From: an uncultured Gammaproteobacteria bacterium | Lineage (GTDB): Bacteria > Pseudomonadota > Gammaproteobacteria > QNFE01 > CAZPSE01 | Assembly: GCA_964589575.1 (NCBI GenBank) | Contig: CAZPSE010000002.1 | Location: 19,658 to 83,657 of the forward strand | DNA: 64,000 nucleotides | Direction of reading: 5' to 3' | Part shown: in pieces, positions 1 to 64,000 of the stretch | Numbering within the stretch: position 1 is the first letter of the stretch | How the letters are laid out: each line of letters starts with the position of its first letter | The notes under the pieces: model-generated | The model's database searches: none | Told to the model about the DNA's origin: nothing | The model's input: only the letters and a program-made list of their open reading frames with translations | Translations under genes and position numbers: made by a program

Positions 1-173
1 TGGTCATAACCCGACAACATGTGGGTTGCACCAATCCAAATAAAGCTTAGGCTTCCGCCATCAATAATAAGATTTTTTTCAGCCTCAGACATGCCATGGC
101 CAAAAGCCAAGCTTGCAAAAAGGGTAATAAAAACGGCTAAAAGCCATCGTGATTGTTTTATCGTAAATAACAT
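1..173 (-). CDS. Partial (5' portion only, runs off window) putative HupE/UreJ-family Ni/Co transporter. The signal/TM segment is followed by G-x-T-H-M-L-S-G-Y-D-H, which resembles the HupE GLAHPLTGLDH motif.
   Basis: Translated the minus strand by hand: MLFTIKQSRWLLAVFITLFASLAFGHGMSEAEKNLIIDGGSLSFIWIGATHMLSGYDH... The call rests on remembered motif resemblance only. Confidence 0.35.
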   Translation of the reverse strand, partial: MLFTIKQSRWLLAVFITLFASLAFGHGMSEAEKNLIIDGGSLSFIWIGATHMLSGYD

Positions 174-268
174 AAATATCTCTTTAAATTTTATTTAGAC
201 GATTAAAAATAGCCTAAAGTAATGGGTTTGTGCACCAGCAAAGTAGCTGTTTACAGGTTTTAAAAAAA

Positions 269-730
269 TTAAGAGATTTGTGGCGGGGCGCGTGGATTAA
301 CTATTGATAAATCAAAATAATTCGATTTTGGATTTTTTGGTATTTTAGCCTTAACCAACAAAAATGGCTGAGACAGGGAAAGGCTTGTAGCCTTGGCAAC
401 TAAAGCGGTAGAAAAATGTTTCTGTTTTTCTTGTTTTGGAACATGGCACTCATCCGTAAATACAATTACATTTGTATAGCCTGTTTGATGCAAAACATTA
501 ACAGATTGATTGGTTAGGTTGTGAGTATGTGCTTTAGCCGAATGTTGATGATGGCTTGCATGCTCATTATATTGCTGACCCAAGTGTAGGTGAGCAGTTG
601 TCCACTGCAATGTAAGAAACGCAGTAATCAACAACAGCAAGGGAAGCCAAGTTAGCCAAGATTTAGTTATTTTTATAGCCATAATCTTTTCATTGTAACA
701 AACATTTTGCCCAGCTATACCTTTTTGCAC
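269..730 (-). CDS. Secreted/membrane-anchored histidine-rich hypothetical protein, possibly a periplasmic metal binder. The true start is probably the internal Met (MAIKITKSW..., near 682).
   Basis: ORF track. Hydrophobic N-terminus followed by a His-rich stretch (HLHLGQQYNEHASHHQHSAKAHTH). The C-terminal third is low-complexity, so the 3' extent is uncertain. Confidence 0.35.
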   Translation of the reverse strand: MQKGIAGQNVCYNEKIMAIKITKSWLTWLPLLLLITAFLTLQWTTAHLHLGQQYNEHASHHQHSAKAHTHNLTNQSVNVLHQTGYTNVIVFTDECHVPKQEKQKHFSTALVAKATSLSLSQPFLLVKAKIPKNPKSNYFDLSIVNPRAPPQIS

Positions 731-1053
731 ATAACGATTTAGCCAATAATTTGCCTAGCATTTAATTGGTATATGCCCTAAAAAAATCTAACCAAGGTAT
801 TTTGCTACAAAAGCATGCAATACGCTCATTCAATAAATTTTACCTATATATTACAAACAAAATAACGCAAGGTTTTGGCTTTGTAGCTTTCGTGCAACGG
901 CTTTTACAAATAAGTTACAAAGCGTTACAACGAAAACCCCACTTAATTGCTAAAATATACGTTAAGGGCACCTCTATTAATTATTGTTTTAGTTTATTAA
1001 TAGTAAGGGGTCGACGAAAACGGCCTGTTTTTAACCTTTTAAATTAATCAAAA

Positions 1054-2475
1054 ATGATTTCAAAAAAGTATTTTTCTAAAAATTATATATTGCTTGGTGC
1101 TTTATTTTTAAGTGCGTGTAGCAATTTGCCTAGCCATAAATCTACCCTTAATGATGACGCTAAAATTGTTTTTGCTAGTGAGGCGTTTTCTTTACAAGGT
1201 GAAAACAAAATTGCAAACGAATGGTGGCTGGCACTAAATGACCCAACCTTAAATAAAATAATTAACCAAGCGTTACAAAGCAATAACAGTTTAAAAGCAG
1301 GGCTAATAAAAATTAATCAATCTCGGCTGGCTTTACAATCGACCGAAGCCGGCCAAGCATTTACGTTAAACGGTACGGCGGGCATTAGCAATAACTCGGC
1401 AGACAAGTTTGGCATCTCTAGCAATGTAAATTCTTATTCAGTTGGTTTGTCTGCCGCTTACGAGTTAGACCTTTGGGGTAAGTTGAGCAATCAGGCCGAC
1501 AGTTCGGCTTTGGATATTAAGGCATCGTTATTAGATTATAAAACGCTGGCGATTTCTACCAGTGCCGATGTTGCGATTGCTTGGTATCGGTTGATTGAGC
1601 AAATGCAGCAATTGAATTTACTCGATCAGCAATTATTTATAACTGAAGGTTATTTACAGCTATTAGAGCAACAGTTTAGGTCGGGTCAGGCATTGGCGGC
1701 AGACGTTATACAGCAACGGCAAAGTGTTGAGTCGGTAAAGGGTGATTATTTTAATAGCAACAGGTTGTTGCAAAAATATAAAAGCCAATTGGCGTTATTG
1801 CTGGCAACACCCAGTTTTGATTTTGACCTACCTGTTAATTTAACCGTGCCTAATTTACCTGCCATGCCCGCATTGGGTTTAAAGGCCAAGGTGTTAAATA
1901 ATAGACCGGACGTACAAACCGCTTTTAATAATTTAGCCAAAGCAGATTTAGCCACCGCTATTGCTGTCGCTAGGCGTTATCCGTCTATTAATTTAACCGC
2001 CAGCTATAACCGTAATGGTTCTAGCTTAGCCAATATTTTTGACAACTGGGCATCGTCACTTGCCGCAAGTTTACTTATCCCTATTTTAGATGGCGATGCG
2101 ACAAAATTAGCGGTGACACAAAATGAATTAAGTTATCAACAAACTTTTTTGGCGTATCAAAACACTTTGTTGTTATCGGTTAAAGAAGTAGAAGACGCGT
2201 TGTTTAACGAAAAACAACAGCTTGGTTATTTGCAAAGCCTAAAAAAGCAACGTCAATATTCTGCCCAAGCGACGGAGCAAATTCGTCATAGTTATATTAA
2301 CGGTGCGTTAGATTTTCAACGTGTTTTAAATGCCGTCATAAGCGACCAAAACCTACAACGCAATTATATAAAAGCCAAAAGAGAATTAATGGAATACCGC
2401 ATTAGTTTATACCGAGCACTTTCGGGCGGCTGGGACAATACAAACCAGAAAGAGAAGTCACACCATGCAAAATAA
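1054..2475 (+). CDS. RND efflux system outer-membrane factor lipoprotein (TolC/NodT family)
   Basis: 473 aa with a lipoprotein signal and lipobox (LFLSAC). Typical OMF length. Start of the next gene overlaps its stop (ATGcaaaaTAA). Confidence 0.85.
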   Translation: MISKKYFSKNYILLGALFLSACSNLPSHKSTLNDDAKIVFASEAFSLQGENKIANEWWLALNDPTLNKIINQALQSNNSLKAGLIKINQSRLALQSTEAGQAFTLNGTAGISNNSADKFGISSNVNSYSVGLSAAYELDLWGKLSNQADSSALDIKASLLDYKTLAISTSADVAIAWYRLIEQMQQLNLLDQQLFITEGYLQLLEQQFRSGQALAADVIQQRQSVESVKGDYFNSNRLLQKYKSQLALLLATPSFDFDLPVNLTVPNLPAMPALGLKAKVLNNRPDVQTAFNNLAKADLATAIAVARRYPSINLTASYNRNGSSLANIFDNWASSLAASLLIPILDGDATKLAVTQNELSYQQTFLAYQNTLLLSVKEVEDALFNEKQQLGYLQSLKKQRQYSAQATEQIRHSYINGALDFQRVLNAVISDQNLQRNYIKAKRELMEYRISLYRALSGGWDNTNQKEKSHHAK

Positions 2476-3667
2476 ACCAAATAAACAATCTATGCTTAGC
2501 AAAATATTTATTTTTATTTTGGGCTTAGCCATTTTAGGTAGTGCTTTAGGGCTTGCACGGTATTTTATGCAAAACAAACCCACCGCAAAAAAGAAAACCC
2601 AAATTGTTAAAATTGCGCCTGTGGTTAGGGCAATTAAACTTGACGTTATTGACCACCAAATAAACATTGTTGCCATGGGTAATGTGGTTGCCGCACGTAA
2701 AATTAATTTGGTTTCTCAAGTAAAGGGTAAAATTATTGCCAGCCATCCCGACTTTTTACCGGGTGGCATTGTTTCTAAAGGCGAAACATTGGTAAAAATT
2801 AACGCTTTAGATTATGAATTAATAGCCGTTCAAAAAAACAGCGATGTAGTACGCGCAAAAAACGATTTATCTATAGAGATGGGTAAACAGTCTGTTGCCA
2901 AAAAAGAATACCGTTTATTGGGGGCAGATTTAGCGATAAAAGACCAAGAATTAATTTTAAGAAAACCGCAGTTACGCTTAACTAAGGCCAGCCTAGTTTC
3001 TGCCGAGGCGAAGTTAAAACAAGCCCAATTAGATGTGGCTAGAACCGCAATAAAAGCGCCTTTTAATGCGTTAATAGAAAGTAACAGTGTTAATACTGGC
3101 AGTTGGCAAAGTGTGGGTACCAACTTAGCCAGCCTTATTGATATTAATAATTACTGGGTTACTATTAGCCTACCAACCGACCGTTTGGCTTTTTTGCAAA
3201 TACCTGAGTTTAATTCTAAAAACGCCTCTAAAGCAGTTATTAAATACCCTTCTGCATGGGCAGAAAACACAAGAGCCGGTAAAATTAAACGTTTACAGCC
3301 TAATATAGATAGCAAAATTAGAATGGCTAAATTAACGGTAGAAGTAAACGACCCATTGTCGTTAAAAGCGTCCAATAAAAACAAACCTAAATTGTTGCTT
3401 GGTTCTTTTGTAGAGTTGCATTTAGCCGCAAAAAAATTAAACCATGTTGTACAAATCCCCCGCAGAGCTGTGCGTGATGGTAATAAAATTTGGCTAATAG
3501 ACAACAATAAGCTAAACATTGTGCCTATTAAACCGGTATGGAAAAACAAAAACTTTGTTTTTATTGACGCTAAAAGCCTCGATATTAATAAAAAACTAAT
3601 AATAAGTGACCTATCTTCGCCCATTGAAGCTATGAAACTTAAATTACAAAGTGAAACCAATGAGTAA
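2465..3667 (+). CDS. RND efflux membrane-fusion (periplasmic adaptor) protein, HlyD/AcrA family
   Basis: 400 aa with an N-terminal TM anchor and coiled-coil/beta-barrel adaptor-like composition. Translationally coupled to the flanking OMF and RND genes. Confidence 0.85.
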   Translation: MQNKPNKQSMLSKIFIFILGLAILGSALGLARYFMQNKPTAKKKTQIVKIAPVVRAIKLDVIDHQINIVAMGNVVAARKINLVSQVKGKIIASHPDFLPGGIVSKGETLVKINALDYELIAVQKNSDVVRAKNDLSIEMGKQSVAKKEYRLLGADLAIKDQELILRKPQLRLTKASLVSAEAKLKQAQLDVARTAIKAPFNALIESNSVNTGSWQSVGTNLASLIDINNYWVTISLPTDRLAFLQIPEFNSKNASKAVIKYPSAWAENTRAGKIKRLQPNIDSKIRMAKLTVEVNDPLSLKASNKNKPKLLLGSFVELHLAAKKLNHVVQIPRRAVRDGNKIWLIDNNKLNIVPIKPVWKNKNFVFIDAKSLDINKKLIISDLSSPIEAMKLKLQSETNE

Positions 3668-6600
3668 TTTAAAATCAGGCCCAATCGCATGGATGGCATC
3701 GCACCATGTGGCAGCCAATTTACTAATGGTTATTTGTTTGCTGGGCGGGTATATCTTTATGAAAGATATGAAACAGGAAGTGTTTCCCGAGTTTTCTGTC
3801 GATGTGGTTCAAATTCAAGTTGCCTACCCCGGTGCCAGCCCCCAAGAAATTGAAACAGGCATTATTTTAGCCATAGAAGAGGCGGTATCGGGCTTAGAAG
3901 GTATTGATTTTATGCGCTCGCGCGCGTCAGAAGGTGCAGCCTTTGTAAATTTAAATGCGCTAACCGATATTGACATAAATAAATTTGCACAAGACATACA
4001 AAAAGAGGTGGATAGAATTATCACCTTCCCTAATGGGGCAGAAACGCCCTCTATTACCATACTATCTACAAAACGGCGTGTCGTTTCTGTCGCCATGTAT
4101 GGCAATACTAGCACCGCTAATTTGCATCATTTAGCAGAAAATTTGCGCGAAACTTTTTTGGCAAATGAGCACATTACGCAAGTAGAAATTACCGGTGTGC
4201 CACCGCTAGAAATTTCTATAGAAGTGTCGCAAAAAGAACTGCGCCGTTACAACATAAGCTTAAACGATATTGCAGAAAAGCTGCGCGCTACCAGTATAGA
4301 CCTGCCTAGCGGAAGCATTAAAACATCTGGCGGTGAAATTTTAATACGCATGACCGAACGCCGAGAATTTGGAAAAGAATTTGGGCAAATTACCGTACTG
4401 TCTGATACCGACGGAAGCGAAGTAAAACTGGCCGATATTGCCACCATTAAAGATGCTTACGAAGACAATGATTACCACGCACTTTACAATAATAAAGCCG
4501 CCGTAATGTTAGACGTGTTTCGTATTGGTGACGAAACACCTACGCAAATTTCTAAAGTAGTGCATACAATTTTAGCAGCACATGAGGCAACATTACCCGA
4601 AGAAATTAAAATCAGTATTTTAAGTGACCGCTCTAAAATATTTGAACAACGCTTAGACTTATTATTAAAAAACAGTGCTTTAGGTTTAATTTTAGTATTA
4701 ATTTTTCTTGCCTTATTTTTAAACTTAAAGCTGGCCTTTTGGGTAATGATGGGTATTCCTATTTCTTTCCTTGGTTCTTTTTTAATACTGCCGCATTTAG
4801 GCGTGTCGATAAATATGATTTCGATGTTTGCGTTTATTATTGCCTTAGGCATTGTAGTAGACGATGCCATTGTGATTGGTGAAAACATTTACCACCATCG
4901 GCAACAAGGTATGAGCCCCGTAGACGCTGCAATTACAGGTGCTAAAGAAATGGCAACACCCGTTACTTTTAGCATATTAACCAATATTGTAACTTTTTTA
5001 CCTTTGGCATTTATCCCAGGGTTTATGGGCAATATATTTATTGTTATACCGGTTGTGGTTATTTCTGTATTTTTAATATCGCTATTAGAAAGTTTATTTA
5101 TACTGCCTGGGCATTTAAACAGCGCTAAAGAAAAAGACAAAACAAAAGCCGGCCATTGGTTTCATCAAAAACAACAAAAATTTAGCAAAGGTTTTGTAAG
5201 GTCTATAGATACTTACTTTATGCCAGCACTGGCTGTGGTATTAAAGTTTCGCTATCTATCTTTTATTGTTGCCATTGCCATTTTAGTTATAACACTAAGT
5301 TACGCGTTAAGTGGTCGCATGGGTTTAACCCTATTCCCAAAGGTAGAGTCGGACTTTTCTCGTGCGACTATTTTATTGCCTTACGGAACGCACATTAACA
5401 ATACCGAATCTATTGTTCGTTACGCCTACGACAAAGCTAAAGAGGCTGCGGGCGAACGTCATAACGAACTAATAAAAGGTATATTTGCCAGTGTTGGTAA
5501 AGGCGGCACACAAAATGCGACCGTTTATGTATATTTGGCCGAACCCGAAGTACGCGAACAAATCATGTCTACCGATGAATTTACCAACCGATGGCGTAAG
5601 GCAATTGGTAACGTAGCTGGGGTAGAATCCATTTTGTTTGAAGCCGATGCGGGCGGCCCTGGGTCGGGCAAAGCACTCACCATAGAATTAAACCATCGAG
5701 ACCTTAGCGTGTTAGAAAAAGCCAGTGCAGAATTGGCCGATGCGTTGCGTTTATACCCAAAAGTGAAAGACGTATATGACGGTTTTAGCCCGGGCAAACA
5801 ACAGCTCGACTTTACCATTAATGCGCTGGGTAAAAGCTTGGGCTTAACACCGCAAAGCATTGCCAGCCAAGTGCGTAATGCCTACCAAGGGTTAGAAGTA
5901 TTAAGGCAATTGCGTGGTCGAAACGAGCTAAAAGTTAAAGTGCGTTTACCCAAGTCTGAACGGGTTTCTGAATACAGTTTAGACGAATTAATTATACAAA
6001 CGCCACAAGGTAACGAAGTACCATTAAGAGATGTGGTGATTATAGAACGTGGACGCGCCTTTACAGAAATTAACCGCAGAGATGGACGGCGCGTGGTAGA
6101 AGTTAGCGCAGAACATTCACCACGTAGCGAAGCGTCGGCTGTGATTACCGATTTACAAATAGCAACCTTGCCCAACTTGTTAAAAAAATACCCTGGGTTG
6201 CAATATTCTTTAGAAGGCTCTCGTGCAGAAATGCGTAAAAGTTTGGGCAGTTTAATACCCATGTTTGGCATAGCCATGGTGGCAATTTACATGTTGTTAG
6301 CCATACCGTTTAGAAGTTACAGCCAACCGCTTATTATCCTTATTAGTATCCCGTTTGGTATTATTGGCGCAATATGGGGGCACCTAATAATGGGCTACAG
6401 CCTAAGCATAGTAAGTATGTTGGGCGTGGTTGCGTTGTCGGGCATTGTAGTTAATGATTCTTTAATATTAATTAATTATGCCAACCAGTTAAGAATTAAA
6501 ACCACAGCCAGCGCCTTAGAGGTTATTTCATTAGCAGCCAAACAACGCTTTAGGCCTATTTTAATTACCACCCTTACAACCTTTGGTGGTTTGTTCCCAA

Positions 6601-6776
6601 TGATTTTAGAAACATCACGTCAGGCTAAGTTTTTAATACCAATGGCATTGTCTATAGGTTTTGGTTTGTTATTTGCCACGGTGATTATTTTATTTATCGT
6701 GCCGGCACTGTATGTAATATTTGATGACATCCGAAAGTTTTTTGGCTCACTGTTTAATAGTGAAAAAAGGGCCTAA
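3651..6776 (+). CDS. RND efflux transporter permease (AcrB/HAE1-like). The TM4 motif is GIVVDDAIVIGEN.
   Basis: 1041 aa with a 12-TM architecture and two large periplasmic loops. The DD pair in TM4 is typical of HAE1 pumps rather than CzcA-type (DFGxxVDGA) pumps. Confidence 0.9.
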   Translation: MKPMSNLKSGPIAWMASHHVAANLLMVICLLGGYIFMKDMKQEVFPEFSVDVVQIQVAYPGASPQEIETGIILAIEEAVSGLEGIDFMRSRASEGAAFVNLNALTDIDINKFAQDIQKEVDRIITFPNGAETPSITILSTKRRVVSVAMYGNTSTANLHHLAENLRETFLANEHITQVEITGVPPLEISIEVSQKELRRYNISLNDIAEKLRATSIDLPSGSIKTSGGEILIRMTERREFGKEFGQITVLSDTDGSEVKLADIATIKDAYEDNDYHALYNNKAAVMLDVFRIGDETPTQISKVVHTILAAHEATLPEEIKISILSDRSKIFEQRLDLLLKNSALGLILVLIFLALFLNLKLAFWVMMGIPISFLGSFLILPHLGVSINMISMFAFIIALGIVVDDAIVIGENIYHHRQQGMSPVDAAITGAKEMATPVTFSILTNIVTFLPLAFIPGFMGNIFIVIPVVVISVFLISLLESLFILPGHLNSAKEKDKTKAGHWFHQKQQKFSKGFVRSIDTYFMPALAVVLKFRYLSFIVAIAILVITLSYALSGRMGLTLFPKVESDFSRATILLPYGTHINNTESIVRYAYDKAKEAAGERHNELIKGIFASVGKGGTQNATVYVYLAEPEVREQIMSTDEFTNRWRKAIGNVAGVESILFEADAGGPGSGKALTIELNHRDLSVLEKASAELADALRLYPKVKDVYDGFSPGKQQLDFTINALGKSLGLTPQSIASQVRNAYQGLEVLRQLRGRNELKVKVRLPKSERVSEYSLDELIIQTPQGNEVPLRDVVIIERGRAFTEINRRDGRRVVEVSAEHSPRSEASAVITDLQIATLPNLLKKYPGLQYSLEGSRAEMRKSLGSLIPMFGIAMVAIYMLLAIPFRSYSQPLIILISIPFGIIGAIWGHLIMGYSLSIVSMLGVVALSGIVVNDSLILINYANQLRIKTTASALEVISLAAKQRFRPILITTLTTFGGLFPMILETSRQAKFLIPMALSIGFGLLFATVIILFIVPALYVIFDDIRKFFGSLFNSEKRA

Positions 6777-6784
6777 ATCGTCGA

Positions 6785-6806
6785 CCCCTTGCTTATTTGC
6801 AAGGGG
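6785..6806. terminator. Hairpin CCCCTTGC-ttattt-GCAAGGGG between the convergent RND and GGDEF genes. It is built from the recurrent GTCGACCCCTTGC motif and has no clean U-tract.
   Basis: Seen in sequence. Confidence 0.4.
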
Positions 6807-6821
6807 CAGTAAAAGCTGATA

Positions 6822-8507
6822 TTAATCACCAAACGTCGGGTTTAACTTATCTTCATGAAATAAATGCACTTGGTTTCTACCTGACTTTTTAGAAATATAA
6901 CACGACGAATCAGCACGGGACAAAACATCTTCGCTAGTACCACAGCCAGAATATATAGAGGTAACGCCCGCACTTATGCCAATACTAATAGTTGAACCGT
7001 CCCATTCAAAATCAATATTTTCAATGGCGATACGCATTTTTTCCATAATTAGCATGGCGTTTTCGGTGGAGCAATTCATTAATAATACGCTAAATTCATC
7101 GCCGCCTAATCGCGTTAAATAGTCCCCTTTTCGTAGTAATTTTTTAAATTCAAAAGCCACCTTTTTTAATAGTTCGTCCCCTGCTAAATGGCCATTATTA
7201 TCATTAACACTTTTAAAATTATCTAAGTCGATAAAACATAGGGCATGGCTGGTATCAAACGTATCGGCATCAATAACAGAAAGCCCTAATAACCGTTCAA
7301 ATTCTCTTCGGTTTAGCAAGCCTGTTAATGCATCATGACTGGCTAAATAAGATAATTTTTTAGCATGTTTCCAAGAATCCGTTATGTCCCTAATAATAAA
7401 AGAGTAGCCAATTTTTTTATTATCAGAGTTGGTTAATACATTGCACAATAATTCGAGATAATATTCTTTTTCTGATGGTGTGTTAAATTTTGCTTCTAAT
7501 TTGAAACTACCCAAAGGGCTATTATCAACCAAACCCATAATGGGAGAGAGTAATTCATCCGTTTCTATACTTTTTAATGAAAGCACGGTCTCTATTTTTT
7601 TAGCCAATAATTGATGCTGGCGTTGTTCAAACATCAATTGAGCCGATGCATTACTGTAAGTAATAATACCACTCAGGTCGGTCGATATTACCGCATCTGT
7701 AATGGTGTTTAAAATTACTGATACACGTTGTTGTGCTTCAAATAATAAATCGGATGTTTTTTTATGCCTAAGTGTTTCCGTTGTAAGCTCTTGCGTTCTT
7801 TGTTCTACTTTTAACCCTAACTGGCTGTGAGAATCGATTAATTTTTTGGCAATAACAATGCGCGAGTTTTGCATTGTGTTGTAAGCATCTATAACCAGGC
7901 TAAGTTCGTTATTGGCGTTATTGCTAATATCATTATGAACAGAGGTTTCATCATAATAATTAATCGCCTTAGTTAATTGGTTTAGTGGTTTACCAATAGC
8001 CACTTTGTAGGCTCTTTTTGTACCCACTAAAACAATTAAAATTAAAGCAAAAAGCAATAACAACTCGTAATAAACTCTTCTTTTTAAAGTAGCAAATATA
8101 TTATCTTCGGTAACAATCAGCGTGAAAAAACCAAGCAGTTTATAACCAGACTCGTCAGCAGCGTTGATACGCCTAGTAATTGTTAAGTACTTTTTTTCGG
8201 GGTATACATTGCCGTAAACTTCTAAAACGTTCTTTTCACTATCGGTGATTTTTAACCCTGCAATATCGGGGTCAGAAATTAAAGAAACACTAAAAAGCCC
8301 TAACGCATTGTTGTCTTTTTTAATAATAGAGTCGGCTAAAATTAAAGAATACACAGAAGAAAGGTTAGCAAGCTTGGCTTGCAGCTTTTTTTGAGAAGCT
8401 TGAAAATTACTCCACTCGAAAACACCAATTAATACAATAAAAACACTAATACACAAGGGCAATAAGGTTTTTAAAAAATGCTTATATACGCTCCCTTTTA
8501 TTTTCAT
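6822..8507 (-). CDS. Membrane-bound diguanylate cyclase with 2 TM segments around a periplasmic sensor domain, a PAS domain and a GGDEF domain (RLGGDEFSVLL)
   Basis: ORF track. Intact GGDEF motif and C-terminal GRNQV signature. Confidence 0.85.
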   Translation of the reverse strand: MKIKGSVYKHFLKTLLPLCISVFIVLIGVFEWSNFQASQKKLQAKLANLSSVYSLILADSIIKKDNNALGLFSVSLISDPDIAGLKITDSEKNVLEVYGNVYPEKKYLTITRRINAADESGYKLLGFFTLIVTEDNIFATLKRRVYYELLLLFALILIVLVGTKRAYKVAIGKPLNQLTKAINYYDETSVHNDISNNANNELSLVIDAYNTMQNSRIVIAKKLIDSHSQLGLKVEQRTQELTTETLRHKKTSDLLFEAQQRVSVILNTITDAVISTDLSGIITYSNASAQLMFEQRQHQLLAKKIETVLSLKSIETDELLSPIMGLVDNSPLGSFKLEAKFNTPSEKEYYLELLCNVLTNSDNKKIGYSFIIRDITDSWKHAKKLSYLASHDALTGLLNRREFERLLGLSVIDADTFDTSHALCFIDLDNFKSVNDNNGHLAGDELLKKVAFEFKKLLRKGDYLTRLGGDEFSVLLMNCSTENAMLIMEKMRIAIENIDFEWDGSTISIGISAGVTSIYSGCGTSEDVLSRADSSCYISKKSGRNQVHLFHEDKLNPTFGD

Positions 8508-8514
8508 TGTTTAG

Positions 8515-8970
8515 CTAATCTAACAATTTAGGAGCAATATCAACAATAGAAGGCCAAACCCGGTTTGCTATTGCAATATTTTTTTGGGTTTCTTGTTGCC
8601 ACATTTTATGTGTTGCGCGGTTAAGCAGTAAATACAATTTATTGTCAATGACAGAGTAAGCGCTCGGATCAATTTCAAGCTTTTTACCAAATCTTGCGCC
8701 GTAAGAACAGTATCCACCGTATTGAGGCATATAGGCGCTGGGGTTCTTACTAAATAGGTTTAGGTTTTTTTTACTGCTAAAAAGATACGTAGCAGACTGC
8801 ACTTTATAACGTAACGAAGAACGGCCTTTTTTAGGGTTGTTGTCAAAATAAGAAACAGGGTCAAACCCAAGAAGAGCAATGCCTTTTTTATCTGTATTGA
8901 GTTCAAACTGAGCAAAAGCCGAAAAAGGAATAAATAAAATAAACAGTAATAATAAACTTTTCATGGGCAT
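8515..8970 (-). CDS. Secreted YHS-domain protein (DPVSY...YGGYCSYG)
   Basis: Signal peptide plus YHS-like motifs. Lies 8 bp upstream of the GGDEF gene on the same strand. Confidence 0.55.
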   Translation of the reverse strand: MPMKSLLLLFILFIPFSAFAQFELNTDKKGIALLGFDPVSYFDNNPKKGRSSLRYKVQSATYLFSSKKNLNLFSKNPSAYMPQYGGYCSYGARFGKKLEIDPSAYSVIDNKLYLLLNRATHKMWQQETQKNIAIANRVWPSIVDIAPKLLD

Positions 8971-9018
8971 TTTTCGTTACAAACTAGCACTTTAGTATAG
9001 TAAGTATTAAACCTGCTG

Positions 9019-9732
9019 TCAGTTTATTTTTTTGTAAAAAGATTTTGCTAACATTAAAAAACAAGCAGACGAAATACCAGCAGAACCAAAAATCATACAC
9101 ATCACCATAATTTGATACCGCGCGGCAACATGTGGCTCTACGCCCGATAATATTTGCCCTGTCATCATACCCGGTAGCGACACTAAACCAACAGCAAGAA
9201 ATGAATTAGTAATGGGAATCATCGACGCTTTAAAGGCAATATTTCGTGCATCAATGTAGTTTACGCCACGGTCTTTTTCTGCAAAAAAACGCTCTGCGGC
9301 TAGGCTAACATTATTCATCGCATTGGAAAATATCATCCCCGCTAACGGCACCATGTATTGTGGCAAATACCACGGCTGTAAATGTAAAACACCTTGGCTT
9401 ATAACCAATAAAGTTACGCCACCTGCAATTAAAATAGACACAAAAGCGTATTTATACAACTGTAAACGGTTATGTTTTACTGCGCCTATCGCAATCCAAC
9501 TGGACGCTATAACCATAACAATTAAAATAAATAATATTAAAGGCGCACTGTTCGACTCAAAAATAAAAGCTAAAACGTAGCCAATTAATAACAGTTGTAC
9601 TAACATTCTGCTTATTGCTATCAAAGCGTCTTTAGTGTTTAAAGACCACTTAAATATAATAACTAAAACCAGTAAAACAGGAATGAAAGCGATACTTAAT
9701 TGATAGTATGAAAGATTATTGAGGCTTTCCAT
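9019..9732 (-). CDS. UPF0014/YbbM-FetB family ABC-type permease (iron-export-permease-like)
   Basis: Shares conserved blocks VGLVSLPGMMTGQI and YQIMVM with E. coli FetB. No FetA ATPase gene is adjacent. Confidence 0.6.
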   Translation of the reverse strand: MESLNNLSYYQLSIAFIPVLLVLVIIFKWSLNTKDALIAISRMLVQLLLIGYVLAFIFESNSAPLILFILIVMVIASSWIAIGAVKHNRLQLYKYAFVSILIAGGVTLLVISQGVLHLQPWYLPQYMVPLAGMIFSNAMNNVSLAAERFFAEKDRGVNYIDARNIAFKASMIPITNSFLAVGLVSLPGMMTGQILSGVEPHVAARYQIMVMCMIFGSAGISSACFLMLAKSFYKKIN

Positions 9733-9740
9733 TGCGTATT

Positions 9741-9998
9741 TTAACGCGAGCTTTGCGTGGCTTTTTCTAAACTATAAAACGTATCAGATATGTCTTCGAC
9801 CTTGCTTTCAATAACCGTTAGTGCGTCGGCTAAGGCTTGATTGTAAAAATAACCGCCTATTTCTTCGGTGAAAAATTGCAGTAAAAATTCAGCATCAAAT
9901 TGCCCAATGTTTTGATCCAACTCGTCATTAAAATACAGTTGAATTTTTTTAACTATGGCCTCTTTATCGTCTTTAGCTATTTTTATATCCGTCATCAC
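9741..9998 (-). CDS. DUF2164-family small protein
   Basis: 85 aa, acidic; resembles the DUF2164 family from memory. Confidence 0.45.
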   Translation of the reverse strand: MMTDIKIAKDDKEAIVKKIQLYFNDELDQNIGQFDAEFLLQFFTEEIGGYFYNQALADALTVIESKVEDISDTFYSLEKATQSSR

Positions 9999-10468
9999 TA
10001 TTTATCGTCTTTGGTAAATTCACCTTCAATAAAATCATCAACTTTGCCAGGTGCTTGCTGTTGTGATGATTGGTCAAACGTTTGAAAAGGAGGTTGTTGA
10101 CGCATACTATTTTGGCGAACAATCATTTTTTTACCCATAGCGGTGACAAACGCCCGCCTAATAGGTGGCACTAAAAGTATAAAACCAAAACTATCCGTAA
10201 TAAAACCGGGGGTAACTAACATAACGCCGGCTATAACTAAAACTAAGCCTTCTAGCATTTCCATTGCGGGCAATTGCCCCTGCTGCATATTTTGCTGCGC
10301 TTTTAAAAACGTCGCTATGCCTTGCTGACGTATAAAGTAAGACCCCGCCATGGCGGTAACAATAATAAGCATAATGGTATTAAAGCCACCAATTATGTCA
10401 CCAACTTGAAATAAAAAGTACAACTCAACCAGCGGTATTGCAATAAATAATATAAATAAAATAGGCAT
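9998..10468 (-). CDS. fxsA: FxsA cytoplasmic membrane protein
   Basis: Two N-terminal TM helices followed by a strong match to the FxsA core (LLVTPGFITDSFGFILLVPPIRR). Confidence 0.8.
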   Translation of the reverse strand: MPILFILFIAIPLVELYFLFQVGDIIGGFNTIMLIIVTAMAGSYFIRQQGIATFLKAQQNMQQGQLPAMEMLEGLVLVIAGVMLVTPGFITDSFGFILLVPPIRRAFVTAMGKKMIVRQNSMRQQPPFQTFDQSSQQQAPGKVDDFIEGEFTKDDK

Positions 10469-10572
10469 GTCATTAATAATTCCATTTGGAGATGGAACTT
10501 CTTCTCTATAAAAGGTATCTTTATAATAATTACTTATGTTATTTTTTCAACTGATCATTTTACGAGTCGTCC

Positions 10573-12879
10573 ATGTTGTCACAATCAATTAAAACTTTAT
10601 CTATACTAATAAGCGCCGCTTTATTAAATTTTTCACAATTTGCTTTTGCAGAACAATTTGCAGAGGATGAACTGTTGCCTCCAGAGGTGGCCTTTAAAGC
10701 CACCGTTAAAGTTTTAGATAATCAAAATTTGCAAGTGACTTACAACATTGCCGATAAGTATTATTTATATAACAGCAAATTTCAATTTCGCTCTAATACA
10801 GACGGTGTAACCTTAGGCGATGCTGATATTCCAAAAGGCAAAAAGAAGGTCGATCCTTTTTTTGGCGAGGTACAAACACACCGCCAAAGTATAAAAATAA
10901 AACTCCCGTTTAAAAACAGTAACCAATCTAAAACATTAGAACTCATCGCCACCTCGCAAGGCTGTGCCGACATAGGTGTTTGTTACCCTCCCTACACGCA
11001 CACCTTATTGGTAGAGCTACCCAAACTGTCGGTAGTTGCAGACGTTACAGAACAAGCCGCCAACGCACTACAAACAGCGGGCAACGCGTTAAAATCTTTC
11101 GGGCTTAATTTTGGCCTAGAAGAGCAAAACGAAGTATTGCACCCAGATAAAGCATTTAAAGCCAGCGTAATAGAAAACAAAGGCGAAATATTTGTACGTA
11201 TGGATATTGTTGACCAGCACTATCTTTATCAAGACAAATTTAAATTTGAATTAATCAATGCCGACGGGTTTAGCCTTGGCGAAGCAAAATATTCACCATC
11301 CGAAGAAAAAGACGACCCATTTTTTGGCATCATTCAGGTTTATTATAATTCTGCAGATATTACCGTGCCGGTCATTGGCGGCACGGCAGTAACGCAAAAC
11401 GCACAAATTAGGGTTACTTACCAAGGCTGTTCAGAATCGTCTGGAATTTGTTATCCACCTCAAAAGAAAGTTTTTGATATAACGCTAACGCCCTCATCAA
11501 CCTCCGCTCCTATTACAAACGCATCATCTGTAAATACGCCTCCAGCCTCATCTACAAGTAGCAGTTCTGCCCCAGTAACGGAGCAAGACAAAATAGCCGC
11601 CAGCTTTTTTAGCAACAGTATTTACCTAACCTTACTTACCTTTTTCGGGTTAGGTTTATTACTCACCTTTACACCGTGCGTACTACCAATGATACCCATC
11701 CTGTCTAGCATCATTGTTGGCAGCGGTGAAAAAATATCAACCAAACGTGCTTTTAGTTTATCTTTAGCCTATGTGCTAGCAATGGCGTTTACCTACACAA
11801 CCGCAGGGGTGATAGTGGGTCTGCTGGGTATAAACGTTCAAGTTTGGTTTCAAGACCCCATCGTATTAAGTGTTTTTGCTGCGTTATTTGTATTGTTGTC
11901 GCTGTCCATGTTTGGTTTTTACGAGCTACAAATGCCCGCATCTATACAAGCTAAATTAACCGGTGTAAGTAATAACCAAAAAGCCGGGTCACTAAAAGGC
12001 GCGGCCATAATGGGCTTATTGTCAGCCTTAATTGTTGGCCCATGTGTTACCGCACCGTTAGTTGGCGCATTAATTTACATTGCAGAAACAGGTGATGCCG
12101 TATTTGGTGGTTTGGCCTTATTCTCGTTAAGTATGGGTATGGGTACACCACTGCTTATTGTTGGCACATCTGCAGGTAAACTATTACCCAAAGTTGGCGC
12201 TTGGATGGACGCAACCAAAGCCGTATTTGGTGTTATGTTACTAGCGATGGCCTTGTGGATGTTAGAACGCATATTACCGGTACAAACCATTATGGTTTTA
12301 ACCGCAATATTATTAATTGGCTCAGGCGTATACTCTGGCGCATTCGAAGCAATAGGCAAAAAATCTGGCTGGTCAAAACTGTGGAAAACAATAGGCATTG
12401 TAATGGTTTTATACGGAACCTTATTAATGATAGGCGCGCTGTCTGGCGGTAATAGCTTTTTTGCACCATTAAAAGGCACGTTTGGTTCTGGCGGTGGGCA
12501 ACAGTCTACTCAACTGGTTTTTGAACCCGTAAAAAGCATTGAAGATTTAAATAAAGCGTTAAAACAAGCCAAAGCAGAAAACCGCAACGTCATGTTAGAT
12601 TTTTACGCAGACTGGTGCATATCCTGCAAAGAAATGGAAGCCTACACCTTTAGTGATGCGCGCGTTAAACAAGCACTTGGCAATGCCGTTTTATTAAAAG
12701 CAGACGTAACTAAAAATGATGACCACGACCAAGCCTTACTAAAACATTTTGGTTTATTTGGCCCACCAGGCATTATTTTTTATAAAGCAGGAACAACAAT
12801 AGAAGAAAAAAACTATCGCGTAGTAGGCTTTATGGAAGCCAATAAATTTACCACCAACATTAACAACGCCTTTAAATAA
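10573..12879 (+). CDS. dsbD: Thiol:disulfide interchange protein DsbD with a tandemly duplicated N-terminal alpha domain
   Basis: 768 aa. Two alpha-domain copies each carry DPFFG plus a QGC-x5-CYPP cysteine pair (SQGCADIGVCYPP and YQGCSESSGICYPP). A Ser/Thr/Pro linker follows, then the TM beta domain (CVLPM...GPCVTAPL) and a C-terminal thioredoxin fold (WCISCK). Confidence 0.9.
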   Translation: MLSQSIKTLSILISAALLNFSQFAFAEQFAEDELLPPEVAFKATVKVLDNQNLQVTYNIADKYYLYNSKFQFRSNTDGVTLGDADIPKGKKKVDPFFGEVQTHRQSIKIKLPFKNSNQSKTLELIATSQGCADIGVCYPPYTHTLLVELPKLSVVADVTEQAANALQTAGNALKSFGLNFGLEEQNEVLHPDKAFKASVIENKGEIFVRMDIVDQHYLYQDKFKFELINADGFSLGEAKYSPSEEKDDPFFGIIQVYYNSADITVPVIGGTAVTQNAQIRVTYQGCSESSGICYPPQKKVFDITLTPSSTSAPITNASSVNTPPASSTSSSSAPVTEQDKIAASFFSNSIYLTLLTFFGLGLLLTFTPCVLPMIPILSSIIVGSGEKISTKRAFSLSLAYVLAMAFTYTTAGVIVGLLGINVQVWFQDPIVLSVFAALFVLLSLSMFGFYELQMPASIQAKLTGVSNNQKAGSLKGAAIMGLLSALIVGPCVTAPLVGALIYIAETGDAVFGGLALFSLSMGMGTPLLIVGTSAGKLLPKVGAWMDATKAVFGVMLLAMALWMLERILPVQTIMVLTAILLIGSGVYSGAFEAIGKKSGWSKLWKTIGIVMVLYGTLLMIGALSGGNSFFAPLKGTFGSGGGQQSTQLVFEPVKSIEDLNKALKQAKAENRNVMLDFYADWCISCKEMEAYTFSDARVKQALGNAVLLKADVTKNDDHDQALLKHFGLFGPPGIIFYKAGTTIEEKNYRVVGFMEANKFTTNINNAFK

Positions 12880-13174
12880 GACCAATTAACTCGCTAGAGC
12901 ATTGGCAGTATACTAATAGCGCTAAGCCTTGCTTGTTCACAGCTTTATCGTGAACTAGCAAGGCTTACCAAGCGGGCTATTAGAGCATTATAAAATAACG
13001 TTATCGTCTGCCGTTTATAAGCCTCGCTAGTTTTGACTAAATCGTCTGGAACGATTTGGGGAGCGATAGCGACGTGCTAAGCACCAAGGGCAGGAAGCCC
13101 GAAGCAAAAACACCAAAACGAGCAATGCTTAACGCTAAGAGTTTGAAAATGCCAGTTAATCCGGTCTTCCTTAA
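12873..13174. mobile_element. MITE-like repeat, copy 1 (~300 bp). The right TIR CCAGTTAATCCGGTCTTCCTTAA is intact and the left TIR is degenerate, overlapping the dsbD stop codon.
   Basis: Internal modules are shared with copies at 24482, 31889 and 42234. Contains a 50-nt stem-loop AAGCCTTGCT-t-GTTCAC-agctttatc-GTGAAC-t-AGCAAGGCTT. Confidence 0.7.
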
Positions 13175-13182
13175 ATAAACCG

Positions 13183-13209
13183 CATGAGCAAGCAAGGCTT
13201 GCTCATGCA
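13183..13209. repeat. Perfect 12-bp-stem hairpin GCATGAGCAAGC-aag-GCTTGCTCATGC, immediately 5' of the DUF692 gene
   Basis: Seen in sequence. Shares the AGCAAGGCTT core with the MITE hairpins. Confidence 0.6.
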
Positions 13210-13212
13210 ATA

Positions 13213-14070
13213 ATGAGTATACAAATGTCAAAAACAGATTTTGTTGTAAAAGGTGCAGGCCTTGGTTTACGTCGTGACCGAATAGACGAAATGATTGACT
13301 ACCCCATGCCACAAGTAAACTTTATGGAAATTGCACCAGAAAACTGGATAGGTTTTGGTGGCCGCTATGCCAAAAAACTAAGGCACTTTACCGAACGGTT
13401 TGATTTTGTTTGTCATGGCTTATCATTATCTATTGGCGGCCCCACCGCAATAGACGTAGAACTGGTAAAAAACATTAAAACGTTAATGCAAGACCACAAT
13501 ATAAAAATATACAGCGAACACTTAACCTACTGTTCTGACGATGGTCATTTGTACGACTTACTGCCCATACCCTTTACAACAGAGGCGGTACATTATGTGG
13601 CAGACAGAATAAAACAAGTACAAGATATTTTAGAACAACAAATCGCGATAGAAAACGCCTCGTATTACGCCGTCGCGCATAAAGAAATGGAAGAAATTGA
13701 TTTTTTAAACGCCGTTATTGAAGAGGCAGACTGTGCATTATTGTTAGATGTAAACAACATATACGTAAACTCGGTTAATCATGGTTACGATGCCATAAAC
13801 TTTTTAGACAACATGCCAAAACACCGCATAGCCTATGCACATATTGCCGGTCACTATAATGAAGCAGATGATTTAATTGTAGACACCCACGGCGCAGATG
13901 TAATAGACCCCGTATGGAAAATATTAAATCACGCCTACAAACAGTTTGGTACGTTTCCAACATTATTAGAGCGCGACTTTAACATACCGCCCATAGCAAC
14001 CTTGTTAAACGAAGTAGAGCAAATACACCGCGCACAACAAAAAGCCGTTATAGAAGTAAGCAATGGCTAA
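13213..14070 (+). CDS. DUF692-family (MbnB/TglH-like, xylose-isomerase-like TIM barrel) protein
   Basis: 285 aa; the family assignment is from remembered conserved blocks. Confidence 0.8.
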   Translation: MSIQMSKTDFVVKGAGLGLRRDRIDEMIDYPMPQVNFMEIAPENWIGFGGRYAKKLRHFTERFDFVCHGLSLSIGGPTAIDVELVKNIKTLMQDHNIKIYSEHLTYCSDDGHLYDLLPIPFTTEAVHYVADRIKQVQDILEQQIAIENASYYAVAHKEMEEIDFLNAVIEEADCALLLDVNNIYVNSVNHGYDAINFLDNMPKHRIAYAHIAGHYNEADDLIVDTHGADVIDPVWKILNHAYKQFGTFPTLLERDFNIPPIATLLNEVEQIHRAQQKAVIEVSNG

Positions 14071-14863
14071 AACAACACTGCCCTTATTTCAGCAAAAACA
14101 ATACGAATTTACCGCCCATATACGCGACCCAAAAAACCATGCGCTACCAAAAAATGTAGAAGACCGACGCATGAATATTTACCGCGAGTTATTATTTAAT
14201 AACGTGGTCGAGTTTATAGGTAACGGGTTTCCCGTATTAAAAACCTTTTATAGTGAACAGCAATGGCTTAAAAATATACGATTATTTTATGCCCAATCAA
14301 ACAACCACTCTCCTTACTTTAAAGACATACCCGAGCAATACCTAACCTGGCTAGAAAGCCACTACCAAGTTAGCAACATCGACCCACCCTTTATGATGGA
14401 ATTAGCGCATTACGAATTAGTAGAGCTAATTTTAGATGTATCCGACGAGCATAATGATTTAGGCATAATAGATGCAAATGGCGACTTGTTAAATGAACGC
14501 CCTGTAATATCGTCTTTAGTTTGGCTACTAAACTACCAGTGGCCAGTACACTTATTAGATGCCCAGCAATACAACCCAACAAAAAAACCAGAACAACCCA
14601 GCTACCTAATTGTATTTAGAAACCGCAACGACAGCGTAGAGTTTGTAGAAAGCAACCCAGTAACCGCGCGCCTTTTAGAAATGCTACAAAATGACAACCA
14701 ACTAACAGGCCAACAAGCACTAACGCACATAGCAAAAGAAATGCAACACCCACAGCCAAAAGTTGTAATAGACGGCGGCTTACAAACATTACAAAACTTT
14801 CAAGAGCTGGGCATTATTTTAGGAACACAAATTTTAGATAATGACCAAATAAATAACCGCTAA
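14063..14863 (+). CDS. DUF2063-family (MbnC-like) partner protein
   Basis: 266 aa. Overlaps the DUF692 stop by 8 nt. The family assignment is from remembered N-terminal pattern. Confidence 0.7.
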   Translation: MAKTTLPLFQQKQYEFTAHIRDPKNHALPKNVEDRRMNIYRELLFNNVVEFIGNGFPVLKTFYSEQQWLKNIRLFYAQSNNHSPYFKDIPEQYLTWLESHYQVSNIDPPFMMELAHYELVELILDVSDEHNDLGIIDANGDLLNERPVISSLVWLLNYQWPVHLLDAQQYNPTKKPEQPSYLIVFRNRNDSVEFVESNPVTARLLEMLQNDNQLTGQQALTHIAKEMQHPQPKVVIDGGLQTLQNFQELGIILGTQILDNDQINNR

Positions 14864-14878
14864 AAAGCACCAAAACCG

Positions 14879-14938
14879 TTGCCTACATGGATGTAGGTAC
14901 ACAGAATTGCTTGGAGCATTATGCGTGCGACCCCTTGC
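14879..14938 (+). repeat. Family-B hairpin repeat, copy 1: TTGCCTACATGGATGTAGGTACACAGAATTGCTTGGAGCATTATGCGTGCGACCCCTTGC
   Basis: Near-identical copies, reverse-complemented, at 25411-25485 and 44227-44286. All three sit just 3' of + strand genes. Confidence 0.7.
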
Positions 14939-14949
14939 CTAAGCCTTCA

Positions 14950-15125
14950 TTAAGAAAATCCTGATTAACAGGCTAAAGCATGGTTTAAAATTTCATCTCG
15001 ACCAATGCGTGTAAGCATTGGCATTATACCAATAGCGCTAAGCCTTGCTTGTTCACAGCTTTATCGTGAACTAGCAAGGCTTAACGCTAATAGTTTGCAA
15101 CTCCAGTTAATCAGCACTTCCTTAT
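14950..15125. mobile_element. MITE-like repeat, copy 2 (176 bp). TIRs are TTAAGAAAATCCTGATTAACAGG and CCAGTTAATCAGCACTTCCTTAT.
   Basis: Both TIRs are present. Contains the GTTCAC/GTGAAC stem-loop module and lacks the GGGGAGCGATAGCGACGTG module. Confidence 0.7.
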
Positions 15126-15209
15126 AAAAACCAAACATTAAACATCATAAAACTTGTTCAAAGACGCTTACAATGAGAAAATGGTATTTTTCGTTTACTT
15201 CTAGGTTTT

Positions 15210-16859
15210 ATGGAACATACAAACACCCCAATAGACCACTTCATTGATCAAATCATCAAAGATGATATTCAAAAAGGCAAAAATGCAGGTAAAGTCATTA
15301 CGCGTTTCCCGCCAGAACCTAATGGCTACTTGCATATAGGGCATGCAAAATCCATCGTCTTAAATTTTGGCACAGCAAGTAAATATAAAGGCACATGCAA
15401 CCTACGTTTTGACGATACCAACCCAGAAAAAGAAGACAAAGAATTTGAGCTATCAATAAAAAAAGACGTTCAATGGCTAGGCTACAAATGGGATAGCTTG
15501 CATTATTCGTCTGATAATTTCCAGCAACTGTACAACTTTGCCATGCAACTTATTAAAGACGGAAAAGCCTATGTAGACAGTTTAAATGCAGAACAAATTA
15601 AACAGTACAGAGGCACACTAACCGAAGCTGGCAAAAACAGCCCAGACAGAGAAAACAGTATAGAAAAAAATATACAACTATTTGAAGCCATGAAAAACGG
15701 AGAATTTAAAGACGGCGAGCGCGTATTACGTGCAAAAATTGACATGTCATCACCCAATATCAACCTCCGTGACCCTGTTATATACCGTGTAAAACATGCA
15801 AAACACCACAGAACAGCTAATGATTGGTGCATATACCCAATGTACGACTACACCCACTGCATATCAGACGCGTTAGAAAACATAACCCATTCATTATGCA
15901 CATTAGAGTTTGAAGACCATCGCCCACTATACGACTGGGTTTTAAACCAACTGCCCATAAAATGTCACCCACAACAAATAGAGTTTTCTCGTTTAAATTT
16001 AGAATACACAATAATGAGCAAACGCAAACTGGCACAATTAGTGCAAAACAACCACGTATCAGGCTGGGACGACCCACGTATGCCAACCTTATCTGGCATG
16101 CGTCGCCGTGGCTACCCAGCACAAGCAATACGCCAATTTTGCGAGCGTATAGGCATAACCAAAAAAGATGCCACCATAGAAATGGGCGTATTAGAAAACC
16201 TAGTACGCGACAACCTAAACGACAATGCACCACGTGCAATGGCAGTTTTAGAGCCACTAAAAGTAACCATATCCAACTACCCAAAAAACCAAGTAGAAAT
16301 GGTCAACGCCAAAAACCACCCACAAAAACCAGAACTAGGCACGCGCGAAGTGCCATTTAGTAAAACGTTGTACATAGAACAAACCGACTTTTTAGAAGAT
16401 GCACCAAAAAAGTTTTTTAGACTCAGCATCGGCCGCGAAGTACGTTTTAAATACGCCTACTACTTAACTTGCACAAATATTGTTAAAGATGATAATGGCA
16501 ATATAACCGAAGTTATTTGTACCTACGACCCAACTACCAAAGGCGGACGATCCGAAGACGGACGAAAAATAAAAGGCACCATACACTGGGTAAGCGCAAA
16601 ACAAGCCATAGAAAAAGAGTTAATTTTGTACGACCGATTATTTAATGTTGCCAACCCAGGAACAAAAGGCGACTTTTTAGAGCAAATAAACCCAAGCTCG
16701 CAAATAACCTTAAACAATTGCAAACTAGAACCCATGCTAAACAACGCACCAACAAACCAAGTATACCAATTTGAAAGAATGGGCTATTTTTGCAAAGACA
16801 ACGCAGGGCATTACAACCGCACCATGACACTACGTGACTCATGGGCTAAAAAGAAATAA
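15210..16859 (+). CDS. glnS: Glutaminyl-tRNA synthetase
   Basis: 549 aa with the HIGH motif ([14 protein letters not shown]) and the KMSKS-type motif (IMSKR). Colinear with E. coli GlnS. Confidence 0.95.
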
Positions 16860-16901
16860 TGGTTAATGCTATTATTTTCACTATAATTAATAGCGTACAA
16901 T

Positions 16902-17138
16902 GTGATCATATCTAAATTAGATGAAGTAAAAGAACTCATTGGATTTTTAAAAGCTATTTTTATTACCTTAATTATAATAAATACATCACTAATTGCATGG
17001 ATATTTAAAAACTATAATAGTGAAACAGGCTTTAGGTTATACATAGTTACAACAGTTATTGCCACCATCACCTTAATGATAAGTATACTGTTTAGCAAAA
17101 TTTTAAAAGAAATTAAGAGGCTAGAAAATTTACCATGA
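16902..17138 (+). CDS. Small hypothetical membrane protein (78 aa)
   Basis: ORF track only; hydrophobic. A 26-aa hydrophobic mini-ORF (MIPLIISLVLGLSLLIYMTYKLYTFN) follows at 17136-17216. Confidence 0.3.
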   Translation: MIISKLDEVKELIGFLKAIFITLIIINTSLIAWIFKNYNSETGFRLYIVTTVIATITLMISILFSKILKEIKRLENLP

Positions 17139-17402
17139 TTCCACTCATCATATCCCTTGTTTTAGGCTTATCATTACTTATTTATATGACTTACAAACTT
17201 TACACTTTTAACTAAAACTGTAAAACACAATAAACACAACTAAAGCCATTGCCGATTACGACTCCCGATTTAATAAAATAGAATCTGACTTATTAATAAT
17301 AAAGCTGATGGTAGGATTACTGATTGTTGTCGAAGTAACGCCCGTTTTAAAAAGTTTATTTTAACAATCAAATCAATTTACTCTGACCCTATTGAAAATA
17401 TT

Positions 17403-17528
17403 ATGAAAACACTACTAACATCCATCTCTTTAATTTTTTTGTTGGCATCATGTGCATCAACTCAAACAAATGAAGATTTTGAAGCAACCGAAAGGCAATT
17501 TGAAAAACTAAACGAAATGTTAGACTAA
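17403..17528 (+). CDS. Putative 41-aa small lipoprotein (MKTLLTSISLIFLLASCAS...)
   Basis: Found by manual translation. Carries a lipobox (LASC). A half-copy of the 26637 palindrome precedes it. Confidence 0.3.
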   Translation: MKTLLTSISLIFLLASCASTQTNEDFEATERQFEKLNEMLD

Positions 17529-18133
17529 ATACTTAAATTCCAAGCGATGGTAATACGAGGGCGCTTACCTAAATAAGGGTGCACAAAGTGAATTAAAGGC
17601 GAGGGAAAGGCAATCATTGTGCCTGCTTTCATATCTGCACATACCTCTTGTATTGGTACACCTTCTGCCGTGGTGCAACAACCCGCAATGCGTGAATCTA
17701 AAAAAACCAACTGACCGGCATTGGGTTTTATTTTATTAGCTTGGCCAGGGTCTAGCATGTACACCACACTAACATCACAAAAGTCATGCGCGTGTGGCGC
17801 AGTATAGTCGCCCTTTCTATAAATAGATGCCCAAGATAAGTTAATTTTAACCTTATCACTTTTAGTTAAAACACTAATCATCTTAATTACACGCTCATTA
17901 AGCAAGTTTGCCTCTGGCAAGCTCCAAGAGGAAACATCACTCACCTTACTTACGCCAAACAAATCATGAGAAAAATTAGGGTCTTTTTCTAGCTGTAAAA
18001 CACGCTTTACTAATTTTTTATTTACATTTTTAGTATCGCTAAAATCCGTAACCGAAATTATTGGTTGTTCACTTATTTGTTCTAACAATTGATTTTTTGG
18101 CCAAACATTGTCTAAAGCCATTACACGCCCCAC
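17525..18133 (-). CDS. Putative 2OG-Fe(II)-oxygenase-superfamily protein (remembered as TIGR02466-like) carrying H-x-D ... H motifs
   Basis: 202 aa with HAHDF ... HFVHP motifs. Confidence 0.4.
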   Translation of the reverse strand: MGRVMALDNVWPKNQLLEQISEQPIISVTDFSDTKNVNKKLVKRVLQLEKDPNFSHDLFGVSKVSDVSSWSLPEANLLNERVIKMISVLTKSDKVKINLSWASIYRKGDYTAPHAHDFCDVSVVYMLDPGQANKIKPNAGQLVFLDSRIAGCCTTAEGVPIQEVCADMKAGTMIAFPSPLIHFVHPYLGKRPRITIAWNLSI

Positions 18134-18147
18134 TTTATTACAGGCAT

Positions 18148-18177
18148 AAAAAAAGGCGTTAATAATAACGCCTTTTC
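18148..18177. terminator. Bidirectional rho-independent terminator (A-tract, GGCGTTA-ataat-AACGCC, T-tract) downstream of porin 1
   Basis: Seen in sequence. Confidence 0.6.
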
Positions 18178-18212
18178 ATTAACCTAAGTTAATACTTTTA
18201 CATAACAGTTAT

Positions 18213-19199
18213 TTAGAAACCTGTACGTAAACCAGCTAAGATAGCAGTAGAAGATTTATCAGTCGAATGACCTGTAGATCTAAAGCCACCATAAATCATA
18301 GACTTTTTAGATAATGACTTTTTAACACCTACAGAAAGTGATGTGCCGTTTTTGTCAGCTATACCTACCCAAGCGCCCAATGTCATGCCACCCATAGGCA
18401 TAGACAAAGAAACGAATGTTAAAGTATCATCAACACCATCAGCTCCAGGTTTTACAGTTTTAACACCAGCAGCTTTTAAGCCACTTTCAACTTGTAAAGC
18501 AAGCTTCATTTTACCAACTTTCATTTTAGCACCAAATTTAGTGATGCTTTCAGGAGAAGCTTGAGTTGACGGCTTATGCTGATGATTATCAGTCGCGAAG
18601 AAAACATTAACAGAACCAATATCCATACTTGCTGCAATACCTAATCTTGCAGTTTTTCCAAGACCAGCTGCGGTCTCACCATCAGGAGAGGCTATAAGTT
18701 CAGGTGAAAAATCAACACCAAATTTAACCGCACCCGCTTTCATAGAATAACGAGCAGATGAAATATAGCCGTTTTGACCTGCAGACTGACCACCGTTACT
18801 ACGAGCTTGTAAACCAGTAGATAAGAAAGGATCAATTTTAACACCACCCGTTACTTTATATAAAGAAGAGTGACGACCTAACTGTACTTTACCAGGTCCA
18901 ATTTTTAATCCTACAAACATATCACGAGGCTTATTAACGAATGATTTTGTTGTACCACCACCAATAGATACGTTAAAGCCAATTTTACCAAATGCATCGC
19001 CATCTTTCCAAGATACAGCTAAACCACCTTTGTTGCCACCGCCGTAAAATGTATCACCAAAACCTAAACCGGTTGTTCCAGCGTCACCGCCTAAAGAAGC
19101 AAGTTCAGCCTGTAAAGCGCCACCCCATTTAACATCAGCTTGTGCTGCAGACGCAGACATTGCAGCTACAACTGCAATTGCAAGTACTTTTTTATTCAT
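18213..19199 (-). CDS. Outer-membrane porin (general Gram-negative porin family)
   Basis: Signal peptide MNKKVLAIAVVAAMSASAAQA. Gly/Ala/Thr-rich beta-strand pattern and a C-terminal aromatic residue (GLRTGF). Confidence 0.8.
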   Translation of the reverse strand: MNKKVLAIAVVAAMSASAAQADVKWGGALQAELASLGGDAGTTGLGFGDTFYGGGNKGGLAVSWKDGDAFGKIGFNVSIGGGTTKSFVNKPRDMFVGLKIGPGKVQLGRHSSLYKVTGGVKIDPFLSTGLQARSNGGQSAGQNGYISSARYSMKAGAVKFGVDFSPELIASPDGETAAGLGKTARLGIAASMDIGSVNVFFATDNHQHKPSTQASPESITKFGAKMKVGKMKLALQVESGLKAAGVKTVKPGADGVDDTLTFVSLSMPMGGMTLGAWVGIADKNGTSLSVGVKKSLSKKSMIYGGFRSTGHSTDKSSTAILAGLRTGF

Positions 19200-19474
19200 T
19201 TAATTACTCCTAAGTAATTTTTATTTTTTAATTAGTTTCCCTTTCTTAATCGCCACGCCATGCATGGAGTAGTTCGACATCTAACGACATCACATCAAGA
19301 AGAGTCCCCAAGTTGTTGTATTAATTCCGGGAATTACTTCTCTTAACTTCGAAAAGTGAGGTCATTAAAACTCATTTCTAAAATGCTTACAAGTATTTCG
19401 TACTTTATATTTGGTAACGGCAGATTATTGTTGCTAATTAACAACAAACATAAACGCAGTTTATTGCGCGCATA

Positions 19475-19507
19475 AAAAAAGCCAAATATAAAATTTGGCT
19501 TTTTTTA
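19475..19507. terminator. Bidirectional rho-independent terminator A7-GCCAAAT-ataaa-ATTTGGC-T7 downstream of porin 2
   Basis: Seen in sequence. Confidence 0.7.
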
Positions 19508-19557
19508 TGCCGAACCAGAAACCTGACCCAACCATTTAGCTTATATAAAAACTATAT

Positions 19558-20469
19558 TTAGAAGCTTTGAACTAACTGGACACCAACAAAAGTGCGGTCG
19601 GTTCCTGCTTTGTAATCTACACTAGAAAACATAGGGGTAACTTTGGTTTTTTTAGTGATGTTCATAACATAACCTATAGAGAAACCTGTACCTTCTGCTT
19701 CACGAGCACCGCCTAAGTCTCCACTATTTATACCAACCTGAGCAATAATTGCACCGGCTTTAGCGCCAACATAAATTAATGTTCCGTCTGCAGCACCACG
19801 TTCAATGCTTTCAAAGCTTGCTGTTAATTTAGCAACACCTGCATCAAATGTGCCGTGTACACGTAAACCGGTATCATCAGTAGCAACTTTGTTTAACATT
19901 TGAACACCGGCTGTAAAACCTTTACCAGAAAACTTTGCACCAAAGTTGGTGCCATGTTTCTGACCAGTAGCAACTTCATGCAACATAATACCTGCGTTAT
20001 AGCTAATTGCGCCCGCTTTGCCGTAATAAATAACAGAATTATCTACAAAACCGTTAGTGTCGTTAGATAAACCAAAACTAGAACCGCCATCATTAGCACC
20101 TGCAGACGTGTCGTAGAAAGGATCAAAACCACCGCTTACGCCCGCCATTTTGTATGGGTGAGATAAACGACCGATTTTGACATTACCAAAATCGCCTTTA
20201 ACACCCGCAAAGTAAAAACGACTGCTTAAAGCCGCACCAGCACCATCATTTTGCGCACCCATTTGAATGTGGTAGTAACCTGTTAAACCGTCTTGCTTAG
20301 TAGAACCTTTAATACCAACACGCGATGCGTTGTTAACTAAACCCAAAGTGTCGGCAGTTGCACTTACTTGGCCAACAGAGGCACGAAAGTTACCGTAAAC
20401 GGTAGGGGCTGCAATTGCAGATGTGGTCATGGCTGCTAAAACAGCAACGGCTAATAATTTTTTGTTCAT
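19558..20469 (-). CDS. Outer-membrane porin, paralogue of the adjacent porin
   Basis: Signal peptide MNKKLLAVAVLAAMTTSAIA and a C-terminal LVQSF. Its 5' leader is near-identical to that of the neighbouring porin. Confidence 0.8.
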   Translation of the reverse strand: MNKKLLAVAVLAAMTTSAIAAPTVYGNFRASVGQVSATADTLGLVNNASRVGIKGSTKQDGLTGYYHIQMGAQNDGAGAALSSRFYFAGVKGDFGNVKIGRLSHPYKMAGVSGGFDPFYDTSAGANDGGSSFGLSNDTNGFVDNSVIYYGKAGAISYNAGIMLHEVATGQKHGTNFGAKFSGKGFTAGVQMLNKVATDDTGLRVHGTFDAGVAKLTASFESIERGAADGTLIYVGAKAGAIIAQVGINSGDLGGAREAEGTGFSIGYVMNITKKTKVTPMFSSVDYKAGTDRTFVGVQLVQSF

Positions 20470-21073
20470 TTAATTACTCCTAAGTAATTGTGTATTTATT
20501 GGTTTAGTAACTATGCAAAGCCACATGCATGTAACTATTGTTATTTAGCTACCTTCCCAAGTTTTTATATTAATTCCGGGAATTACTTCTCAAACCTCGA
20601 AAAGTGGCGCAATTTAATCTTAACTTTGCACCCAATACAACTTAAAAAAATCTTTGTGTTGTTTTTTAGTTTTACCGTTGCTGATTAACAACAAAAATAT
20701 AGCCGCATGATTTTAAACAGATAAGTACTTGTTAGATGAATTGTGTTATTTATTTGTAACAACGCTTTAAACAAGCCCAACCATAACACCAAAGGAAAAC
20801 CACCATACCGCAACGGAAGACCACACGTGCATCCCTAAAAGACAGACTTTATAAAACTTTTTTTAAATTTCACTTGTAAAAAAGCGATTAATTTTAAGTC
20901 TTCATAGGGCTAAAATACAACAATAAAACAAACATGTTGCTAAAAAAGAACAGCAAAGAAGTGCAATATAACCTTTCATTTTTAAGGTTATCGTTCATCC
21001 CTTGGCTTTTACTAAAATTTTTATGAAACCTAGATGCTACTTTTAAAAAGTGCAACTATCGTCCTTTTAGCTA

Positions 21074-22339
21074 TTATGAAAACGCCGCTTGTATTATAAA
21101 AAAGAAAATAATGGCTAAAATACCACCCGCTGGCAGGGTAATAATCCAAGACATGAATATAGTGCCAATAACTTTTAAGTTTAATGCGCCAATGCCACGC
21201 GCTAAACCCACACCCAATATTGCACCTACTAATGTATGTGTTGTAGATATTGGTAAACCGGTACCCGATGCAAATACTACGGTGCTGGCAGCCGCTAGCG
21301 TTGCGGCAAACCCACGGCTTGGGGTAAGCTCTGTAATGTTACCACCAACGGTTGCCATTACTTTGTAACCGTACATGGTTAAGCCAACTACTATACCTAT
21401 GCCACCCATTAATAATATCCAAATTGGCATGGCCGATTTTTGCGCCATTTCACCACCGGACTCTACAATGCCAACAATGGCCGCAACAGGACCCACCGCA
21501 TTGGCAACGTCGTTAGAGCCATGTGCAAATGCCATTGCACATGCGGTAAATACCATTAACACGGCAAATATCTTTTCTACGCTGGTAAAGTGAAAGCTGT
21601 CGTTTTCGTGGCTTTTAAAATGCACTTTAGATATTAAGTATTGCCCTACTACCATAGAAACAAGGCCTATCATAAATGCCATACCGTAATTTTGCGCGGT
21701 GCTAAAGTCTAAACCTAGGTGTTTTAGCCCTTTTAGCATGGTCACTAAACCAATCATAAAACCTACTGCAAAAATATAAAAAGGCACGTATCTTTTGGCT
21801 GCGGTTAGTGGGTCTTTGGCATTAAAAATTAAACTTTGAATGCTCATAAAAATACTGTAAGCAATAAAGCCAGATATAACAGGCGATACCACCCAACTCA
21901 TCGCAATGGTGCCAATTTTGTTCCAGTGCACCGCGTCTATACCTATACCCACTACGGCAAAACCAACAATAGCACCAACTATAGAATGCGTGGTAGATAC
22001 CGGCCAACCTTTAAATGAGGCTATCAACAACCAAGTACCTGCCGCTAGTAATGCGGCCAACATACCAAAAACCAATGTTTCTGGCGAGCCGTCTAACGCG
22101 CCGACATCTATAATGCCTTTACGAATAGTATTGGTTACTTGACCACCTGCCAACCATGCGCCTAAAAACTCAAAAATAGCGGCGATGATAATGGCTTGTT
22201 TAATGGTGATAGCTTTAGAGCCTACAGAGGTGGCCATCGCATTGGCAACATCATTTGCACCTATGCCCCATGCCATAAATAGCCCGAAAACGATGGCTAA
22301 ACCAATTAATATTGTTCCGTATTCTGAAATAAATTCCAT
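21074..22339 (-). CDS. pitA: Low-affinity inorganic phosphate transporter (PiT family)
   Basis: 421 aa with duplicated GANDVANA/GSNDVANA signature motifs. Confidence 0.9.
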   Translation of the reverse strand: MEFISEYGTILIGLAIVFGLFMAWGIGANDVANAMATSVGSKAITIKQAIIIAAIFEFLGAWLAGGQVTNTIRKGIIDVGALDGSPETLVFGMLAALLAAGTWLLIASFKGWPVSTTHSIVGAIVGFAVVGIGIDAVHWNKIGTIAMSWVVSPVISGFIAYSIFMSIQSLIFNAKDPLTAAKRYVPFYIFAVGFMIGLVTMLKGLKHLGLDFSTAQNYGMAFMIGLVSMVVGQYLISKVHFKSHENDSFHFTSVEKIFAVLMVFTACAMAFAHGSNDVANAVGPVAAIVGIVESGGEMAQKSAMPIWILLMGGIGIVVGLTMYGYKVMATVGGNITELTPSRGFAATLAAASTVVFASGTGLPISTTHTLVGAILGVGLARGIGALNLKVIGTIFMSWIITLPAGGILAIIFFFIIQAAFS

Positions 22340-22344
22340 AACCT

Positions 22345-23022
22345 TTACCTCGCCAGCATTATTTGTAAACGGCTACCTACTTTTTCTGCAAAGTTGGCTA
22401 AGTCACCTGTGCGTTCTAATAATTTATACAAAAACATAATATCCACGGGTGGCGTTGTGGCTTCTAGTGCCATAATCGAACGCCGTAAACTGGACTCTAA
22501 ATTATCCGTTTCAGACTCTATCGAGTCTAACTTAACTAACAGTTTTTCTACCAAGGTGACTTCTCTGCCTTTAAAACCGGCCTCTACCAACTCGTCTAAC
22601 TCTTCTATGGCTAAAAAGGCTTGTTTGCACGCGTCTACACAACGCTGACAAAAAGCTTTATAAGTAACATGTATACATGCTGGTAAAACCATGTTTCTGT
22701 CTACCACTATGCTACTAATGTCTTTGGCTCTGTTGGCAATTTTATCTTGCATTAAAAGCACTTCTAATAAGTCGCGACGAGAAACTGGCATAAACAAGCT
22801 ATCTGGCAAGTGCGCTCTTAGCTCGTGCTTTAGGTGATCCGCTTCACCTTCTAAACGAACAATATTAGTACGGCATTTTTTAATGGCTGCTTCATTTTGT
22901 TCAATTACCGCATCAACAAAGGGAATCATTTCTTCGGCACATTCAATCACTTTTGCCATGTGCGTTTGCATAGGCATAAAGGGGGAGTTGCCAAATATTT
23001 TTGTCATGTAACTACTAACCAT
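22345..23022 (-). CDS. DUF47 / TIGR00153 (YkaA-type, PhoU-like) Pit accessory protein
   Basis: 225 aa helical protein immediately upstream of pitA. Confidence 0.75.
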   Translation of the reverse strand: MVSSYMTKIFGNSPFMPMQTHMAKVIECAEEMIPFVDAVIEQNEAAIKKCRTNIVRLEGEADHLKHELRAHLPDSLFMPVSRRDLLEVLLMQDKIANRAKDISSIVVDRNMVLPACIHVTYKAFCQRCVDACKQAFLAIEELDELVEAGFKGREVTLVEKLLVKLDSIESETDNLESSLRRSIMALEATTPPVDIMFLYKLLERTGDLANFAEKVGSRLQIMLAR

Positions 23023-23026
23023 AATT

Positions 23027-24364
23027 TTACTTCTCTATTAAATTAGAAAATACTTTCGCTTTATCTTGCATTTCTTGATATTCGGACTGTACATCCGAGT
23101 CATTTACCACTGCGCCACCCGCCCAAAAATTTAACGTGTTATTTTTGTGTACGGCGGTTCGAATCGCGATATTACTTAACATTACACGTTTTGTCATGTA
23201 AAAAATGCTGCCGCAATACAGTTCTCTGTTATCTGTCTCTAATTCGTCAATAATTTGCATGGCTCTTTTTTTAGGTGCGCCCGTTACAGAGCCACCTGGA
23301 AAGCAACTTTTTAATAGCGACAATGCATTTTCTTTAACAGCCAGCACACCTTCAATTTTGCTTTGCATATGATGAACATAGCGGTAACTGCTTATAGTGA
23401 ATAATTCGGTCACTTTTATCGACCCCTTGCTACAAACTTGGCCTAAATCATTACGCATTAAATCTACAATCATGAGGTTTTCTGCTTGGTCTTTTTTACT
23501 CTTTATAAGTAACTGTTTAGATTTTTCATCCAAAACCTTATTTTTATAGCGTTTACTGGTGCCTTTAATTGGGTATGTTTTAACTGTTTGTTTTTGTAAA
23601 GACAAAAAACATTCGGGTGAAAAGCTTAATACCTTAAATTGCGGATAATGCATAAACGCACCAAAAGACACATTATTTTGTTTTTTTAGTTTTTTATAAA
23701 TGGCATAGGCACTGCCCTTTACTTGGTAACTAAATTTTTGTGCATAGTTAACTTGGTAGCAATCTCCATTGACCAAGTATTGCTTAATTTTATTAAACGC
23801 TTTTAAGTAATGCGGGTAGTTATTTTGACCGTCACTGTTGTTTTTTATTTGTACATTTTTTGTTGTTTGTTTTACATCACCGGTAAAACATTTTTGCCAC
23901 TGGGTTAAGTCATACGTATCGTCCCAACTTAATAAACAGGTCGTTTTGTTTAAGTGGTCGGTAAGTAAACACCATTGATACAAACCCGCCATAATTAACG
24001 GTAGGGTGTTATTTTTTTTTGCAGGCTTGTAGGTGGTACTGCCTAAAGCATAAGATAAGTAACCCAAAACGCCCCCAGCAAAGGTATTAGGCAAATCATT
24101 TGGCAGGGTTTTTTGCATAAAAGCCAAGGCATCAAACCCATCTTCACTTTCAAAAACAATGTTATTCGCCTCTAAAACACGGGCGTTATTATTTTCATAA
24201 ACCAGCTTTTGCAAGGGTTCTGCGGTAATAATGTCGTAACGGCCATTTTCTAAAACGGTTTGTCCTTTGTGTCCACTGTCCAACAAAATTGCCCAATCTT
24301 TACTATGAATACAATCAAAATAAGCAAGCGGAGACAATTGGTAAGTTAAGGGGATTTTTTGCAT
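23027..24364 (-). CDS. pabB: Chorismate-binding enzyme, probably aminodeoxychorismate synthase component I
   Basis: 445 aa. C-terminal PGGSVTGAPKKRAMQIIDELE motif of the TrpE/PabB family. Length matches PabB. Confidence 0.7.
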   Translation of the reverse strand: MQKIPLTYQLSPLAYFDCIHSKDWAILLDSGHKGQTVLENGRYDIITAEPLQKLVYENNNARVLEANNIVFESEDGFDALAFMQKTLPNDLPNTFAGGVLGYLSYALGSTTYKPAKKNNTLPLIMAGLYQWCLLTDHLNKTTCLLSWDDTYDLTQWQKCFTGDVKQTTKNVQIKNNSDGQNNYPHYLKAFNKIKQYLVNGDCYQVNYAQKFSYQVKGSAYAIYKKLKKQNNVSFGAFMHYPQFKVLSFSPECFLSLQKQTVKTYPIKGTSKRYKNKVLDEKSKQLLIKSKKDQAENLMIVDLMRNDLGQVCSKGSIKVTELFTISSYRYVHHMQSKIEGVLAVKENALSLLKSCFPGGSVTGAPKKRAMQIIDELETDNRELYCGSIFYMTKRVMLSNIAIRTAVHKNNTLNFWAGGAVVNDSDVQSEYQEMQDKAKVFSNLIEK

Positions 24365-24481
24365 ATTAAAGACAAAGCACTACAATAAATTAACTACGTA
24401 GCTTGGGTTTTAAAAGTGACAAAAGAAAGGTAATTATATATCATTAGCGCGTTTTATCCCTTCTCTATTAATAGAGGGCTT

Positions 24482-24824
24482 TTAAGGAAGACCTGATTAA
24501 CTGGGCTTTCAAACTATTAGCGTTAAGCATTGCTCGTTTTGGTGCTTTTTCAAAACTAGCGAGGCTTACAAGCGGCAAGCGATAACGTTATCTGCTAATG
24601 CTCCAATAGCCCGCTTGATACTAATTTGTATGGAACAAATTGGGGAGCGATAGCGACGTGCGTAGCACCGAGGGTAGGATACCCGTAGCAACTAAGCCTT
24701 GCTAGTTCACGATAAAGCTGTGAACAAGCAAGGCTTAGCGCTATTAGTATCATTCCAATGCTTATGCACTGACCGAGGTTAAATTTTTAACCATGCTTTA
24801 GCCCGTTAATCAGGTCTTCCTTAA
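24482..24824. mobile_element. MITE-like repeat, copy 3 (343 bp, most complete). TIRs are TTAAGGAAGACCTGATTAACTGG and CCGTTAATCAGGTCTTCCTTAA.
   Basis: Both TIRs are present. Contains all three internal modules: the CAAAACTAGCGAGGC hairpin, the GGGGAGCGATAGCGACGTG module and the GTTCAC/GTGAAC stem-loop. Orientation is inverted relative to copy 1. Confidence 0.8.
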
Positions 24825-24850
24825 TTGTTAGCAAACTAGAGACTTAAACT

Positions 24851-25405
24851 ATGCCCAGCACTGTATCACTTAACCCTTCAATTAAAACCATTGGCATACT
24901 TTCCGACAGTCATGGCTTTCTTGATAGTCGCATCCTTAATGCTTTAAAAAATGTCGATGTGATTTTGCACGCAGGTGACATTATGGACAAATCCGTAATG
25001 GAACAATTATTAGCCATCAATGCCAATGTTTATTTTGTTACAGGCAATAACGACGTTGAAGCCGTTTGGCCAAAAAAACACGCATCGGTTGTTAAAGCCA
25101 TACCAGAAAGCATTGTGTTTACTATCGGTTTAGACAAAATTGGCATTATCCACGGCCACCAATTTGGTAAACAAAAGCCAGACCATAACCGCATTAGAGA
25201 ACACTTTGCAGAGTGCCGAATGGCCATTTATGGTCACACACATCACCAAACAATAGACACATTGGCACAACCTTGGGTAATAAACCCCGGTGCCAGCGGT
25301 AACGTTAGAACCCACGGTGGCGTATCTTGCTTATTGCTAAGCTTAAAAAAAGACCATTGGGACGTACAAACCATTAAGTATAAAGACCAAAAAATAGCCG
25401 CCTAA
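24851..25405 (+). CDS. Metallophosphoesterase (YfcE/MJ0936-like)
   Basis: Motifs LSDSHG, HAGDI, GNND, HGH and GHTH. Confidence 0.8.
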   Translation: MPSTVSLNPSIKTIGILSDSHGFLDSRILNALKNVDVILHAGDIMDKSVMEQLLAINANVYFVTGNNDVEAVWPKKHASVVKAIPESIVFTIGLDKIGIIHGHQFGKQKPDHNRIREHFAECRMAIYGHTHHQTIDTLAQPWVINPGASGNVRTHGGVSCLLLSLKKDHWDVQTIKYKDQKIAA

Positions 25406-25410
25406 ACTAA

Positions 25411-25485
25411 GCAAGGGGTCGCACGCATAATGCTCCAAGCAATTCTGTGTACCTTGCCTACATGGAAGTAGGTACACCTGAATGC
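25411..25485 (-). repeat. Family-B hairpin repeat, copy 2 (reverse orientation)
   Basis: The reverse complement matches 14879-14938. Confidence 0.7.
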
Positions 25486-25525
25486 AGGATGCATAAAGAA
25501 GGTGACAATCCTTGTAGGCAACGAT

Positions 25526-26080
25526 TTAAGCCTTTTTTTGACTGGCTAAATAATCTTTAACCAAGTAAGCCGCCGCAATCGATCTTGCCTCGGTACACTC
25601 TGGGTGGTTTAACCAGCCCTGTATATCGTCCAATCTCCATTTAACCAGCTCTAAAGGTTCTGGCTCATCACCTATCGCCTCTTGCGGGTACAAACCTTGC
25701 GCTAAAATAATGTGTGTTATATGCCCAAAGTACCCCGGCGCGATAGAGACCGACTTAATAAGTGTGCATTTTTTGGCAGCAAAACCAATCTCTTCTGCCA
25801 GCTCTCTATTGGCCGCGTCCAACTTATCTTCGCCTTTTTCTATTTTACCCTTAGGAAAACATAATTCGTATCGCTCTACACCGCCAGAATATTCGCGCAC
25901 TAAATAAAAATGCTCATCATCTGGCATCGCCACCACCAAAACAGCACCTACGCCTCCGCTAGCTAATCGTTCGTATGTACGTTCTACACCGTTAGAAAAG
26001 CGTAAATCCATTTGCTCTACCTTAAACAGTTTACTTTGTGCAACCACTTGGGTTTTTAATATTTTAGGAGGGGAGTTCAT
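25526..26080 (-). CDS. NUDIX hydrolase (ADP-ribose pyrophosphatase-like)
   Basis: Nudix box GKIEKGEDKLDAANRELAEEIGF. Confidence 0.8.
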   Translation of the reverse strand: MNSPPKILKTQVVAQSKLFKVEQMDLRFSNGVERTYERLASGGVGAVLVVAMPDDEHFYLVREYSGGVERYELCFPKGKIEKGEDKLDAANRELAEEIGFAAKKCTLIKSVSIAPGYFGHITHIILAQGLYPQEAIGDEPEPLELVKWRLDDIQGWLNHPECTEARSIAAAYLVKDYLASQKKA

Positions 26081-26084
26081 TTGC

Positions 26085-26582
26085 TTATTTTTTCACTTTA
26101 AGTTTTTTAATGGCCTGCTGTTTATTTTTAATGTCATCTCGTGACTTTTTAATCTTCTTTTTTATTTTCAATTTCAACAACCCTATTTCTACTTTTTTTA
26201 GCCGTTTAAATTCTTGCACGCTATGCACTGAGCGACGATGACGCTCTACCGACTTTATTTTTTTTAGCTTTTCTTGTAAGGTTTTTTTAAGCGTAACAAT
26301 GTTTTTTTTGTTGGCCGTTATTTCCCTTTTATACAGCCTTATTAGCCGAGAAGCCTCTAACGTTTTACTGTAATGCTCAACTTTTAAGTTTCGTTCATTT
26401 GCCGTTTCAGTATCATCATTGACCAGCAGCTTTTGCGTTTTTAGTTGCATTGCCTTAGCATTATCATCACAAGGCCACTGGCTAAACGTCAGCTTGCCAT
26501 TTTCTTCACACTTATAAATACTCGCCACAGACATTTGACTTAATAAACCTGCAACAATTAACACAATATATAAATTCATCAA
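26085..26582 (-). CDS. Secreted DUF4124-like protein with a Lys-rich coiled-coil tail
   Basis: Signal peptide followed by YKCEENGKLTFSQWPCDD (DUF4124-type), then a K-rich C-terminus. Confidence 0.5.
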   Translation of the reverse strand: MMNLYIVLIVAGLLSQMSVASIYKCEENGKLTFSQWPCDDNAKAMQLKTQKLLVNDDTETANERNLKVEHYSKTLEASRLIRLYKREITANKKNIVTLKKTLQEKLKKIKSVERHRRSVHSVQEFKRLKKVEIGLLKLKIKKKIKKSRDDIKNKQQAIKKLKVKK

Positions 26583-26636
26583 ATAATTTTAAAACTTTTT
26601 AATCCTAAAATCTCACCTATTTTTTTCAATCACTAT

Positions 26637-26689
26637 TTTCAATAGGGTCAGAGTAATTGATTTTATCAATTACTCTGACCCTATTGAAA
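26637..26689. promoter_or_regulatory. Perfect palindrome with 25-bp arms, TTTCAATAGGGTCAGAGTAATTGAT-ttt-ATCAATTACTCTGACCCTATTGAAA, in the divergent DUF4124 / deaD intergenic region
   Basis: Seen in sequence. A 27-nt half-copy occurs at 17372-17398. Confidence 0.6.
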
Positions 26690-26776
26690 ATGGCACAAGA
26701 TAAGTATATTAAAGTTTTCTAACATAGATTATTGCAAACCTTTATAATGCGCGATTGCCTGCATTTTGAGCCACCC

Positions 26777-28753
26777 ATGTCCGAAAACACCTCCACTTTA
26801 AGTTTTGATGATTTAAACTTATCAGAATCTTTATTAGCTGCGATTAAGGACATCGGCTACGAAACTCCATCATCAATTCAGGCAGAAATGATTCCGCATA
26901 TGCTTGAAGGCCGTGATGTTATAGGCCAAGCACAAACCGGTACAGGTAAAACAGCAGCATTTGCTTTGCCTGTTTTAGACCGGATTGATTTAAAACAAAA
27001 AAACCCACAAGTTATGGTGCTTACGCCAACGCGTGAGTTAGCCATACAGGTTGCAGAAGCTTTTCAAAAGTACGCTTCACACATGAAAGGTTTTCACGTG
27101 CTGCCAATTTACGGTGGTCAGTCTTACACTATTCAATTACGCCCATTAGCCCGTGGCGTACATGTTGTGGTGGGTACACCTGGGCGTGTAATGGATCACA
27201 TTCGTAAAAAATCTTTAAACCTTAGCGGCTTAAAGACCCTTATTTTAGATGAAGCTGACGAAATGTTACGCATGGGCTTTATTGATGATGTCGAATGGAT
27301 ACTCGAACAAACACCAGAACAACGCCAAATTGCTTTATTTTCTGCCACTATGCCAAAAGCGGTGCATAAAATTGCGCAAAACTATTTGACCAACGCAGTC
27401 GAAATAAAAATAAAAACTAAAACCACAACAGTAACGACTATTACCCAACGATACTGGAAAGTAAGTGGCTTACACAAACTGGATGCACTAACGCGCATAC
27501 TAGAAGCAGAAGAAACCGACGGTGTTATTATTTTTGTTCGCACCAAAAATTCTACCGTTGAGCTGGCCGAAAAACTAGAAGCCCGCGGTTATGCCAGCGC
27601 TGCCATTAATGGCGACTTGGTACAAAAACAACGTGAAGTCACCATTGAGCGATTAAAAAATGGCCGTTTAGATATATTAATAGCAACAGACGTAGCCGCA
27701 CGTGGTTTAGATGTACCAAGAATTAGCCACGTAATAAACTACGACGTGCCACACGATGTAGAATCTTACACCCATCGTATTGGTCGTACTGGGCGTGCAG
27801 GTCGTAAAGGTGATGCTATTTTATTTGTCGCACCGCGTGAAATGCGCATGCTAAAAAGCATAGAGCGCGCAACCAAACAACCCATCGCCTTATTAGAACT
27901 GCCAACAACCGAAGTGATTAACGACAAACGTATTGCTAATTTCTGTCAAAAAATTACCGATACCCTAGCCGAAGAAGGTTTGGAGTTTTACCAAAAAATA
28001 CTCGCAAATTACGAGCAAGAACATAATATCCCCGCCATAGAAATGGCCGCCGCTTTAGCTAAAATTGCCCAGGGTGATACCCCATTATTATTGAGTAAAC
28101 GCCCACCAAAACGTGAAATACCCGACCACGAAAGAGGCCGTCAACGTGACCGTTTTGACAACGACAGACCGTCTCGCAACGAAAAAAACCGAGAGCGTAG
28201 CCGTGATAGAGACAAAAAACCACCCAGAGATGACAACGGTGCAGAAGCAGGGCAACAGCGTTACCGCTTAGAAGTAGGCCACAATAACGGCGTAAAACCG
28301 GGCAACATTGTAGGTGCAATCGCTAACGAAGCCGGTGTAGACAGCGCCGACATGGGGCGCATAATCATTCACGAAAGTTACAGCACCATAGACTTGCCCG
28401 AGGGCATGCCTAAAAACGTATTTAACGACCTTAAAAAAGTATGGGTGTGTGATACCAAATTAAATATATCGTTAGTAAAAGATTTTGGCAAAGGTGGCGA
28501 CAGCAAACCACAGCGTTCTCGTAGCCGAGATGATGATAAAAAGCCACAAGGCTCACGCGGACGAGGCGGAGACAGTAAACCTCAACGCTCTCGAGTTAAA
28601 ACTGATGGCGACAACCGTAAAAGCAGACCCGCACCAGATAAAGGCAAAGCACGCGCCGAAGGTACGGCAAAACCGTCTAGCAAGCGCAACCCAGATGGTT
28701 CTAAAAAACGCGCTAAAAAGCAAAAAGCCACAAAGAAAAAACGTTCTGATTAA
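26777..28753 (+). CDS. deaD: ATP-dependent DEAD-box RNA helicase DeaD/CsdA with an Arg/Asp/Lys-rich C-terminal extension
   Basis: Q-motif, motif I (AQTGTGKT), DEAD, SAT and HRIGRTGRAG motifs. The ORF track begins at 26732 but the MSENTST start at 26777 is more plausible. Confidence 0.9.
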   Translation: MSENTSTLSFDDLNLSESLLAAIKDIGYETPSSIQAEMIPHMLEGRDVIGQAQTGTGKTAAFALPVLDRIDLKQKNPQVMVLTPTRELAIQVAEAFQKYASHMKGFHVLPIYGGQSYTIQLRPLARGVHVVVGTPGRVMDHIRKKSLNLSGLKTLILDEADEMLRMGFIDDVEWILEQTPEQRQIALFSATMPKAVHKIAQNYLTNAVEIKIKTKTTTVTTITQRYWKVSGLHKLDALTRILEAEETDGVIIFVRTKNSTVELAEKLEARGYASAAINGDLVQKQREVTIERLKNGRLDILIATDVAARGLDVPRISHVINYDVPHDVESYTHRIGRTGRAGRKGDAILFVAPREMRMLKSIERATKQPIALLELPTTEVINDKRIANFCQKITDTLAEEGLEFYQKILANYEQEHNIPAIEMAAALAKIAQGDTPLLLSKRPPKREIPDHERGRQRDRFDNDRPSRNEKNRERSRDRDKKPPRDDNGAEAGQQRYRLEVGHNNGVKPGNIVGAIANEAGVDSADMGRIIIHESYSTIDLPEGMPKNVFNDLKKVWVCDTKLNISLVKDFGKGGDSKPQRSRSRDDDKKPQGSRGRGGDSKPQRSRVKTDGDNRKSRPAPDKGKARAEGTAKPSSKRNPDGSKKRAKKQKATKKKRSD

Positions 28754-28860
28754 AAACCCAAACCCTATTAGTTAAGAAGCCTCGTGTTCCCTCGTTTTAC
28801 GTGGGAATACTTAAACCAATTACCGCGCCATACCAACCCTGCATAAATTATCTACATACC

Positions 28861-28943
28861 GTTACGAGCCTTGCTCGTGTCGGCATACTTCTACCACTAA
28901 CAATAAATTTTGCAAAACGACACGAGCAAGGCTCGTAACGTTT
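28861..28943. repeat. Long hairpin CGTTACGAGCCTTGCTCGTGTCG-(37 nt)-CGACACGAGCAAGGCTCGTAACG between the convergent deaD and comF genes
   Basis: Seen in sequence; 23-bp perfect arms. Confidence 0.6.
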
Positions 28944-29654
28944 TTATTTGGCTGTTCTGGCAAACGTTAAAACAATTACTTGTTCTGCACCGGCTTTTTT
29001 TAAAACGCGCGCCACTTCGTTAGCGGTAGATGCGGTGGTGACGACATCGTCTATTAATAACACTCTTTTGGGTACCGCTTTTCCTTTTACTGCAAACGCA
29101 TTACGTATATTGCTGATTCTTTTTTTGCGTGTTAAACCTACTTGATTGTCTGACCATTTCACTCTTTCTAAACCTACGTCGGTTAGCGGATAGCTTGCCT
29201 GCGTACAAAATTGTTTTGCAATTAAGTAACTTTGGTTAAAACCACGCTGTCTTTTTTTTAGCGGATGCGTTGGTACGTAGGTGACCGCATCAATACAGCT
29301 GTGCCCTGTTTGTTGCCAGTATTGATACATTAACTGCGCCATTACTTTTGCTGCCGCTAATTTTTGATTATTTTTTAATTGATTAACTAAACTTTTTGCG
29401 CTGTCTTTGTATAAAGTACAAGCCACAACATTATCAAAATAAGGCCGTTTTTTTAAACAGTGTCCGCACAAACCATCACTGGCTTGTTCAAACGGTTCTG
29501 CACATAAATGGCAAGCGCGTTTTATTGGTTTTATGCTGTCAAAACAGCTTTTGCATAAATCCATTTGCGTTAATCCTTTTGCTGAACACAGTACACACGT
29601 TGCTGGCAATAAAAAATATTGTGCGTTTGTTAACCATTGGTTTAGTTTTTTCAT
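28944..29654 (-). CDS. comF: ComF/GntX-family phosphoribosyltransferase-like competence protein
   Basis: N-terminal Cys-rich zinc-finger-like region and a C-terminal PRTase motif (VLLIDDVVTTASTANE). Confidence 0.75.
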   Translation of the reverse strand: MKKLNQWLTNAQYFLLPATCVLCSAKGLTQMDLCKSCFDSIKPIKRACHLCAEPFEQASDGLCGHCLKKRPYFDNVVACTLYKDSAKSLVNQLKNNQKLAAAKVMAQLMYQYWQQTGHSCIDAVTYVPTHPLKKRQRGFNQSYLIAKQFCTQASYPLTDVGLERVKWSDNQVGLTRKKRISNIRNAFAVKGKAVPKRVLLIDDVVTTASTANEVARVLKKAGAEQVIVLTFARTAK

Positions 29655-29733
29655 CTAAATTATCCATAATGTTATTCAGTTAAACTATAATGCCCCAAAC
29701 TGACCCTATATTTTAAAACAAACTCAAAAAAAC

Positions 29734-30717
29734 ATGACCACCTTAATAAAAAACGATTGGACTTTAGACGAAATTAACACCCTTTTTGCATTGCCTTTTA
29801 ATGATTTGTTATTTAAAGCGCACAGTATTCACCGCGAAAATTTTGACCCTAACGAAATCCAAATCAGTTCGTTATTGTCGATAAAAACCGGTGCCTGCCC
29901 AGAAGATTGCTCTTACTGCCCACAAAGCACCCACTACGATACCGGCTTAGAAAAAGAACGCTTGTTACCCGTTGCAGAGGTGGTGAAAGCGGCACGCATT
30001 GCTAAGGGCAACTGTTCGTCTCGGTTTTGTATGGGTGCCGCTTGGCGCAACCCTACCGATAAAAATTTAGATAAAGTTATCGAGCTAATACACGCTGTTA
30101 AAGCCGAGGGTATGGAAACCTGCGTAACGTTAGGCATGTTAAGCCCGCCACAAGCTAAAAAATTGTCCTTAGCTGGGTTGGATTATTACAACCACAATTT
30201 AGATACTTCGCTAGAATTTTACGGTCAAGTGATTACTTCTCGCACGTATGACGACCGTTTAAAAACGTTATCATCGGTACGTGATGCCGACATTAAAGTG
30301 TGCAGCGGTGGCATTATTGGCATGGGCGAAAAACCTCAAGACCGTTCTAGCATGTTGCAACAATTAGCCAACTTGCCAGAACACCCCCACTCTGTACCGA
30401 TAAATTTATTAGTACAGGTAGAAGGCACACCACTTTACGGTATAGATGAGTTAGACCCAATAGACTTTGCACGCACCATTGCCGTGGCGCGTATTATTAT
30501 GCCATTGTCTAAAGTGCGTTTATCTGCAGGGCGTACCGACATGACCGATGAACTGCAAGCCATGTGCTTTTTTGCTGGGGCTAATTCTATTTTTTATGGT
30601 GAAAAACTGCTAACTACAGAAAACCCAGAAACCAATAAAGATAAAGATTTATTTAGCAAACTGGGTTTAACCTACCAAAACCAAAACAGCCCTAAGGATA
30701 TGTGCATCCCAAGTTGA
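29734..30717 (+). CDS. bioB: Biotin synthase
   Basis: Radical-SAM motif [11 protein letters not shown]; 327 aa. Confidence 0.95.
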
Positions 30718-31877
30718 TGTCTGCTTTTGAACAACAACGCCGTTTATTACTGCAACAATTAAAAAAAGACCATGCTTATCGTTCTCGGCTAGTTTGTGCA
30801 TCACCGCAACAAAACCTGCAAAACATTGCAGGTAAAAACTGCATTAATTTTGCAGGTAACGACTATTTAGGTTTAGCCAATCACCCTTTAATTAAACAAG
30901 CCTTTAAGCAAGGGGTCGACGATTTTGGCGTAGGTAGCGGTGCTGCACATTTAATTAACGGTCACAGCCAAGCTCACCACGCTTTAGAGTTAGAGCTGGC
31001 GGAGTTTTGCAATCGGCCGCGGGCATTATTGTTTTCGTCGGGCTATATGGCTAACCTTGCGGTGCTTACCACGTTGTACAATAAAAACGTTACGGTGTTT
31101 CAAGACAAACTAAACCATGCATCATTAATAGATGCGGGGCAAAACAGCCAAGCCCAACTTAAACGTTACAAACACAAAGACCTTAACCACCTACAACAAC
31201 TTATTAACCTTAGCGACAACCCGCAACATGCCATCGTTACCGACGGTGTGTTTAGTATGGACGGCGACTTAGCACCCCTTAAAAACTTGGTCACCCTTGC
31301 CAAACAATACCAAGCCGAATTGATGATTGATGATGCCCACGGTTTTGGTGTATTGGGTAAAAACGGCGGTGGTATTTGTCAGCACCTAAACCTAAGTGTA
31401 AAAGACGTACCTATTTATATGGCCACCCTTGGTAAAGCCGTTGGGTGTTTTGGCGCATTTGTAGCAGGCAGCGAAACCTTAATAGAGACCTTAATAAATA
31501 ACGCACGGCAATACATTTTTACCACCGCCACCCCGCCAGCTTTGGCCCAAGCTGCACGGCAGAGCTTACAACTAATTAAAACCGAGCATTGGCGACGTGA
31601 AAAATTAAACGACAACATTGCTTACTTTAAACAATATTGCGCACAAGTTGGCGTTAATACCTTGCCATCAGACACGGCTATCCAACCCATTATTATTGCC
31701 GACAAAGAACACCTATTAACCACCAAACAAAACTTATTTAACAATGGTTTTTTAGTAGGCGCTGTCCGCCCGCCCACGGTTGCAAAAAATGCATCACGTT
31801 TACGCATAACCTTAAACACCAACCACGATGTTAACCAAATAAAAAAATTAGTTGAAATGCTAAGCGATTGTCTTTAA
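30702..31877 (+). CDS. bioF: 8-amino-7-oxononanoate synthase
   Basis: 391 aa PLP-dependent aminotransferase class II. Overlaps the bioB stop. Confidence 0.9.
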
Positions 31878-31888
31878 TGTTACCAACG

Positions 31889-32138
31889 TTAAAGAGACTC
31901 TGATTAACTGGGTTTTTAAACTATTAGCGTTAAGCCTTGCTCGTTTTGGTGCTTTTTCAAAACTAGCGAGGCTTACGAGCGGCAAGTGATAACATTATTT
32001 GATATTGCTCCAATAGCCCGCTTGGTAAGCCTTGCTAGTTCACGATAAAGCTGTGAACGAGCAAGGCTTAGCGCTATTAGTATTGACCTAGGTTAAACTT
32101 TTAACCATGCTCTACCCAGTTAATCAGTTCTTCCTTAA
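31889..32138. mobile_element. MITE-like repeat, copy 4 (250 bp). TIRs are TTAAAGAGACTCTGATTAACTGG and CCAGTTAATCAGTTCTTCCTTAA.
   Basis: Both TIRs are present. Internal sequence is about 90% identical to copy 3 but lacks the GGGGAGCGATAGCGACGTG module. Confidence 0.8.
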
Positions 32139-32174
32139 TAAACCTCTACCAGCCATAACGGAACATTTTAAACG

Positions 32175-33341
32175 TTGAAAGCCATTCTAAAATCACTCGT
32201 TTTTTGCCTTCTAGCGTCGACCCCTTGCTTTATTTGGGCGCAAGAAGCACAAAGTAATAGCTTTGCTGTGGAACTTACTAAGTGGCAAATAGCCAAGGGT
32301 GACACATTAAGTGATATAGCTCAAAAGTTACTACCCAACAATGCACCATTGCGCGAACAGCTTATGTACCAAATACTAGAGCTAAACCCCATCGCTTTCC
32401 CTACCAACAATATTGACTTTATGTTGGCATTTAATACGTTGTTTTTCCCCAGCGTTATTGACGGAATCAACATTAAACAGTTATTAAACAATCAAGTAAT
32501 ATCAATGGGCGATTTAAAAGACGCACCTTTATATGTTATGCCAACAACATTAAACATTGATAACAATAAAACAAACCGCTTTTATTCAATATCGGGCACC
32601 AATATAGAAACCGAATTAGACACGACTGCCACTGTGGCTTTGCATGGCTATAAGTATGTTACGGCAGGCAACCTAAGCGCTAAAGTGACCATTAACAATG
32701 GGCCGTCTTATTTACTAACGCCCAATACACGCATAAAAGTATCGCTACAAAATAACAATAATGAGCCATGCCAAGTAAACTTAATTTATGGTTTGTTGCG
32801 TGTTTTAGAGCGTGACGAACAAGCCAAACATTGCAGTATTTTGACACCATTAGCCAAAATAACAGCTAACAATAGTGCCTATATTGTACGGGTTTGCCAC
32901 CCAGGTAGTTGCATTATAGAGTCTGAAAAAAATGGTGAGTTCAGCTTACCTGCAGGTGTGTATTTTGGCGTAGTAGAAGGCAAAATTAGCCTAATAGACA
33001 AAACAAAACAATACCAAGTTGGCCTTGGCGAAATTAAATATTACTCCCCTAAAAACACAAAACCCTTAGCCATTAAACACTTTAAAGGTTTATTGTTTAA
33101 CAATACAGACTTACTTGCCATTAAAAATAACGCCCCTAAAAAGAAACAATTTGGCTGGGGAACCATACAAAACCACTCTCAAGATGACGGTTATATAGAG
33201 TCTCATTTAGATATTAAAACCGATTATTTGGCTACCGAACTTACAGAAGAAGTACAAATTATAGAGCAAGAAGTGCAAGAAGCAGAAACACTAAAAGATG
33301 AACCGTCAGATAACACATCCACATTGGATCGTTTTAATTAA
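32175..33341 (+). CDS. Secreted hypothetical protein with an N-terminal LysM-like motif
   Basis: Signal peptide followed by WQIAKGDTLSDIAQK (LysM-like). Confidence 0.45.
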   Translation: MKAILKSLVFCLLASTPCFIWAQEAQSNSFAVELTKWQIAKGDTLSDIAQKLLPNNAPLREQLMYQILELNPIAFPTNNIDFMLAFNTLFFPSVIDGINIKQLLNNQVISMGDLKDAPLYVMPTTLNIDNNKTNRFYSISGTNIETELDTTATVALHGYKYVTAGNLSAKVTINNGPSYLLTPNTRIKVSLQNNNNEPCQVNLIYGLLRVLERDEQAKHCSILTPLAKITANNSAYIVRVCHPGSCIIESEKNGEFSLPAGVYFGVVEGKISLIDKTKQYQVGLGEIKYYSPKNTKPLAIKHFKGLLFNNTDLLAIKNNAPKKKQFGWGTIQNHSQDDGYIESHLDIKTDYLATELTEEVQIIEQEVQEAETLKDEPSDNTSTLDRFN

Positions 33342-34066
33342 TGGCTTATTTTCGTATTGCACTTCGTTTAACGCTGCTATTTTTTCATATTAGTTATGCC
33401 ATCATTTTTTTAGCTTTTTATCCCAATTCCCCTGCAAATATTAGCCCCCGTCAGTGGTTACGCATTCAAAAATGGCACCAACGGTTACTTAGTATTTGTG
33501 GCATTAGCATTACCATAAAAGGGGCGTTTCAAAACACGCCTTGCTTAGTTATTGCCAACCACATATCGTGGATAGACATACCCGCTATAAGTTGCGTTGT
33601 ACCGACAGGTTTTGTCGCCAAGGCAGAAATTGCTAAATGGCCAGTAATAGGTTGGCTAACTAAAAAAACCGCCTGTATTTTTATAGAACGAGGGCGTACA
33701 GGTATTGTTGAGCAAATAAACCAAACCATTTCAAAACAAATACATTTTGGCGTAAATACCTTAGTTTTCCCCGAAGGTACAACCACTGACGGCAGTAAAA
33801 CCAAACGTTTTAATTACCGTTTATTTAAAGCGGTAGAACATAATAAACTGCCTGTACTGTTGCTAACCCTTAGCTACCCAAACTCACCCCATGCTAAGTT
33901 TGTTGGTGACATGACTTTTTTTAGTCATCTTATGGACGTACTAAAAGAACCAGAAACCCATGTGCAAATTAATATAACAGCAACAGTGCAAGAGAACTTA
34001 AACAGCAAAGACTATGCCCAATTTTGTGAACAAAAAATTAGTGATGAATTACAAAAGTTAAATTAA
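33341..34066 (+). CDS. Lysophospholipid / 1-acyl-sn-glycerol-3-phosphate acyltransferase (PlsC family)
   Basis: HxxxxD motif (NHISWIDI) and FPEGTT motif. Confidence 0.75.
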   Translation: MAYFRIALRLTLLFFHISYAIIFLAFYPNSPANISPRQWLRIQKWHQRLLSICGISITIKGAFQNTPCLVIANHISWIDIPAISCVVPTGFVAKAEIAKWPVIGWLTKKTACIFIERGRTGIVEQINQTISKQIHFGVNTLVFPEGTTTDGSKTKRFNYRLFKAVEHNKLPVLLLTLSYPNSPHAKFVGDMTFFSHLMDVLKEPETHVQINITATVQENLNSKDYAQFCEQKISDELQKLN

Positions 34067-34151
34067 TAATTTGTCTCGCTAGCTCACTCCGTTTAGAAAT
34101 GTATTTAGCGCACCTCAAAAAAGGCTTGTAGCGTCGACCCCTTGCTTTAAA

Positions 34152-34184
34152 AAGACCGATTAACTAACGTCAAGTCTTCCTTAA
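34152..34184. mobile_element. Miniature deletion derivative of the MITE family (AAGACCGATTAACTAACGTCAAGTCTTCCTTAA). Its terminal TTA is the stop codon of the DUF2889 gene.
   Basis: Matches the two ends of the 51518-51688 copy, which shares the GATTAACTAACGT stretch. Confidence 0.5.
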
Positions 34185-34747
34185 CCTTCCCCATTGGGCC
34201 GTTTATAATACTGTGGCCAAAAGTCTTTTACTACTTGGCTTGCATCGTCAAACGTATGGCATGTATTTAAAAAAGGCGGTTTACGCGTTTCACTATTGTC
34301 TTTGTTTTTACTGGCATATTGTCCACCATAAATGGTCTGAAAGGCGACAGTTGCAATCGGTTTTAATAACTCATTTAAGTGTGTACAGCCGTTTATGCCA
34401 CCGGTTATTTTGCGTACTTTTCTACTCCAACCTGGGGCAATTTGTATGCCTTTTAATTTTGAAAACTGTTGATTAATTTGCGGACACATGGCAAACGGGC
34501 TGCTGTCTATTGACGCATAACATTGATGAATGATCATTTTTTTATCAACCGTTATCCTTAGCCACATATCGTGCAAATAATCGCCTGCTACAATAAAGCC
34601 ACCACGGTCTTTATTTGCAAAGGTAAACGGTTTTTGGTCGGTCATGTGCGCGTCTATATCCCACAAGCCGTCGTCCCTTTGGTAACCCTTAACGTCTATT
34701 TGACGATGGTGGCTTAATTGACGAGCATTAGCAGGCGGTAATGGCAT
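34181..34747 (-). CDS. DUF2889-family protein
   Basis: 188 aa; the family assignment is from remembered sequence. Confidence 0.45.
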   Translation of the reverse strand: MPLPPANARQLSHHRQIDVKGYQRDDGLWDIDAHMTDQKPFTFANKDRGGFIVAGDYLHDMWLRITVDKKMIIHQCYASIDSSPFAMCPQINQQFSKLKGIQIAPGWSRKVRKITGGINGCTHLNELLKPIATVAFQTIYGGQYASKNKDNSETRKPPFLNTCHTFDDASQVVKDFWPQYYKRPNGEG

Positions 34748-34752
34748 GTTAT

Positions 34753-35688
34753 TTACCCGGCAACCACTTTATTGCGTCCAGTATCTTTGGCTTTATATAA
34801 GGCATTATCAGCACGTTTCATTAAGCTATCTTGCGCATCATTTTTGTTTAACACCGCTAACCCAACAGACGTTGTAATTTTTAAACACTTACCACTAGTG
34901 TACTTAAACTCTGTTTTTTCAATTGCCAATCTTAATCTTTCGGCCACGCCTAATGATTCTTCTTGTTCAATATTAACCAATATTAAACAAATTTCTTCTC
35001 CACCGTATCTAACCGCTGCATCTCTTGCACGGGCAAAGGTTTGCAATATCGTGCCAATTTGTTTTAAAACAACATCTCCTGCATCATGCCCGTAAGTATC
35101 ATTAACCTGTTTAAAATGGTCAATATCAATCATTAAATAACTAAGTGGTATATTTTTTCTTTGGAAATTATTTATTATTTTAGCCAAATTTTCTTCTAAC
35201 CAGCGTCTATTAAACAATCCGGTTAAAGCATCTACACGCGCCTGTTGTTCTATTTCTTTTATGTTTTGTGCAGACTTATCTAACTGGCTAGAAACACGGC
35301 GTGCTCGTTCTACCACCAGTTTTAATATGTTGCTAGTAAATGCATGGCTTTTATTACATAACTGCCACATTTCTTGCTCATTTAAAATTAGTGTTTTACA
35401 TTCTGTTTTTGTAACCACCCAAGCAGTAGCAGGTTGCGAATCTAAAACGGATATTTCTCCAAAAACCGACCCTGCATTTAGTGACCTAAGCGGCTTTTGG
35501 TGCATATCGTCGTAAACATCCACCAAGCCATCCAACAACATATAAACCTGTTTATTGCGTTGAGCTTTTTTAATTAACGCCGTATCAGGTGGAAAAACGA
35601 CAATAGAATGCTCAGCAATTAATTGCTTAAACAATGATGCTTTGACATTAACAAATAATGAAAATTTAGCGGCTTCTATAAAAGACAT
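34753..35688 (-). CDS. Cyclic-nucleotide-binding domain + GGDEF domain protein. The signature reads GGEEI rather than GGEEF.
   Basis: N-terminal cNMP-binding fold (FGEISVLD...), then RYGGEEICLIL. Confidence 0.8.
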   Translation of the reverse strand: MSFIEAAKFSLFVNVKASLFKQLIAEHSIVVFPPDTALIKKAQRNKQVYMLLDGLVDVYDDMHQKPLRSLNAGSVFGEISVLDSQPATAWVVTKTECKTLILNEQEMWQLCNKSHAFTSNILKLVVERARRVSSQLDKSAQNIKEIEQQARVDALTGLFNRRWLEENLAKIINNFQRKNIPLSYLMIDIDHFKQVNDTYGHDAGDVVLKQIGTILQTFARARDAAVRYGGEEICLILVNIEQEESLGVAERLRLAIEKTEFKYTSGKCLKITTSVGLAVLNKNDAQDSLMKRADNALYKAKDTGRNKVVAG

Positions 35689-35847
35689 GAGTTTTTAACA
35701 GTTGAATTAATGCTTTTATAGTACCCTAACTCCTATTTAAAAAGATGAAAATAGTGTATTAAACGAATCAATGACCTATAGATATTGCAAAAAGAGTGGT
35801 TTACCTTATAATCAAATTGATTCAATAATTATAAAAATAAAAACATA

Positions 35848-36684
35848 ATGAAATGGTTTGTCATTCTGCTACTGGCTTTTCCCTCTATTTTATTGGCAGA
35901 AATTTTATCTTATAAATTAAACCCCAATTTAATTATCCAGGCAGAATTTATAGCCGGTGAAGCCAACTCACCGGTGGTTATACTTATCCCGCCTTTTTTA
36001 CAAACCAATAATTTTTACACAACAAGGTTACTAGGCGAATCTTTAGCAGAAGCGGGTTTAAACGTATTATTGCCTACCTTATCTTATGGCATTAGCCTAA
36101 GAAAAAACTTTTTAGACTGTGCCGCAATACATAGCCACTCGATATTAGACGATGCCAAAGAAATAAACTATTGGGTTAACTTAATGGCCAAACGTTCCCA
36201 TAAAAAAGTTATTTTATTGGGCCACAGTTTTGGTGCCACACAGGTTTTACACACAGCACAGCATAAACCAAAAAAAATAAACAAAGTCATTATGTTGTCG
36301 TTAGGTTATTTTGGGCTAAACACCCCATTAAATGAAGAAACCACAAAAATGATAGCTGATGCCAAAAACAGGCTAAAAAACAACAACAATTTATATGACA
36401 CGTTTAGCTTATCTTTTTGTAAAAAATACATAACCACGCCAAAAAAGTTTTTATCCTACACCCAGTACGATAAAAGCTTTACCTTAAATGCACTAACAAG
36501 CCTAACACCCAAAGCATTAGTAGTAATGGGTGAAAAAGACGAACGCATAGGTGCCGACTGGATTAATTTATTAGCCCAATCCTCAACCCAAGTAAAAATC
36601 ATCTCTAATGCATCGCATTTTTTTGATAATGAACTTGAGTTTAGCTTGTTTGATGTGCTTGAATCCTTTTTAGAACTCGACTGA
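35848..36684 (+). CDS. Secreted alpha/beta-hydrolase-fold protein (GHSFG nucleophile elbow)
   Basis: Signal peptide plus a GxSxG motif. Confidence 0.55.
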   Translation: MKWFVILLLAFPSILLAEILSYKLNPNLIIQAEFIAGEANSPVVILIPPFLQTNNFYTTRLLGESLAEAGLNVLLPTLSYGISLRKNFLDCAAIHSHSILDDAKEINYWVNLMAKRSHKKVILLGHSFGATQVLHTAQHKPKKINKVIMLSLGYFGLNTPLNEETTKMIADAKNRLKNNNNLYDTFSLSFCKKYITTPKKFLSYTQYDKSFTLNALTSLTPKALVVMGEKDERIGADWINLLAQSSTQVKIISNASHFFDNELEFSLFDVLESFLELD

Positions 36685-36706
36685 GCGATAACAAAAAACC
36701 CAATTA

Positions 36707-38920
36707 ATGCCTAAAAATGTCACTTTATCTTTAAAACAATTTGTCAGCATAGCGGGCATTATGACCTTTGCTGTTTTTATTAGTTTGTATTTTTACAGTC
36801 AAATAAAGCTATATAAAATCAATAACAATATTGAGTTACGCACCCATAACAACGCAAAAGCCGAATTAAACAGCATTATAAATAAGCTGAATATTAGTAG
36901 TAGTGAGGCGACTAAAAAACTATCCGCCTGGCAAGAGGTTGGACAACAATTAGGCAACAAACCTGTTTACCCCTACTGGAAAAGTTTGCGCCTGTTTCAA
37001 TCCGACCGTTTACCCAAACATGCAATTGATGTAGAAATATTTGACAGCAACGGCGTTGCTATCCAAAAAACCACAAAATCTTCTATATTTTACAATTTTA
37101 GCCCCGCAACAACCAATAAAATAGTGGTTAAAAAAAATGGTTACTACTACCTTTTAGTTAATGAGCCGATATACCAAAATTTTAATAATACGAAAACCTT
37201 AATTGGTTACCTTTTGGTACAATTTGATCTATTGCCTTATCTACGTTCTATCGAAACGCTTAAATATATTACCCCAGAAAGTATTGTCTTTAATTCAAAT
37301 ACCGACGTTACACCTTTTGCAAATATTAAAAACATGGTGCAATTTACCACTATCAATAACCGTGATTTATTTCACTTTAAAGCACTTTTTTCTAACAGCC
37401 TAATTAATTTAAGCTTAGCCTCTGCCTTTTTCATTTTTGCTTTATTTATTTGTATTATTAAGCTTATTGGTCAACCTTTAACCTATTTGAACAGCTATAT
37501 TGCAGATTTAGAAGACAGCAAAGAACATGACGTACAAAAACGCACTAAACCCCTGTTTCGCTTTACAGAAATTGACAAAATTCATGATTCGATAAGCCAA
37601 TATCACACGGCATTAATTAGCTTCCAATCTAAGTTATACAATAAAAATATTGAGCTTTGGCAAATGGCGCATGTAGACCCGCTAACGTCTGCACACAATA
37701 GAAGGGCATTTGATGACAAGTTAGAGAATGTGCAAAAAACACTGTCTCGCTCGTCTATTAATATAAGCCTACTACTTATAGACGTTAACGACTTTAAAGC
37801 AATTAATGATACCTACGGCCACCAAACAGGCGACGACGTATTAAGAAGTATTGTTGACACATTTCAAGATGTTTTACGCACTGGTGAAGATATTTATCGA
37901 ATAGGTGGCGATGAATTTGCCATTATTTTAATTGACTGCGATGCAACCAGTGCAGAAGTTTTGGCGCAAAGGTGTTTGTTCAAATACGGCCAATTTGATT
38001 TTTCGAGCTTGCAATTGGCAGACAAAGTTAGGCTAAGTATTGGCATTGCCTCTACCATTAAAGCTAATGACGACAACCAAATTAAAGACTTATTGTGGAA
38101 AGCCGATTTAGCCATGTATTCGGCTAAAAAACCCAGTTCTGGCCACGTTATTATTTATGATGCCAAATTAAATAAAGAAAACAAAGTATTTGTTAGCTGG
38201 ATTAACCAAGCCATTTATACCGCTATAGAAACGGGCGAAAATATCAGCATGCAATACCAACCGATTGTTGATATTAAAACTAATAGCTTGTCTTATTACG
38301 AAGCGTTAATACGTATAAAACATAAAGACAAGGTCATACACCCCGACAGTATTTTCCCCTTTATTGGTTCAAAATCTCTAGAGGTGGATTTAGATAAAGC
38401 CGTAATTTTAAAAGTCGCTGCCGATTTAGAAAACAACCTTATCCCCAAAGGCATTGGTGTTTCAGTCAACCTTTCTGCCCAAATTATTACCCAAGAAGAC
38501 TTAATTACTTGGCTAGAACCACTAGAAAAACATTTACCAGATAGAGATATTATTTTAGAAGTGACCGAAACATCTTTAGTGAGCAATTTAAAGCAGGCCA
38601 TTAGTAATTTAGAACCGTTACAAAAACGGGGCTTTAAAATTGCTTTGGACGATTTTGGCAGTGGTTACTCGTCATTCTCTTACCTATCTAATATGCCAAT
38701 CAATATTGTTAAATTTGATATTTCACTTATTATTAGTTTTACACAAAACCCTAACGAGCATCACATCGTTTCTAAATTGGCACAAATGATTTCAGAATCG
38801 GGCTTTGAGATTGTAGCTGAAGGCATTGAAACCGAACAACAGTTAGCCATTATTAAAAACCACTGCTTCGATAAGGTACAGGGCTTTTTATTGGACAAAC
38901 AATTTAAAAACTTAAGCTAA
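36707..38920 (+). CDS. Membrane sensor GGDEF-EAL protein (c-di-GMP synthase/phosphodiesterase)
   Basis: Two TM segments around a periplasmic domain, then RIGGDEFAIIL, and an EAL domain with EALIR and DDFGSGYSS motifs. Confidence 0.85.
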   Translation: MPKNVTLSLKQFVSIAGIMTFAVFISLYFYSQIKLYKINNNIELRTHNNAKAELNSIINKLNISSSEATKKLSAWQEVGQQLGNKPVYPYWKSLRLFQSDRLPKHAIDVEIFDSNGVAIQKTTKSSIFYNFSPATTNKIVVKKNGYYYLLVNEPIYQNFNNTKTLIGYLLVQFDLLPYLRSIETLKYITPESIVFNSNTDVTPFANIKNMVQFTTINNRDLFHFKALFSNSLINLSLASAFFIFALFICIIKLIGQPLTYLNSYIADLEDSKEHDVQKRTKPLFRFTEIDKIHDSISQYHTALISFQSKLYNKNIELWQMAHVDPLTSAHNRRAFDDKLENVQKTLSRSSINISLLLIDVNDFKAINDTYGHQTGDDVLRSIVDTFQDVLRTGEDIYRIGGDEFAIILIDCDATSAEVLAQRCLFKYGQFDFSSLQLADKVRLSIGIASTIKANDDNQIKDLLWKADLAMYSAKKPSSGHVIIYDAKLNKENKVFVSWINQAIYTAIETGENISMQYQPIVDIKTNSLSYYEALIRIKHKDKVIHPDSIFPFIGSKSLEVDLDKAVILKVAADLENNLIPKGIGVSVNLSAQIITQEDLITWLEPLEKHLPDRDIILEVTETSLVSNLKQAISNLEPLQKRGFKIALDDFGSGYSSFSYLSNMPINIVKFDISLIISFTQNPNEHHIVSKLAQMISESGFEIVAEGIETEQQLAIIKNHCFDKVQGFLLDKQFKNLS

Positions 38921-38932
38921 AAGGCAGCTCTA

Positions 38933-40558
38933 TTAATTAATTACGCTTGGCTTTTGCGCCAAGTAGTCTTCGTAATTACCTTTGTAATCTACCAAACCGT
39001 TATCCGTAAATTCGATAATACGCGTTGCTAAAGACGATACAAACGTTCTGTCGTGGCTTACAAATACTATCGTGCCTTCGTAATCTTCTAAGGCATTGTT
39101 TAAAGACTCTATAGATTCCATATCCAAGTGGTTGGTTGGCTCATCTAAAATTAATACGTTATCTTTTTGTAGTGTTAATTTAGCAAACAACATTCTCGAT
39201 TGCTCACCACCAGACAATACCTTAACCGACTTTTTAATGTTATCACCAGAAAACAACATACGACCCAATGTGCCACGTATTACTTGTTCATCATCGCCCT
39301 CTTTTGTCCACGGTACAATCCAATCCGTTAGGCTTACATCTTTTTCAAAGTCTTCATTATGGTCTTGTGCAAAGTAACCAATCTGTGCTTTTTCTGCCCA
39401 TTTTATCGACCCCTTGGTCATGGGTTTTTCACCCACTAAGGTTTTTAAGAAGGTGGTTTTACCTGCACCGTTAGGGCCAATTACGGCTAAACGCTCACCC
39501 GCTTCTAGCATAATGTCTAAACCAGAAAACAATGTTTCGTCGTAACCATTGGTCATGTTTTCTGTGGTGAATGCTAAACGATGCAATTTTTCGGCCGGTT
39601 CAAAACGTATATAGGGGCTTTTACGGCTTGACGGTTTTAATTTTTCGATATGAATTTTATCAATTTGTTTTTGACGCGACGTGGCTTGTTTAGACTTAGA
39701 TGCATTAGCAGAAAAACGAGAAACAAATGAACGCAACTCTGCAATTTGTTCTTTTTTACGGTCGTTAGATGCAACGGCTTGGTCTCTCGCTTGGGTAGAG
39801 GCTTCCATGTACTGGTCATAATTGCCGGGGTAAAGCTTTACTTCTCCGTAATCTAAATCTGCCATGTGGGTACAAACACTGTTTAAAAAGTGCCTGTCGT
39901 GGCTAATTATTACCATTGTACATTTGCGGTCTAACAAAATATCTTCCAACCAACGGATAGAGTTAATGTCTAGGTGGTTGGTGGGTTCATCTAATAATAA
40001 AATATCAGGGTCTCCAAATAAAGCTTGGGCTAGTAACACACGTAACTTCCAACCGGGTGCTACTTGTGCCATTAAACCGTCATGCAAGCGTGCTTCTATA
40101 CCTGCACCTAGCAATAATTCTCCTGCTCTGGCTTCGGCGGTGTAGCCGTCCATTTCGGCAAATTCGCCTTCTAACTCGGCCGCACGCATACCGTCATCTT
40201 CGGTCATGTCTGCGCCTTTATCGTAAATGGCATCACGCTCATGTTTTATTTTCCATAAAGCGGCATCCCCCATTATTACGGTATCTAAAACATTAAAATT
40301 TTCAAAACCAAACTGATCTTGCTGTAAGGTTGCCATAGATTCTGTGGGGCCAAAGCTTACGTTGCCTGCGGTTGCTTCTAAGTTTCCGTCCAATATTTTC
40401 ATAAAGGTGGACTTGCCCGAACCATTGGCACCAATCAAACCGTAACGGTTTCCGTCTTGAAATTTAACCGAAACGTTTTCAAAAAGTGGTTTTTCACCAA
40501 ACTGAATGGTGACATTAGAAGTAACTAGCACAAAAATACCCGAAATAAGATTTAACAA
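38933..40558 (-). CDS. ybiT: ABC-F family ATPase, YbiT orthologue
   Basis: Two ABC cassettes. The N-terminus aligns to E. coli YbiT ([46 protein letters not shown]). The true start may be GTG at 40532. Confidence 0.9.
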
Positions 40559-40628
40559 AGCGCGCTATTATGCGCCAATTTACTGTTTTTTTCCATTTCT
40601 CCTTTTGGGTAAGCCAGCTATTAAATTA

Positions 40629-41144
40629 TTATTGCCTTTTTTCATTATCATAACGCTTCACAGCCTGTATAAACGCTTCTCGTTGTTCAATATCAGCTAA
40701 AGATTCTTCATCAATAATTGGAATATTGGGCAACCCTTTAAGAATAGTGGCCACAAATAAACCACTTGTTTTTAATGGCGTATTTATTGGCGGTTTATCG
40801 TTGTACACTTTTGCCGTTTTATAGCCACAACTGGGTGAACGGGCTTTTACAATTAAACCTGCAATATCTTTATTTTTACTTAACCACGTGTGAGATTGAA
40901 GCGTTAAAGGTTGGGTTAAATTTGTAAATGGTTCATCTACCAAAACCGCTTTGTATTGAGCTTTGTCTTTTATAAGATGCATAGGTGGGCGAGGAATGCC
41001 CAACCCTGCTTCAAACTCTGGACATACTGGGATAATTTCAAACTGCTTAGAAATACAGTTTTTAATGAGCGGCGTAATTTTATTGCCGCCATCGTACCTA
41101 ACCGGTTGGCCTAATAAACAAGCACTAACCGCTATTTTTTTCAA
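40629..41144 (-). CDS. DUF523-family protein
   Basis: MKKIAVSACLLGQPVRYDGG N-terminus typical of DUF523. Confidence 0.7.
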   Translation of the reverse strand: MKKIAVSACLLGQPVRYDGGNKITPLIKNCISKQFEIIPVCPEFEAGLGIPRPPMHLIKDKAQYKAVLVDEPFTNLTQPLTLQSHTWLSKNKDIAGLIVKARSPSCGYKTAKVYNDKPPINTPLKTSGLFVATILKGLPNIPIIDEESLADIEQREAFIQAVKRYDNEKRQ

Positions 41145-41163
41145 AATGAAATAATATAAACGG

Positions 41164-42156
41164 TTATAACTTAAAAATGTCTTTTAGCATGTGAGCATGT
41201 TGGTCACTGCTATTTAAACAAGGTATGTAGTCAAACTGTTCACCGCCATTTTTTATAAAAATTTGTTTATTTACCATCGCCGTTTCTTCTAAGGTTTCTA
41301 AACAATCTACCGCAAACCCTGGGCTAATGACGGCTATTTTTTTTATACCCTGCTTGGCCAGTTTTTTTATGGTTTTATCTGCATAAGGTGACAGCCAAGG
41401 GTCGCGCCCCATACGCGACTGGTACACCAGCTTCCATTGGTGTTTATCTAAAGCGCTGGCTTTTGCAATGGCTTGTACGCTTTGTTCACATTGGTATTGG
41501 TAAGGGTCGCCCGCTTTTATATTACGAACAGGAATACCATGAAATGAAAACAATAATAAATCGGGCTGATTGGTTTTTAAATAATTTTTAATAGTAGTTG
41601 CTATCGCATTGGTGTATTGGTCAAACGCGTAATACTGATTATGAAACGATAAATTAGGAATACGCCGCCACATAATCAAATTTTTTGCCACCAAATCAAA
41701 AATAGGTGCGCTGGTAGTTGCCGAATATTGAGGGTAAAGAGGAATAACTTTTATCGAATCAAAACCCTGTTTAGATATGTCTTTTAATACATTTTTAATA
41801 GATGGTTTGCCATAAGTCATCGCTAAAAACGCACGGTGATTTTCATCACAAATGCTATTGAGTTTTTTGGTCAGCGTTTCACTGTTTACCAGTAATGGTG
41901 AGCCGTTTTTTAGCCATATTTTTTTATATGCCTTAGCCGTTTTGCTGGGCCTAAAGCGTAAAATAAAGCCATGCAAAATGGTTAGCCAAATAAGCCGAGG
42001 CATTTCTACCACTCTTGGATCAGCTAAAAACTCATGCAAATAATTTTTTACATCGTTAACACTGGTAGAGTTTGGTGTGCCTAAGTTAACTAACAAAACG
42101 GCGGTTTTATTTTTATTAGGCGTATCGGGAGAAAAATAATGCTTAAATTGACTCAT
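41164..42156 (-). CDS. hemH: Ferrochelatase
   Basis: 330 aa with LVNLGTPNSTSVNDVKNYLHEFLADPRVVE and LYPQYSATTS motifs. Confidence 0.9.
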   Translation of the reverse strand: MSQFKHYFSPDTPNKNKTAVLLVNLGTPNSTSVNDVKNYLHEFLADPRVVEMPRLIWLTILHGFILRFRPSKTAKAYKKIWLKNGSPLLVNSETLTKKLNSICDENHRAFLAMTYGKPSIKNVLKDISKQGFDSIKVIPLYPQYSATTSAPIFDLVAKNLIMWRRIPNLSFHNQYYAFDQYTNAIATTIKNYLKTNQPDLLLFSFHGIPVRNIKAGDPYQYQCEQSVQAIAKASALDKHQWKLVYQSRMGRDPWLSPYADKTIKKLAKQGIKKIAVISPGFAVDCLETLEETAMVNKQIFIKNGGEQFDYIPCLNSSDQHAHMLKDIFKL

Positions 42157-42233
42157 TTTAAATAAAACATTTTGAAAGAGTCTTCATTATAAATCACATG
42201 AAGGTTTTTATGATTAAAAAAAGACATTTTAAT

Positions 42234-42468
42234 TTAAGAAAACCTGATTAACTGAGTTAAAGCAGAGTTAAAAATTTAACCTTGGTTTATGCATAAATAT
42301 TGGCATTATAGTAATAGCGTTAAGCTTTGCTAGTTTTGACTAAATCGTCAGGAACGATTTGGGGAGCGATAGCGACGTGCGAAGCACCGAGGGCAGGAAG
42401 CCAGAAGCAAAAACACCTAAACGTGCAAGGCTTAACGCTATTATTTTGAATAACTCCAGTCCTTCAAT
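42234..42468. mobile_element. MITE-like repeat, copy 5. The left TIR TTAAGAAAACCTGATTAACTGAG is intact and the right TIR is degenerate (CCAGT--CCTTCAAT).
   Basis: Contains the GGGGAGCGATAGCGACGTG module shared with copies 1 and 3. Confidence 0.65.
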
Positions 42469-42951
42469 ATTTTCTTTAATGCGTACACCAATATGAAGCA
42501 AATATGCCTATTAAATGCGGTTTATTGGTATAAAAAAACTTGGCAAGATTGTACCAAGGGCTTTATAGCTATTTTATTAAAAAAACACTAAAAAAAGAGT
42601 TGACACGTTTTTTATTCCACACAAAAAAAGAATAACGAATAGAAAAATAAAAACGTGACTTAGTTCTCACTAAATTTAGCATTAATTTTATAAGCCAATG
42701 ATTACATTGAAGTTTTTAAAGTGGTCAAAAAATGACACTTTTGTATTTTCGGCTTTTGTAGCGTCCTTATAAGTGCTTATTAAATTGTTTTACACAGAGT
42801 TTTCCACAGCTTATGTGGATAAACTAAATTACCCTTTAACAACAACACTTTAGCTCATTATGGTGATTAATTGCTCATCAAATCGTTGTAACTACATTAC
42901 AATTTCATAATATAATAATGCTCTACTAAAAAACCGCTAAAGCCCCTATAA

Positions 42952-43302
42952 ATGCCTAATAAATTTATTTTTGATACCGACTTAAACAGCTTTGACCAAA
43001 ATGTGCTGCTAGCATCAAACACTATCCCCGTTTTGGTAGATTTTTGGGCAGACTGGTGTGGTCCATGTATTGTTATTGCCCCTATTTTAAATCAGGTAAT
43101 TAACGAGATGAGCGGACAAATAAAACTTGCCAAACTTGAAGTAGACGAGGGTAAAAACATGAAACTTGCAGGTCGCTATAAGGTACGTGGTTTCCCAACC
43201 ATTATGCTTTTTGAACAAGGCCAAGAAGTAGCACGTTTTAGTAGCGCAAAACCCAAGCATTTTATTGAGTCTTTTATTTTTGAACATTCAAAAATGCTTT
43301 AA
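42952..43302 (+). CDS. trxA: Thioredoxin
   Basis: WADWCGPC active site; 116 aa. Confidence 0.85.
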   Translation: MPNKFIFDTDLNSFDQNVLLASNTIPVLVDFWADWCGPCIVIAPILNQVINEMSGQIKLAKLEVDEGKNMKLAGRYKVRGFPTIMLFEQGQEVARFSSAKPKHFIESFIFEHSKML

Positions 43303-43365
43303 TTTAAAAAAATACTGCGTTAACTAGGCGTAAAATTGACATCAAACCCAAACCGACGAGAAAAA

Positions 43366-44199
43366 ATGAGTAACGAATCTAACGACATCACCTGTATTTA
43401 TCATAAAAACTGCCCCGACGGTTTTGGTGCGGCACTTGCTGTACATATTTGGGCAAAAAAGCTCAATAAAACCGTCACTTTTTATGCGGCCAATCATGGC
43501 AACCCGCCGCCTGTTGTTACGGGTAAGACCGTATATATTGTCGACTTTGCCTACCCACGCGAAACGCTTTTAGCACTTAAAAAAGAAGCAAACTCGGTTT
43601 TAGTGATAGACCACCATAAAACCGCTCAAGAAGATTTAAAAGGTTTGAGTTTTTGTATTTTTGATATGGAAAAATCAGGCGCGGTATTAACTTGGCAGCA
43701 CTTTTTTCCTGATACGCCAATACCTTTATTACTGCAATACATTCAAGATAAAGATTTATGGCATTGGCAATTAGAAAACAGCAAAGAAATTTCATCTGCT
43801 TTGTCTGCAACCAGCATGGATTTTGATACTTGGGAACATTACCTCAACGATGAAAACATCAAAACGTTGATAACAAAAGGTCAAACCATTTTAGAATATC
43901 AGCAACAAAAAGTACAAAAAATAGCCAATGCAGAAATACCGCTGACAGAAATAGCCGGTTATAACGTGCCCTGCATCAACACCACCCAACTCATATCAGA
44001 AATTGGAAACGTACTAGCAAAAGGCCACCCTTTTGCCGCCATGTACTTTGAAACCGCAACCGACCGCATTTACTCGTTAAGATCTGACGAAGACGGTATA
44101 GATGTTTCGGCAATTGCTTTATTATTTGGTGGCGGCGGGCATTTTCATGCCGCTGGGTTTAGAGTAAAAAAACCAGAGGTGGAACTGATACCTCTTTAG
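43366..44199 (+). CDS. DHH-family phosphoesterase (NrnA-like)
   Basis: CPDGFGAA and IDHHK motifs. The ORF track starts at a TTG at 43336, but the ATG at 43366 is preferred. Confidence 0.65.
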   Translation: MSNESNDITCIYHKNCPDGFGAALAVHIWAKKLNKTVTFYAANHGNPPPVVTGKTVYIVDFAYPRETLLALKKEANSVLVIDHHKTAQEDLKGLSFCIFDMEKSGAVLTWQHFFPDTPIPLLLQYIQDKDLWHWQLENSKEISSALSATSMDFDTWEHYLNDENIKTLITKGQTILEYQQQKVQKIANAEIPLTEIAGYNVPCINTTQLISEIGNVLAKGHPFAAMYFETATDRIYSLRSDEDGIDVSAIALLFGGGGHFHAAGFRVKKPEVELIPL

Positions 44200-44226
44200 G
44201 GCATCTTTAAGGTTTTACAAACAAGG

Positions 44227-44286
44227 GCAAGGGGTCGCACGCATAATGCTCCAAGCAATTCTGTGTACCTACATCCATGTAGGCAA
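44227..44286 (-). repeat. Family-B hairpin repeat, copy 3 (reverse orientation)
   Basis: About 98% identical to the reverse complement of 14879-14938. Confidence 0.7.
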
Positions 44287-44316
44287 CGATTTTAGTGTTT
44301 TTTGAGGGTATTATTT

Positions 44317-45615
44317 TTAATTCGATAAATCAAAATTATAGTTAAGGCTTACATCCAAACGGTCGAACTTACTTATTGCGTTAAGAAAAACGTCTGACCC
44401 TGTTGAGTTGATGATGCTTAGTTGCGTAGTAACCGTCCACTCATCATCTAACTTGTAGGTTAAGCCAGCGCGTATTAAATGGTTATCAATATTGTTGCCC
44501 AGTACCAGTAAAACCACATTGGCACTTAGGTCGTCTTTTAAAAATTGGTCGCTCCACGTAACTGCTGTAACTTTAGACCCTTCGCCAGCCAATACCGCGT
44601 TGTCATCCGTCACGGGTGACTCGCCCGACATTTCTACAATCCAATTACCAAAGGTTTTGTGAGAATAGTCAAAACCTGCCATTATTTTATAACTGTTGTT
44701 ATTTTTAACACCATTAAAGCTTAATAACTGCATGGGTTTGTCTTTTATAAACAAGCCTTCTAGTTTCCATAAAAATGGATCGGCAGAATATACTAAACCT
44801 AAACCGGCTACTGGGTTTTTTAAATAGGTTTGTTCATGGTTAATAATTAAAGGGTCTCGCTGATGCACGTCACCCACTACGGCAGAGTATTCCCATTTAT
44901 CAAAAACTTGGTTTAGCCGTATTGCCCATTCGGCATTGTTATCACTAACATTGTTGGGAGACTGTGGCACGACATTGTACGGATGCCCCGCCTCTATTTG
45001 GCTATTATTAAGTGCTTGCGGTACAACAATAAAATTCATTTCTTTATTGCCACTATACCAATCGAGTTTGATTACGTTTTGCCCTACTTTAATTTCTTCT
45101 GGTTTGGCAAATAATGATGCCGAGTTATCTACGGGGCTGATAATGTCGATAATGGTTGATAAGTCGGCCTTGCCCCAAGTTACAATGCTTTTGCCTACGG
45201 TAAGTGTTTTATCGCCAAAGGCTTTTTTCCAATACAGTTCGCGTACCACGGGGTCTAGTTGGTAGCGGTTTTGTACTGCTTGGCTGTCACCCTCTATTTT
45301 AAACGCATAGTTATTGCGAATGGTAAGCTCGCCATAAAACTGCCCGTAATGGGTTTGTTTGTCGGCAATTAATTGTGCGTAGGGGCCTGCTGTTATCCAA
45401 CGTTTTGGTGAGTCTATTTGATAACCCAAATCAAAACTAAGTTTACCCCTTAATGGAAAACCTAGCTGTTCTTGTTCAATAAAAACATCATCAAACTCAA
45501 AGCTCACTTCGGTATTTTGAAGCGTTTCTTCTACAGAAAATTCTACTTCTATTTGCTGTGCATTTAGGTTTAAAGAAAAACAAATAAAGGTTATATAAGT
45601 AAACAGTTTAATCAT
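44317..45615 (-). CDS. Secreted, beta-rich hypothetical protein, candidate outer-membrane component of the upstream RND system
   Basis: Signal peptide. Last gene of the TetR-RND-LolA-like operon. Confidence 0.4.
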   Translation of the reverse strand: MIKLFTYITFICFSLNLNAQQIEVEFSVEETLQNTEVSFEFDDVFIEQEQLGFPLRGKLSFDLGYQIDSPKRWITAGPYAQLIADKQTHYGQFYGELTIRNNYAFKIEGDSQAVQNRYQLDPVVRELYWKKAFGDKTLTVGKSIVTWGKADLSTIIDIISPVDNSASLFAKPEEIKVGQNVIKLDWYSGNKEMNFIVVPQALNNSQIEAGHPYNVVPQSPNNVSDNNAEWAIRLNQVFDKWEYSAVVGDVHQRDPLIINHEQTYLKNPVAGLGLVYSADPFLWKLEGLFIKDKPMQLLSFNGVKNNNSYKIMAGFDYSHKTFGNWIVEMSGESPVTDDNAVLAGEGSKVTAVTWSDQFLKDDLSANVVLLVLGNNIDNHLIRAGLTYKLDDEWTVTTQLSIINSTGSDVFLNAISKFDRLDVSLNYNFDLSN

Positions 45616-45641
45616 AAAATTTTGATAACAGGCAAGCGTAG

Positions 45642-46517
45642 CTACTTCGCCATCGCCCTTATTGGCTTTAATTGAGACTCTCTAAAGCTGGCATCATTTA
45701 ACATACGTGTACCCAACAACGCATCGGGCACGTCTATATTTAACGCCATTTTTGTGGTTCGCATCATGCTCATCCGTTGATTAGCATGGTTTAATATTAG
45801 CAGTTGTTTTGCCACCCAAATACCGTCTACTTTTTGCACACGTTGATTAAGTAAAGTCTTTTTCAATTTGCCTTGGCGGTCATACATTTCTATTTTTAAA
45901 ACCAGTAATCGGTCTTTGTCTACCCAGTTTTTAGTGTATGAGTACGACGTTTTTGTTGCTTGTTGCGGGGTTGGTGTGCTTTTAATTACCCATACAGGCC
46001 GCTTACTTTGTGTGCTTTCTTTCAGTAACTCATAGGTATAATCATTAATGTGGCGTTTTTCTATGTCTTCATAAGACAATTCTGAACCAAATAAACTGCC
46101 CGTTTTTGCGCCGTCATCGGTTTCGGAAATAATGCGCTTTAGTTTTCGCATGGCGGGTAAGTACATCCACTGCTGCGAGTCTTTGGCATTGTCGTCGTAA
46201 TCGTTTTGTAAAAACGCCATGCCTTTTTCAGACGCAGGTTTAATAATTATATTTAAACCACGGCTGTCTTTTAAGTTATCACCTATGTCTTTATTTAAAC
46301 CTTCAAACTGTTTTACACGCGGTTTACTTATGCACTTGTACTTGCCATCTTTAACTTTAAAACGGCAACTCATTAACTGGCTTTGGCTATAGCTGGTTTT
46401 ACCGTCGTCTCGGTCTAACACTTTTTGCATAATTTCTTTTGCAGTGGGTGTTGCACTTACACTTTGGCTAATAAAAATAGCACCGGCTATAAGCGTATTA
46501 ATTAGTAATTTTTTCAT
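45642..46517 (-). CDS. LolA-like outer-membrane lipoprotein-sorting-type periplasmic protein
   Basis: Signal peptide. Resembles proteins annotated as outer membrane lipoprotein-sorting protein that accompany HAE3-type RND exporters. Confidence 0.5.
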   Translation of the reverse strand: MKKLLINTLIAGAIFISQSVSATPTAKEIMQKVLDRDDGKTSYSQSQLMSCRFKVKDGKYKCISKPRVKQFEGLNKDIGDNLKDSRGLNIIIKPASEKGMAFLQNDYDDNAKDSQQWMYLPAMRKLKRIISETDDGAKTGSLFGSELSYEDIEKRHINDYTYELLKESTQSKRPVWVIKSTPTPQQATKTSYSYTKNWVDKDRLLVLKIEMYDRQGKLKKTLLNQRVQKVDGIWVAKQLLILNHANQRMSMMRTTKMALNIDVPDALLGTRMLNDASFRESQLKPIRAMAK

Positions 46518-49113
46518 TTTCTGCCTTAATTTTTGCTATTTCTTTTTCAAAAGGTTTAAACACGTAAATCATCGCGGGTAATAATAAAATATCCGCTAGC
46601 AGTGCGGTAAACATGGCAATGGCCGCCAAAATACCAAAGTTAGATAAACCTTGATGCACCGATAGTAAAAACACTAAAAAGCCCAATGATAAAACGATAG
46701 AGGTATACACCATCGCTTGCCCCACATGTTTAAGGCTAGACTTAATAGCCTGTTTAGAATTTTTGCCACTTAATAACTCGGTTCGGTAGTGGGTTAAAAA
46801 GTGAATAGAGTCATCTACCGCAATGCCTATGGCTAGGGGCATCACCAGTAAGGTGTCCATGTCTAACGCAATGCCTGCCCAACCGGTTACCCCCATAAGC
46901 ATAATAATAGGGAATATATTGGGCACCATCGCCATCGCACCAAATTTTAATGAGCCAAATATCAGCAATAACAACACGGCAATAACCGCAATAACCAACA
47001 CGTACGATTTGACTTGAGCGTTAGATATAAACTCCATCATGGTCATCATTAACGGCACACTACCGGTTACCGATGTTTTAAAGTCGGGGTTTTGTGCGCG
47101 TATGTCGGCAAAACTTTCATCCATCCAAACATTTATTTCTTCGGTAAATGTGGCGTATTGTGTCGACCCCTTGGTTAGTACACTTATGGTTAAACGGGCT
47201 ACTTGCCATTCGTCATCTACAAACAGTTTTCGGGTGGCACTGTCTGCCGACTCAAAACTAAACAAGGTTTGCGATAGCACATCGGGGTCGTTTGGAATAA
47301 TGTAGTTTTCACCACTGCCATCGGTCATATTTTGATACGAGCGTTTAGCCAGTTTGACTACCGAATCTACTTTACTCACTAAGTCGGGTCGGCCATTGAG
47401 GATTTTTTGCTCTAAAACATCAATCGCTTTTAGTAGTTGTGGGTTTTTAATACCGTCAGGCGAGCCTGAATCTATCAATATCTCAGCTGTTGATGTGCCA
47501 CCAAAATTACCATCAATTTCACGCAAAGCCAAACGCAAACCGGGGCCTTCTTTAATCATGGTGGTAATGTTGGTGTCTATAAACACTTTAGGAATACCTG
47601 CTAAACCAATGGCACTTACGACTATAAAAATAAAAATAATGCGTTTGGGGTAATTTAACCCCCAATCATAAATAACCATTAAGCCGTCTTGCAATTTTTG
47701 GTCAATAGGGCGTATTTTAATTTCACCCGACTTACTGGTAACTTTAGGTGCCCAGTAATGCATACCTACTGGCAAGTAAATAAGGGTTAATACAAACGTT
47801 ACCACCACACTGGTGGCGGCAAAACCTGCAAATGCTTGAATAGGTGCAATGGGCACCACCAACATAGATAACATACCGGCAATGGTTGTAATGGCCGCCA
47901 ATAGTATTGGTAAGCCTGTTTTACGCATGGTTTTACGCATCGCGTCTTGATGTTCTAAACCGCCTTGACGGTACTGTTTATAACCCGATAAAATATGAAT
48001 AGAGGCTGCAATGCCGACCGTTAATATTAAAAATACTATAATATTAATTAGCATATTTACCGCAATACCGCTCCAACCGATTAATCCAAGCGTCCAAATA
48101 ATACCCACACCAACAATAACAGTTGGCCAAATCATACCCGGTAAAGAGCCAACCACTAACCATAAAACAGCCAAAATAAGCACCATAGATAACACCGAGT
48201 ACATAGCCATTTCTTGCAGAACAACTTTATTAAAAAAGTCCATCATCCACGGGTTACCAACGGCTAAATAACCCATTGCTCCTGCATCTGGCGTTAGGCC
48301 TTTTTGCCAGTTTTGTTCTTTTAATACCACTCTAAATGCGGCCATAAAGTCGCTAAATTCTGGCATTCCTGGTGTTTCAAATTTAGGTATCTCTTTGGGG
48401 TCTAAACTTAACCCAGACGGTCTATCTATTACCGCATCAAAATCAAAACTTAATTCATCATCTATTACTATTTTAGCTAAGTTACCACCATCGTTAATTT
48501 CTTCGGTATTTTTTAATCGCGAACCGTAATCGGTTTGAATCATCATTATGCCAAGGGTAGAATCTTTAGAAAACATTCTGCCCGCATAATCATCTTCCTC
48601 TAGTGCCAACTTTCTAATCAACTCTACTTCTGCCGCACTTTTGGGTATGTTATTTTTACCAATAAATTTTCTATTAATCAGTGCATCATCAGTTGTTTCT
48701 AAATAATCGGCAGAGTAAATGCTACGAACTCGGGTAATTCTATTGAGTTCAGAATCTGCTTTAACGCGCTCTTTATTTAGCGCGTCTTCTAAATTTTTTA
48801 CTAAATTTAAACTCTCGGCACTAAACACATCCCCGTCAGAGGGCTTAAACATCATTATTAAAAACTGATCGCCACCAAATAAAAAGTGAAACACATCGTA
48901 AGAATGTAAAGCAGGGTCGTCGGTATTAAAAAATGCCTCCATCGACATATCTAATTTAATACGCGGTATGCCCGCCATAAAAAAAAGGGTTAATAGCAAC
49001 AAAGAAAGCACTAATTTTTTTGCATGCTTTACAGAAAAATCGGGGATTTTCTCCATCGTATTGGTAATACCCGTTAGTACCTTATTTACTTTAGATATAA
49101 ATGTATTGGCCAT
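46498..49113 (-). CDS. RND-superfamily exporter of the HAE3/MMPL type
   Basis: 871 aa with two bundles of TM helices, each preceded by a large periplasmic loop. Confidence 0.8.
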   Translation of the reverse strand: MANTFISKVNKVLTGITNTMEKIPDFSVKHAKKLVLSLLLLTLFFMAGIPRIKLDMSMEAFFNTDDPALHSYDVFHFLFGGDQFLIMMFKPSDGDVFSAESLNLVKNLEDALNKERVKADSELNRITRVRSIYSADYLETTDDALINRKFIGKNNIPKSAAEVELIRKLALEEDDYAGRMFSKDSTLGIMMIQTDYGSRLKNTEEINDGGNLAKIVIDDELSFDFDAVIDRPSGLSLDPKEIPKFETPGMPEFSDFMAAFRVVLKEQNWQKGLTPDAGAMGYLAVGNPWMMDFFNKVVLQEMAMYSVLSMVLILAVLWLVVGSLPGMIWPTVIVGVGIIWTLGLIGWSGIAVNMLINIIVFLILTVGIAASIHILSGYKQYRQGGLEHQDAMRKTMRKTGLPILLAAITTIAGMLSMLVVPIAPIQAFAGFAATSVVVTFVLTLIYLPVGMHYWAPKVTSKSGEIKIRPIDQKLQDGLMVIYDWGLNYPKRIIFIFIVVSAIGLAGIPKVFIDTNITTMIKEGPGLRLALREIDGNFGGTSTAEILIDSGSPDGIKNPQLLKAIDVLEQKILNGRPDLVSKVDSVVKLAKRSYQNMTDGSGENYIIPNDPDVLSQTLFSFESADSATRKLFVDDEWQVARLTISVLTKGSTQYATFTEEINVWMDESFADIRAQNPDFKTSVTGSVPLMMTMMEFISNAQVKSYVLVIAVIAVLLLLIFGSLKFGAMAMVPNIFPIIMLMGVTGWAGIALDMDTLLVMPLAIGIAVDDSIHFLTHYRTELLSGKNSKQAIKSSLKHVGQAMVYTSIVLSLGFLVFLLSVHQGLSNFGILAAIAMFTALLADILLLPAMIYVFKPFEKEIAKIKAENEKITN

Positions 49114-49119
49114 TTTTTC

Positions 49120-49734
49120 CTATCTTTTATTTTCATTATTGACGAATAAGGCAATCATCAAAATAAAATCTTCTGTAATTTGAGTAAATCGTTTTTTATT
49201 GGGGTCTATTAAGTAGTGCTGACACAATCCAATAAAGTGCATGTCTATCATGTATGCCAAACTGTTTGTTTTTTGTTCATCAAAGCCGTTAGGCAACAGT
49301 GGTTTTAAATAATTTGCCCACGTTGCTACATTGTTTTTGCACATGCTTTTAAAACGCGTCATTGTTTCTGGCTTATTTCTAGACTGATCCATAAACGACA
49401 GCAATGCGGTAAACACTTCGGGGCTTTGTTCTATAAACTTAAAAGCAAACGCTAAAGAAAACCGAATATAATTTTCGTAAGAATCAAACTGCTCTTTACT
49501 TGCTTGCTGGTTAAAGCCTGCAATAATCGAGTCTAAAATATAAATATAAAAGTCTTCTATTTGTGCAAAATGATGAAAAAAAGTACTTTTACTTAGCCCC
49601 GCTTGTTTAGCAATATTTGCCGCACTTAATGACTTAACCCCACCGTCTTTTAACAAAACAAAGGCTGCCATTAATAATTTTTGTTGTGATTGTTGGGCTT
49701 TGGTCAATTTTGGCATTCGGCAAGAATAAAACAA
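49120..49734 (-). CDS. TetR/AcrR-family transcriptional regulator
   Basis: N-terminal HTH (LSAANIAKQAGLSKSTFFHHF). Confidence 0.85.
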   Translation of the reverse strand: MFYSCRMPKLTKAQQSQQKLLMAAFVLLKDGGVKSLSAANIAKQAGLSKSTFFHHFAQIEDFYIYILDSIIAGFNQQASKEQFDSYENYIRFSLAFAFKFIEQSPEVFTALLSFMDQSRNKPETMTRFKSMCKNNVATWANYLKPLLPNGFDEQKTNSLAYMIDMHFIGLCQHYLIDPNKKRFTQITEDFILMIALFVNNENKR

Positions 49735-49890
49735 ACCGACCGGTCGGTCAATAAGGTTTTATATATTCAAGCTACAAACAATTAATAAGATGCCCCATAA
49801 TAATACACACACTAAATAAATGTAGCAAAGCTACAAATAAAGCGTTAAAATTGCGGGTTCTGTTAAATATTTACATCATTTGGACAAAAT

Positions 49891-50172
49891 ATGGCACGCG
49901 TTACGGTAGAAGATTGTTTAGAGCAAGGCATTGGACGTTTTGATTTGATTTTAGTTGCGGCTAAAAGAGCACGCCAAATAGCTAACGGCGCAGACCCTTT
50001 AATCCCTTCTAATGGTGATAAAGCAACCGTTATCGCCTTGCGTGAAATTGCAGAAGGTTTAATTGGCGCAGACTTTTTAGAAGAAGAAGATAAAACCACC
50101 GATGATGCATTAACCGCCTTTTTAGAAGAAGAAGCAGCATTAGCTAAAGAAGCATCTCCAGCTGTAAGTTAA
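49891..50172 (+). CDS. rpoZ: DNA-directed RNA polymerase omega subunit
   Basis: [30 protein letters not shown] is a near-canonical RpoZ N-terminus. Confidence 0.9.
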
Positions 50173-50177
50173 CTCTA

Positions 50178-50203
50178 TTGGGCTTAATTTCTTATTAAGC
50201 CCA
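50178..50203 (+). terminator. Hairpin TTGGGCTTAAT-ttc-TTATTAAGCCCAA after rpoZ, with a weak U-tract
   Basis: Seen in sequence. Confidence 0.35.
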
Positions 50204-50299
50204 AGCACCTCATGTTTTCGGTTTATTTTCCCTTTCTTTTTTTTAATCGAACAAAACCTTTACCCCTTTTTTTAGTTTTCCCTATTTATAAACAAAATA

Positions 50300-51493
50300 A
50301 TGGTGCCTAAAAAATACAATGTTGTCATTATTGGCGGTGGCGCAGCCGGTTTAATGTGTGCCATTAGCGCAGGCAGCCGTGGTAAAAGCGTAGTGGTTTT
50401 AGACCATGCCAAACAAGTTGGCAGTAAAATATTAATGTCGGGCGGTGGCCGTTGTAACTTTACCAATTACAATATTGAGCCCAGTAACTACCTTTCTCAC
50501 AACCCTCACTTTTGTAAATCTGCACTTAGCCGTTACAGCCAGTGGGATTTTATTGCCTTGGTCGAAAAACACAACATTGCCTATCACGAAAAAACCTTAG
50601 GGCAATTATTTTGCGACAATAAAGCAAAAGATATTTTAAACATGCTTTTAGACGAATGCGCGCAAAACAAGGTAAGCATCGACACCAAATGCAGTATAGA
50701 AAAAGTCATTAAATTGGATAATGGTTACCAAATAGTCACCTCAAAAGGTGACTATTTGTGCCAATCTTTAGTGGTATCTACGGGTGGTTTATCTATACCG
50801 ACCATGGGTGCAACAGGTTTGGGTTATCAAATTGCACAACAGTTTGGTCATACACTTTATCCACGTACCCCAGCTTTAGTGGCGTTTACCTTAAACCCTA
50901 AAATGCTTAAAGACTTTAACGGTTTGTCTGGCACATCCATCAGTGCAATTGTTTCTTGCAATAATCAACGTTTTAAAGAAAATATTTTGCTTACCCATCG
51001 TGGTATTAGCGGCCCTGCCATTTTACAAATATCTTCTTACTGGCAAGCAGGTGATGCTATTACTATTAATTTATTACCCAGCAATGATATTTATTCGGTT
51101 TTAAAATCGGCTCAAAACCACTCGCCAAACAGTCAATTAAATACCTTATTGAATGCTTTTTTTAGTAAAAAGCTAAGCTTAACGTTTTGCCAATTGTGGT
51201 TTAGCAGTTTTTATCTAAAAGCCATTGCACAAGTAACAGACAACGACATAAAAAAGGTTGCCGAGCAATTACATAACTGGACATTTAAACCTGCAGGGAC
51301 AGAAGGTTACAGAAAAGCAGAAGTAACGCTTGGCGGTGTCAACACTGATGAAATTTCGTCTAAAACCTTTGAAAGCAAACACGCCAATGGGTTATATTTT
51401 ATTGGCGAGGTATTAGACGTTACAGGCCATTTAGGTGGCTATAACTTCCAATGGGCTTGGGCATCTGCCGATGCAGCAGGGCAAGCAGTGTAG
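50300..51493 (+). CDS. HI0933/YhiN-like FAD-dependent flavoprotein (aminoacetone-oxidase family)
   Basis: N-terminal VVIIGGGAAGLMCA Rossmann motif and a GGGRCN motif. Confidence 0.85.
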   Translation: MVPKKYNVVIIGGGAAGLMCAISAGSRGKSVVVLDHAKQVGSKILMSGGGRCNFTNYNIEPSNYLSHNPHFCKSALSRYSQWDFIALVEKHNIAYHEKTLGQLFCDNKAKDILNMLLDECAQNKVSIDTKCSIEKVIKLDNGYQIVTSKGDYLCQSLVVSTGGLSIPTMGATGLGYQIAQQFGHTLYPRTPALVAFTLNPKMLKDFNGLSGTSISAIVSCNNQRFKENILLTHRGISGPAILQISSYWQAGDAITINLLPSNDIYSVLKSAQNHSPNSQLNTLLNAFFSKKLSLTFCQLWFSSFYLKAIAQVTDNDIKKVAEQLHNWTFKPAGTEGYRKAEVTLGGVNTDEISSKTFESKHANGLYFIGEVLDVTGHLGGYNFQWAWASADAAGQAV

Positions 51494-51517
51494 GTTTAAA
51501 CTTTATGCTTACATAAT

Positions 51518-51688
51518 TCTGATTAACTAACGTGTCATCTGGCAGCGCCAAGTAGGGCAATCTTTCAAGCACGCATCTACTTCGTTAAGTTCCTTATCAA
51601 TGGAATAACCATTAACTGCGAAACTTGCCTTGCATATACATGCTTGAAAAATTACAGATGATGCGCTAGTTAATCAGGGTTTCCTTAA
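51518..51688. mobile_element. MITE-like repeat, copy 6 (divergent internal sequence). The right TIR CTAGTTAATCAGGGTTTCCTTAA encodes the last 7 codons plus the stop of the MBL gene.
   Basis: Terminal repeats match the family consensus. The internal sequence is unrelated to copies 1-5. Confidence 0.6.
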
Positions 51689-52370
51689 CCAAACCACATT
51701 GCATATTTCCGGGTACCGCGATATTTATGCGTTTAGGCAAATCAAGGTTTAAACCGTCCATAATGGCAACAAAAGCCGCTTCGGTTTGGTTATTACCTAG
51801 ACGTGAATTAAAAGTTTTTTCATGCCCAATAGTGGATGCGGTAAAACCAGAATAATCGTGCCCAGGGTAAACAGTCGTTTTCTCATCGAGAGTAAATAAT
51901 TTTTTAGTAATTGAGTCGTATAGGTGTTTTGCATTACCCGCTTGAAAATCGGTACGTCCACAACCGTCAATCAGTAAGGCATCACCTGTAAAAACAGCAC
52001 CATCTATATGAAAACTGACACAGGTATCTGTATGCCCTGGCGTGTAAATAACATGTATTGTCTGCCCCCCTAACGACAACGTATCGCCATCGCTTAACAA
52101 TTTATCCGCACATTGTAGGCCGCTGCTTTCATGCACCATTACGTCGCTGCCAAATTCTTTTCTTAGCAGACCAGAAGCGGTAATGTGGTCGGCATGTACG
52201 TGCGTCTCTAGCGTGTATTTTAGTTTTAAGCCGAGCTGTTTTATAAACTTAACATCGCGGTCAAATTCCTCTAAAACCGAATCTATAAGTGCCGCTTCTT
52301 TTGTTTTTTGATCCCAAAGTAAATAAGTATAGGTCGCGGTTACAGAGTCAAATAATTGTTCAATTTTCAT
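51666..52370 (-). CDS. MBL-fold metallo-hydrolase, likely persulfide dioxygenase (ETHE1-like)
   Basis: HVHADH motif. Lies immediately downstream of a rhodanese gene. The internal Met start at 52370 is preferred over the ORF-track start at 52409. Confidence 0.7.
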   Translation of the reverse strand: MKIEQLFDSVTATYTYLLWDQKTKEAALIDSVLEEFDRDVKFIKQLGLKLKYTLETHVHADHITASGLLRKEFGSDVMVHESSGLQCADKLLSDGDTLSLGGQTIHVIYTPGHTDTCVSFHIDGAVFTGDALLIDGCGRTDFQAGNAKHLYDSITKKLFTLDEKTTVYPGHDYSGFTASTIGHEKTFNSRLGNNQTEAAFVAIMDGLNLDLPKRINIAVPGNMQCGLVKETLIN

Positions 52371-52389
52371 AGTATTTTTTCTCGTTACA

Positions 52390-52710
52390 TTAATTGTTTT
52401 CAGGTGCATTTTGCATTAATTGATTGCAATGGCGATAGTGTTCGACTCCACCAATATTAATGACATTTTGAAAACCAAGCTCTATTAACATCGTTACCGC
52501 TTGGTCAGCTCGCCCACCTATATGACAATAAACTAACACAGGGTTGAGTAGGTTCAGCTTTTTTTTTGCGATTTCTTGTATTTGATCAAGAGGAATATTA
52601 AGTGCGTTAGGTAAACCGCCCTGTTTAAATTCATCTTGGGTTCGTACATCTAAAAGTGTCGCATTGGGCGGGATATTGGTTCGAATATCATCACAAGTTA
52701 AATTTTGCAT
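52390..52710 (-). CDS. Single-domain rhodanese sulfurtransferase
   Basis: Active-site loop CHIGGRA. Confidence 0.8.
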   Translation of the reverse strand: MQNLTCDDIRTNIPPNATLLDVRTQDEFKQGGLPNALNIPLDQIQEIAKKKLNLLNPVLVYCHIGGRADQAVTMLIELGFQNVINIGGVEHYRHCNQLMQNAPENN

Positions 52711-52841
52711 AATTAATAGTTCCTCGGTATTTGTTTACATAAAAATGTGGCTTAAATTCAAACTTTCAAGCTGTTTTAAACTAAAGACGGGATTCAACTT
52801 GTGAACAAATATTTTCTAAACAAGGCTAGATGGCGCCTCTA

Positions 52842-53023
52842 TTAAGGAAGGCCTGATTAACTGGAGTATTTGTTTTATAGAGGCATTAAAAACAATAATT
52901 AATACTTTTTTAAACAATATAACGTTAGTTACAGCCACCCTTTAGGTGACAAGTGCCTTATACAGGTCGCAAATTGTTTACAAAAATTAAAACTACGCGA
53001 CACCGATTTTGTTAAGGAAGACC
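52842..53023. mobile_element. MITE fragments: an intact left TIR TTAAGGAAGGCCTGATTAACTGG at 52842-52864, then about 150 bp of unrelated sequence, then a second left-TIR half (TTAAGGAAGACC) at 53012-53023
   Basis: Seen in sequence; no matching right TIR. Confidence 0.45.
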
Positions 53024-53025
53024 AC

Positions 53026-53238
53026 TAAAAAGCATGCTGTCAACGTTGCTAATACTATTAGTAACAGCAAAAACGCATTAAAAATTCATCTATTGCCAAC
53101 AACGTAACCATTAGTTGTGGTTTATTTTGGAAGGCAGCCAACCACAAAGTTGATAAAGACGTTTTAATAGAAAATGCTGACAAAGCGTTATACCAAGCAA
53201 AGTACAACGGCAGAAACCAAATAGTTATTTTTGACTAA
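53026..53238 (+). pseudogene. 3' relic of a GGDEF diguanylate cyclase gene. It encodes ...VTISCGLFWKAANHKVDKDVLIENADKALYQAKYNGRNQIVIFD*, and the upstream domain is missing.
   Basis: Manual translation. The C-terminal TISxG ... ADKALYQAK-NGRNQ pattern of GGDEF domains is present. Coordinates span the open frame from the preceding TAA stop; the recognisable GGDEF tail occupies about 53095-53238. Confidence 0.5.
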
Positions 53239-53281
53239 AACCCTATAAAATACGCCTATTCAATTCAATTTAGGCCACTTT

Positions 53282-54664
53282 GTGAACTCTTCAACATTCG
53301 ATATTTTTGAGTTAAACCCAAGCTTGTTAAATAATTTAAGCAGCCTAGGTTACACCCAACCTACGCCCATACAAACGCAAAGCTTGCCATTAATTTTAAA
53401 AAATCACGACGTTATTGCTCAGGGTAAAACAGGCTCTGGCAAAACCGCAGCTTTTGGTTTGGGTTTATTAAACAAATTAAATAGCAAACAATTTAAAGTA
53501 CAGGCCTTAGTAATGTGCCCAACAAGGGAGTTGGCCGACCAAGTAGCTAAAGAAATACGCCGTTTAGCACGCGCCATAGCCAATATTAAAATATTAACCT
53601 TAACGGGTGGTGTGGCTTTTGGCCCACAAGTAGGCTCTTTAGAACACGGTGTACACATTGTGGTAGGCACACCTGGGCGCATTGGTGACCACCTTAACCG
53701 TGGCACACTTAAATTACAAAATGTAAACACCTTAGTTTTAGACGAAGCCGACCGCATGTTAGAAATGGGCTTTCAAGAACAAATTGAAGCCGTTATAAAT
53801 GAAATACCCAGCGAACGGCAAACACTGTTTTTTAGTGCGACATTCCCTCACAAAATAGAGGCCATATCGTCGCGCATTATGCGCAAACCTAAAATAGTTA
53901 AAGTCACCAGCCAACATAACGACGATACCATCGCACAGCACTTTTATAACGTAGAAGACAAAGCACAAAAATTAACCGCCATACGTTTATTGCTGGGTCA
54001 TTTTAAAAGTGAATCGACCGTTGTTTTTTGCAATATGAAAATAGAAACTACAGAAGTTGCCAATGCATTAAAACAAGTCGGTTTTACCGCTGCTGCATTA
54101 AATGGCGACTTAGAGCAAAAAGACCGCGACCAAACCTTAGTAAAGTTTGCCAATAAAACCGTCAATATTTTAGTAGCAACAGACGTAGCTGCCCGTGGTT
54201 TAGACATTGAAAAACTCGACATGGTAATAAACTACCAACTAACGCAAGACACCGAACAACACGTACACCGTATAGGGCGAACAGGGCGAGCAGGCAGTAA
54301 AGGCATAGCTTGTACTTTTTTAAGCAACAAAGATGAGTTTAGAATAAAAATGCTAGAGGACTATTGCAAAATAAAAGTACAAGCAGAAGCCTTACCCCCT
54401 AAAAGCGCAATAGAAAACGCCACAGTAAAAGCCAGCATGGCAACCTTACAAATAACCGGAGGTAAAAAACAAAAAATAAGACCAGGTGATATATTGGGCG
54501 CACTAACAGGTAAAAATGGCATAGAGGGTTCACAAGTAGGCAAAATTAATATTTTTGATAACCATGCTTATGTAGCGGTAAGCCGAGACGTAGTAGCTTT
54601 TGCCTTAAAAAAATTAAGCCAAGGCAAACTAAAAGGTAAAAATTTTAGAGTGAGGAAAATATAA
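53282..54664 (+). CDS. dbpA: ATP-dependent RNA helicase DbpA (DEAD-box with a C-terminal DbpA RNA-binding domain)
   Basis: GKTGSGKT, DEAD, SAT and HRIGRTGRAG motifs. C-terminal ~75 aa resemble the DbpA RBD. GTG start. Confidence 0.85.
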   Translation: MNSSTFDIFELNPSLLNNLSSLGYTQPTPIQTQSLPLILKNHDVIAQGKTGSGKTAAFGLGLLNKLNSKQFKVQALVMCPTRELADQVAKEIRRLARAIANIKILTLTGGVAFGPQVGSLEHGVHIVVGTPGRIGDHLNRGTLKLQNVNTLVLDEADRMLEMGFQEQIEAVINEIPSERQTLFFSATFPHKIEAISSRIMRKPKIVKVTSQHNDDTIAQHFYNVEDKAQKLTAIRLLLGHFKSESTVVFCNMKIETTEVANALKQVGFTAAALNGDLEQKDRDQTLVKFANKTVNILVATDVAARGLDIEKLDMVINYQLTQDTEQHVHRIGRTGRAGSKGIACTFLSNKDEFRIKMLEDYCKIKVQAEALPPKSAIENATVKASMATLQITGGKKQKIRPGDILGALTGKNGIEGSQVGKINIFDNHAYVAVSRDVVAFALKKLSQGKLKGKNFRVRKI

Positions 54665-54801
54665 TTACAAGACCCACAACCTTACTGCTTGCAGTTTTAG
54701 GTTGGGTAAGGGTTATTGTTTTACCTGTAGCAGGTGTATTAGGTGCAAAATAACACACATAAGGCTAATATCAATAACAACTTATTTTAGGTTTACAGTT
54801 T

Positions 54802-55179
54802 ATGAACAGCACAGCCATATCACATACAGTAGCAGAAGCAATCGAGCAGATAAAAGCATCATTAAACAATAAAGGCTTTATATTATTTAGTGACATAAAC
54901 CACCAAGCGAATGCAAAAAAAGTGGGGTTAGATATGGAAGAGTCGCGTGTTTTACTTTTTGGCAAGCCAGAAGTTGGCACCAAATTATTACAAACAGATA
55001 TTTTTTGTAGTTTAGATTTACCCATGCGCTTAGCGGTAGTAAGCAAAAATGGTAGCAGCTATATGGTTCACCAAACGTCTGACGATTTTAGTGCTAATTA
55101 CCAATTAAAAGACCACCCCGTTTTAGAAAAAATGGATGCTTTATATGCAACATTAATAAAAGAATTAATAGGAGACTAA
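54802..55179 (+). CDS. DUF302-family protein
   Basis: 125 aa; the family assignment is from remembered sequence. Confidence 0.6.
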
Positions 55180-55183
55180 AGTA

Positions 55184-55681
55184 ATGGCAACAGAGCGAGC
55201 AGTATTAGCAGGGGGTTGTTTTTGGGGCATGCAAGACTTAATACGTAAACTAAAAGGCGTACAAACCACCAAGTGCGGTTACACAGGCGGAGACGTAGCC
55301 AATGCAACTTACAAAAACCATGGTACACATGCAGAAGCACTAGAAATTGTTTTTGATAACAAGCTGATAAGTTATCGCGAAATATTAAGTTGGTTTTTCC
55401 AAATCCATGACCCATCAACCTTAGACAGGCAAGGCAATGACCAAGGCAGTGCCTACCGATCTGAAATTTTTTACACCACCGATGAGCAAAAAACAAATGC
55501 ATTAAAAACAATAGATGATGTAAATGCATGTGGGTTATGGCCAGGCGCAGTAGTTACCAAAGTAAGCCCAATTAGTGATTTTTGGGATGCCGAGCCGGAA
55601 CATCAAGATTATTTAGAACGCTTTCCTAACGGTTATACTTGTCATTACCCGCGTGCAGGTTGGGTATTGCCAGAGTCTTGA
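55184..55681 (+). CDS. msrA: Peptide-methionine (S)-S-oxide reductase
   Basis: [10 protein letters not shown] active-site motif. Confidence 0.9.
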
Positions 55682-55741
55682 TTGCGGTTGGTAAAGGTAC
55701 TGGCCTTTTGGTGTGCAGAAGCGGTATTTTTACCTTTAAAT

Positions 55742-56290
55742 TTAAATGCGTGCTACAAAATTAGGCAAAAAGAATTCTGCAACCAGTAGGGGTTTATTTT
55801 CTAAATAAAAAACAGAACGCCTGCCCCATACCTCACTATCGTCAGGCATTAGCACACAAGTAATTTCAATAGGGTCACGAACCATATCCGGTTGAGAAAA
55901 CAAATAAGCACCCAGCGGTTTGTTGTTAAGCTGAGTTAATTCTTTTTGTTTGCCTGTTAGCGTAGAAAGCGGGATAACCGTTCGGGCAAAAACAGACTCG
56001 GCTTTATTGCAAAGTAATAACACTTCTCTTACGTTTGCGATACTGCTATCGGCCACGTTTAAAGCATCGGCTTCATTTTTGTAAATTCGATCTTCATTTT
56101 GTTTTAGCAAATTGACACTAAACTGATTATTACTAAAGGCAATTAAACGTTTAGTCAAAGACCCTTCGTCAACCAACCAGTTTAAAAGCTCGCTTTTCGG
56201 CTCAAACTGTCGACCCCTTGCTACAAATTTTGCCGTAATGGGCAACCACTGCGTTTGCGGTAAATGTTTTTTTAAAACGTCAATATTCAT
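55742..56290 (-). CDS. ubiC: Chorismate pyruvate-lyase
   Basis: Blocks DEGSLTKRL, REVLLC, VFARTVIP, GAYLF, WGRRS and KPLLVAEFFLP match UbiC. The ORF track extends to 56323, but the internal Met start at 56290 is preferred. Confidence 0.7.
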   Translation of the reverse strand: MNIDVLKKHLPQTQWLPITAKFVARGRQFEPKSELLNWLVDEGSLTKRLIAFSNNQFSVNLLKQNEDRIYKNEADALNVADSSIANVREVLLLCNKAESVFARTVIPLSTLTGKQKELTQLNNKPLGAYLFSQPDMVRDPIEITCVLMPDDSEVWGRRSVFYLENKPLLVAEFFLPNFVARI

Positions 56291-56358
56291 TAAATTTAAC
56301 AAGGTGCTGGTTAATGCGCCCATTTTACGATATTTATTCGATTATAAACAAAACATTA

Positions 56359-56386
56359 CTTGAAATTTATTAATGCCTCCCAATAT
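56359..56386 (+). promoter_or_regulatory. Candidate sigma-32 heat-shock promoter for groESL: CTTGAAA, a 13-nt spacer, then CCCAATAT
   Basis: Matched against the sigma-32 consensus CTTGAAA-N13-15-CCCCATNT, about 75 nt upstream of the groES ATG. Confidence 0.5.
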
Positions 56387-56460
56387 TAGTTTTACAAAAT
56401 ACGGGCTACCTTGTTATTAATGTCGCCTAAATTATTAATAATATTTGGAGAATTTGTCAA

Positions 56461-56748
56461 ATGAGCATTCGCCCATTACACGATCGTGTTGTTGTAAAAC
56501 GTACGGAAGAAGAAAAAACCAGCGCAGGCGGAATTATTATTCCTGATAGCGCTACAGAAAAACCGTCTACTGGTAAAATTATTGCCGTAGGAAATGGAAA
56601 ATTAAACGACAAAGGTGATGCAATGCCTTTAGACGTTAAAGTTGGCGACACCGTTTTATTTGGTAAGTTTTCTGGCTCTGAAATTGTAGTAGACGGCGAA
56701 GATTTATTGGTGATGCGTGAAGACGACATCATGGCGATAATGGGCTAA
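56461..56748 (+). CDS. groES: Co-chaperonin GroES
   Basis: 95 aa; canonical sequence ([14 protein letters not shown]...). Confidence 0.95.
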
Positions 56749-56816
56749 TTGTTTTTCGTTCTATTTCGATTTATCGAAATAGAACGCTATCGAAACAACA
56801 GTCTAAGAACTATTAA

Positions 56817-58481
<1,665 letters not shown>

Positions 58482-58523
58482 ATAAAATTACATTGTTTCA
58501 CTAACGCTCATAGCGTTTCAAAA

Positions 58524-58556
58524 GCCCCATAACTTGTTGAGTTATGGGGCTTTTTT
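58524..58556 (+). terminator. Rho-independent terminator GCCCCATAACT-tgttg-AGTTATGGGGC-TTTTTT after groEL
   Basis: Seen in sequence. Confidence 0.8.
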
Positions 58557-58762
58557 GTGTCTACCCCTATTCAATTCGTTTCACCATGTTTCACTGAGTT
58601 TCAAGTTATTTAGGGTGTAAAGTGGGGTACAATTTCATTTTATCCTCGTTTTTCTGATATTATTGATTGGTACCCCATTTCACACCACAATCAAGGAAAG
58701 AAAATGAGCCTCACATAGGGGGTATAGAGGGTGTAAAACTTACAGACAGTGAAATTGAAGCA

Positions 58763-59245
58763 TTACTTGGTGAGGTGGGTAAACAATCTTTTGCTAATAG
58801 AGATGAGCAAGATGCGGAAGCTTCGGCTGTATATGTCCATTACCAGGTATAGGTAGTAAAACAAACCCAATACCGGTGTGGGTAAATAGGTAATGTCCCA
58901 GCTGTATAGCTCATTGGCTGTCGTTGCCGTTAATGCACGCGGTTTTTTAATTTTCCGAGTAGGTTTTGATTTTAATCGATGTTGCAGCTGCTTTTCTTGT
59001 TTCAATATACGGTAGAACGTTGATTCAGAAGCAAGATACCTTCCTTCATCGGCAAGCTTGGGCACTATTTTAGACGGCGGTAGGTTGGCATAATCAGTGT
59101 CATTAGCCACCGTGATAATACGCTGGCGCTCAAGCTCACTTAGCTTGTTTTTGGGGAGGTGCTTAGCATCCAAACGTCCATCTTGTTTATTGTCAGCTTT
59201 AGCCCAACGTTGAACCGTTTTAGGGCTTATGCCGATGGCCTCCAT
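58763..59245 (-). pseudogene. Truncated transposase fragment (HTH + pre-DDE region, ...YSWDITYLPT...MDIYSRS). It ends just as the integrase core begins.
   Basis: Manual reading of the ORF. No DDE core is present downstream. Confidence 0.6.
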
Positions 59246-59315
59246 GCCAATTTCTGCCTAGCGCCAGAGGCTCTAGCCTGATCAATTAAGGTCATAGTTT
59301 TAGACCGTTCAGTAA

Positions 59316-59879
59316 TCATTGTGTATTGCCCTCGCCGTTGCCCCAGATCTGGTTGACTTTTTTTTGAAGGACTAACAGCGCAGCGGTTTCAGCTAATGCT
59401 CTGTCTTTACGATTTAACTCTTTTTGTAAGGCTTTGTTTTCTTGGCGTAATGTCTTAATGTTGCTGCGTATTGTTGCGGTTGTACCATTCAGTTGTCCCT
59501 CTAAAAAATCTTGTTTCCATTGTTGGATGTGGTGCGCAAAGATACCCTTAATACGACACCGTTCACTGACTTGTTCATCACTAAGTGGCGCACAAGAAAT
59601 GATCATATTAAGCTTGTCTTTTGCACTCCAATCTTGAGGTCTTTTTTCTTTTATCATTTGGATTACGTTATTCGCCTGTATCGGTTCAAGTTGTTGTTTT
59701 TTACTGCATACAATCCATCTATTTAATGTTGAGTAGCCTACGCCTAAATCATTGGCTATGTCTTTTACCGTAACATTATTAAACCGACTAAGCGCTTTTT
59801 CAACCGCTTGTATTTTAAATGATGGTGTGAATTTAGAATTCATGTTTCGTTCCTCTAAGTAAATATTTAGAGGCGACAA
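59316..59879 (-). CDS. IS3-family transposase OrfA (HTH) carrying a frameshift heptamer CAAAAAAAAG near its 3' end
   Basis: HTH VKDIANDLGVGYSTLNRWI. The slippery site lies at plus-strand coordinates about 59322-59331. Confidence 0.65.
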   Translation of the reverse strand: MSPLNIYLEERNMNSKFTPSFKIQAVEKALSRFNNVTVKDIANDLGVGYSTLNRWIVCSKKQQLEPIQANNVIQMIKEKRPQDWSAKDKLNMIISCAPLSDEQVSERCRIKGIFAHHIQQWKQDFLEGQLNGTTATIRSNIKTLRQENKALQKELNRKDRALAETAALLVLQKKVNQIWGNGEGNTQ

Positions 59880-60060
59880 CTATCCTGACATAGGGGGATA
59901 TCGTGGCATTCTTGAATCGAGAACAAAGAACACTATGAATTTAACACCACAAGATATAGTTGTGTTATTAAAGCTGATTGCTATTGGTAATAGAAGTAGA
60001 CTTTTGATAGTTAACATATAAACAGGGCAAAAAAATATACCCCGCTTTATACCCAAAAAG

Positions 60061-60456
60061 TTAAATTAACTCAAAAAGCGTATGTTTTGATGCTTTTTTA
60101 TCAAACGTTAATACAGGTGAAATGCCTTTTTGGTCTACACAATGGGCTATTAATAAATCTGACAAATCATAATTATTAATTTGCGCATCTAAAATAAAAG
60201 ACTGAATTGCTTCATAGTGCTCAAATTGAAAAATAGGCATCTGTGTTAAATCACTTATTGATAATAGCAGTTCATTCCTATTAATTTTATAAATCGACCC
60301 TACCACCCAAATGACTTCTATAAGAACCAAAATTGAAATATAAAATTCTTGTTTAGTTCTTTCTGCTACTTTAAAAAGTGAATAGACTTTTTGCGCTTGA
60401 ACTTGGTCGTCACCGACCAAAAAGCGCACAACTACATTCGTATCTAGTGCTTTCAT
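60061..60456 (-). CDS. vapC: Type II toxin VapC (PIN-domain ribonuclease)
   Basis: N-terminal MKALDTNVVVRFL with conserved PIN acidic residues; 131 aa. Overlaps the antitoxin stop by 4 nt. Confidence 0.85.
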   Translation of the reverse strand: MKALDTNVVVRFLVGDDQVQAQKVYSLFKVAERTKQEFYISILVLIEVIWVVGSIYKINRNELLLSISDLTQMPIFQFEHYEAIQSFILDAQINNYDLSDLLIAHCVDQKGISPVLTFDKKASKHTLFELI

Positions 60457-60701
60457 ATAGCCTTACGTTTAAACCTGTCTTTTAAAGCAGAATTCATTTC
60501 TTCAACAGAAACAGGCTCCTGTCCCTCTTTTTTTAAACATGCAAAAACATCATCTATACTTTTGCGAACTGGACGCAAAACTGCCTCTCCACTGCTTAAT
60601 AATTTTAGTTCAATTTTATCTCCAGAATTCAAATGCAGAGAGTCCCTAATACTTTTTGGGATAGTGACTTGTCCTTTACTGGTCATGGTTGCTAAAGACA
60701 T
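60453..60701 (-). CDS. vapB: Type II antitoxin VapB (AbrB/MazE/SpoVT-type)
   Basis: TSKGQVTIPKSIRDSLHL swapped-hairpin motif; 82 aa. Confidence 0.8.
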   Translation of the reverse strand: MSLATMTSKGQVTIPKSIRDSLHLNSGDKIELKLLSSGEAVLRPVRKSIDDVFACLKKEGQEPVSVEEMNSALKDRFKRKAI

Positions 60702-61249
60702 TTATTTTCTCCAAATATTCTTACCGATAGTAAGGAGTATATATCATTTGAAAATAATCATTTTGTTTCCTTGGGATGTTATATTACTCGATAGAGATCG
60801 AGTACGTTCTAGATATTGCCAATCGTTAAGTGTAAGGAACAGTCAATAAAATGAAGGGCTTAATGAGAAGAGGTTGAGTTTTAATTGCCCTCTCCACCCC
60901 TTGTCCCTCGCCAACAAGGGGTGGGGTACTAGGTAGGGTACCATATGTTTTTAAAATAATTAATTCTATTAAAATCAATATGATAAACCGAAGTGGGCAG
61001 CATGATATAGCTTTGCTTTATTCATTTTTTGTCCTTTAGGCGACAAACAGTCTTCTTAGAAAATGATCAATTATAAGCTCACTTTCTCTTCTTAGTCTGC
61101 CACCGCCGAGGAAACAAAATTGAAATACACTTTAATTATTTAAATGTATTTCAAAAACATCTAAACAAGCCTCTAAATTTATTTAGGGGCTTTTTTTATG
61201 TTTGCAGTATTTTCATGACTTCCTTAAGTTGATATTGTAGACTGAGATA

Positions 61250-63409
61250 ATGCTGACTAAATTACAACACCTCTGCTTAGTATTGTGTTTATTACCAAGC
61301 CTTGTATGGGCGCAAAATACTATTAAAATAGGCGTTTTAAGCCATCGTGGCGATGCAATCGCCCTGAAAACGTGGGAGCCACTGGCTGAGTATTTAAGCC
61401 ACACTATTGCAGGCTCCCGCTTTGTTATAAGCCCTTTAGACTTTGATGTTATAGATTCTGCAATAGACCAAAAAGAGATTGATTTCCTACTAGTCAATCC
61501 TGGTATTTATGTGTCAATGGAGGCCAAACACCGCGTTTCACGCATTGCCACTTTAATAAAACTGGCTGCAAATAAGCCATACAATGTATTTGGTGGTGTC
61601 ATATTTACAAAAAAAAATCGTGCCGACATCAATACAATTAGTGACCTAAAAAACAAACGTTTTATGGCTGTTGATAAAATATCATTGGGTGGCTACCAAA
61701 TGGCATGGCGAGAAATGCTTCTGCACAACGTCAACCCAAAAACTGACTTACTTTCATTAACATTTGGCGGTACCCACGATAAAGTGGTTAATGCCGTCAA
61801 AAATGAAACGGTTGATGTTGGCACCGTACGAACGGGCATTTTAGAAAGTATGAACCAAGCAGGTTTAATTGATATAAACGATTTTAAAATAATAAACGCA
61901 TTCGACGACGATCATTTCCCTGCGGTACATAGCACCCCTTTGTATCCAGAATGGCCTTTTAGTAAACTGCTTAAAACGTCCAATTTGTTGGCGCAAAACG
62001 TCGCGATTGCACTTTTTAAATTAAATGACAATAAATTAAATACAGCCACTCAGCCTTGGTCTAAATATGCCGGCTGGACAATACCCCTAGAGTACCAGCC
62101 CATTAACGATATTTTGTATGACCTGCACTTGCCACCTTATCAAAGAGTGGGCAAATTTACGCTTAGCGATGCCATTAATAAATATCGTTATTGGTTAGCA
62201 ATTACTTTAATTTTTATTGCGCTGACTATTTTTATGATGATGCGCGTTAGCAAATTAAACCGTGCATTAAAATCATCAAAAAAACTATTAGAAAACCAGC
62301 ATGCACTCATTTTAGATTCTGTTGCCGATGGAATTTACGGAGTGGATACTAATGGCGATTCTACCTTTGTAAACAAAGCAATGGAAAAAATAACAGGTTG
62401 GACAGCCGCAGAAATGGTGGGGAAAAATCAGCATGAAATTTTGCACCACACTAAAAAAGATGGTACGCCGCATTTAGCTAAAGACTGCCCCGTTTATAAA
62501 ACCTATCAAGATGAAAAAGCACGGTTTGTTGAAGATGACTTGTTTTGGAAAGCAAACGGTCAATCGATCCCCGTAGAATACTCAAGTACACCGTTAAAAG
62601 ATGCTAATGCTAAAACTATAGGTAGTGTTGTCGTCTTTAGAGACATTAGCGAGAAAAAGCACGCAGAAAAACAATTAGCAATACTGCAAAACGAGTTAGC
62701 CCATGTAAGCCGTTTAAGCAATATGGGTGAAATGGCATCGGGTATGGCGCACGAGTTAAACCAACCATTAACGGCAATTTTAACTAATTCTGATGCATGT
62801 ATTCGGCTTCTTGATTCTAAAAATATCGATACAGAAAGGTTAATGCAAACCTTAGAAATTATTGGCGGGCTTTCTAAACGAGCAAGTGGCATTATTCAGC
62901 AATTACGTCAATTTGTTAAAAAAGACAGCGGTGATTTGTCTTTAGTTAATGTAAATGACTTAATTACTAATTTATTAAAATTAATTCATAATGAGCTGGA
63001 GCATAAATCCATTAAGGTGAATATACAGCTGGATAAAAACTTACCGACCGTATTAGCGCAACCCATTCAAATAGATCAGGTTATTTTAAACTTGGTTAGA
63101 AACGCTATTGATGCGATGGAGTCAATAAATCGCACTAAAAAGAGCATCGTTATTAAAACAGAAACGTTAAAAACTACGATTAAAATAACGGTTATTGACA
63201 ATGGAGTTGGTATAAGTAGCAGTATTATTGATGAATTATTTGCCCCTTACAAAACCACCAAACAAACGGGAATGGGGTTGGGTTTATCCATAAGCGAAAA
63301 CATAATACACTCTCATCATGGGCAATTAATTGCCAATAACAACCTTAAAACAGGTGCCAGTTTTAGTTTTACTTTACCAATAAAGGATAATAATAATGAC
63401 CGAAAATGA
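61250..63409 (+). CDS. Sensor histidine kinase. Domain order: periplasmic PhnD/SsuA-type solute-binding domain, TM segment, PAS domain, HisKA (HELNQPL) and HATPase. TtrS-like architecture.
   Basis: ORF track plus domain reading of the protein sequence. Confidence 0.85.
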   Translation: MLTKLQHLCLVLCLLPSLVWAQNTIKIGVLSHRGDAIALKTWEPLAEYLSHTIAGSRFVISPLDFDVIDSAIDQKEIDFLLVNPGIYVSMEAKHRVSRIATLIKLAANKPYNVFGGVIFTKKNRADINTISDLKNKRFMAVDKISLGGYQMAWREMLLHNVNPKTDLLSLTFGGTHDKVVNAVKNETVDVGTVRTGILESMNQAGLIDINDFKIINAFDDDHFPAVHSTPLYPEWPFSKLLKTSNLLAQNVAIALFKLNDNKLNTATQPWSKYAGWTIPLEYQPINDILYDLHLPPYQRVGKFTLSDAINKYRYWLAITLIFIALTIFMMMRVSKLNRALKSSKKLLENQHALILDSVADGIYGVDTNGDSTFVNKAMEKITGWTAAEMVGKNQHEILHHTKKDGTPHLAKDCPVYKTYQDEKARFVEDDLFWKANGQSIPVEYSSTPLKDANAKTIGSVVVFRDISEKKHAEKQLAILQNELAHVSRLSNMGEMASGMAHELNQPLTAILTNSDACIRLLDSKNIDTERLMQTLEIIGGLSKRASGIIQQLRQFVKKDSGDLSLVNVNDLITNLLKLIHNELEHKSIKVNIQLDKNLPTVLAQPIQIDQVILNLVRNAIDAMESINRTKKSIVIKTETLKTTIKITVIDNGVGISSSIIDELFAPYKTTKQTGMGLGLSISENIIHSHHGQLIANNNLKTGASFSFTLPIKDNNNDRK

Positions 63410-64000
63410 CGGTATCGTTTATATAATTGATGACAACAAAGACGTATTAGAGGCGATAACCCTGTTAATGTCATCAGTCGGTTTAACCGTAAAAACTTTT
63501 TTATCCGCTAATGAGTTTCTCGCTTCATGGTCAGACAAATTTTCTGGTTGCATATTATTAGACGTAAGAATGCCTGGCATGAGTGGCCTAGAACTACAAA
63601 AAAAATTACAACAAAAAAAATATTGCCCGCCCATTATCATAATTACAGGCCATGGTGATATATCTATGGCGGTAAAAGCGGTGCAAGATGGTGCAGTAGA
63701 CTTTATTGAAAAACCATTTAATGAACAAACTCTTTTAGACAGCGTGCATAGAGCCTTAGAGCAAGATGTAAAAAGCCGAGGAAAAAGTTCAAGGTTAAAT
63801 GATATTAAATTTAAAATAGAGAGTTTAACCCCCCGCGAACAAGATGTGATGCAATTAGTCGTAAAAGGACAGCGGAATAAAATAATTGCAGACACTTTAA
63901 GTATTAGTGTTTCAACCGTTGAGGTGCACCGAGCAAGGGTTATGGAAAAAATGGCAGCCCACACATTGTCAGACTTAATGAGAATGATTATTCTTGTTGA
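63396..64000 (+). CDS. FixJ/LuxR-family response regulator (REC + LuxR HTH), partial at the window edge. Its start overlaps the kinase stop by 14 nt.
   Basis: Manual translation MTENDGIVYIIDDNKDVLEAI...LDVRMPGMSGLEL...LTPREQDVMQLVVKGQRNKIIADTLSISVSTVEVHRARVMEKM. Not in the ORF track because it has no stop within the window. Confidence 0.8.
   Translation, partial: MTENDGIVYIIDDNKDVLEAITLLMSSVGLTVKTFLSANEFLASWSDKFSGCILLDVRMPGMSGLELQKKLQQKKYCPPIIIITGHGDISMAVKAVQDGAVDFIEKPFNEQTLLDSVHRALEQDVKSRGKSSRLNDIKFKIESLTPREQDVMQLVVKGQRNKIIADTLSISVSTVEVHRARVMEKMAAHTLSDLMRMIILV

What the first reader, a model, noticed from the sequence alone, without database searches (positions are those of the whole stretch)
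1005..56221. 10-mer CAAGGGGTCG / CGACCCCTTG occurs 11 times including inside five unrelated CDSs in different frames: candidate uptake-signal or REP-core sequence
Exact occurrences are at about 6782, 14929, 23421, 32218, 34135, 39408, 47164 and 56211 (CGACCCCTTG) and at 25412, 30909 and 44228 (CAAGGGGTCG), with a near-copy at 1005. Chance expectation for any given 10-mer on both strands of 64 kb is about 0.1. The motif is encoded in three different reading frames: KGS in pabB, ybiT and the RND gene; RGR in ubiC; TPC in the LysM gene; GVD in bioF. It also sits in inverted pairs that form a terminator-like hairpin (6780-6806) and in the family-B repeats. pabB and ybiT share a 16-mer (CAAGGGGTCGATAAAA) despite being unrelated genes, and pabB and ubiC share an 18-mer. 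Orientation is mixed, which argues against a Chi-like polar motif and fits a DUS/USS-like or REP-like genomic signature. A comF gene is present in the window.
Basis: partly seen in the sequence, partly recalled or inferred. Interest (0 to 1): 0.6.

Follow-up and report, generated by a model that had tools for sequence, protein, structure and literature searches.

The report
Uptake-signal-like DNA motif with dialects
An 11-base DNA word, CAAGGG(G/T)TCGA, is about 200 times more frequent than chance in a group of uncultured gammaproteobacteria and has every sequence hallmark of the "self-DNA" uptake tags known so far from only two bacterial families, though actual DNA uptake was not tested.

Summary
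CAAGGGGTCG occurs 11 times in 64 kb (0.05 expected) and is the window's most over-represented oligomer.

It is not a mobile repeat. Intragenic copies sit in frame without indels, at variable protein positions, and arose by substitution (ybiT, bioF, pabB).

The true unit is about 30 bp: the 11-mer core CAAGGGGTCGA, a GCC block 9 nt downstream, and an A/T tract.

A relative (L099) carries four copies in 5 kb, two at orthologous sites. More distant relatives (two MAGs and one SRA assembly) carry none of these. Instead they have 13 copies in 62 kb of a one-base "dialect", CAAGGGTTCGA. At one orthologous signal-peptide site the dialect base switches with the lineage and changes an amino acid.

Density (about 1 per 5 kb), fold-enrichment, few one-off variants, about 60% of copies in genes, inverted pairs at convergent gene ends and even spacing all match published properties of Pasteurellaceae USS and Neisseriaceae DUS. 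The core matches the Apl-type USS at 8 of 10 positions.

Best reading: a DNA-uptake signal in a third lineage, confidence about 0.6. Uptake bias, the receptor and whole-genome counts remain untested.

The parts
6782..6791 (-). Core copy (G-dialect), intergenic between convergent RND (ends 6776) and GGDEF (ends 6822) genes. Full extended form: AAGCAAGGGGTCGACGATTTAGGCCCTTTTTT.
6799..6807 (+). Partial inverted copy (GCAAGGGGC) that pairs with the 6782 copy to form a hairpin of -17 kcal/mol.
14928..14937 (-). Core copy, intergenic. Long form: a 48-nt hairpin element (14880-14927) is inserted between core position +9 and the +10 A.
23420..23429 (-). Core copy inside pabB, sense strand, encoding S-K-G-S-I-K where E. 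coli PabB has V-A-G-S-V-K. No indel.
25412..25421 (+). Core copy 6 nt after a stop codon, between convergent genes. Long form with a 99-nt variant insert (25422-25520), followed by ACGATTTAAGCCTTTTTTT.
30909..30918 (+). Core copy inside bioF, sense strand (AAG CAA GGG GTC GAC GAT). The orthologous copy is present in relative L099 and absent in T-dialect relative L100. No indel against solved BioF structures.
32218..32227 (-). Core copy antisense in the signal peptide (LLASTPC) of a LysM/FimV-like gene. An 18-nt stretch is identical in L099. The orthologous site in L100 carries the T-dialect (SNPC).
34135..34144 (-). Core copy, intergenic between convergent genes, 36 nt after the stop of the DUF2889 gene. 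Extended form: CAAGGGGTCGACGCTACAAGCCTTTTTT.
39407..39416 (-). Core copy inside ybiT, sense strand (K-G-S-I). The 93%-identical ortholog L003 reads GCA GGA ACC ATT (A-G-T-I), which is 7 substitutions in 12 nt with no indel.
44228..44237 (+). Core copy 28 nt after a stop codon, between convergent genes. Long form with the 48-nt insert (44238-44285).
47164..47173 (-). Core copy inside the MMPL/HAE3 RND transporter gene (46498-49113), sense strand, frame K-G-S.
56211..56220 (-). Core copy in the poorly conserved N-terminal part of ubiC, sense strand, frame R-G-R.
1004..1013 (+). One-off copy (TAAGGGGTCG) with the typical flank ACGAAAACGGCCTGTTTTT. It is flagged as terminator-like and lies upstream of the RND operon.
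60894..60924 (.). Inverted pair of a one-off variant (CCACCCCTTG-N11-CAAGGGGTGG). Possibly a degenerate dyad kept as a hairpin.
28944..29654 (-). ComF/GntX-like gene, the only competence-related gene in the window. Context only, not evidence.

Best explanation
The motif is a DNA-uptake-enhancing sequence of the USS/DUS type, found in an uncultured gammaproteobacterial clade. Shown here: an approximately 30-bp unit that is hyper-enriched in and between genes, that arises by point substitution, and that exists as two lineage-specific dialects. The unit has an invariant 11-mer core CAAGGG[G/T]TCGA, a preferred A at -2, C/T at +11, a GCC block in the G-dialect, and an A/T tract about 14-17 nt downstream. 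Inferred by analogy: competent cells bind this sequence on double-stranded DNA at the surface, probably through a type IV pilus minor pilin, and take up motif-bearing (conspecific) fragments preferentially. Recombination of that DNA then spreads any mutation that improves the match (molecular drive), wherever protein function tolerates it. A change in receptor specificity would have re-tuned one core position (G to T or the reverse) and so produced the two dialects. Intergenic copies, often as inverted pairs or followed by T-runs at convergent gene ends, also serve as terminator-like hairpins.
For: Enrichment: 11 copies against 0.05 expected, and the top k-mer in the window. The G-dialect also occurs 4 times in 5 kb of relative L099 (P about 1e-12). 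The T-dialect occurs 13 times in 62 kb of four unlinked loci from three other assemblies, against 0.087 expected. The two dialects are mutually exclusive.

Not insertions: ybiT, bioF and pabB copies are in frame, have no gaps against orthologs or solved structures, and sit on variable residues around conserved Gly/Ser. This is the same 'gap analysis' used for H. influenzae USS (PMC1626085).

Orthologous maintenance: the bioF and LysM-signal-peptide copies are conserved between the window and L099, with 18 nt identical amid about 70% identity. The same site in L100 carries the T-dialect at the cost of a Thr-to-Asn change.

Extended flanks: +10 is A in 23 of 23 copies. GCC at +19 to +21 occurs in 8-9 of 10 independent copies. 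In intragenic T-dialect copies, 24 of 36 positions at +24 to +27 are T (P = 3e-6).

One-off variants are few: 4 against 15 perfect copies, and 4 against 13.

Distribution: 15 of 24 copies are in ORFs. Intergenic enrichment has P = 0.009, and 4 of 5 window intergenic copies lie between convergent genes. There are dyad pairs in L099 and L107 and a partial one at 6782. Spacing is more even than random (P = 0.048).

These match published USS/DUS properties: 34.5-65% of copies in ORFs, dyad terminators, even spacing, and a coding-strand excess of 63% in A. pleuropneumoniae (PMC2817400). The Apl 10-mer has a density of about 1 per 5 kb and 181-187-fold enrichment. DUS dialects track phylogeny (PMC3630211).

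The core matches the Apl USS ACAAGCGGTC at 8 of 10 positions; a random 10-mer does this with probability 0.004.

The window's genuine mobile repeats are absent from all relatives, whereas the motif is clade-wide.
Against: There is no functional data: no uptake or transformation assay, and the organisms are uncultured. No whole genome could be scanned, so 'genome-wide' rests on about 130 kb from five assemblies, and L099 is syntenic with part of the window. No receptor was identified. The PF16732 (ComP_DUS) pilin in L106 is closest to generic PilE-type pilins, not to Neisseria ComP. Density for the 10-mer is about five times lower than the 9-10-mer densities of H. influenzae or Neisseria. The strand split in the window is 8:3 and intragenic copies are 11 sense to 4 antisense. 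Neither is significant, but some polarity is not excluded. The closest relative by YbiT (L003, 2 kb) has no copy. Only two families have been shown to use uptake sequences in more than 40 years (PMC12616744), so the prior is low.
Confidence: 0.6

Rival explanations
1. The motif is the recognition site of some other sequence-specific DNA transaction, and copies accumulate by selection or biased repair. Candidates are a Chi-like recombination hotspot for RecBCD/AddAB, or a HIP1-like motif tied to methylation or repair. Both dialects contain TCGA, and the G-dialect contains GTCGAC.
For: Copies are intragenic, derive from substitution, and are lineage-specific. The motif is G-rich. It reads CAAGGGGTCG on the '-' strand in 8 of 11 copies, and GC skew is negative over 8-52 kb. 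HIP1 shows that an abundant intragenic oligomer need not be a classical USS (listing).
Against: Enrichment of about 240-fold and a roughly 30-bp extended consensus are unlike the 5-8 nt, few-fold-enriched Chi sites (Chi properties from my own knowledge). Closely spaced inverted pairs contradict polarity. The strand bias is not significant. The motif is not palindromic, unlike HIP1. Intergenic and terminator enrichment is unexplained by this reading.
Confidence: 0.2
2. The motif is an RNA- or transcription-level element: a family of intrinsic-terminator modules or an RNA-binding-protein site in mRNAs. Intragenic copies would be by-products.
For: Nine of 11 window copies are sense to the local transcription unit. 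Intergenic copies lie 6-36 nt past stop codons and are followed by T-runs. The copies at 6782 and 1004 fold as terminator-like hairpins.
Against: Folds are heterogeneous and mostly no better than shuffled sequence. Four intragenic copies are antisense, including the most strongly conserved one in the LysM signal peptide. A terminator inside bioF, pabB or ybiT would be harmful. A terminator role is a known secondary property of USS/DUS, so it does not discriminate.
Confidence: 0.08
3. The motif is a binding site for a chromosome-organisation protein (parS-, matS- or KOPS-like) that is clustered in this chromosomal region rather than spread genome-wide.
For: Only one region of the source genome could be examined, and L099 is syntenic to it.
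Against: The T-dialect is enriched in four unlinked loci with different gene content: priA-bioF, the RND/pilus region, the RND/desaturase region and ybiT. The motif is non-palindromic and occurs in both orientations within tens of bases. Its density exceeds that of known systems of this kind (my own knowledge).
Confidence: 0.05
4. The motif is a REP/REPIN, MITE or Ssn-associated hairpin repeat spread by transposition.
For: Three copies share an identical 44-nt flank. There are inverted doublets in L099 and L107. The window is rich in true MITE-like repeats.
Against: Fifteen of 24 copies are intragenic, in frame and free of indels. The unit is not palindromic. The identical flank is a separate 48-nt element inserted into pre-existing copies whose outer flanks differ. 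NTS/SRM repeats are 20-50 nt palindromes around ssnA genes. True extragenic repeats look different in the window and in L109 and, in the window's case, are species-specific.
Confidence: 0.03

Closest known systems
Apl-type uptake signal sequence of Pasteurellaceae (ACAAGCGGTC; A. pleuropneumoniae, M. haemolytica)
   Same: Identical at 8 of 10 core positions (xCAAGxGGTC). The 10-mer density of about 1 per 5 kb and the roughly 180-240-fold enrichment are alike. Both have A/T-rich segments 3' of the core, an excess of coding-strand copies in genes, and a substitution origin.
   Different: The organism is not a Pasteurellaceae: its best named protein matches are Marinobacterium, Oceanospirillum and Methylococcales at 55-71% identity. 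The core lacks the family-wide GCGGT. The flank carries a GCC block and a differently spaced T-tract. Uptake function is shown for Apl but not here.
Neisseriaceae DNA uptake sequence (DUS) and its dialects
   Same: A 10-12 nt non-palindromic core, one-base dialects that track lineage, frequent dyad pairs in terminators, and presence inside genes.
   Different: The sequence is unrelated (GCCGTCTGAA). DUS has no flanking motifs. Its receptor ComP is known, whereas the PF16732-hit pilin in L106 is a generic PilE type.
Hin-type USS (AAGTGCGGT)
   Same: The same architecture: a core plus helically spaced A/T tracts. In Hin-type genomes perfect copies outnumber one-off copies. Spacing is even.
   Different: The core differs, and Hin-type density is about five times higher.
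HIP1 (GCGATCGC) of cyanobacteria
   Same: An abundant, clade-conserved oligomer found inside genes.
   Different: HIP1 is a palindromic octamer recognised by methylases. The present motif is asymmetric and about 30 bp long.
REP/REPIN, NTS/SRM (Ssn) hairpin repeats
   Same: Short, abundant and lineage-specific. Doublets can form hairpins.
   Different: Those repeats are palindromic and associated with a transposase or nuclease gene, and REP/REPIN elements are extragenic (REP properties from my own knowledge). Here most copies are intragenic substitutions.

Membership tests
DNA uptake-enhancing sequences (USS/DUS) | Short (9-12 nt) non-palindromic core enriched at least about 100-fold, at roughly one copy per 1-5 kb. 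| tested here: met
   11 copies in 64 kb against 0.05 expected; 13 in 62 kb against 0.087 for the T-dialect. Whole genomes were not available.
DNA uptake-enhancing sequences (USS/DUS) | Copies arise by point mutation, not insertion (no gaps against homologs). | tested here: met
   ybiT, bioF, pabB and the LysM-like gene.
DNA uptake-enhancing sequences (USS/DUS) | Present in and out of genes, under-represented in coding DNA; intergenic dyad pairs at terminators; even spacing. | tested here: met
   62% of copies in ORFs against about 87% coding DNA; intergenic enrichment P = 0.009; dyads in L099, L107 and at 6782; spacing CV 0.585, P = 0.048.
DNA uptake-enhancing sequences (USS/DUS) | Conserved within a clade, with lineage-specific dialects. 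| tested here: met
   G-dialect in the window, L108 and L099. T-dialect in L100/L106, L107 and L001. None in outgroup L109.
DNA uptake-enhancing sequences (USS/DUS) | Roughly equal numbers in both orientations, with no replication polarity. | tested here: inconclusive
   8:3 in the window (P = 0.23); inverted pairs exist; origin and terminus are unknown.
DNA uptake-enhancing sequences (USS/DUS) | Competent cells preferentially bind and take up DNA carrying the motif. | not testable with these tools
   Needs uptake or transformation assays; the organisms are uncultured.
DNA uptake-enhancing sequences (USS/DUS) | Type IV pilus/competence machinery with a sequence-specific receptor (ComP; PpdA/ComN predicted). 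| tested here: inconclusive
   A ComF-like gene in the window. A minor-pilin operon in L106 includes a PF16732 hit (76 bits) and a GspH/FimT-like pilin, but the former resembles generic PilE.
Pasteurellaceae USS specifically | Host in Pasteurellaceae; core fits ANNNGCGGT. | tested here: not met
   No Pasteurellaceae among the best named homologs printed. The core has GGGGT or GGGTT. Hin and Apl cores are not enriched in the window.
REP/REPIN/MITE | Extragenic, imperfectly palindromic units spread by transposition. | tested here: not met
   Most copies are intragenic without indels, and the unit is asymmetric.
Chi/KOPS-type polar motifs | 5-8 nt, strongly strand-polar, modest enrichment, no extended flanks. 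| tested here: not met
   The constrained span is about 30 bp, enrichment is 240-fold, and inverted pairs occur within 30-40 nt. Genome-scale polarity could not be tested.
NTS/SRM (Ssn nuclease targets) | 20-50 nt palindromic hairpin flanking a GIY-YIG ssn gene. | tested here: not met
   The motif is not palindromic, and no GIY-YIG gene was found in the window.

The most novel reading that the evidence does not exclude
A third bacterial lineage, made up of uncultured environmental gammaproteobacteria unrelated to Pasteurellaceae at family level, uses genome-wide uptake sequences for self-DNA discrimination. It has two dialects, and its core resembles the Apl-type USS closely enough to suggest either deep common ancestry of USS recognition in Gammaproteobacteria or convergence on the same receptor-DNA solution.
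Probability: 0.5. Interest if true: 0.8.

Novelty: new member of a known kind. Interest (0 to 1): 0.72.

Why it matters
Sequence-specific DNA uptake has been known from only two families since about 1980. Papers from late 2025 still say so, and the Pasteurellaceae receptor is still only predicted. A third lineage with two natural dialects would give an independent test of how receptor specificity and genome motifs co-evolve. It would help settle whether USS-type recognition is ancient in Gammaproteobacteria or convergent. It would show that self-biased transformation exists in free-living, uncultured bacteria and not only in host-associated ones. In practice, the motif could be added to DNA constructs to make such organisms transformable, and it could serve as a binning and taxonomy marker for their MAGs.

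Tried and rejected
- Genome-collection scan with AAGCAAGGGGTCGACG.
- Metagenome scan with AAGCAAGGGGTCGACGNTNNNNGC. It returned three chance hits at 62-63% GC. I later realised that the 5' AAG and the ACGNT flank are not conserved in relatives, so the pattern was too narrow.
- Viral scan with CAAGGGGTCGACGCTA: chance hits only.
- Exact-protein look-ups for the source genome failed, apart from a 7-kb Logan contig of the same species (L108).
- Rfam: nothing in the window.
- Literature search for the literal string: only primers and the like. Searches for the MAG and SRA accessions: nothing.
- A common RNA/DNA hairpin as the conserved feature: rejected, because the folds are heterogeneous.
- The ComP_DUS Pfam hit as receptor evidence: rejected after the comparison with solved structures.
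- CsrA-site idea (ACAAGGAU in the L107 variant pair): rejected, because the main dialects have GGG rather than GGA and antisense copies are conserved.
- Pasteurellaceae membership: rejected on taxonomy and core sequence.


Full report
OBSERVATION. CAAGGGGTCG or its complement occurs 11 times in the 64-kb window, 8 on the '-' strand and 3 on the '+' strand. Dinucleotide shuffles give 0.05 expected, and none of 100 shuffles reached 11. With one mismatch allowed there are only four more sites. In an unbiased k-mer ranking against an order-3 Markov model, this word and its extensions are the most over-represented 9- to 12-mers, at about 240-fold for the 10-mer. The classical uptake cores AAGTGCGGT, ACAAGCGGT(C) and GCCGTCTGAA are not enriched. 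Three coordinates are off by one.

ANATOMY. Aligning the copies shows that the unit is longer than 10 nt.
- Position +10 is A in every independent short copy (23 of 23 across all genomes).
- Position +11 is C or T, and position -2 is A in 20 of 23.
- In the G-dialect a GCC block sits 9 nt after the core (G in 8, C in 9 and C in 8 of 10 copies; background is about 0.19 per base), followed by an A/T run.

Three window copies (14928, 25412, 44228) share an identical downstream sequence. Inspection shows that this is a separate 48-nt hairpin element (99 nt in one case). It lies exactly between core position +9 and the +10 A, after which the usual flank (ACGATTT…T-run) resumes with copy-specific differences. 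These are therefore three pre-existing motif copies hit by a small insertion element, not evidence that the motif itself is a mobile repeat.

Folding of all copies gives heterogeneous structures. Only 6782, which pairs with a 9-nt partial inverted copy, folds clearly better than shuffled sequence. What is conserved is sequence, not a common hairpin.

POSITION. With a simple gene model the window is 87% coding. Five of 11 copies are intergenic (P = 0.009), and four of those lie between convergent gene ends, 6-36 nt beyond a stop codon. Six copies are inside genes: pabB, bioF, ybiT, an MMPL/HAE3 transporter and ubiC on the sense strand, and a LysM/FimV-like gene on the antisense strand. Spacing is more even than random (CV 0.585, P = 0.048). 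The 8:3 strand split is not significant.

NOT INSERTIONS. In ybiT the 93%-identical ortholog (L003) reads GCA GGA ACC ATT where the window has AAG GGG TCG ATA. That is seven substitutions in 12 nt with no indel, at a residue triplet that also varies in a third ortholog. BioF (KQGVDDFG against TEGARRYG) and PabB (SKGSIK against VAGSVK) align through the motif without gaps to solved structures. The motif is fitted around conserved Gly/Ser codons. The ubiC copy lies in the unconserved N-terminus. This is the test Redfield et al. used to show that H. influenzae USSs arise by mutation and not by copying (PMC1626085).

RELATIVES AND DIALECTS. The source genome could not be retrieved. A Logan contig (L108) is 99.93% identical to the window over 7.2 kb and keeps the 6782 copy.

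Homolog searches place the organism among uncultured gammaproteobacteria. Close relatives score 61-93% aa identity. Named genera (Marinobacterium, Oceanospirillum, Methylomonas and others) score only 52-71%.

L099 (ENA, 5 kb, 37% GC, BioF 67% identical) has four exact copies:
- one at the orthologous bioF codons;
- one at the orthologous LysM signal-peptide codons, where 18 nt are identical amid about 70% identity;
- an inverted pair with 22-nt arms.

More distant relatives have no G-dialect copy. Their own top oligomer is CAAGGGTTCGA, one base different.

| Locus | Source | Length | CAAGGGTTCG copies |
|---|---|---|---|
| L100 | MAG GCA_054032215.1 | 9.2 kb | 6 |
| L106 | MAG GCA_054032215.1 | 23 kb | 2 |
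| L107 | SRR18725158 | 19 kb | 4, plus an inverted pair of CAAGGATTCG |
| L001/L002 | GCA_015487625.1 | 10 kb | 1 |
| Total | | 62 kb | 13 (0.087 expected) |

At the LysM signal-peptide site L100 reads TCG AAC CCT TGC (SNPC), where the G-dialect genomes read TCG ACC CCT TGC (STPC). The dialect base changed in place and altered the protein.

T-dialect copies are 9 intragenic (6 sense, 3 antisense) and 4 intergenic, including a perfect dyad between convergent genes in L107. A T-tract 14-17 nt after the core is present in all intergenic copies. In intragenic copies it accounts for 24 of 36 positions (P = 3e-6).

An outgroup (L109, YbiT 73%) has none of this family. Instead it has a classical extragenic repeat of more than 70 nt. 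The window's own MITE-like repeat families are absent from every relative, unlike the motif.

COMPARISON WITH KNOWN SYSTEMS.
- Apl-type 10-mer density and enrichment. Published: 429-506 copies per 2.2-2.7 Mb, 181-187-fold. Here: about 1 per 5-6 kb, about 240-fold.
- Flanks. Published: A/T-rich segments 3' of the core. Here: an A/T tract 14-17 nt 3' of the core.
- Perfect against one-off copies. Published: more perfect copies than one-offs in Hin-type genomes. Here: 15 to 4 and 13 to 4.
- Copies in ORFs. Published: 65%, 49% and 34.5%. Here: 62%.
- Coding-strand excess. Published: 63% in A. pleuropneumoniae, and one orientation favoured in genes generally (PMC2346458). Here: 11 of 15.
- Other published properties: reading-frame bias, even spacing and dyad pairs as terminators (PMC2817400), and dialects that track phylogeny (PMC3630211).

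All of these are reproduced here. The core matches the Apl USS at 8 of 10 positions. A random 10-mer reaches that against any known uptake core with probability about 0.004. That is suggestive, but not proof of homology.

[quoted passage not shown] A full-text search for the motif string found nothing relevant.

ALTERNATIVES.
- REP/REPIN/MITE and Ssn-type hairpin repeats fail on intragenic, indel-free, asymmetric copies.
- Chi- or KOPS-like polar motifs fit poorly with 240-fold enrichment, a roughly 30-bp constrained span and close inverted pairs. Genome-scale polarity could not be checked.
- A purely RNA or terminator role is contradicted by conserved antisense copies and unstructured intragenic ones. 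Terminator formation is in any case a known secondary trait of uptake sequences.
- A regional chromosome-organisation site is unlikely, because four unlinked loci are enriched.
- An unknown HIP1-like process cannot be excluded.

RECEPTOR LEAD. L106 carries a type IV minor-pilin operon next to the RND genes. One pilin hits PF16732 (ComP_DUS) at 76 bits, but it aligns best to generic pilins, including P. aeruginosa PilE. No Neisseria ComP structure is among the hits, so it is only a candidate. The window itself holds only a ComF/GntX-like gene and otherwise ordinary housekeeping genes.

VERDICT. The most likely explanation is a USS/DUS-type uptake signal in a new lineage (confidence about 0.6). 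The steps from 'hyper-abundant, substitution-derived, dialect-bearing motif' to 'biased DNA uptake through a pilus receptor' are inferred by analogy and need genome-wide counts and uptake assays.

Noticed in passing
window 14880-14927, 25422-25520, 44238-44285: An identical 48-nt element with small subterminal hairpins lies exactly between core position +9 and the +10 A of three motif copies. At 25422 it is a 99-nt variant. The outer flanks of the three copies differ. This looks like a tiny, target-site-specific insertion element (MITE- or IS200/IS605-like behaviour) that uses the motif as its target.
   Followed up: partly
window 12896-13211, 14947-15129, 24479-24825, 31889-32142, 42230-42450, 52839-52864: Clusters of several other intergenic repeat families. 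They include the hairpin TAAGCCTTGCTnGTTCAC…GTGAACnAGCAAGGCTTA (9 arm copies), CCAGTTAATCAG…CTTCCTTAA ends, and a 72-nt unit (ACTAAATCGT…GGGGAGCGATAGCGACGTGC). They have no Rfam match and are absent from all relatives' loci, so they are species-specific mobile repeats.
   Followed up: partly
window 60894-60924: An inverted pair of the one-off variant CAAGGGGTGG (CCACCCCTTG-N11-CAAGGGGTGG). Both arms carry the same change, as if a dyad had been kept as a hairpin by compensatory mutation.
   Followed up: no
L107 3243-3283: An inverted pair of a further variant, CAAGGATTCG, downstream of a gene. It may be a third minor dialect or a decaying dyad.
   Followed up: no
L106 13344-20483: A type IV minor-pilin operon (GspH/FimT-like, Tt1218-like, PilW, PilX, PilY1-like VWA, PilE-like) lies next to the RND genes. 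The PilE-like pilin scores 76 bits on PF16732 (ComP_DUS), yet no Neisseria ComP structure is among its hits to solved pilins, which include P. aeruginosa PilE. A T-dialect copy sits at 20573, in the gap between the start of the operon's first gene and the end of the preceding gene.
   Followed up: partly
L100 4626-4749: The called start of the LysM-like gene (4749) is too far downstream. The frame is open from about 4626 and encodes the signal peptide (…FSLLLSNPC…) that is orthologous to the window and L099.
   Followed up: yes
window 13213-14863: An MbnB/TglH/ChrH-family enzyme gene is followed by a DUF2063/NGO1945-like gene. This is the two-gene pair typical of RiPP-type peptide modification cassettes. 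A motif copy follows it at 14928.
   Followed up: no
window 18213-20591: Two tandem porin paralogs. Their 5' ends and upstream regions (about 74 nt and 36 nt) are 81-94% identical, suggesting duplication or gene conversion.
   Followed up: no
window 58763-59879: Two short ORFs with transposase HTH domains (IS remnants). No motif copy lies in or near them.
   Followed up: no
L109 3800-5200 and 8200-8450: The outgroup contig has at least 7 copies of an extragenic repeat of more than 70 nt (…CGTCATAACGAGGCGGACGG…CCGCCG…) in gene-poor gaps. This is a classical REP/MITE pattern and contrasts with the motif studied.
   Followed up: partly
L001, whole locus (10.3 kb): CAAGCCTTC/GAAGGCTTG occurs four times in 10 kb of the T-dialect relative and is reminiscent of the window's AGCAAGGCTTA hairpin arms. 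Its relation, if any, is unknown.
   Followed up: no

Follow-up and report, generated by a model that had tools for sequence, protein, structure and literature searches.

Dispersed modular repeats with IS5-type ends in a gammaproteobacterial contig: probable MITEs of IS5-group insertion sequences

The stretch of DNA analysed here (the window, 64 kb) comes from an uncultured vent-type gammaproteobacterium with a genome of 38% GC. An initial annotation had described in it a previously unrecognised family of modular, MITE-like repeats with 23-bp terminal inverted repeats (TIRs), which raises the question of whether these repeats are mobile DNA and, if so, to which kind of transposase their ends belong. 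With up to 3 mismatches allowed, the TIR TTAAGGAAGACCTGATTAACTGG had 7 matches in the window where chance predicts 0.00, and self-BLAST of the window returned six loci (12873-13174, 14950-15125, 24482-24824, 31889-32138, 42234-42479 and 51518-51688), which confirms that the dispersed repeats are real. More degenerate ends were present at 14950, 31889, 42234, 51512 and 34151. In all, the window has six non-coding elements of 171-343 bp with a TIR at each end, a mini element of 38 bp and two solo or partial ends, that is nine end-bearing loci in 64 kb (Table 1). The six loci are those initially reported, with some limits displaced: c1 starts at 12872, c5 ends at 42479 and not at 42468, the start of c6 is near 51508-51512, and the mini element spans 34147-34184. 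No ORF of at least 100 aa starts inside any copy, the sole overlap found being the 3' end of an MBL-fold ORF that enters the c6 TIR. The elements occur in both orientations, all copies fold as very stable rods (z -2.6 to -16), and their neighbours are unrelated housekeeping genes (dsbD, hvfBC, glnS, pabB, yfcE, bioF, hemH and MBL-fold genes). Their description as non-autonomous, MITE-like, non-coding and dispersed was upheld.

Table 1. Positions of the candidate MITEs, their parts and associated sequences in the window.
Feature	Coordinates	Strand	Description
MITE copy c1	12872..13174	-	Element itself at 12876-13170, between TSD copies (TTAA) that occupy 12872-12875 and 13171-13174; read as in c3, it runs TIR, hairpin A (loop holding module D), hairpin B, hairpin C, TIR
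Module D in c1	13036..13107	+	72 nt, three hairpins, invariant TTGGGGAGCGATAGCGACGTGC
Extra palindrome, GCATGAGCAAGCAAGGCTTGCTCATGC core	13179..13211	.	33 nt, between c1 and hvfB
MITE copy c2	14950..15125	-	Deletion derivative without hairpins A and B; flanks TTAA and TTAT
MITE copy c3	24482..24824	+	Longest and best preserved; module D between hairpins B and C
Module D in c3	24620..24691	+	Other position, opposite orientation relative to the MITE frame
MITE copy c4	31889..32138	+	c3-like, but lacks module D and 21 nt of segment E; flanked by TTAA on either side
Mini element	34147..34184	.	TTAA, 14-nt left TIR, 9-nt spacer, outer 7 nt of right TIR, TTAA
MITE copy c5	42234..42479	-	Retains hairpin A, whose loop holds module D; TTAA on both sides
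Module D in c5	42339..42410	+	Placed as in c1; 94% identity with module D of c1
MITE copy c6	51508..51688	.	Separate family, same IS5-type ends; left end degenerate
Solo TIR including TTAA	52842..52864	+	1 mismatch; 5' side of the GGDEF gene remnant
Partial end TTAAGGAAGACC	53012..53023	+	12 nt; where the GGDEF reading frame breaks

Both ends are present in all of c1-c5, some of them degenerate, and in c3 they are complementary at 18 of 19 positions (TTAA, GGAAGACCTGATTAACTGG ... CCCGTTAATCAGGTCTTCC, TTAA). The 23-bp unit proposed at first is an inverted end, composed of a 4-bp target-site duplication (TSD), TTAA, and a true TIR, GGAAGNNCTGATTAAC, of 16 bp, which extends to 19 bp inside the window family (GGAAGNNCTGATTAAC followed by TGG). 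As TTAA is palindromic, the window alone cannot separate TSD from TIR, and this step rests on related elements, in which the same ends are flanked by direct TTAG/TTAG or CTAA/CTAA. That all copies start and end with TTAA holds for c1, c3, c4, c5 and the mini element, and fails at one flank of c2. The claim of a single family likewise stands for c1-c5 and not for c6, which has only the TIRs in common with them. Over about 150 nt, this copy has 67% identity with the 260-300-bp MITEs of metagenome loci L065 and L098, and it is a member of a separate, more widespread MITE family. Mini elements of 35-58 bp were also found in metagenome loci L041, L021, L025, L023, L117 and L049.

In a scan of metagenomes, identical ends were found around full-length insertion sequences coding for IS5-family DDE transposases. 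The element in L046 is 1169 bp long (TTAA, GGAAGTTCTGATTAAC ... GGTTCC, TTAA) with an ORF of 314 aa, and that in L061 is 1173 bp long (TTAG, GGAAGGTCTGAATAAC ... GACCTTCC, TTAG) with an ORF of 326 aa. Both ORFs match NF033581 (IS5 family transposase; E about 4e-102 and 4e-101, respectively) as well as Pfam PF01609 and PF05598, and the L046 protein has 91% identity with a protein of Marinobacter nauticus pMAQU02 that is annotated as an IS5 family transposase. IS5-type transposases also adjoin the end motif in L080, L011 and L056. NF033581 transposase genes lie between identical ends in L046, L061 and L080, recognition of the window ends by such enzymes being a prediction. Among 65 metagenome TIR pairs, about 37-38 have identical 4-bp flanks (TTAA 17, TTAG 11, CTAA 9), and the non-palindromic ones are direct, not inverted, repeats. 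The end type, its tie to IS5-family transposases and the 4-bp YTAR duplication in relatives are thus observed directly. The published target of IS5 is YTAR (PMC5009759). An E. coli IS5-like element has the same layout (TTAA, GGAAGTTGCGATTAAG ... CTTATTCGCACCTTCC, TTAA). Of the parents initially suggested, the IS5-like TTAA targeter was retained and the piggyBac-like and IS630-like ones were dropped.

The initial annotation could link no transposase gene in the window to the TIRs, and tblastn with two IS5-type transposases agreed, as neither gene nor remnant was found there (nothing below E 0.7). The insertion sequences with matching ends come only from other metagenomic organisms. The interiors of the window elements have no similarity to the subterminal regions of L046 and L061, so an origin by internal deletion of those insertion sequences is unsupported.

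Combined, these results make it very probable that the repeats are MITEs, non-autonomous elements derived from insertion sequences of the IS5 group (IS5 family), each with a hairpin-rich non-coding core between inverted ends of 16-19 bp. An IS5-family DDE transposase encoded elsewhere would bind the ends and move the element by cut-and-paste, with insertion into a YTAR tetranucleotide, here TTAA; the 4-nt staggered cut would be duplicated on repair, which would explain why copies start and end with TTAA. Whether the copies move today is doubtful, judging from their divergence (4-17% plus indels) and from the degenerate ends of c2, c5 and c6.

An empty orthologous site was obtained for one insertion. 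In the relative L002, whose HvfC is 80% identical, the junction reads dsbD-TAA-AC-ATG-hvfB with no element, and the dsbD-hvfB junction of the window becomes collinear with it once the element and a single TTAA are taken out. At the glnS and MBL-gene sites, synteny with relatives is not conserved. The copies had all been called intergenic, and this does not strictly hold, as three of the elements overlap stop codons. The dsbD stop codon (12877-12879) falls within the end of c1, where the outer 4 nt of one TIR are ATAA, not GGAA, and supply that codon, and the stop of ORF 34181-34747 lies within a TTAA of the mini element. The right TIR of c6 encodes the final 4 codons of the MBL-fold gene (51666-) together with its stop. 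The protein of this gene ends in ...VKETLIN where the nearest homologue ends in ...VKE, and the TLIN tail, found in 0 of 7 proteins compared, is there because the extra codons are c6 TIR. The ATG of a yfcE-family gene lies 27 bp beyond the end of c3. TTAA includes TAA and is frequent at gene ends in this genome of 38% GC, which would explain why promoter regions and stop codons (dsbD, MBL-fold gene, ORF 34181-34747) received insertions. The stretch 52842-53023, initially listed as fragments, does hold end sequences: a GGDEF gene is broken there, and in it lie one solo TIR and, in direct orientation, a 12-nt partial end. This gene may have been destroyed by one or two insertions followed by a deletion.

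The modules named initially exist; they are not freely shuffled, and the derivation of the variants, by arm deletions, small deletions and one 72-nt insert (module D) at two sites, can be read directly from the copies. Hairpin A (CAAAACTAGCGAGGC) and hairpin C (45 nt), both found in the window, are paralogous units, and the GGGGAGCGATAGCGACGTGC module has 3 exact copies where 0 would be expected. Clean indels at repeated hairpin arms separate the variants from one another. The deletion junction of c2 falls within the common TAAGCCTTGCTnGTT arm, and c5, of which one TIR is degenerate, has lost hairpins B and C with a junction in the common AGCAAGGCTTA arm. Once inserted, the copies would have diversified through deletions bounded by paralogous arms in hairpins A and C (TAAGCCTTGCTnGTT / AACnAGCAAGGCTTA), through further small deletions and through the gain of module D. 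This insert lies in the loop of hairpin A or between hairpins B and C. It had been said to occur in both orientations; all three copies are on the + strand, and the orientation varies only relative to the MITE frame. Copy 1 is indeed the reverse complement of copy 3 apart from module D, which keeps its genomic strand and changes its position. The c3 copy of module D is 83% identical to the c1 copy, with compensatory changes at 3 of 15 stem pairs and an invariant stretch of 22 nt.

An alternative is that the cores are REP/BIME-like or other hairpin arrays, spread by a tyrosine/HUH enzyme or by recombination, and that the IS5-type ends are incidental. Several observations point that way. Hairpins A and C, as paralogous units, resemble REP/BIME in look, module D moves independently of the MITE frame, and the lone palindrome beside c1, missing from the relative's junction, carries the hairpin-arm motif AGCAAGGCTTGCT. 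Hairpin C also occurs twice, at 94% identity, in the sister-lineage contig L140, beside a different repeat and without IS5-type ends, and core modules therefore lead a partly independent life. However, every copy of modules A-E in the window sits between IS5-type ends with TTAA flanks, and the empty site differs by the entire TIR-to-TIR unit plus 4 bp. Furthermore, c6 and the mini element have the ends and none of the modules, so the ends are the defining feature common to all, and no RAYT or Y1 gene is present among the annotated ORFs of the window. We therefore regard such arrays as an improbable explanation. A role as conserved, immobile cis-regulatory or structured-RNA elements at fixed sites (terminators, attenuators or sRNA genes) would agree with the very stable folds (z down to -16), the compensatory changes in module D and the location at gene ends and 5' regions. 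It is very unlikely, given that the flanking genes are unrelated, that both orientations are used, that the elements overlap and alter gene ends and that the relative's dsbD-hvfB junction has none; in addition, no Rfam family matched, even at E <= 10, promoter-like sites were about as frequent as in shuffled sequence, and terminator-like sites were in modest excess (29 vs 21.8 +/- 4.1 after shuffling).

The TTAA at both ends of most copies would also suit MITEs of a TTAA-specific piggyBac-like transposon or of a TA-duplicating IS630/Tc1-mariner element. Both were rejected as extremely unlikely, since identical ends flank IS5-family DDE transposase genes and not piggyBac or IS630 genes. The termini are GGAAG...CTTCC, not the CCC...GGG of a piggyBac-type element, and about 37 of the 65 pairs have four identical flanking bases, including non-palindromic TTAG and CTAA in direct repeat, which fit neither strict TTAA nor a 2-bp TA. 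Finally, the data come from a single 64-kb window of a metagenome-assembled contig, and short-read unitigs break within repeats, so that local segmental duplications or assembly artefacts might be suspected. Their likelihood is negligible, as no similarity extends into the flanks of the copies, divergence among copies amounts to 4-17% plus indels, and the c1, c2 and c6 junctions recur in an independent Logan assembly (run SRR9822617).

The window elements can be placed beside several known systems. BIME/REP of enterobacteria and BOX of Streptococcus pneumoniae consist of a few hairpin modules in varying number and combination between genes, are not known to have IS-type TIRs or a YTAR duplication, and, for REPs, are tied to RAYT transposases. 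The window elements are also modular hairpins, but a transposon bounded by TIRs encloses their modules. In Neisseria, the Correia elements (NEMIS), which are 100-160-bp MITEs, have TIRs of about 26 bp, insert at TA-containing sites, often lie beside genes, alter transcripts and have internal deletion variants; they differ from the window elements in their TA duplication and TIR sequence, and we know of no established transposase for them. With the IS5 group (E. coli IS5, ISEc68-like, Marinobacter and Pseudomonas IS5-like), the window elements share ends of about 16 bp beginning GGAAG and, in metagenomes, transposases of the NF033581 / PF01609 + PF05598 type between identical ends. In contrast, they measure 171-343 bp, have no transposase gene and have an interior unlike any insertion sequence found here; the E. 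coli IS5-like ends (GGAAGTTGCGATTAAG / GGAAGGTGCGAATAAG, compared with GGAAGACCTGATTAAC in the window) differ at positions 8-9 and 16. The 4-bp YTAR duplication (TTAA, TTAG, CTAA) is a further likeness to this group (PMC5009759). IS5-family MITEs described earlier include BrickBuilt, MITE293 and MITE700 from Porphyromonas gingivalis and, in Neisseria, ATR, whose parent is ISNme1 (PMC4596501). Like the window elements, they are non-coding, resemble the parent insertion sequence only in the TIR, carry internal repeated modules (a minisatellite in BrickBuilt), occur in several copies per genome and lack one end in some copies (PMC4596501). Their subgroup of the IS5 family is a different one, with GAGACCTTTGCA ends and with duplications that are irregular or of 2-9 bp, and they also differ in host phyla and internal sequence (PMC4596501).

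The kind of element is therefore already known, as ordinary bacterial mobile DNA, and the sequence family is new. The strict TIR TTAAGGAAGNNCTGATTAACTGG had no match in 185,579 GTDB representative genomes, and the internal sequence had none in Rfam, GTDB representative genomes or 1 Mb of fetched loci, except for hairpin C in the sister lineage. "Previously unrecognised" thus applies to the internal sequence and not to the end type, which is a widespread IS5-group end bounding very many metagenome MITE families. Very common GTCATTCC...GGAATGAC hairpins also occur inside IS5-type MITEs in many metagenomes. Module D has no TIR and no target duplication and occupies two sites, always on one chromosomal strand; with its three hairpins, compensatory changes and invariant stretch, this would suit a single-strand mechanism guided by hairpins (IS200/IS605-PATE-like or REP-like) or a structured RNA that MITEs carry. 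We raise only tentatively, as a rather unlikely option, that module D is itself a small mobile or recombining element, distinct from the MITE, into which it would have moved at least twice. If this were true of module D, the hairpin units A and C would be independent repeats captured by IS5-type ends.

The 23-mer TTAAGGAAGACCTGATTAACTGG had seven matches in the window at up to three mismatches and none in dinucleotide-preserving shuffles, with further degenerate ends at 14950, 31889, 42234, 51512 and 34151. Self-BLAST with the six proposed copies returned exactly six loci, and the flanks of the copies share no relation with one another. The repeat family proposed in the initial annotation is thus real; its loci stand, and ends were revised for c1 (start), c5 (end), c6 (start) and a mini element. 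The modules named there were found in the window and the copies sit, with mutually unrelated flanks, among ordinary chromosomal genes (dsbD, hvfB/hvfC, glnS, pabB, a yfcE-family phosphodiesterase gene, bioF, hemH, thioredoxin, an MBL-fold/sulfur-dioxygenase-like gene, rhodanese and dbpA), which confirms the observation. MITE DNA makes up about 2.5% of the window (GC content 38.4%) and, at three genes, precedes the start codon by 27-85 bp. All copies had been stated to be intergenic; they are not: the ends of dsbD, of the MBL-fold gene and of ORF 34181-34747 were changed by MITE DNA. Gene callers ignore or misread this DNA, and breaks of short-read unitigs fall inside the repeats. Logan unitig breaks were considered as a sign of extra copies elsewhere and rejected, as the copies within the window suffice to explain them.

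Elements and other features (c1-c5, copies of one MITE family; c6, copy of another; A-C, hairpins; D, 72-nt module; E, segment; L numbers, metagenome loci)
Feature	Coordinates	Self-BLAST locus	Remarks
c1	12872-13174	12873-13174	without part of E
c2	14950-15125	14950-15125	without A and B; junction inside left arm common to A and C
c3	24482-24824	24482-24824	
c4	31889-32138	31889-32138	without D and 21 nt of E
c5	42234-42479	42234-42479	without B and C; junction inside right arm common to A and C
c6	start ~51508-51512, end 51688	51518-51688	
Mini element	34147-34184		
Solo TIR	52842-52864		5' side of GGDEF pseudogene
Partial IS5-type end	53012-53023		12 nt
Small palindrome	13179-13211		dsbD-hvfB junction
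MBL-fold gene	51666-52409 (-)		
GGDEF pseudogene	52900-53238 (52842-53238 with solo TIR)		
hvfB-hvfC	13213-14863		L002, 1665-3297
10-mer GACCCCTTGC	6783, 14929, 23421, 25411, 30908, 32219, 34136, 44227, 56212		
~93-nt repeat	14847-14939, 25408-25494, 44226-44318		after hvfC, yfcE-family gene, ORF 43336-44199
Inverted repeat	28860-28940		between convergent genes
Sister-lineage short repeats	L140, 1-55, 260-315; L168, 288-350, 1363-1414		
GTCAT(T/C)CC hairpins (examples)	L048, 4447-4557; L062, 8509-8638; L075, 561-689; L092, 785-896		

A metagenome scan with TAAGGAAGNNCTGATTAAC recovered at least 120 loci. Among the matches listed, the sequence beyond the 16 bases GGAAGNNCTGATTAAC belongs to many unrelated families, as is the behaviour of a transposon end common to many elements; the inverted end pairs are mostly only 35-300 bp apart, so that most of them are MITEs. 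Some pairs bound full-length insertion sequences: one of 1169 bp in L046 (TTAA-GGAAGTTCTGATTAAC...GGTTCC-TTAA) enclosing a 314-aa ORF, and one of 1173 bp in L061 (TTAG-GGAAGGTCTGAATAAC...GACCTTCC-TTAG) enclosing a 326-aa ORF. The products of the two ORFs are placed in NCBIfam NF033581 (IS5 family transposase; E 4e-102 and 4e-101) and also match Pfam PF01609 and PF05598, and additional IS5-type transposases adjoin the motif in L080, L011 and L056. An annotated IS5 family transposase encoded on plasmid pMAQU02 of Marinobacter nauticus shares 91% identity with the L046 protein, and IS5-family and ISPpu18-family transposases of Klebsiella and Pseudomonas share 57-60%. An IS5-like copy in E. coli is bounded by TTAA-GGAAGTTGCGATTAAG...CTTATTCGCACCTTCC-TTAA. 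The ends in the window are IS5-group ends. Among the parent types initially suggested, an IS5-like TTAA targeter is borne out by the IS5-family DDE transposases enclosed by the same ends; the window family has the testable features of MITEs and of IS5-group ends and lacks those of piggyBac-like and IS630 elements. The strict TIR had no match among 185,579 GTDB representative genomes, a collection without the source genome and its close relatives. With GGAAGNNCTGATTAAC and a YTAR duplication, (C/T)TA(A/G), as a simple signature, MITEs can be recovered from metagenomes in very large number and diversity.

TTAA had been read as part of a 23-bp TIR. Since TTAA is palindromic, duplication and TIR look alike in the window itself, and the related elements decide between them. 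Among the metagenome matches listed, 38 of 65 TIR pairs have identical 4-bp flanks (TTAA 17, TTAG 11, CTAA 9 and one other), and the 20 TTAG/TTAG and CTAA/CTAA pairs are direct repeats; as bases of an inverted repeat would appear inverted, these flanks are not part of the TIR, and TTAA is instead a 4-bp target duplication. The published IS5 target is (C/T)TA(A/G) (PMC5009759). In the window, c1, c3, c4, c5 and the mini element have TTAA on either side; the flanks of c2 are TTAA and TTAT. The true TIR common to the families has 16 bp, and c1-c5 have 19 bp (GGAAGACCTGATTAACTGG) in common. An 8-bp duplication (TTAAATAA) at c1 was rejected, as every other copy has GGAAG immediately after TTAA.

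One empty site was found in a relative, at the dsbD-hvfB junction of L002, where the dsbD stop and the hvfB start are separated by 2 nt (TAA-AC-ATG), compared to 333 bp in the window. Removal of 12876-13174, that is the whole TIR-to-TIR unit and one TTAA, leaves ...CTTTAAATAAACCGCATG, collinear with ...TTTTGAATAAA-CATG in L002; the approximately 30 extra bases that remain are a separate small palindrome. The c1 element was inserted at the end of dsbD, and the outer four bases of its TIR, ATAA rather than GGAA, supply the stop codon. Two genes that abut in the relative are kept apart by a MITE in the window. For c2 and c6 no exact comparison with an empty site was obtained, gene order in relatives being different. 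The hvfB-hvfC pair encodes an MNIO-type RiPP maturase and its partner (NF003818, NF050145), and no hvfA-like precursor gene lies directly upstream; this place is taken by the MITE in the window and by dsbD in L002.

At c6, the MBL-fold protein ends in ...GLVKETLIN*, compared to ...GLVKE* in its nearest homologue, and the TLIN tail is absent from all seven homologues compared; these four codons and the stop are the TIR of c6. The VKE codons were kept through the insertion because the ancestral VKE (GTTAAGGAA) already resembled TTAA+GGAA. In the GGDEF diguanylate-cyclase pseudogene, which has the solo TIR on its 5' side, the N-terminal part (...YSHPLGDKCLIQVANCLQKLKLRDTDFV) stops at the partial IS5-type end, the region of the GGDEF motif has been lost, and 41 residues at the C-terminus still match positions 121-161 of PF00990 (E 5.7e-10). 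MITE DNA is here the marker of a destroyed gene.

In the orientation of c3, the order within c1-c5 is TIR, linker, hairpin A, hairpin B, (module D), hairpin C, linker', segment E and TIR. Hairpins A and C have a common stem base (TAAGCCTTGCTnGTT / AACnAGCAAGGCTTA). The modules had been described as shuffleable; free shuffling does not account for c2 and c5, whose junctions lie inside the arms common to A and C, and the variants are the products expected from recombination or slippage between paralogous arms. All copies fold as very stable rods (MFE z-scores of -2.6 to -16 versus dinucleotide shuffles, both strands), as is typical for MITEs. c6 has the ends alone in common with c1-c5; about 150 nt of c6 align at 67% identity with MITEs of 260-300 bp in L065 and L098, and its subterminal motif CTGGCA(A/G)CGCCAAGT occurs in about a dozen metagenome loci among the matches listed. 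The window thus contains at least two MITE families that have their ends in common, as expected if one transposase type serves both. As copies differ by 4-17% and several ends have decayed, the family is probably old and largely inactive. In scans of the window, promoter-like matches were as frequent as after shuffling and terminator-like matches modestly more so (29 versus 21.8 +/- 4.1), with no consistent signal of either within the elements. No host function is indicated; co-transcribed hairpins could be candidates for an effect on mRNA stability or termination.

Module D is present in three copies, every time on the + strand. Hairpin A carries it in its loop in c1 and c5; the c3 copy separates hairpin B from hairpin C and is reversed with respect to the MITE frame. 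Both sites are empty in c4. The three copies show no TIR and no clear duplication. D forms three hairpins with an invariant 22-nt stretch, and 3 of 15 stem pairs are changed on both sides between c3 and c1/c5; 97.8% of cells stay paired versus 27-40% with partners slid, values reached by 20 of 500 shuffles. With three sequences and two independent events, compensatory pairing is suggestive only, and pairing in palindromes can also be maintained by DNA-level correction. An inversion model for the two positions was rejected: it needs two successive inversions, compared to one event per lineage for independent insertion. The most economical reading is that D is a second small element nested twice. 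An 18-mer of D had 15 matches in GTDB representative genomes, about the chance number; as relatives they were rejected, nine being unrelated and six lying in GTCATTGC...GGCAATC hairpin repeats (Bacteroidota and others) with the 18-mer alone in common. Viral contigs gave chance matches only for D and hairpin C. No Rfam family matched the window at gathering thresholds, and c3 had no meaningful match at E <= 10. When about 1 Mb of fetched loci was searched with modules A-E by nhmmer and BLAST, the sole match was hairpin C in L140/L141, and no relative of D was found.

In the sister-lineage contig L140, hairpin C is found twice, each time together with the start of B (92-94% identity), without IS5-type ends and beside a different repeat. 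These copies are either MITE fragments or independent repeat units that the MITE incorporated, and their lack of ends would suit a reading of the hairpin modules as REP/BIME-like repeats. We consider this reading improbable: IS5-type ends enclose every A-E module of the window, while c6, the mini element and the solo end have such ends but no modules, and at the single empty site it is a whole TIR-to-TIR unit that is missing. Among the metagenome matches listed, hairpins of the GTCAT(T/C)CC...GGAATGAC type, which we take to be very common in environmental DNA and a source of spurious small ORFs, are present in 22 of 59 MITE-sized elements with IS5-type ends, often paired between two TIRs and with YTAR duplications; many of these abundant repeats are therefore IS5-group MITEs.

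Other repeats were noticed. The 10-mer GACCCCTTGC occurs nine times, in coding and intergenic DNA, versus 0.06 expected; its longer consensus is approximately AAAAAGGC-N6-CGTCGACCCCTTGCTT (repeat families D7 and D13), and it could be uptake-signal-like or REP-like. A second family of about 93 nt (I2, I10, D14), directly after gene 3' ends, contains GACCCCTTGC and is 89-100% identical over 44-93 nt; a Logan unitig break also falls inside it. Two 23-nt arms (CGTTACGAGCCTTGCTCGTGTCG / CGACACGAGCAAGGCTCGTAACG), 35 nt apart, form a perfect inverted repeat; each arm is itself palindromic and has a T-run on either strand. This structure is probably a bidirectional terminator or other small palindromic element. 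The lineage appears rich in small repeats, since sister contigs L140 and L168 have further short families (CCACAAAGACCACGGAGAAAAAAATTTTGTATC..., and GGGGTCAGAGCAC...GTGTTCTGACCCC).

An IS5-family transposase would have mobilised the elements in trans, presumably by cut-and-paste into TTAA; its gene may lie in another part of the genome, or the lineage may once have had it. A preference for TTAA in an AT-rich genome would explain landing on stop codons and in promoter regions. IS5-family-derived MITEs have already been described, namely BrickBuilt, MITE293 and MITE700 in Porphyromonas gingivalis and ATR in Neisseria; like the elements of the window, they have the TIR alone in common with the parent IS and contain internal repeat modules (PMC4596501), but they derive from another IS5-family subgroup. 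The internal sequence of the c1-c5 family appears undescribed, the MITE type itself being known, and the understanding of IS5-type transposition is unchanged. Exact matches to the HvfC and GlnS proteins are found on one NCBI contig of 85,406 bp and in Logan assemblies of run SRR9822617. The closest relatives of the host are all metagenomic (protein identity of 80-86% for ENA ERZ23491061, 80% for JGI 3300003540 and 77% for GCA_015487625.1), and the next, at 69% or less, are labelled Gammaproteobacteria, Thiotrichales, Arenicellales or hydrothermal vent metagenome. These identities and labels place the host in an uncultured gammaproteobacterial lineage, and the source labels of related proteins indicate that its habitat is probably vent-type. 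As a marker, the elements point to IS5-group activity in this lineage.

Follow-up and report, generated by a model that had tools for sequence, protein, structure and literature searches.

Stop-codon overlaps of small inverted-repeat elements as a likely outcome of xTAA target duplication

Three of the eight copies or fragments of a small element family bounded by terminal inverted repeats (TIRs) in the window, the whole 64-kb stretch of DNA analysed here, touch the end of a gene. The explanation that we favor, with a probability of roughly 0.8, is that these elements insert at xTAA sites with a 4-bp duplication, that the survivors lie near stop codons, and that the outcome for each protein is set by the reading frame. 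A single mechanism would then leave DUF2889 unchanged, give dsbD a TIR-recreated stop and add a four-residue tail to an MBL-fold protein, with frame alone deciding among them. Of the three proteins only the MBL protein is changed, by four amino acids, and the stop-codon overlaps are an ordinary outcome of target choice and selection.

The ends of the family read GGAAG(A/G)(A/C)CTGATTAAC...GTTAATCAG..CTTCC, and matches to the TIR are far above chance (seven with at most three mismatches, against none in 100 shuffles). This TIR is common to multiple dispersed, non-coding elements of 30-345 bp; internal modules are common to copies 1 to 5, and copies 6 and 7 and a mini element share the TIR only. 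No element-owned ORF of at least 80 aa was found in any copy in the window, Rfam returned no match for the elements, and the family, one of MITEs (a class of non-autonomous DDE transposon derivatives), looks undescribed so far. Nearly every element end in the window reads TTAA, as the copies and their adjoining features illustrate:

12872..12875, left TTAA target duplication of copy 1, within the dsbD Phe-Lys codons
12876..13170, body of copy 1, with the degenerate left TIR ATAAGACC-AATTAAC against the consensus GGAAGACCTGATTAAC
13171..13174, right TTAA duplication of copy 1, then ATAAACC
14950..15125, copy 2, TTAA ... TTAT, intergenic
24482..24824, copy 3, lying between divergent gene starts and the most intact of the set, one TIR without and the other with 1 mismatch, flanked by TTAA on both sides
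31889..32138, copy 4, TTAA at both ends, start 12 nt past the stop of an aminotransferase gene (30717-31877)
34151..34180, mini element remnant AAAGACCGATTAACTAACGTCAAGTCTTCC, right end good (14/15), left end decayed
34181..34184, TTAA adjoining the mini element
42234..42479, copy 5, TTAA at both ends, right TIR decayed, between divergent gene starts
51512..51597, copy 6a, a second unit, decayed, with CTGATTAACTAACG as left core and ...GTTAAGTTCC TTAT on the right, boundaries inferred
51602..51684, copy 6b, beside the MBL gene, TIRs GGAATAACC-ATTAACTGCG and GGAAACCCTGATTAACTAGCG, ends pairing in the fold
51685..51688, TTAA beside copy 6, in the MBL Val-Lys codons (gTT AAg)
52842..52864, plus strand, copy 7, a solo TIR (1 mismatch) with TTAA, between divergent gene starts

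A second partial TIR, at 53012-53024, has the same orientation as copy 7.

Because TTAA is palindromic, TIR and duplication are inseparable from the window alone. In other genomes, elements that bear this TIR (GGAAGnnCTGATTAAC) are flanked by 4-bp direct repeats that agree between the two ends; the pattern used to find them required AA before GGAAG, and targets such as xTAG were outside its scope. The repeats were:

CTAA/CTAA, at L017, L029, L035, L055, L069 and L092
ATAA/ATAA, at L054 and L102
TAAA/TAAA, at L031, L053 and L106
TTAA/TTAA, at L034, L036, L038, L047, L077, L096 and L116

These concordant, non-palindromic direct repeats indicate that the 4 bp beside GGAAG...CTTCC are a duplicated host target lying outside the element. 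Together with a TTAA in the last two codons of a dsbD orthologue and a DUF2889 orthologue whose stop falls inside TTAA, they bear out the proposal of an earlier note on this DNA that insertion occurred into TTAA at or near natural stops. Its general wording, that element termini "supply" the stops, does not hold for DUF2889, whose TAA is duplicated host target and not element sequence.

The three gene ends concerned are:

10573..12879, plus strand, dsbD gene, 768 aa, with Pfam DsbD_N, DsbD_TM and thioredoxin domains on the identical protein P0241
34181..34747, minus strand, DUF2889 gene, 188 aa, convergent with an acyltransferase gene (33341-34066)
51666..52370, minus strand, MBL-fold sulfur/persulfide dioxygenase-like gene, 234 aa from MKIEQ, ORF open to 52409
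51666..51680, minus strand, ACC CTG ATT AAC TAG, encoding TLIN and the stop, all TIR-encoded

The last dsbD codons read gcc ttt aaa TAA, and the stop (12877-12879) does lie, as had been reported, inside the degenerate left TIR of copy 1, where it occupies TIR positions 2-4, with TAA in place of GAA (GGAA now reads ATAA). The stretch 12872-12893 (TTAAATAAGACC-AATTAACTCG) agrees with the family terminus TTAAGGAAGACCTGATTAACTGG in 18 of 23 positions and continues into the 300-bp repeat copy. The closest DsbD orthologue, P0242, has no element and ends KAFK* (gcc ttt aag taa), and at L008 the last two codons of the orthologue include a TTAA (gcc tTT AAg taa), in the same codons as the copy 1 target. 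Since DsbD in the window ends ...AFK* exactly as its closest orthologue does, the protein has not been remodelled, against the earlier suggestion of possible remodelling. The dsbD junction TTAAATAA recurs at the right flank of copy 1 (13171-13178), where the ATAAACC that follows the TTAA is presumably what once followed the dsbD Lys codon. Two point changes would account for this junction no better than a local gene conversion or an atypical end.

At the MBL gene, the minus strand from 51689 to 51666 reads GTT AAG GAA ACC CTG ATT AAC TAG (VKETLIN*), which is TTAA followed by GGAAACCCTGATTAACTAG, a TIR with three mismatches. The ORF reads in frame into the element, and the closest, element-free orthologues are shorter, ending GLVKE* (gtc aaa gag taa; L001 and L128) or GLEKE* (L002) against GLVKETLIN*. 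Judged from these sequences, V-K-E is ancestral and the net gain is only TLIN and the TIR-borne TAG. The earlier description of VKETLIN* (51666-51689) was right in its coordinates and its TIR, with no more than the last four residues new. In-frame C-terminal extension by an element was found for MBL only, not for DsbD or DUF2889, so that remodelling of host proteins is real in one case and not general. Copy 6 may be two tandem decayed units, and on its far side (51508-51518) neither a duplication nor an outer TIR is recognisable.

At the DUF2889 gene, the TTAA at 34181-34184 abuts ...GTCAAGTCTTCC, which matches the family right end at 14 of 15 positions, and 34181-34183 form the minus-strand stop (GGT TAA). 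Where the mini element begins on the left is uncertain (either TTAA 34147-34150 or, for the larger unit described earlier, TTAA at 34063-34066), and its left end is not recognisable. In the relative L010 the DUF2889 stop and the convergent acyltransferase stop share one TTAA, and at the element-free locus of L126, an 86% relative, the spacer is 39 nt long. DUF2889 most likely retains its own stop, preserved by duplication; the description of this stop as the terminal TTA of the mini element was correct in position and mistaken as to origin, the TTAA being host target. The DUF2889 tail KRPNGEG is unlike that of relatives, but it lies upstream of the element and is variable across the family, which speaks against remodelling here too. 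The mini element and its junction with the gene recur in L127, a near-identical strain assembled independently, and the 234-aa MBL product with its TLIN tail is listed by two sources; therefore neither is an assembly artefact.

We hypothesize that a DDE-type cut-and-paste transposase cuts AT-rich xTAA sites with a stagger of 4 bp, which are duplicated on insertion; in this genome, itself AT-rich, the site is TTAA. Insertions inside genes would be purged, and since TAA is the usual stop (41 of 55 genes in the window), many survivors would lie on or beside stops; that the target TTAA often contains a gene's TAA stop would explain why three elements touch gene ends. The outcome would then depend on the reading frame relative to the junction between TTAA and GGAAGACCTGATTAAC. 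In the frame xxT TAA, the duplicated target would keep the gene's own stop and leave the protein unchanged (DUF2889). In the frame TTA AGG AAG ACC TGA, for which there is no example in the window, the TIR would stop translation after four codons. In the frame xTT AAG GAA GAC CTG ATT AAC, the TIR is open and the gene would read into the element (DsbD, MBL). For dsbD, a TAA codon after Lys would have replaced the TIR GAA, with AAG now reading AAA, restoring the ancestral end ...AFK*, presumably under selection for the stop. For MBL, the Lys and Glu codons would have been re-created by TTAA+GGAA, and translation would continue through ACC CTG ATT AAC to the TAG at the inner edge of the TIR variant, for a net gain of four residues that are probably neutral. 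None of the three insertions has a strain-level empty site to compare with; protein identity to the closest relatives is 77-86%, so the pre-insertion sequences are reconstructions, and the order of events is one that we infer.

Among tolerated TTAA sites in the window, 28 of 166 (about 17%) fall within the last five codons of a gene or at its stop, and three of eight elements at gene ends is therefore unremarkable (binomial P 0.14-0.16, no significant excess). The repeated stop overlap to which the earlier note drew attention is real at three sites, without exceeding this background. In other genomes, eight of the 34 elements coincide exactly with a TAA stop, roughly double the expected number, and among elements outside long ORFs the count is eight of 19 against 3.7 expected (Poisson-binomial P about 0.012), numbers that are small and depend on crude ORF calls (stop-to-stop, at least 100 codons). 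For eight elements such ORFs end on the duplicated TAA (offset -3), for two on the TIR TGA (offset 8) and for two on the TIR TAA (offset 12). This excess could mean that insertion is actively directed to stop codons, not merely tolerated there, and that TIRs were selected as translation-safe, with their stops and the TAA regenerated by duplication opening gene 3' ends to colonisation; two of the three inward frames are closed within five codons, and the copy 6 and mini element variants close the third frame too (AAC TAA / AAC TAG). However, purifying selection alone predicts a two-fold excess, as promoter-side intergenic sites are costlier than post-stop sites, five of the eight window copies lie away from gene ends, and the TGA/TAA within CTGATTAAC may serve transposase binding instead. 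We regard directed insertion as clearly unlikely.

The elements might instead be kept at gene 3' ends by functional domestication, as hairpin terminators or mRNA stabilisers. TIR pairs do form hairpins, many relatives elsewhere consist of nothing but a TIR-TIR hairpin of 37-48 bp, dsbD at L008 is followed after 13 nt by a hairpin that has TIR-like arms and a T-run, and effects of Correia/NEMIS MITEs on neighbouring transcripts have been described (PMC2229807). Against this, divergent gene starts flank copies 3, 5 and 7, the mini element and copy 6 fold no more stably than shuffled sequences (z 0.07, -0.92 and 0.00), and a scan of copy 1 on the dsbD strand gave no terminator-like site, leaving this explanation a small chance of being correct.

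It is very improbable that TTAA forms the palindromic outermost part of the TIR and that the stops are truly element-supplied. The near-uniform TTAA ends in the window would fit such a piggyBac-like arrangement, but CTAA, ATAA or TAAA at both ends of same-TIR elements elsewhere are direct, not inverted, and the dsbD orthologue has TTAA at the site without an element. PiggyBac-type transposons are eukaryotic and TTAA-specific, and their termini do not resemble those of the window family; they share TTAA at both ends with it, but the CTAA, ATAA and TAAA duplications rule out a strict TTAA target. A chance resemblance to the TIR at the three gene ends, with no insertion there, can be dismissed: AFK of DsbD and VKE of MBL are ancestral, and part of the match to TTAAGGAA could be native, but the matches run 18-23 nt into full repeat copies and orthologous loci lack the 300-bp, 170-bp and 114-bp inserts.

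Among the closest known systems are IS5 (IS5 group, IS5 family) and the MITEs derived from such elements. IS5 duplicates the target 5'-YTAR-3' (PMC5009759), a 4-bp duplication of an AT-rich xTAx site as in the window family, and its termini also start GGAAG and end CTTCC. The ends of the E. coli IS5 read GGAAGGTGCGAATAAG...CTTCC, and 10 of the 14 specified bases in this 16-bp TIR, including the GGAAG tip, are identical to the family TIR. TTAA and CTAA fit YTAR, whereas ATAA and TAAA do not, and only duplications ending in AA could be retrieved by the search pattern. Unlike IS5, the window elements are non-coding and at most 345 bp long, and no IS5-type DDE transposase (Pfam DDE_Tnp_1) was found adjacent to any copy; neither the window nor the sequence between TIR pairs at 113 loci elsewhere yielded a transposase or an autonomous same-TIR element. 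The transposase type is suggested by the resemblance of TIR and duplication.

Overlap of MITEs with gene ends is already known. In Coxiella burnetii, QMITE1 and QMITE2 are described as overlapping the 3' ends of functional genes by 1-50 bp, and a 33-residue C-terminal extension of EnhC is MITE-encoded in one strain, while in another a stop precedes the same insert (PMC5896051). This is the same phenomenon as at MBL and dsbD, with unrelated sequences, much longer extensions than the 0-4 residues here and, in the passages concerned, no 4-bp xTAA duplication coinciding with a stop. Correia/NEMIS, ERIC, RUP and other bacterial MITEs reviewed by Delihas (PMC2229807) are small, TIR-bounded and AT-rich, with TA termini and target duplications; most are intergenic, some are fused in frame to ORFs, and some have stops in all frames. 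The window family is likewise small, TIR-bounded, AT-rich and target-duplicating; Correia elements differ in their TA duplication and IHF site, and none of the reviewed MITEs has a GGAAGnnCTGATTAAC terminus.

The known picture of MITE effects on genes is unchanged by these findings. For annotation, the duplication has to be kept in view when gene ends beside such elements are interpreted: the stop usually belongs to the gene itself, and tails of a few TIR-encoded residues, KE(D/T)LIN among them, are insertion artefacts and not conserved protein features. The combination of this TIR with an xTAA duplication in many phyla, with no visible transposase, is a modest lead for cataloguers of bacterial mobile elements. 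More speculatively, and on balance unlikely, the GGAAGnnCTGATTAAC elements may be a very widespread orphan MITE superfamily that homes on TAA stops beyond target availability at zero cost to the upstream gene, in which case stop duplication would let them colonise compact genomes. GGAAGnnCTGATTAAC elements were found in Spirochaetes, Chlamydiae, Acidobacteria, Nitrosomonas, Methylococcaceae and many Gammaproteobacteria.

The earlier note had proposed that MITE termini supply the stop codons, and sometimes the C-terminal codons, of adjacent genes in the window. The observation is real, and its coordinates proved exact for all three genes, namely dsbD (10573-12879, +), a DUF2889 gene (34181-34747, -) and a gene for a metallo-beta-lactamase-fold, persulfide-dioxygenase-like protein (MBL, 51666-52370, -). 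Stop codons are supplied by a terminus in the MBL gene and, less strictly speaking, in dsbD, but not in DUF2889. C-terminal remodelling is confined to four residues of the MBL protein, as comparison with orthologues reveals none in the other two. Element copies were placed from repeat tables and an all-against-all blastn of the window:

12872-13174: copy 1, sharing internal modules and the terminal inverted repeat (TIR) with the family
14950-15125: copy 2, sharing internal modules and TIR
24482-24824: copy 3, sharing internal modules and TIR
31889-32138: copy 4, sharing internal modules and TIR
42234-42479: copy 5, sharing internal modules and TIR
about 51512-51688: copy 6, sharing the TIR only
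52842: copy 7, a solo TIR, sharing the TIR only
end at 34184: mini element, a remnant sharing the TIR only

Family ends in the window match TTAAGGAAGACCTGATTAACTGG at seven sites with three or fewer mismatches, compared to none in 100 shuffles. The B end of copies 1-5 is conserved no better than the A end, and a 26-base pattern for the A end retrieved nothing in a metagenome scan.

Because TTAA is palindromic, the window alone cannot distinguish a TTAA that belongs to the element from a duplicated target. A genome collection (one genome per species, 596 Gb) was therefore scanned with AAGGAAGNNCTGATTAAC, yielding at least 113 loci, from which the host genome is absent; within the host, the census of copies covers the window. 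The pattern is too unspecific at 596 Gb, and many of these loci are chance matches, yet among the matches listed about 34 carry a second, inverted TIR within 400 bp. Taking GGAAG...CTTCC as the element, we compared the flanking 4 bp between ends. Elements are flanked by direct repeats of CTAA (L017, L029, L035, L055, L069, and L092), ATAA (L054 and L102), TAAA (L031, L053, and L106) or TTAA (L034, L036, L038, L047, L077, L096, and L116), varying from copy to copy. Judged from sequence, the concordant non-palindromic repeats are target-site duplications and admit no other reading, which implies that the TTAA in the window is host sequence copied during insertion. The proposal of TTAA as a target site was thus right, given these 4-bp duplications and a native TTAA in a dsbD orthologue (L008). 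An 8-bp duplication, TTAAATAA, considered for copy 1 is less parsimonious, as the duplication is 4 bp in every other copy and all relatives.

Among the matches listed, the terminus GGAAGnnCTGATTAAC recurs in short TIR-TIR elements of 37-290 bp, all with 4-bp xTAA duplications (loci L017-L122; for example L034 5689-5747, L054, L069 3433-3715, and L032 7413-7465). Their hosts are Spirochaetes, Waddliaceae, Acidobacteria, Nitrosomonas, Methylococcaceae, and many gammaproteobacterial MAGs. The consequence of insertion for a gene depends on the frame in which it enters the junction:

Table. Reading frames across the junction
xxT TAA into TTAA followed by GGAAGACCTGATTAAC: stop within the duplication; protein unchanged
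TTA AGG AAG ACC TGA: four codons, then a TIR stop; short tail encoded by the TIR
xTT AAG GAA GAC CTG ATT AAC: open; gene runs into the element

The first frame meets an additional TAA at element body positions 13-15. In other genomes, among the matches listed, the duplication TAA ends eight ORFs of at least 100 codons, the TIR TGA two, and the TIR TAA two.

The MBL gene ends on the minus strand (51666-51689) with GTT AAG GAA ACC CTG ATT AAC TAG. Two sources report a product of 234 aa (P0001, annotated start MKIEQ), compared to 230 aa for most orthologues. In the closest orthologues the C-terminus is GLVKE* (P0002, 85%; DNA gtc aaa gag taa in L001 and L128), in the next-closest GLEKE* (P0004; L002), and in the window GLVKETLIN*, which makes V, K, and E ancestral residues. 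The three codons now overlap TTAA+GGAA, such that Lys would be kept automatically (AA+G) and Glu through the GAA of the TIR. In sum, the old stop would be lost and T-L-I-N gained, with a TAG at the TIR's inner edge closing the frame. Thus, the last seven codons do lie where described and the TIR does supply the stop, but only TLIN and the stop are new. Since the other end of copy 6 and the mini element read TAA at this position, the stop may be a feature of this TIR variant and not a later mutation.

The far side of copy 6 is decayed, and visual inspection suggests a tandem pair of ~85-bp units (51512-51597 and 51602-51684); the ends of the second unit pair in a fold. A hint that the displaced ancestral MBL stop lies beyond copy 6 comes from the reverse complement of 51494-51507, ATAAAGTTTAAAC, which matches GTAAGGTTTAAGT of a relative at only 9 of 13 positions and was not aligned by MAFFT; the pre-insertion tail may have been VKHKV*. 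Separately, several close MBL orthologues (P0003, P0005, P0007, and P0009; 74-78% identical, 345-348 aa) carry a fused N-terminal rhodanese domain, while the window and other relatives have a separate rhodanese gene directly upstream (52390-52710, -; MBL ORF 51666-52409, -), indicating gene fusion or fission in this clade. A GGDEF diguanylate cyclase C-terminal remnant (PF00990, 30.6 bits, profile positions 112-161 of 161) at 53062-53237 (+), directly downstream of two same-orientation TIR fragments (52842-52864 and 53012-53024), looks like a gene truncation associated with the elements.

The dsbD gene ends gcc ttt aaa TAA, with its stop (12877-12879) inside TTAAATAAGACC-AATTAACTCG, which matches the family terminus at 18 of 23 positions. 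The protein ends ...NAFK*, compared to ...KAFK* in its closest orthologue (P0242, 77% identical, C-terminal 459 residues). No element lies downstream in the orthologue (L008), whose DNA reads gcc ttt aag taa; the TTAA in the Phe-Lys codons is therefore native, and the stop has its ancestral position. Just after insertion the frame would have been open (ttt aag gaa gac ctg...) where it now reads ttt aaa TAA gac c; a single G-to-T at TIR position 2 would return the stop to exactly its old position, and a second change, G-to-A, would be synonymous. The right flank of copy 1, TTAAATAAACC, fits an original ...tTT AAA TAA acc..., and local gene conversion from this flank would be an alternative route to the same end. 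The predicted empty site is a single TTAA in ...gcc tTTAAataaacc.... The stop does lie within the TIR, but the shared AFK* end indicates that DsbD was not remodelled.

Thirteen nt past the relative's dsbD stop (L008 3372-3425), a hairpin, GGAAAACCTGATAAAAG...TATCAAAAGGTTTTCC, is followed by a T-run; its arms are TIR-like (GGAAGACCTGAT), and it could be a terminator or, alternatively, a mini element that has decayed. In the window, the interval from copy 1 to the next gene contains a hairpin with a 15-bp stem, GCATGAGCAAGCAAGGCTTGCTCATGC (13179-13211), with a core, AGCAAGGCTTGCT, similar to the hairpin module inside copies 1-4 (TAAGCCTTGCT...AGCAAGGCTTA).

The DUF2889 gene ends GGT TAA on the minus strand, and this TAA belongs to the duplicated TTAA (34181-34184) beside the mini element, a junction shared by a near-identical strain that was assembled independently (L127). 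A relative lacking the element (P0361, 86% identical; L126) ends ...YYQEKK* before a 39-nt spacer, and others end ...FAKKD* (P0122) and ...FYQKKKE* (P0123), compared to ...YYKRPNGEG* in the window. This divergent tail precedes the element, varies across the protein family and, from these alignments, is without element-encoded residues. At L010 the DUF2889 stop and the convergent acyltransferase stop fall within one common TTAA, showing that relatives can have a TTAA-embedded stop here. Where the mini element begins on the left is uncertain (34147-34150 or 34063-34066), and only its right 15 nt form a good TIR. We did not adopt the 114-bp spacer 34067-34180 as one element (TTAA at 34063-34066 and 34181-34184), as its left end has no TIR and an unrelated GTCGACCCCTTGC repeat lies inside; if true, this reading would neatly leave each convergent gene its own stop.

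Gene-end overlap was compared with chance using a simple gene set of 55 ORFs, 41 with TAA stops, 17 of these after T. The window holds 845 TTAA sites, which outside elements are distributed as follows:

within genes: 632
across a stop: 15
within the final five codons: 13
across a gene start: 1
between genes: 137

Assuming that insertions are tolerated solely outside gene interiors, about 17% of the available sites are at gene ends, compared to 3/8 elements (P 0.14-0.16), so no special cause has to be invoked for the pattern in the window. In other genomes, among the matches listed, 8 of 19 elements lying outside long ORFs coincide exactly with a TAA stop, with 3.7 expected from per-locus backgrounds (P about 0.012). 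This two-fold excess fits purifying selection, because insertion just past a stop does less harm than insertion on the promoter side, and is treated as a lead only because the ORF calls are crude.

MITE overlap with gene ends is already known. The passages drawn on here from a study of Coxiella burnetii describe overlaps of 1-50 bp between QMITE1/QMITE2 ends and functional genes at their 3' ends, and a MITE-encoded C-terminal extension with one strain bearing a stop before the same insert (PMC5896051); in-frame fusions of bacterial MITEs to ORFs were reviewed by Delihas (PMC2229807). Unlike in these cases, the xTAA duplication of the present family makes the stop codon the insertion site and preserves it. 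The six exact TIR variants searched have no match in the literature, and Rfam has none anywhere in the window.

The 4-bp duplication of an xTAx site and the GGAAG...CTTCC tips recall IS5, whose E. coli ends we confirmed as GGAAGGTGCGAATAAG...CTTCC and whose target is reported as 5'-YTAR-3' (PMC5009759). This rule rests on the literature, because the two E. coli IS5 copies inspected lie in rearranged contexts with no matching duplications. The likeness is partial, with 10/14 specified TIR bases matching. No transposase was found beside any copy, in the 113 loci listed from other genomes, or in the Waddliaceae loci searched for an autonomous element, and TIR pairs 1.1-3.4 kb apart (L024, L050, L057, L069, L086, L099, and L116) enclose ordinary genes without one. 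We therefore call the family IS5-like in its apparent mechanism, and not a proven IS5 derivative.

Other repeats also occur near gene ends. A second, unrelated short repeat with core GTCGACCCCTTGC forms REP-like hairpins (1002-1042, 6753-6820, 30880-30929, 32196-32229, 34113-34146, 47146-47176, and 56189-56222; also L011 about 3655-3700); one copy lies in the DUF2889/acyltransferase spacer, with a similar copy at the same locus in a relative. A third repeat of ~93 nt containing GCAAGGGGTCGCACGCATAATGCTCCAAGCAATTCTGTGTACCT, 89-98% identical between copies, lies directly beside copy 2 (14847-14939) and at two other gene ends (25408-25494 and 44226-44318). Finally, a perfect 27-nt inverted repeat with a 3-nt spacer (26635-26691) precedes an ORF starting at 26732 or 26747.
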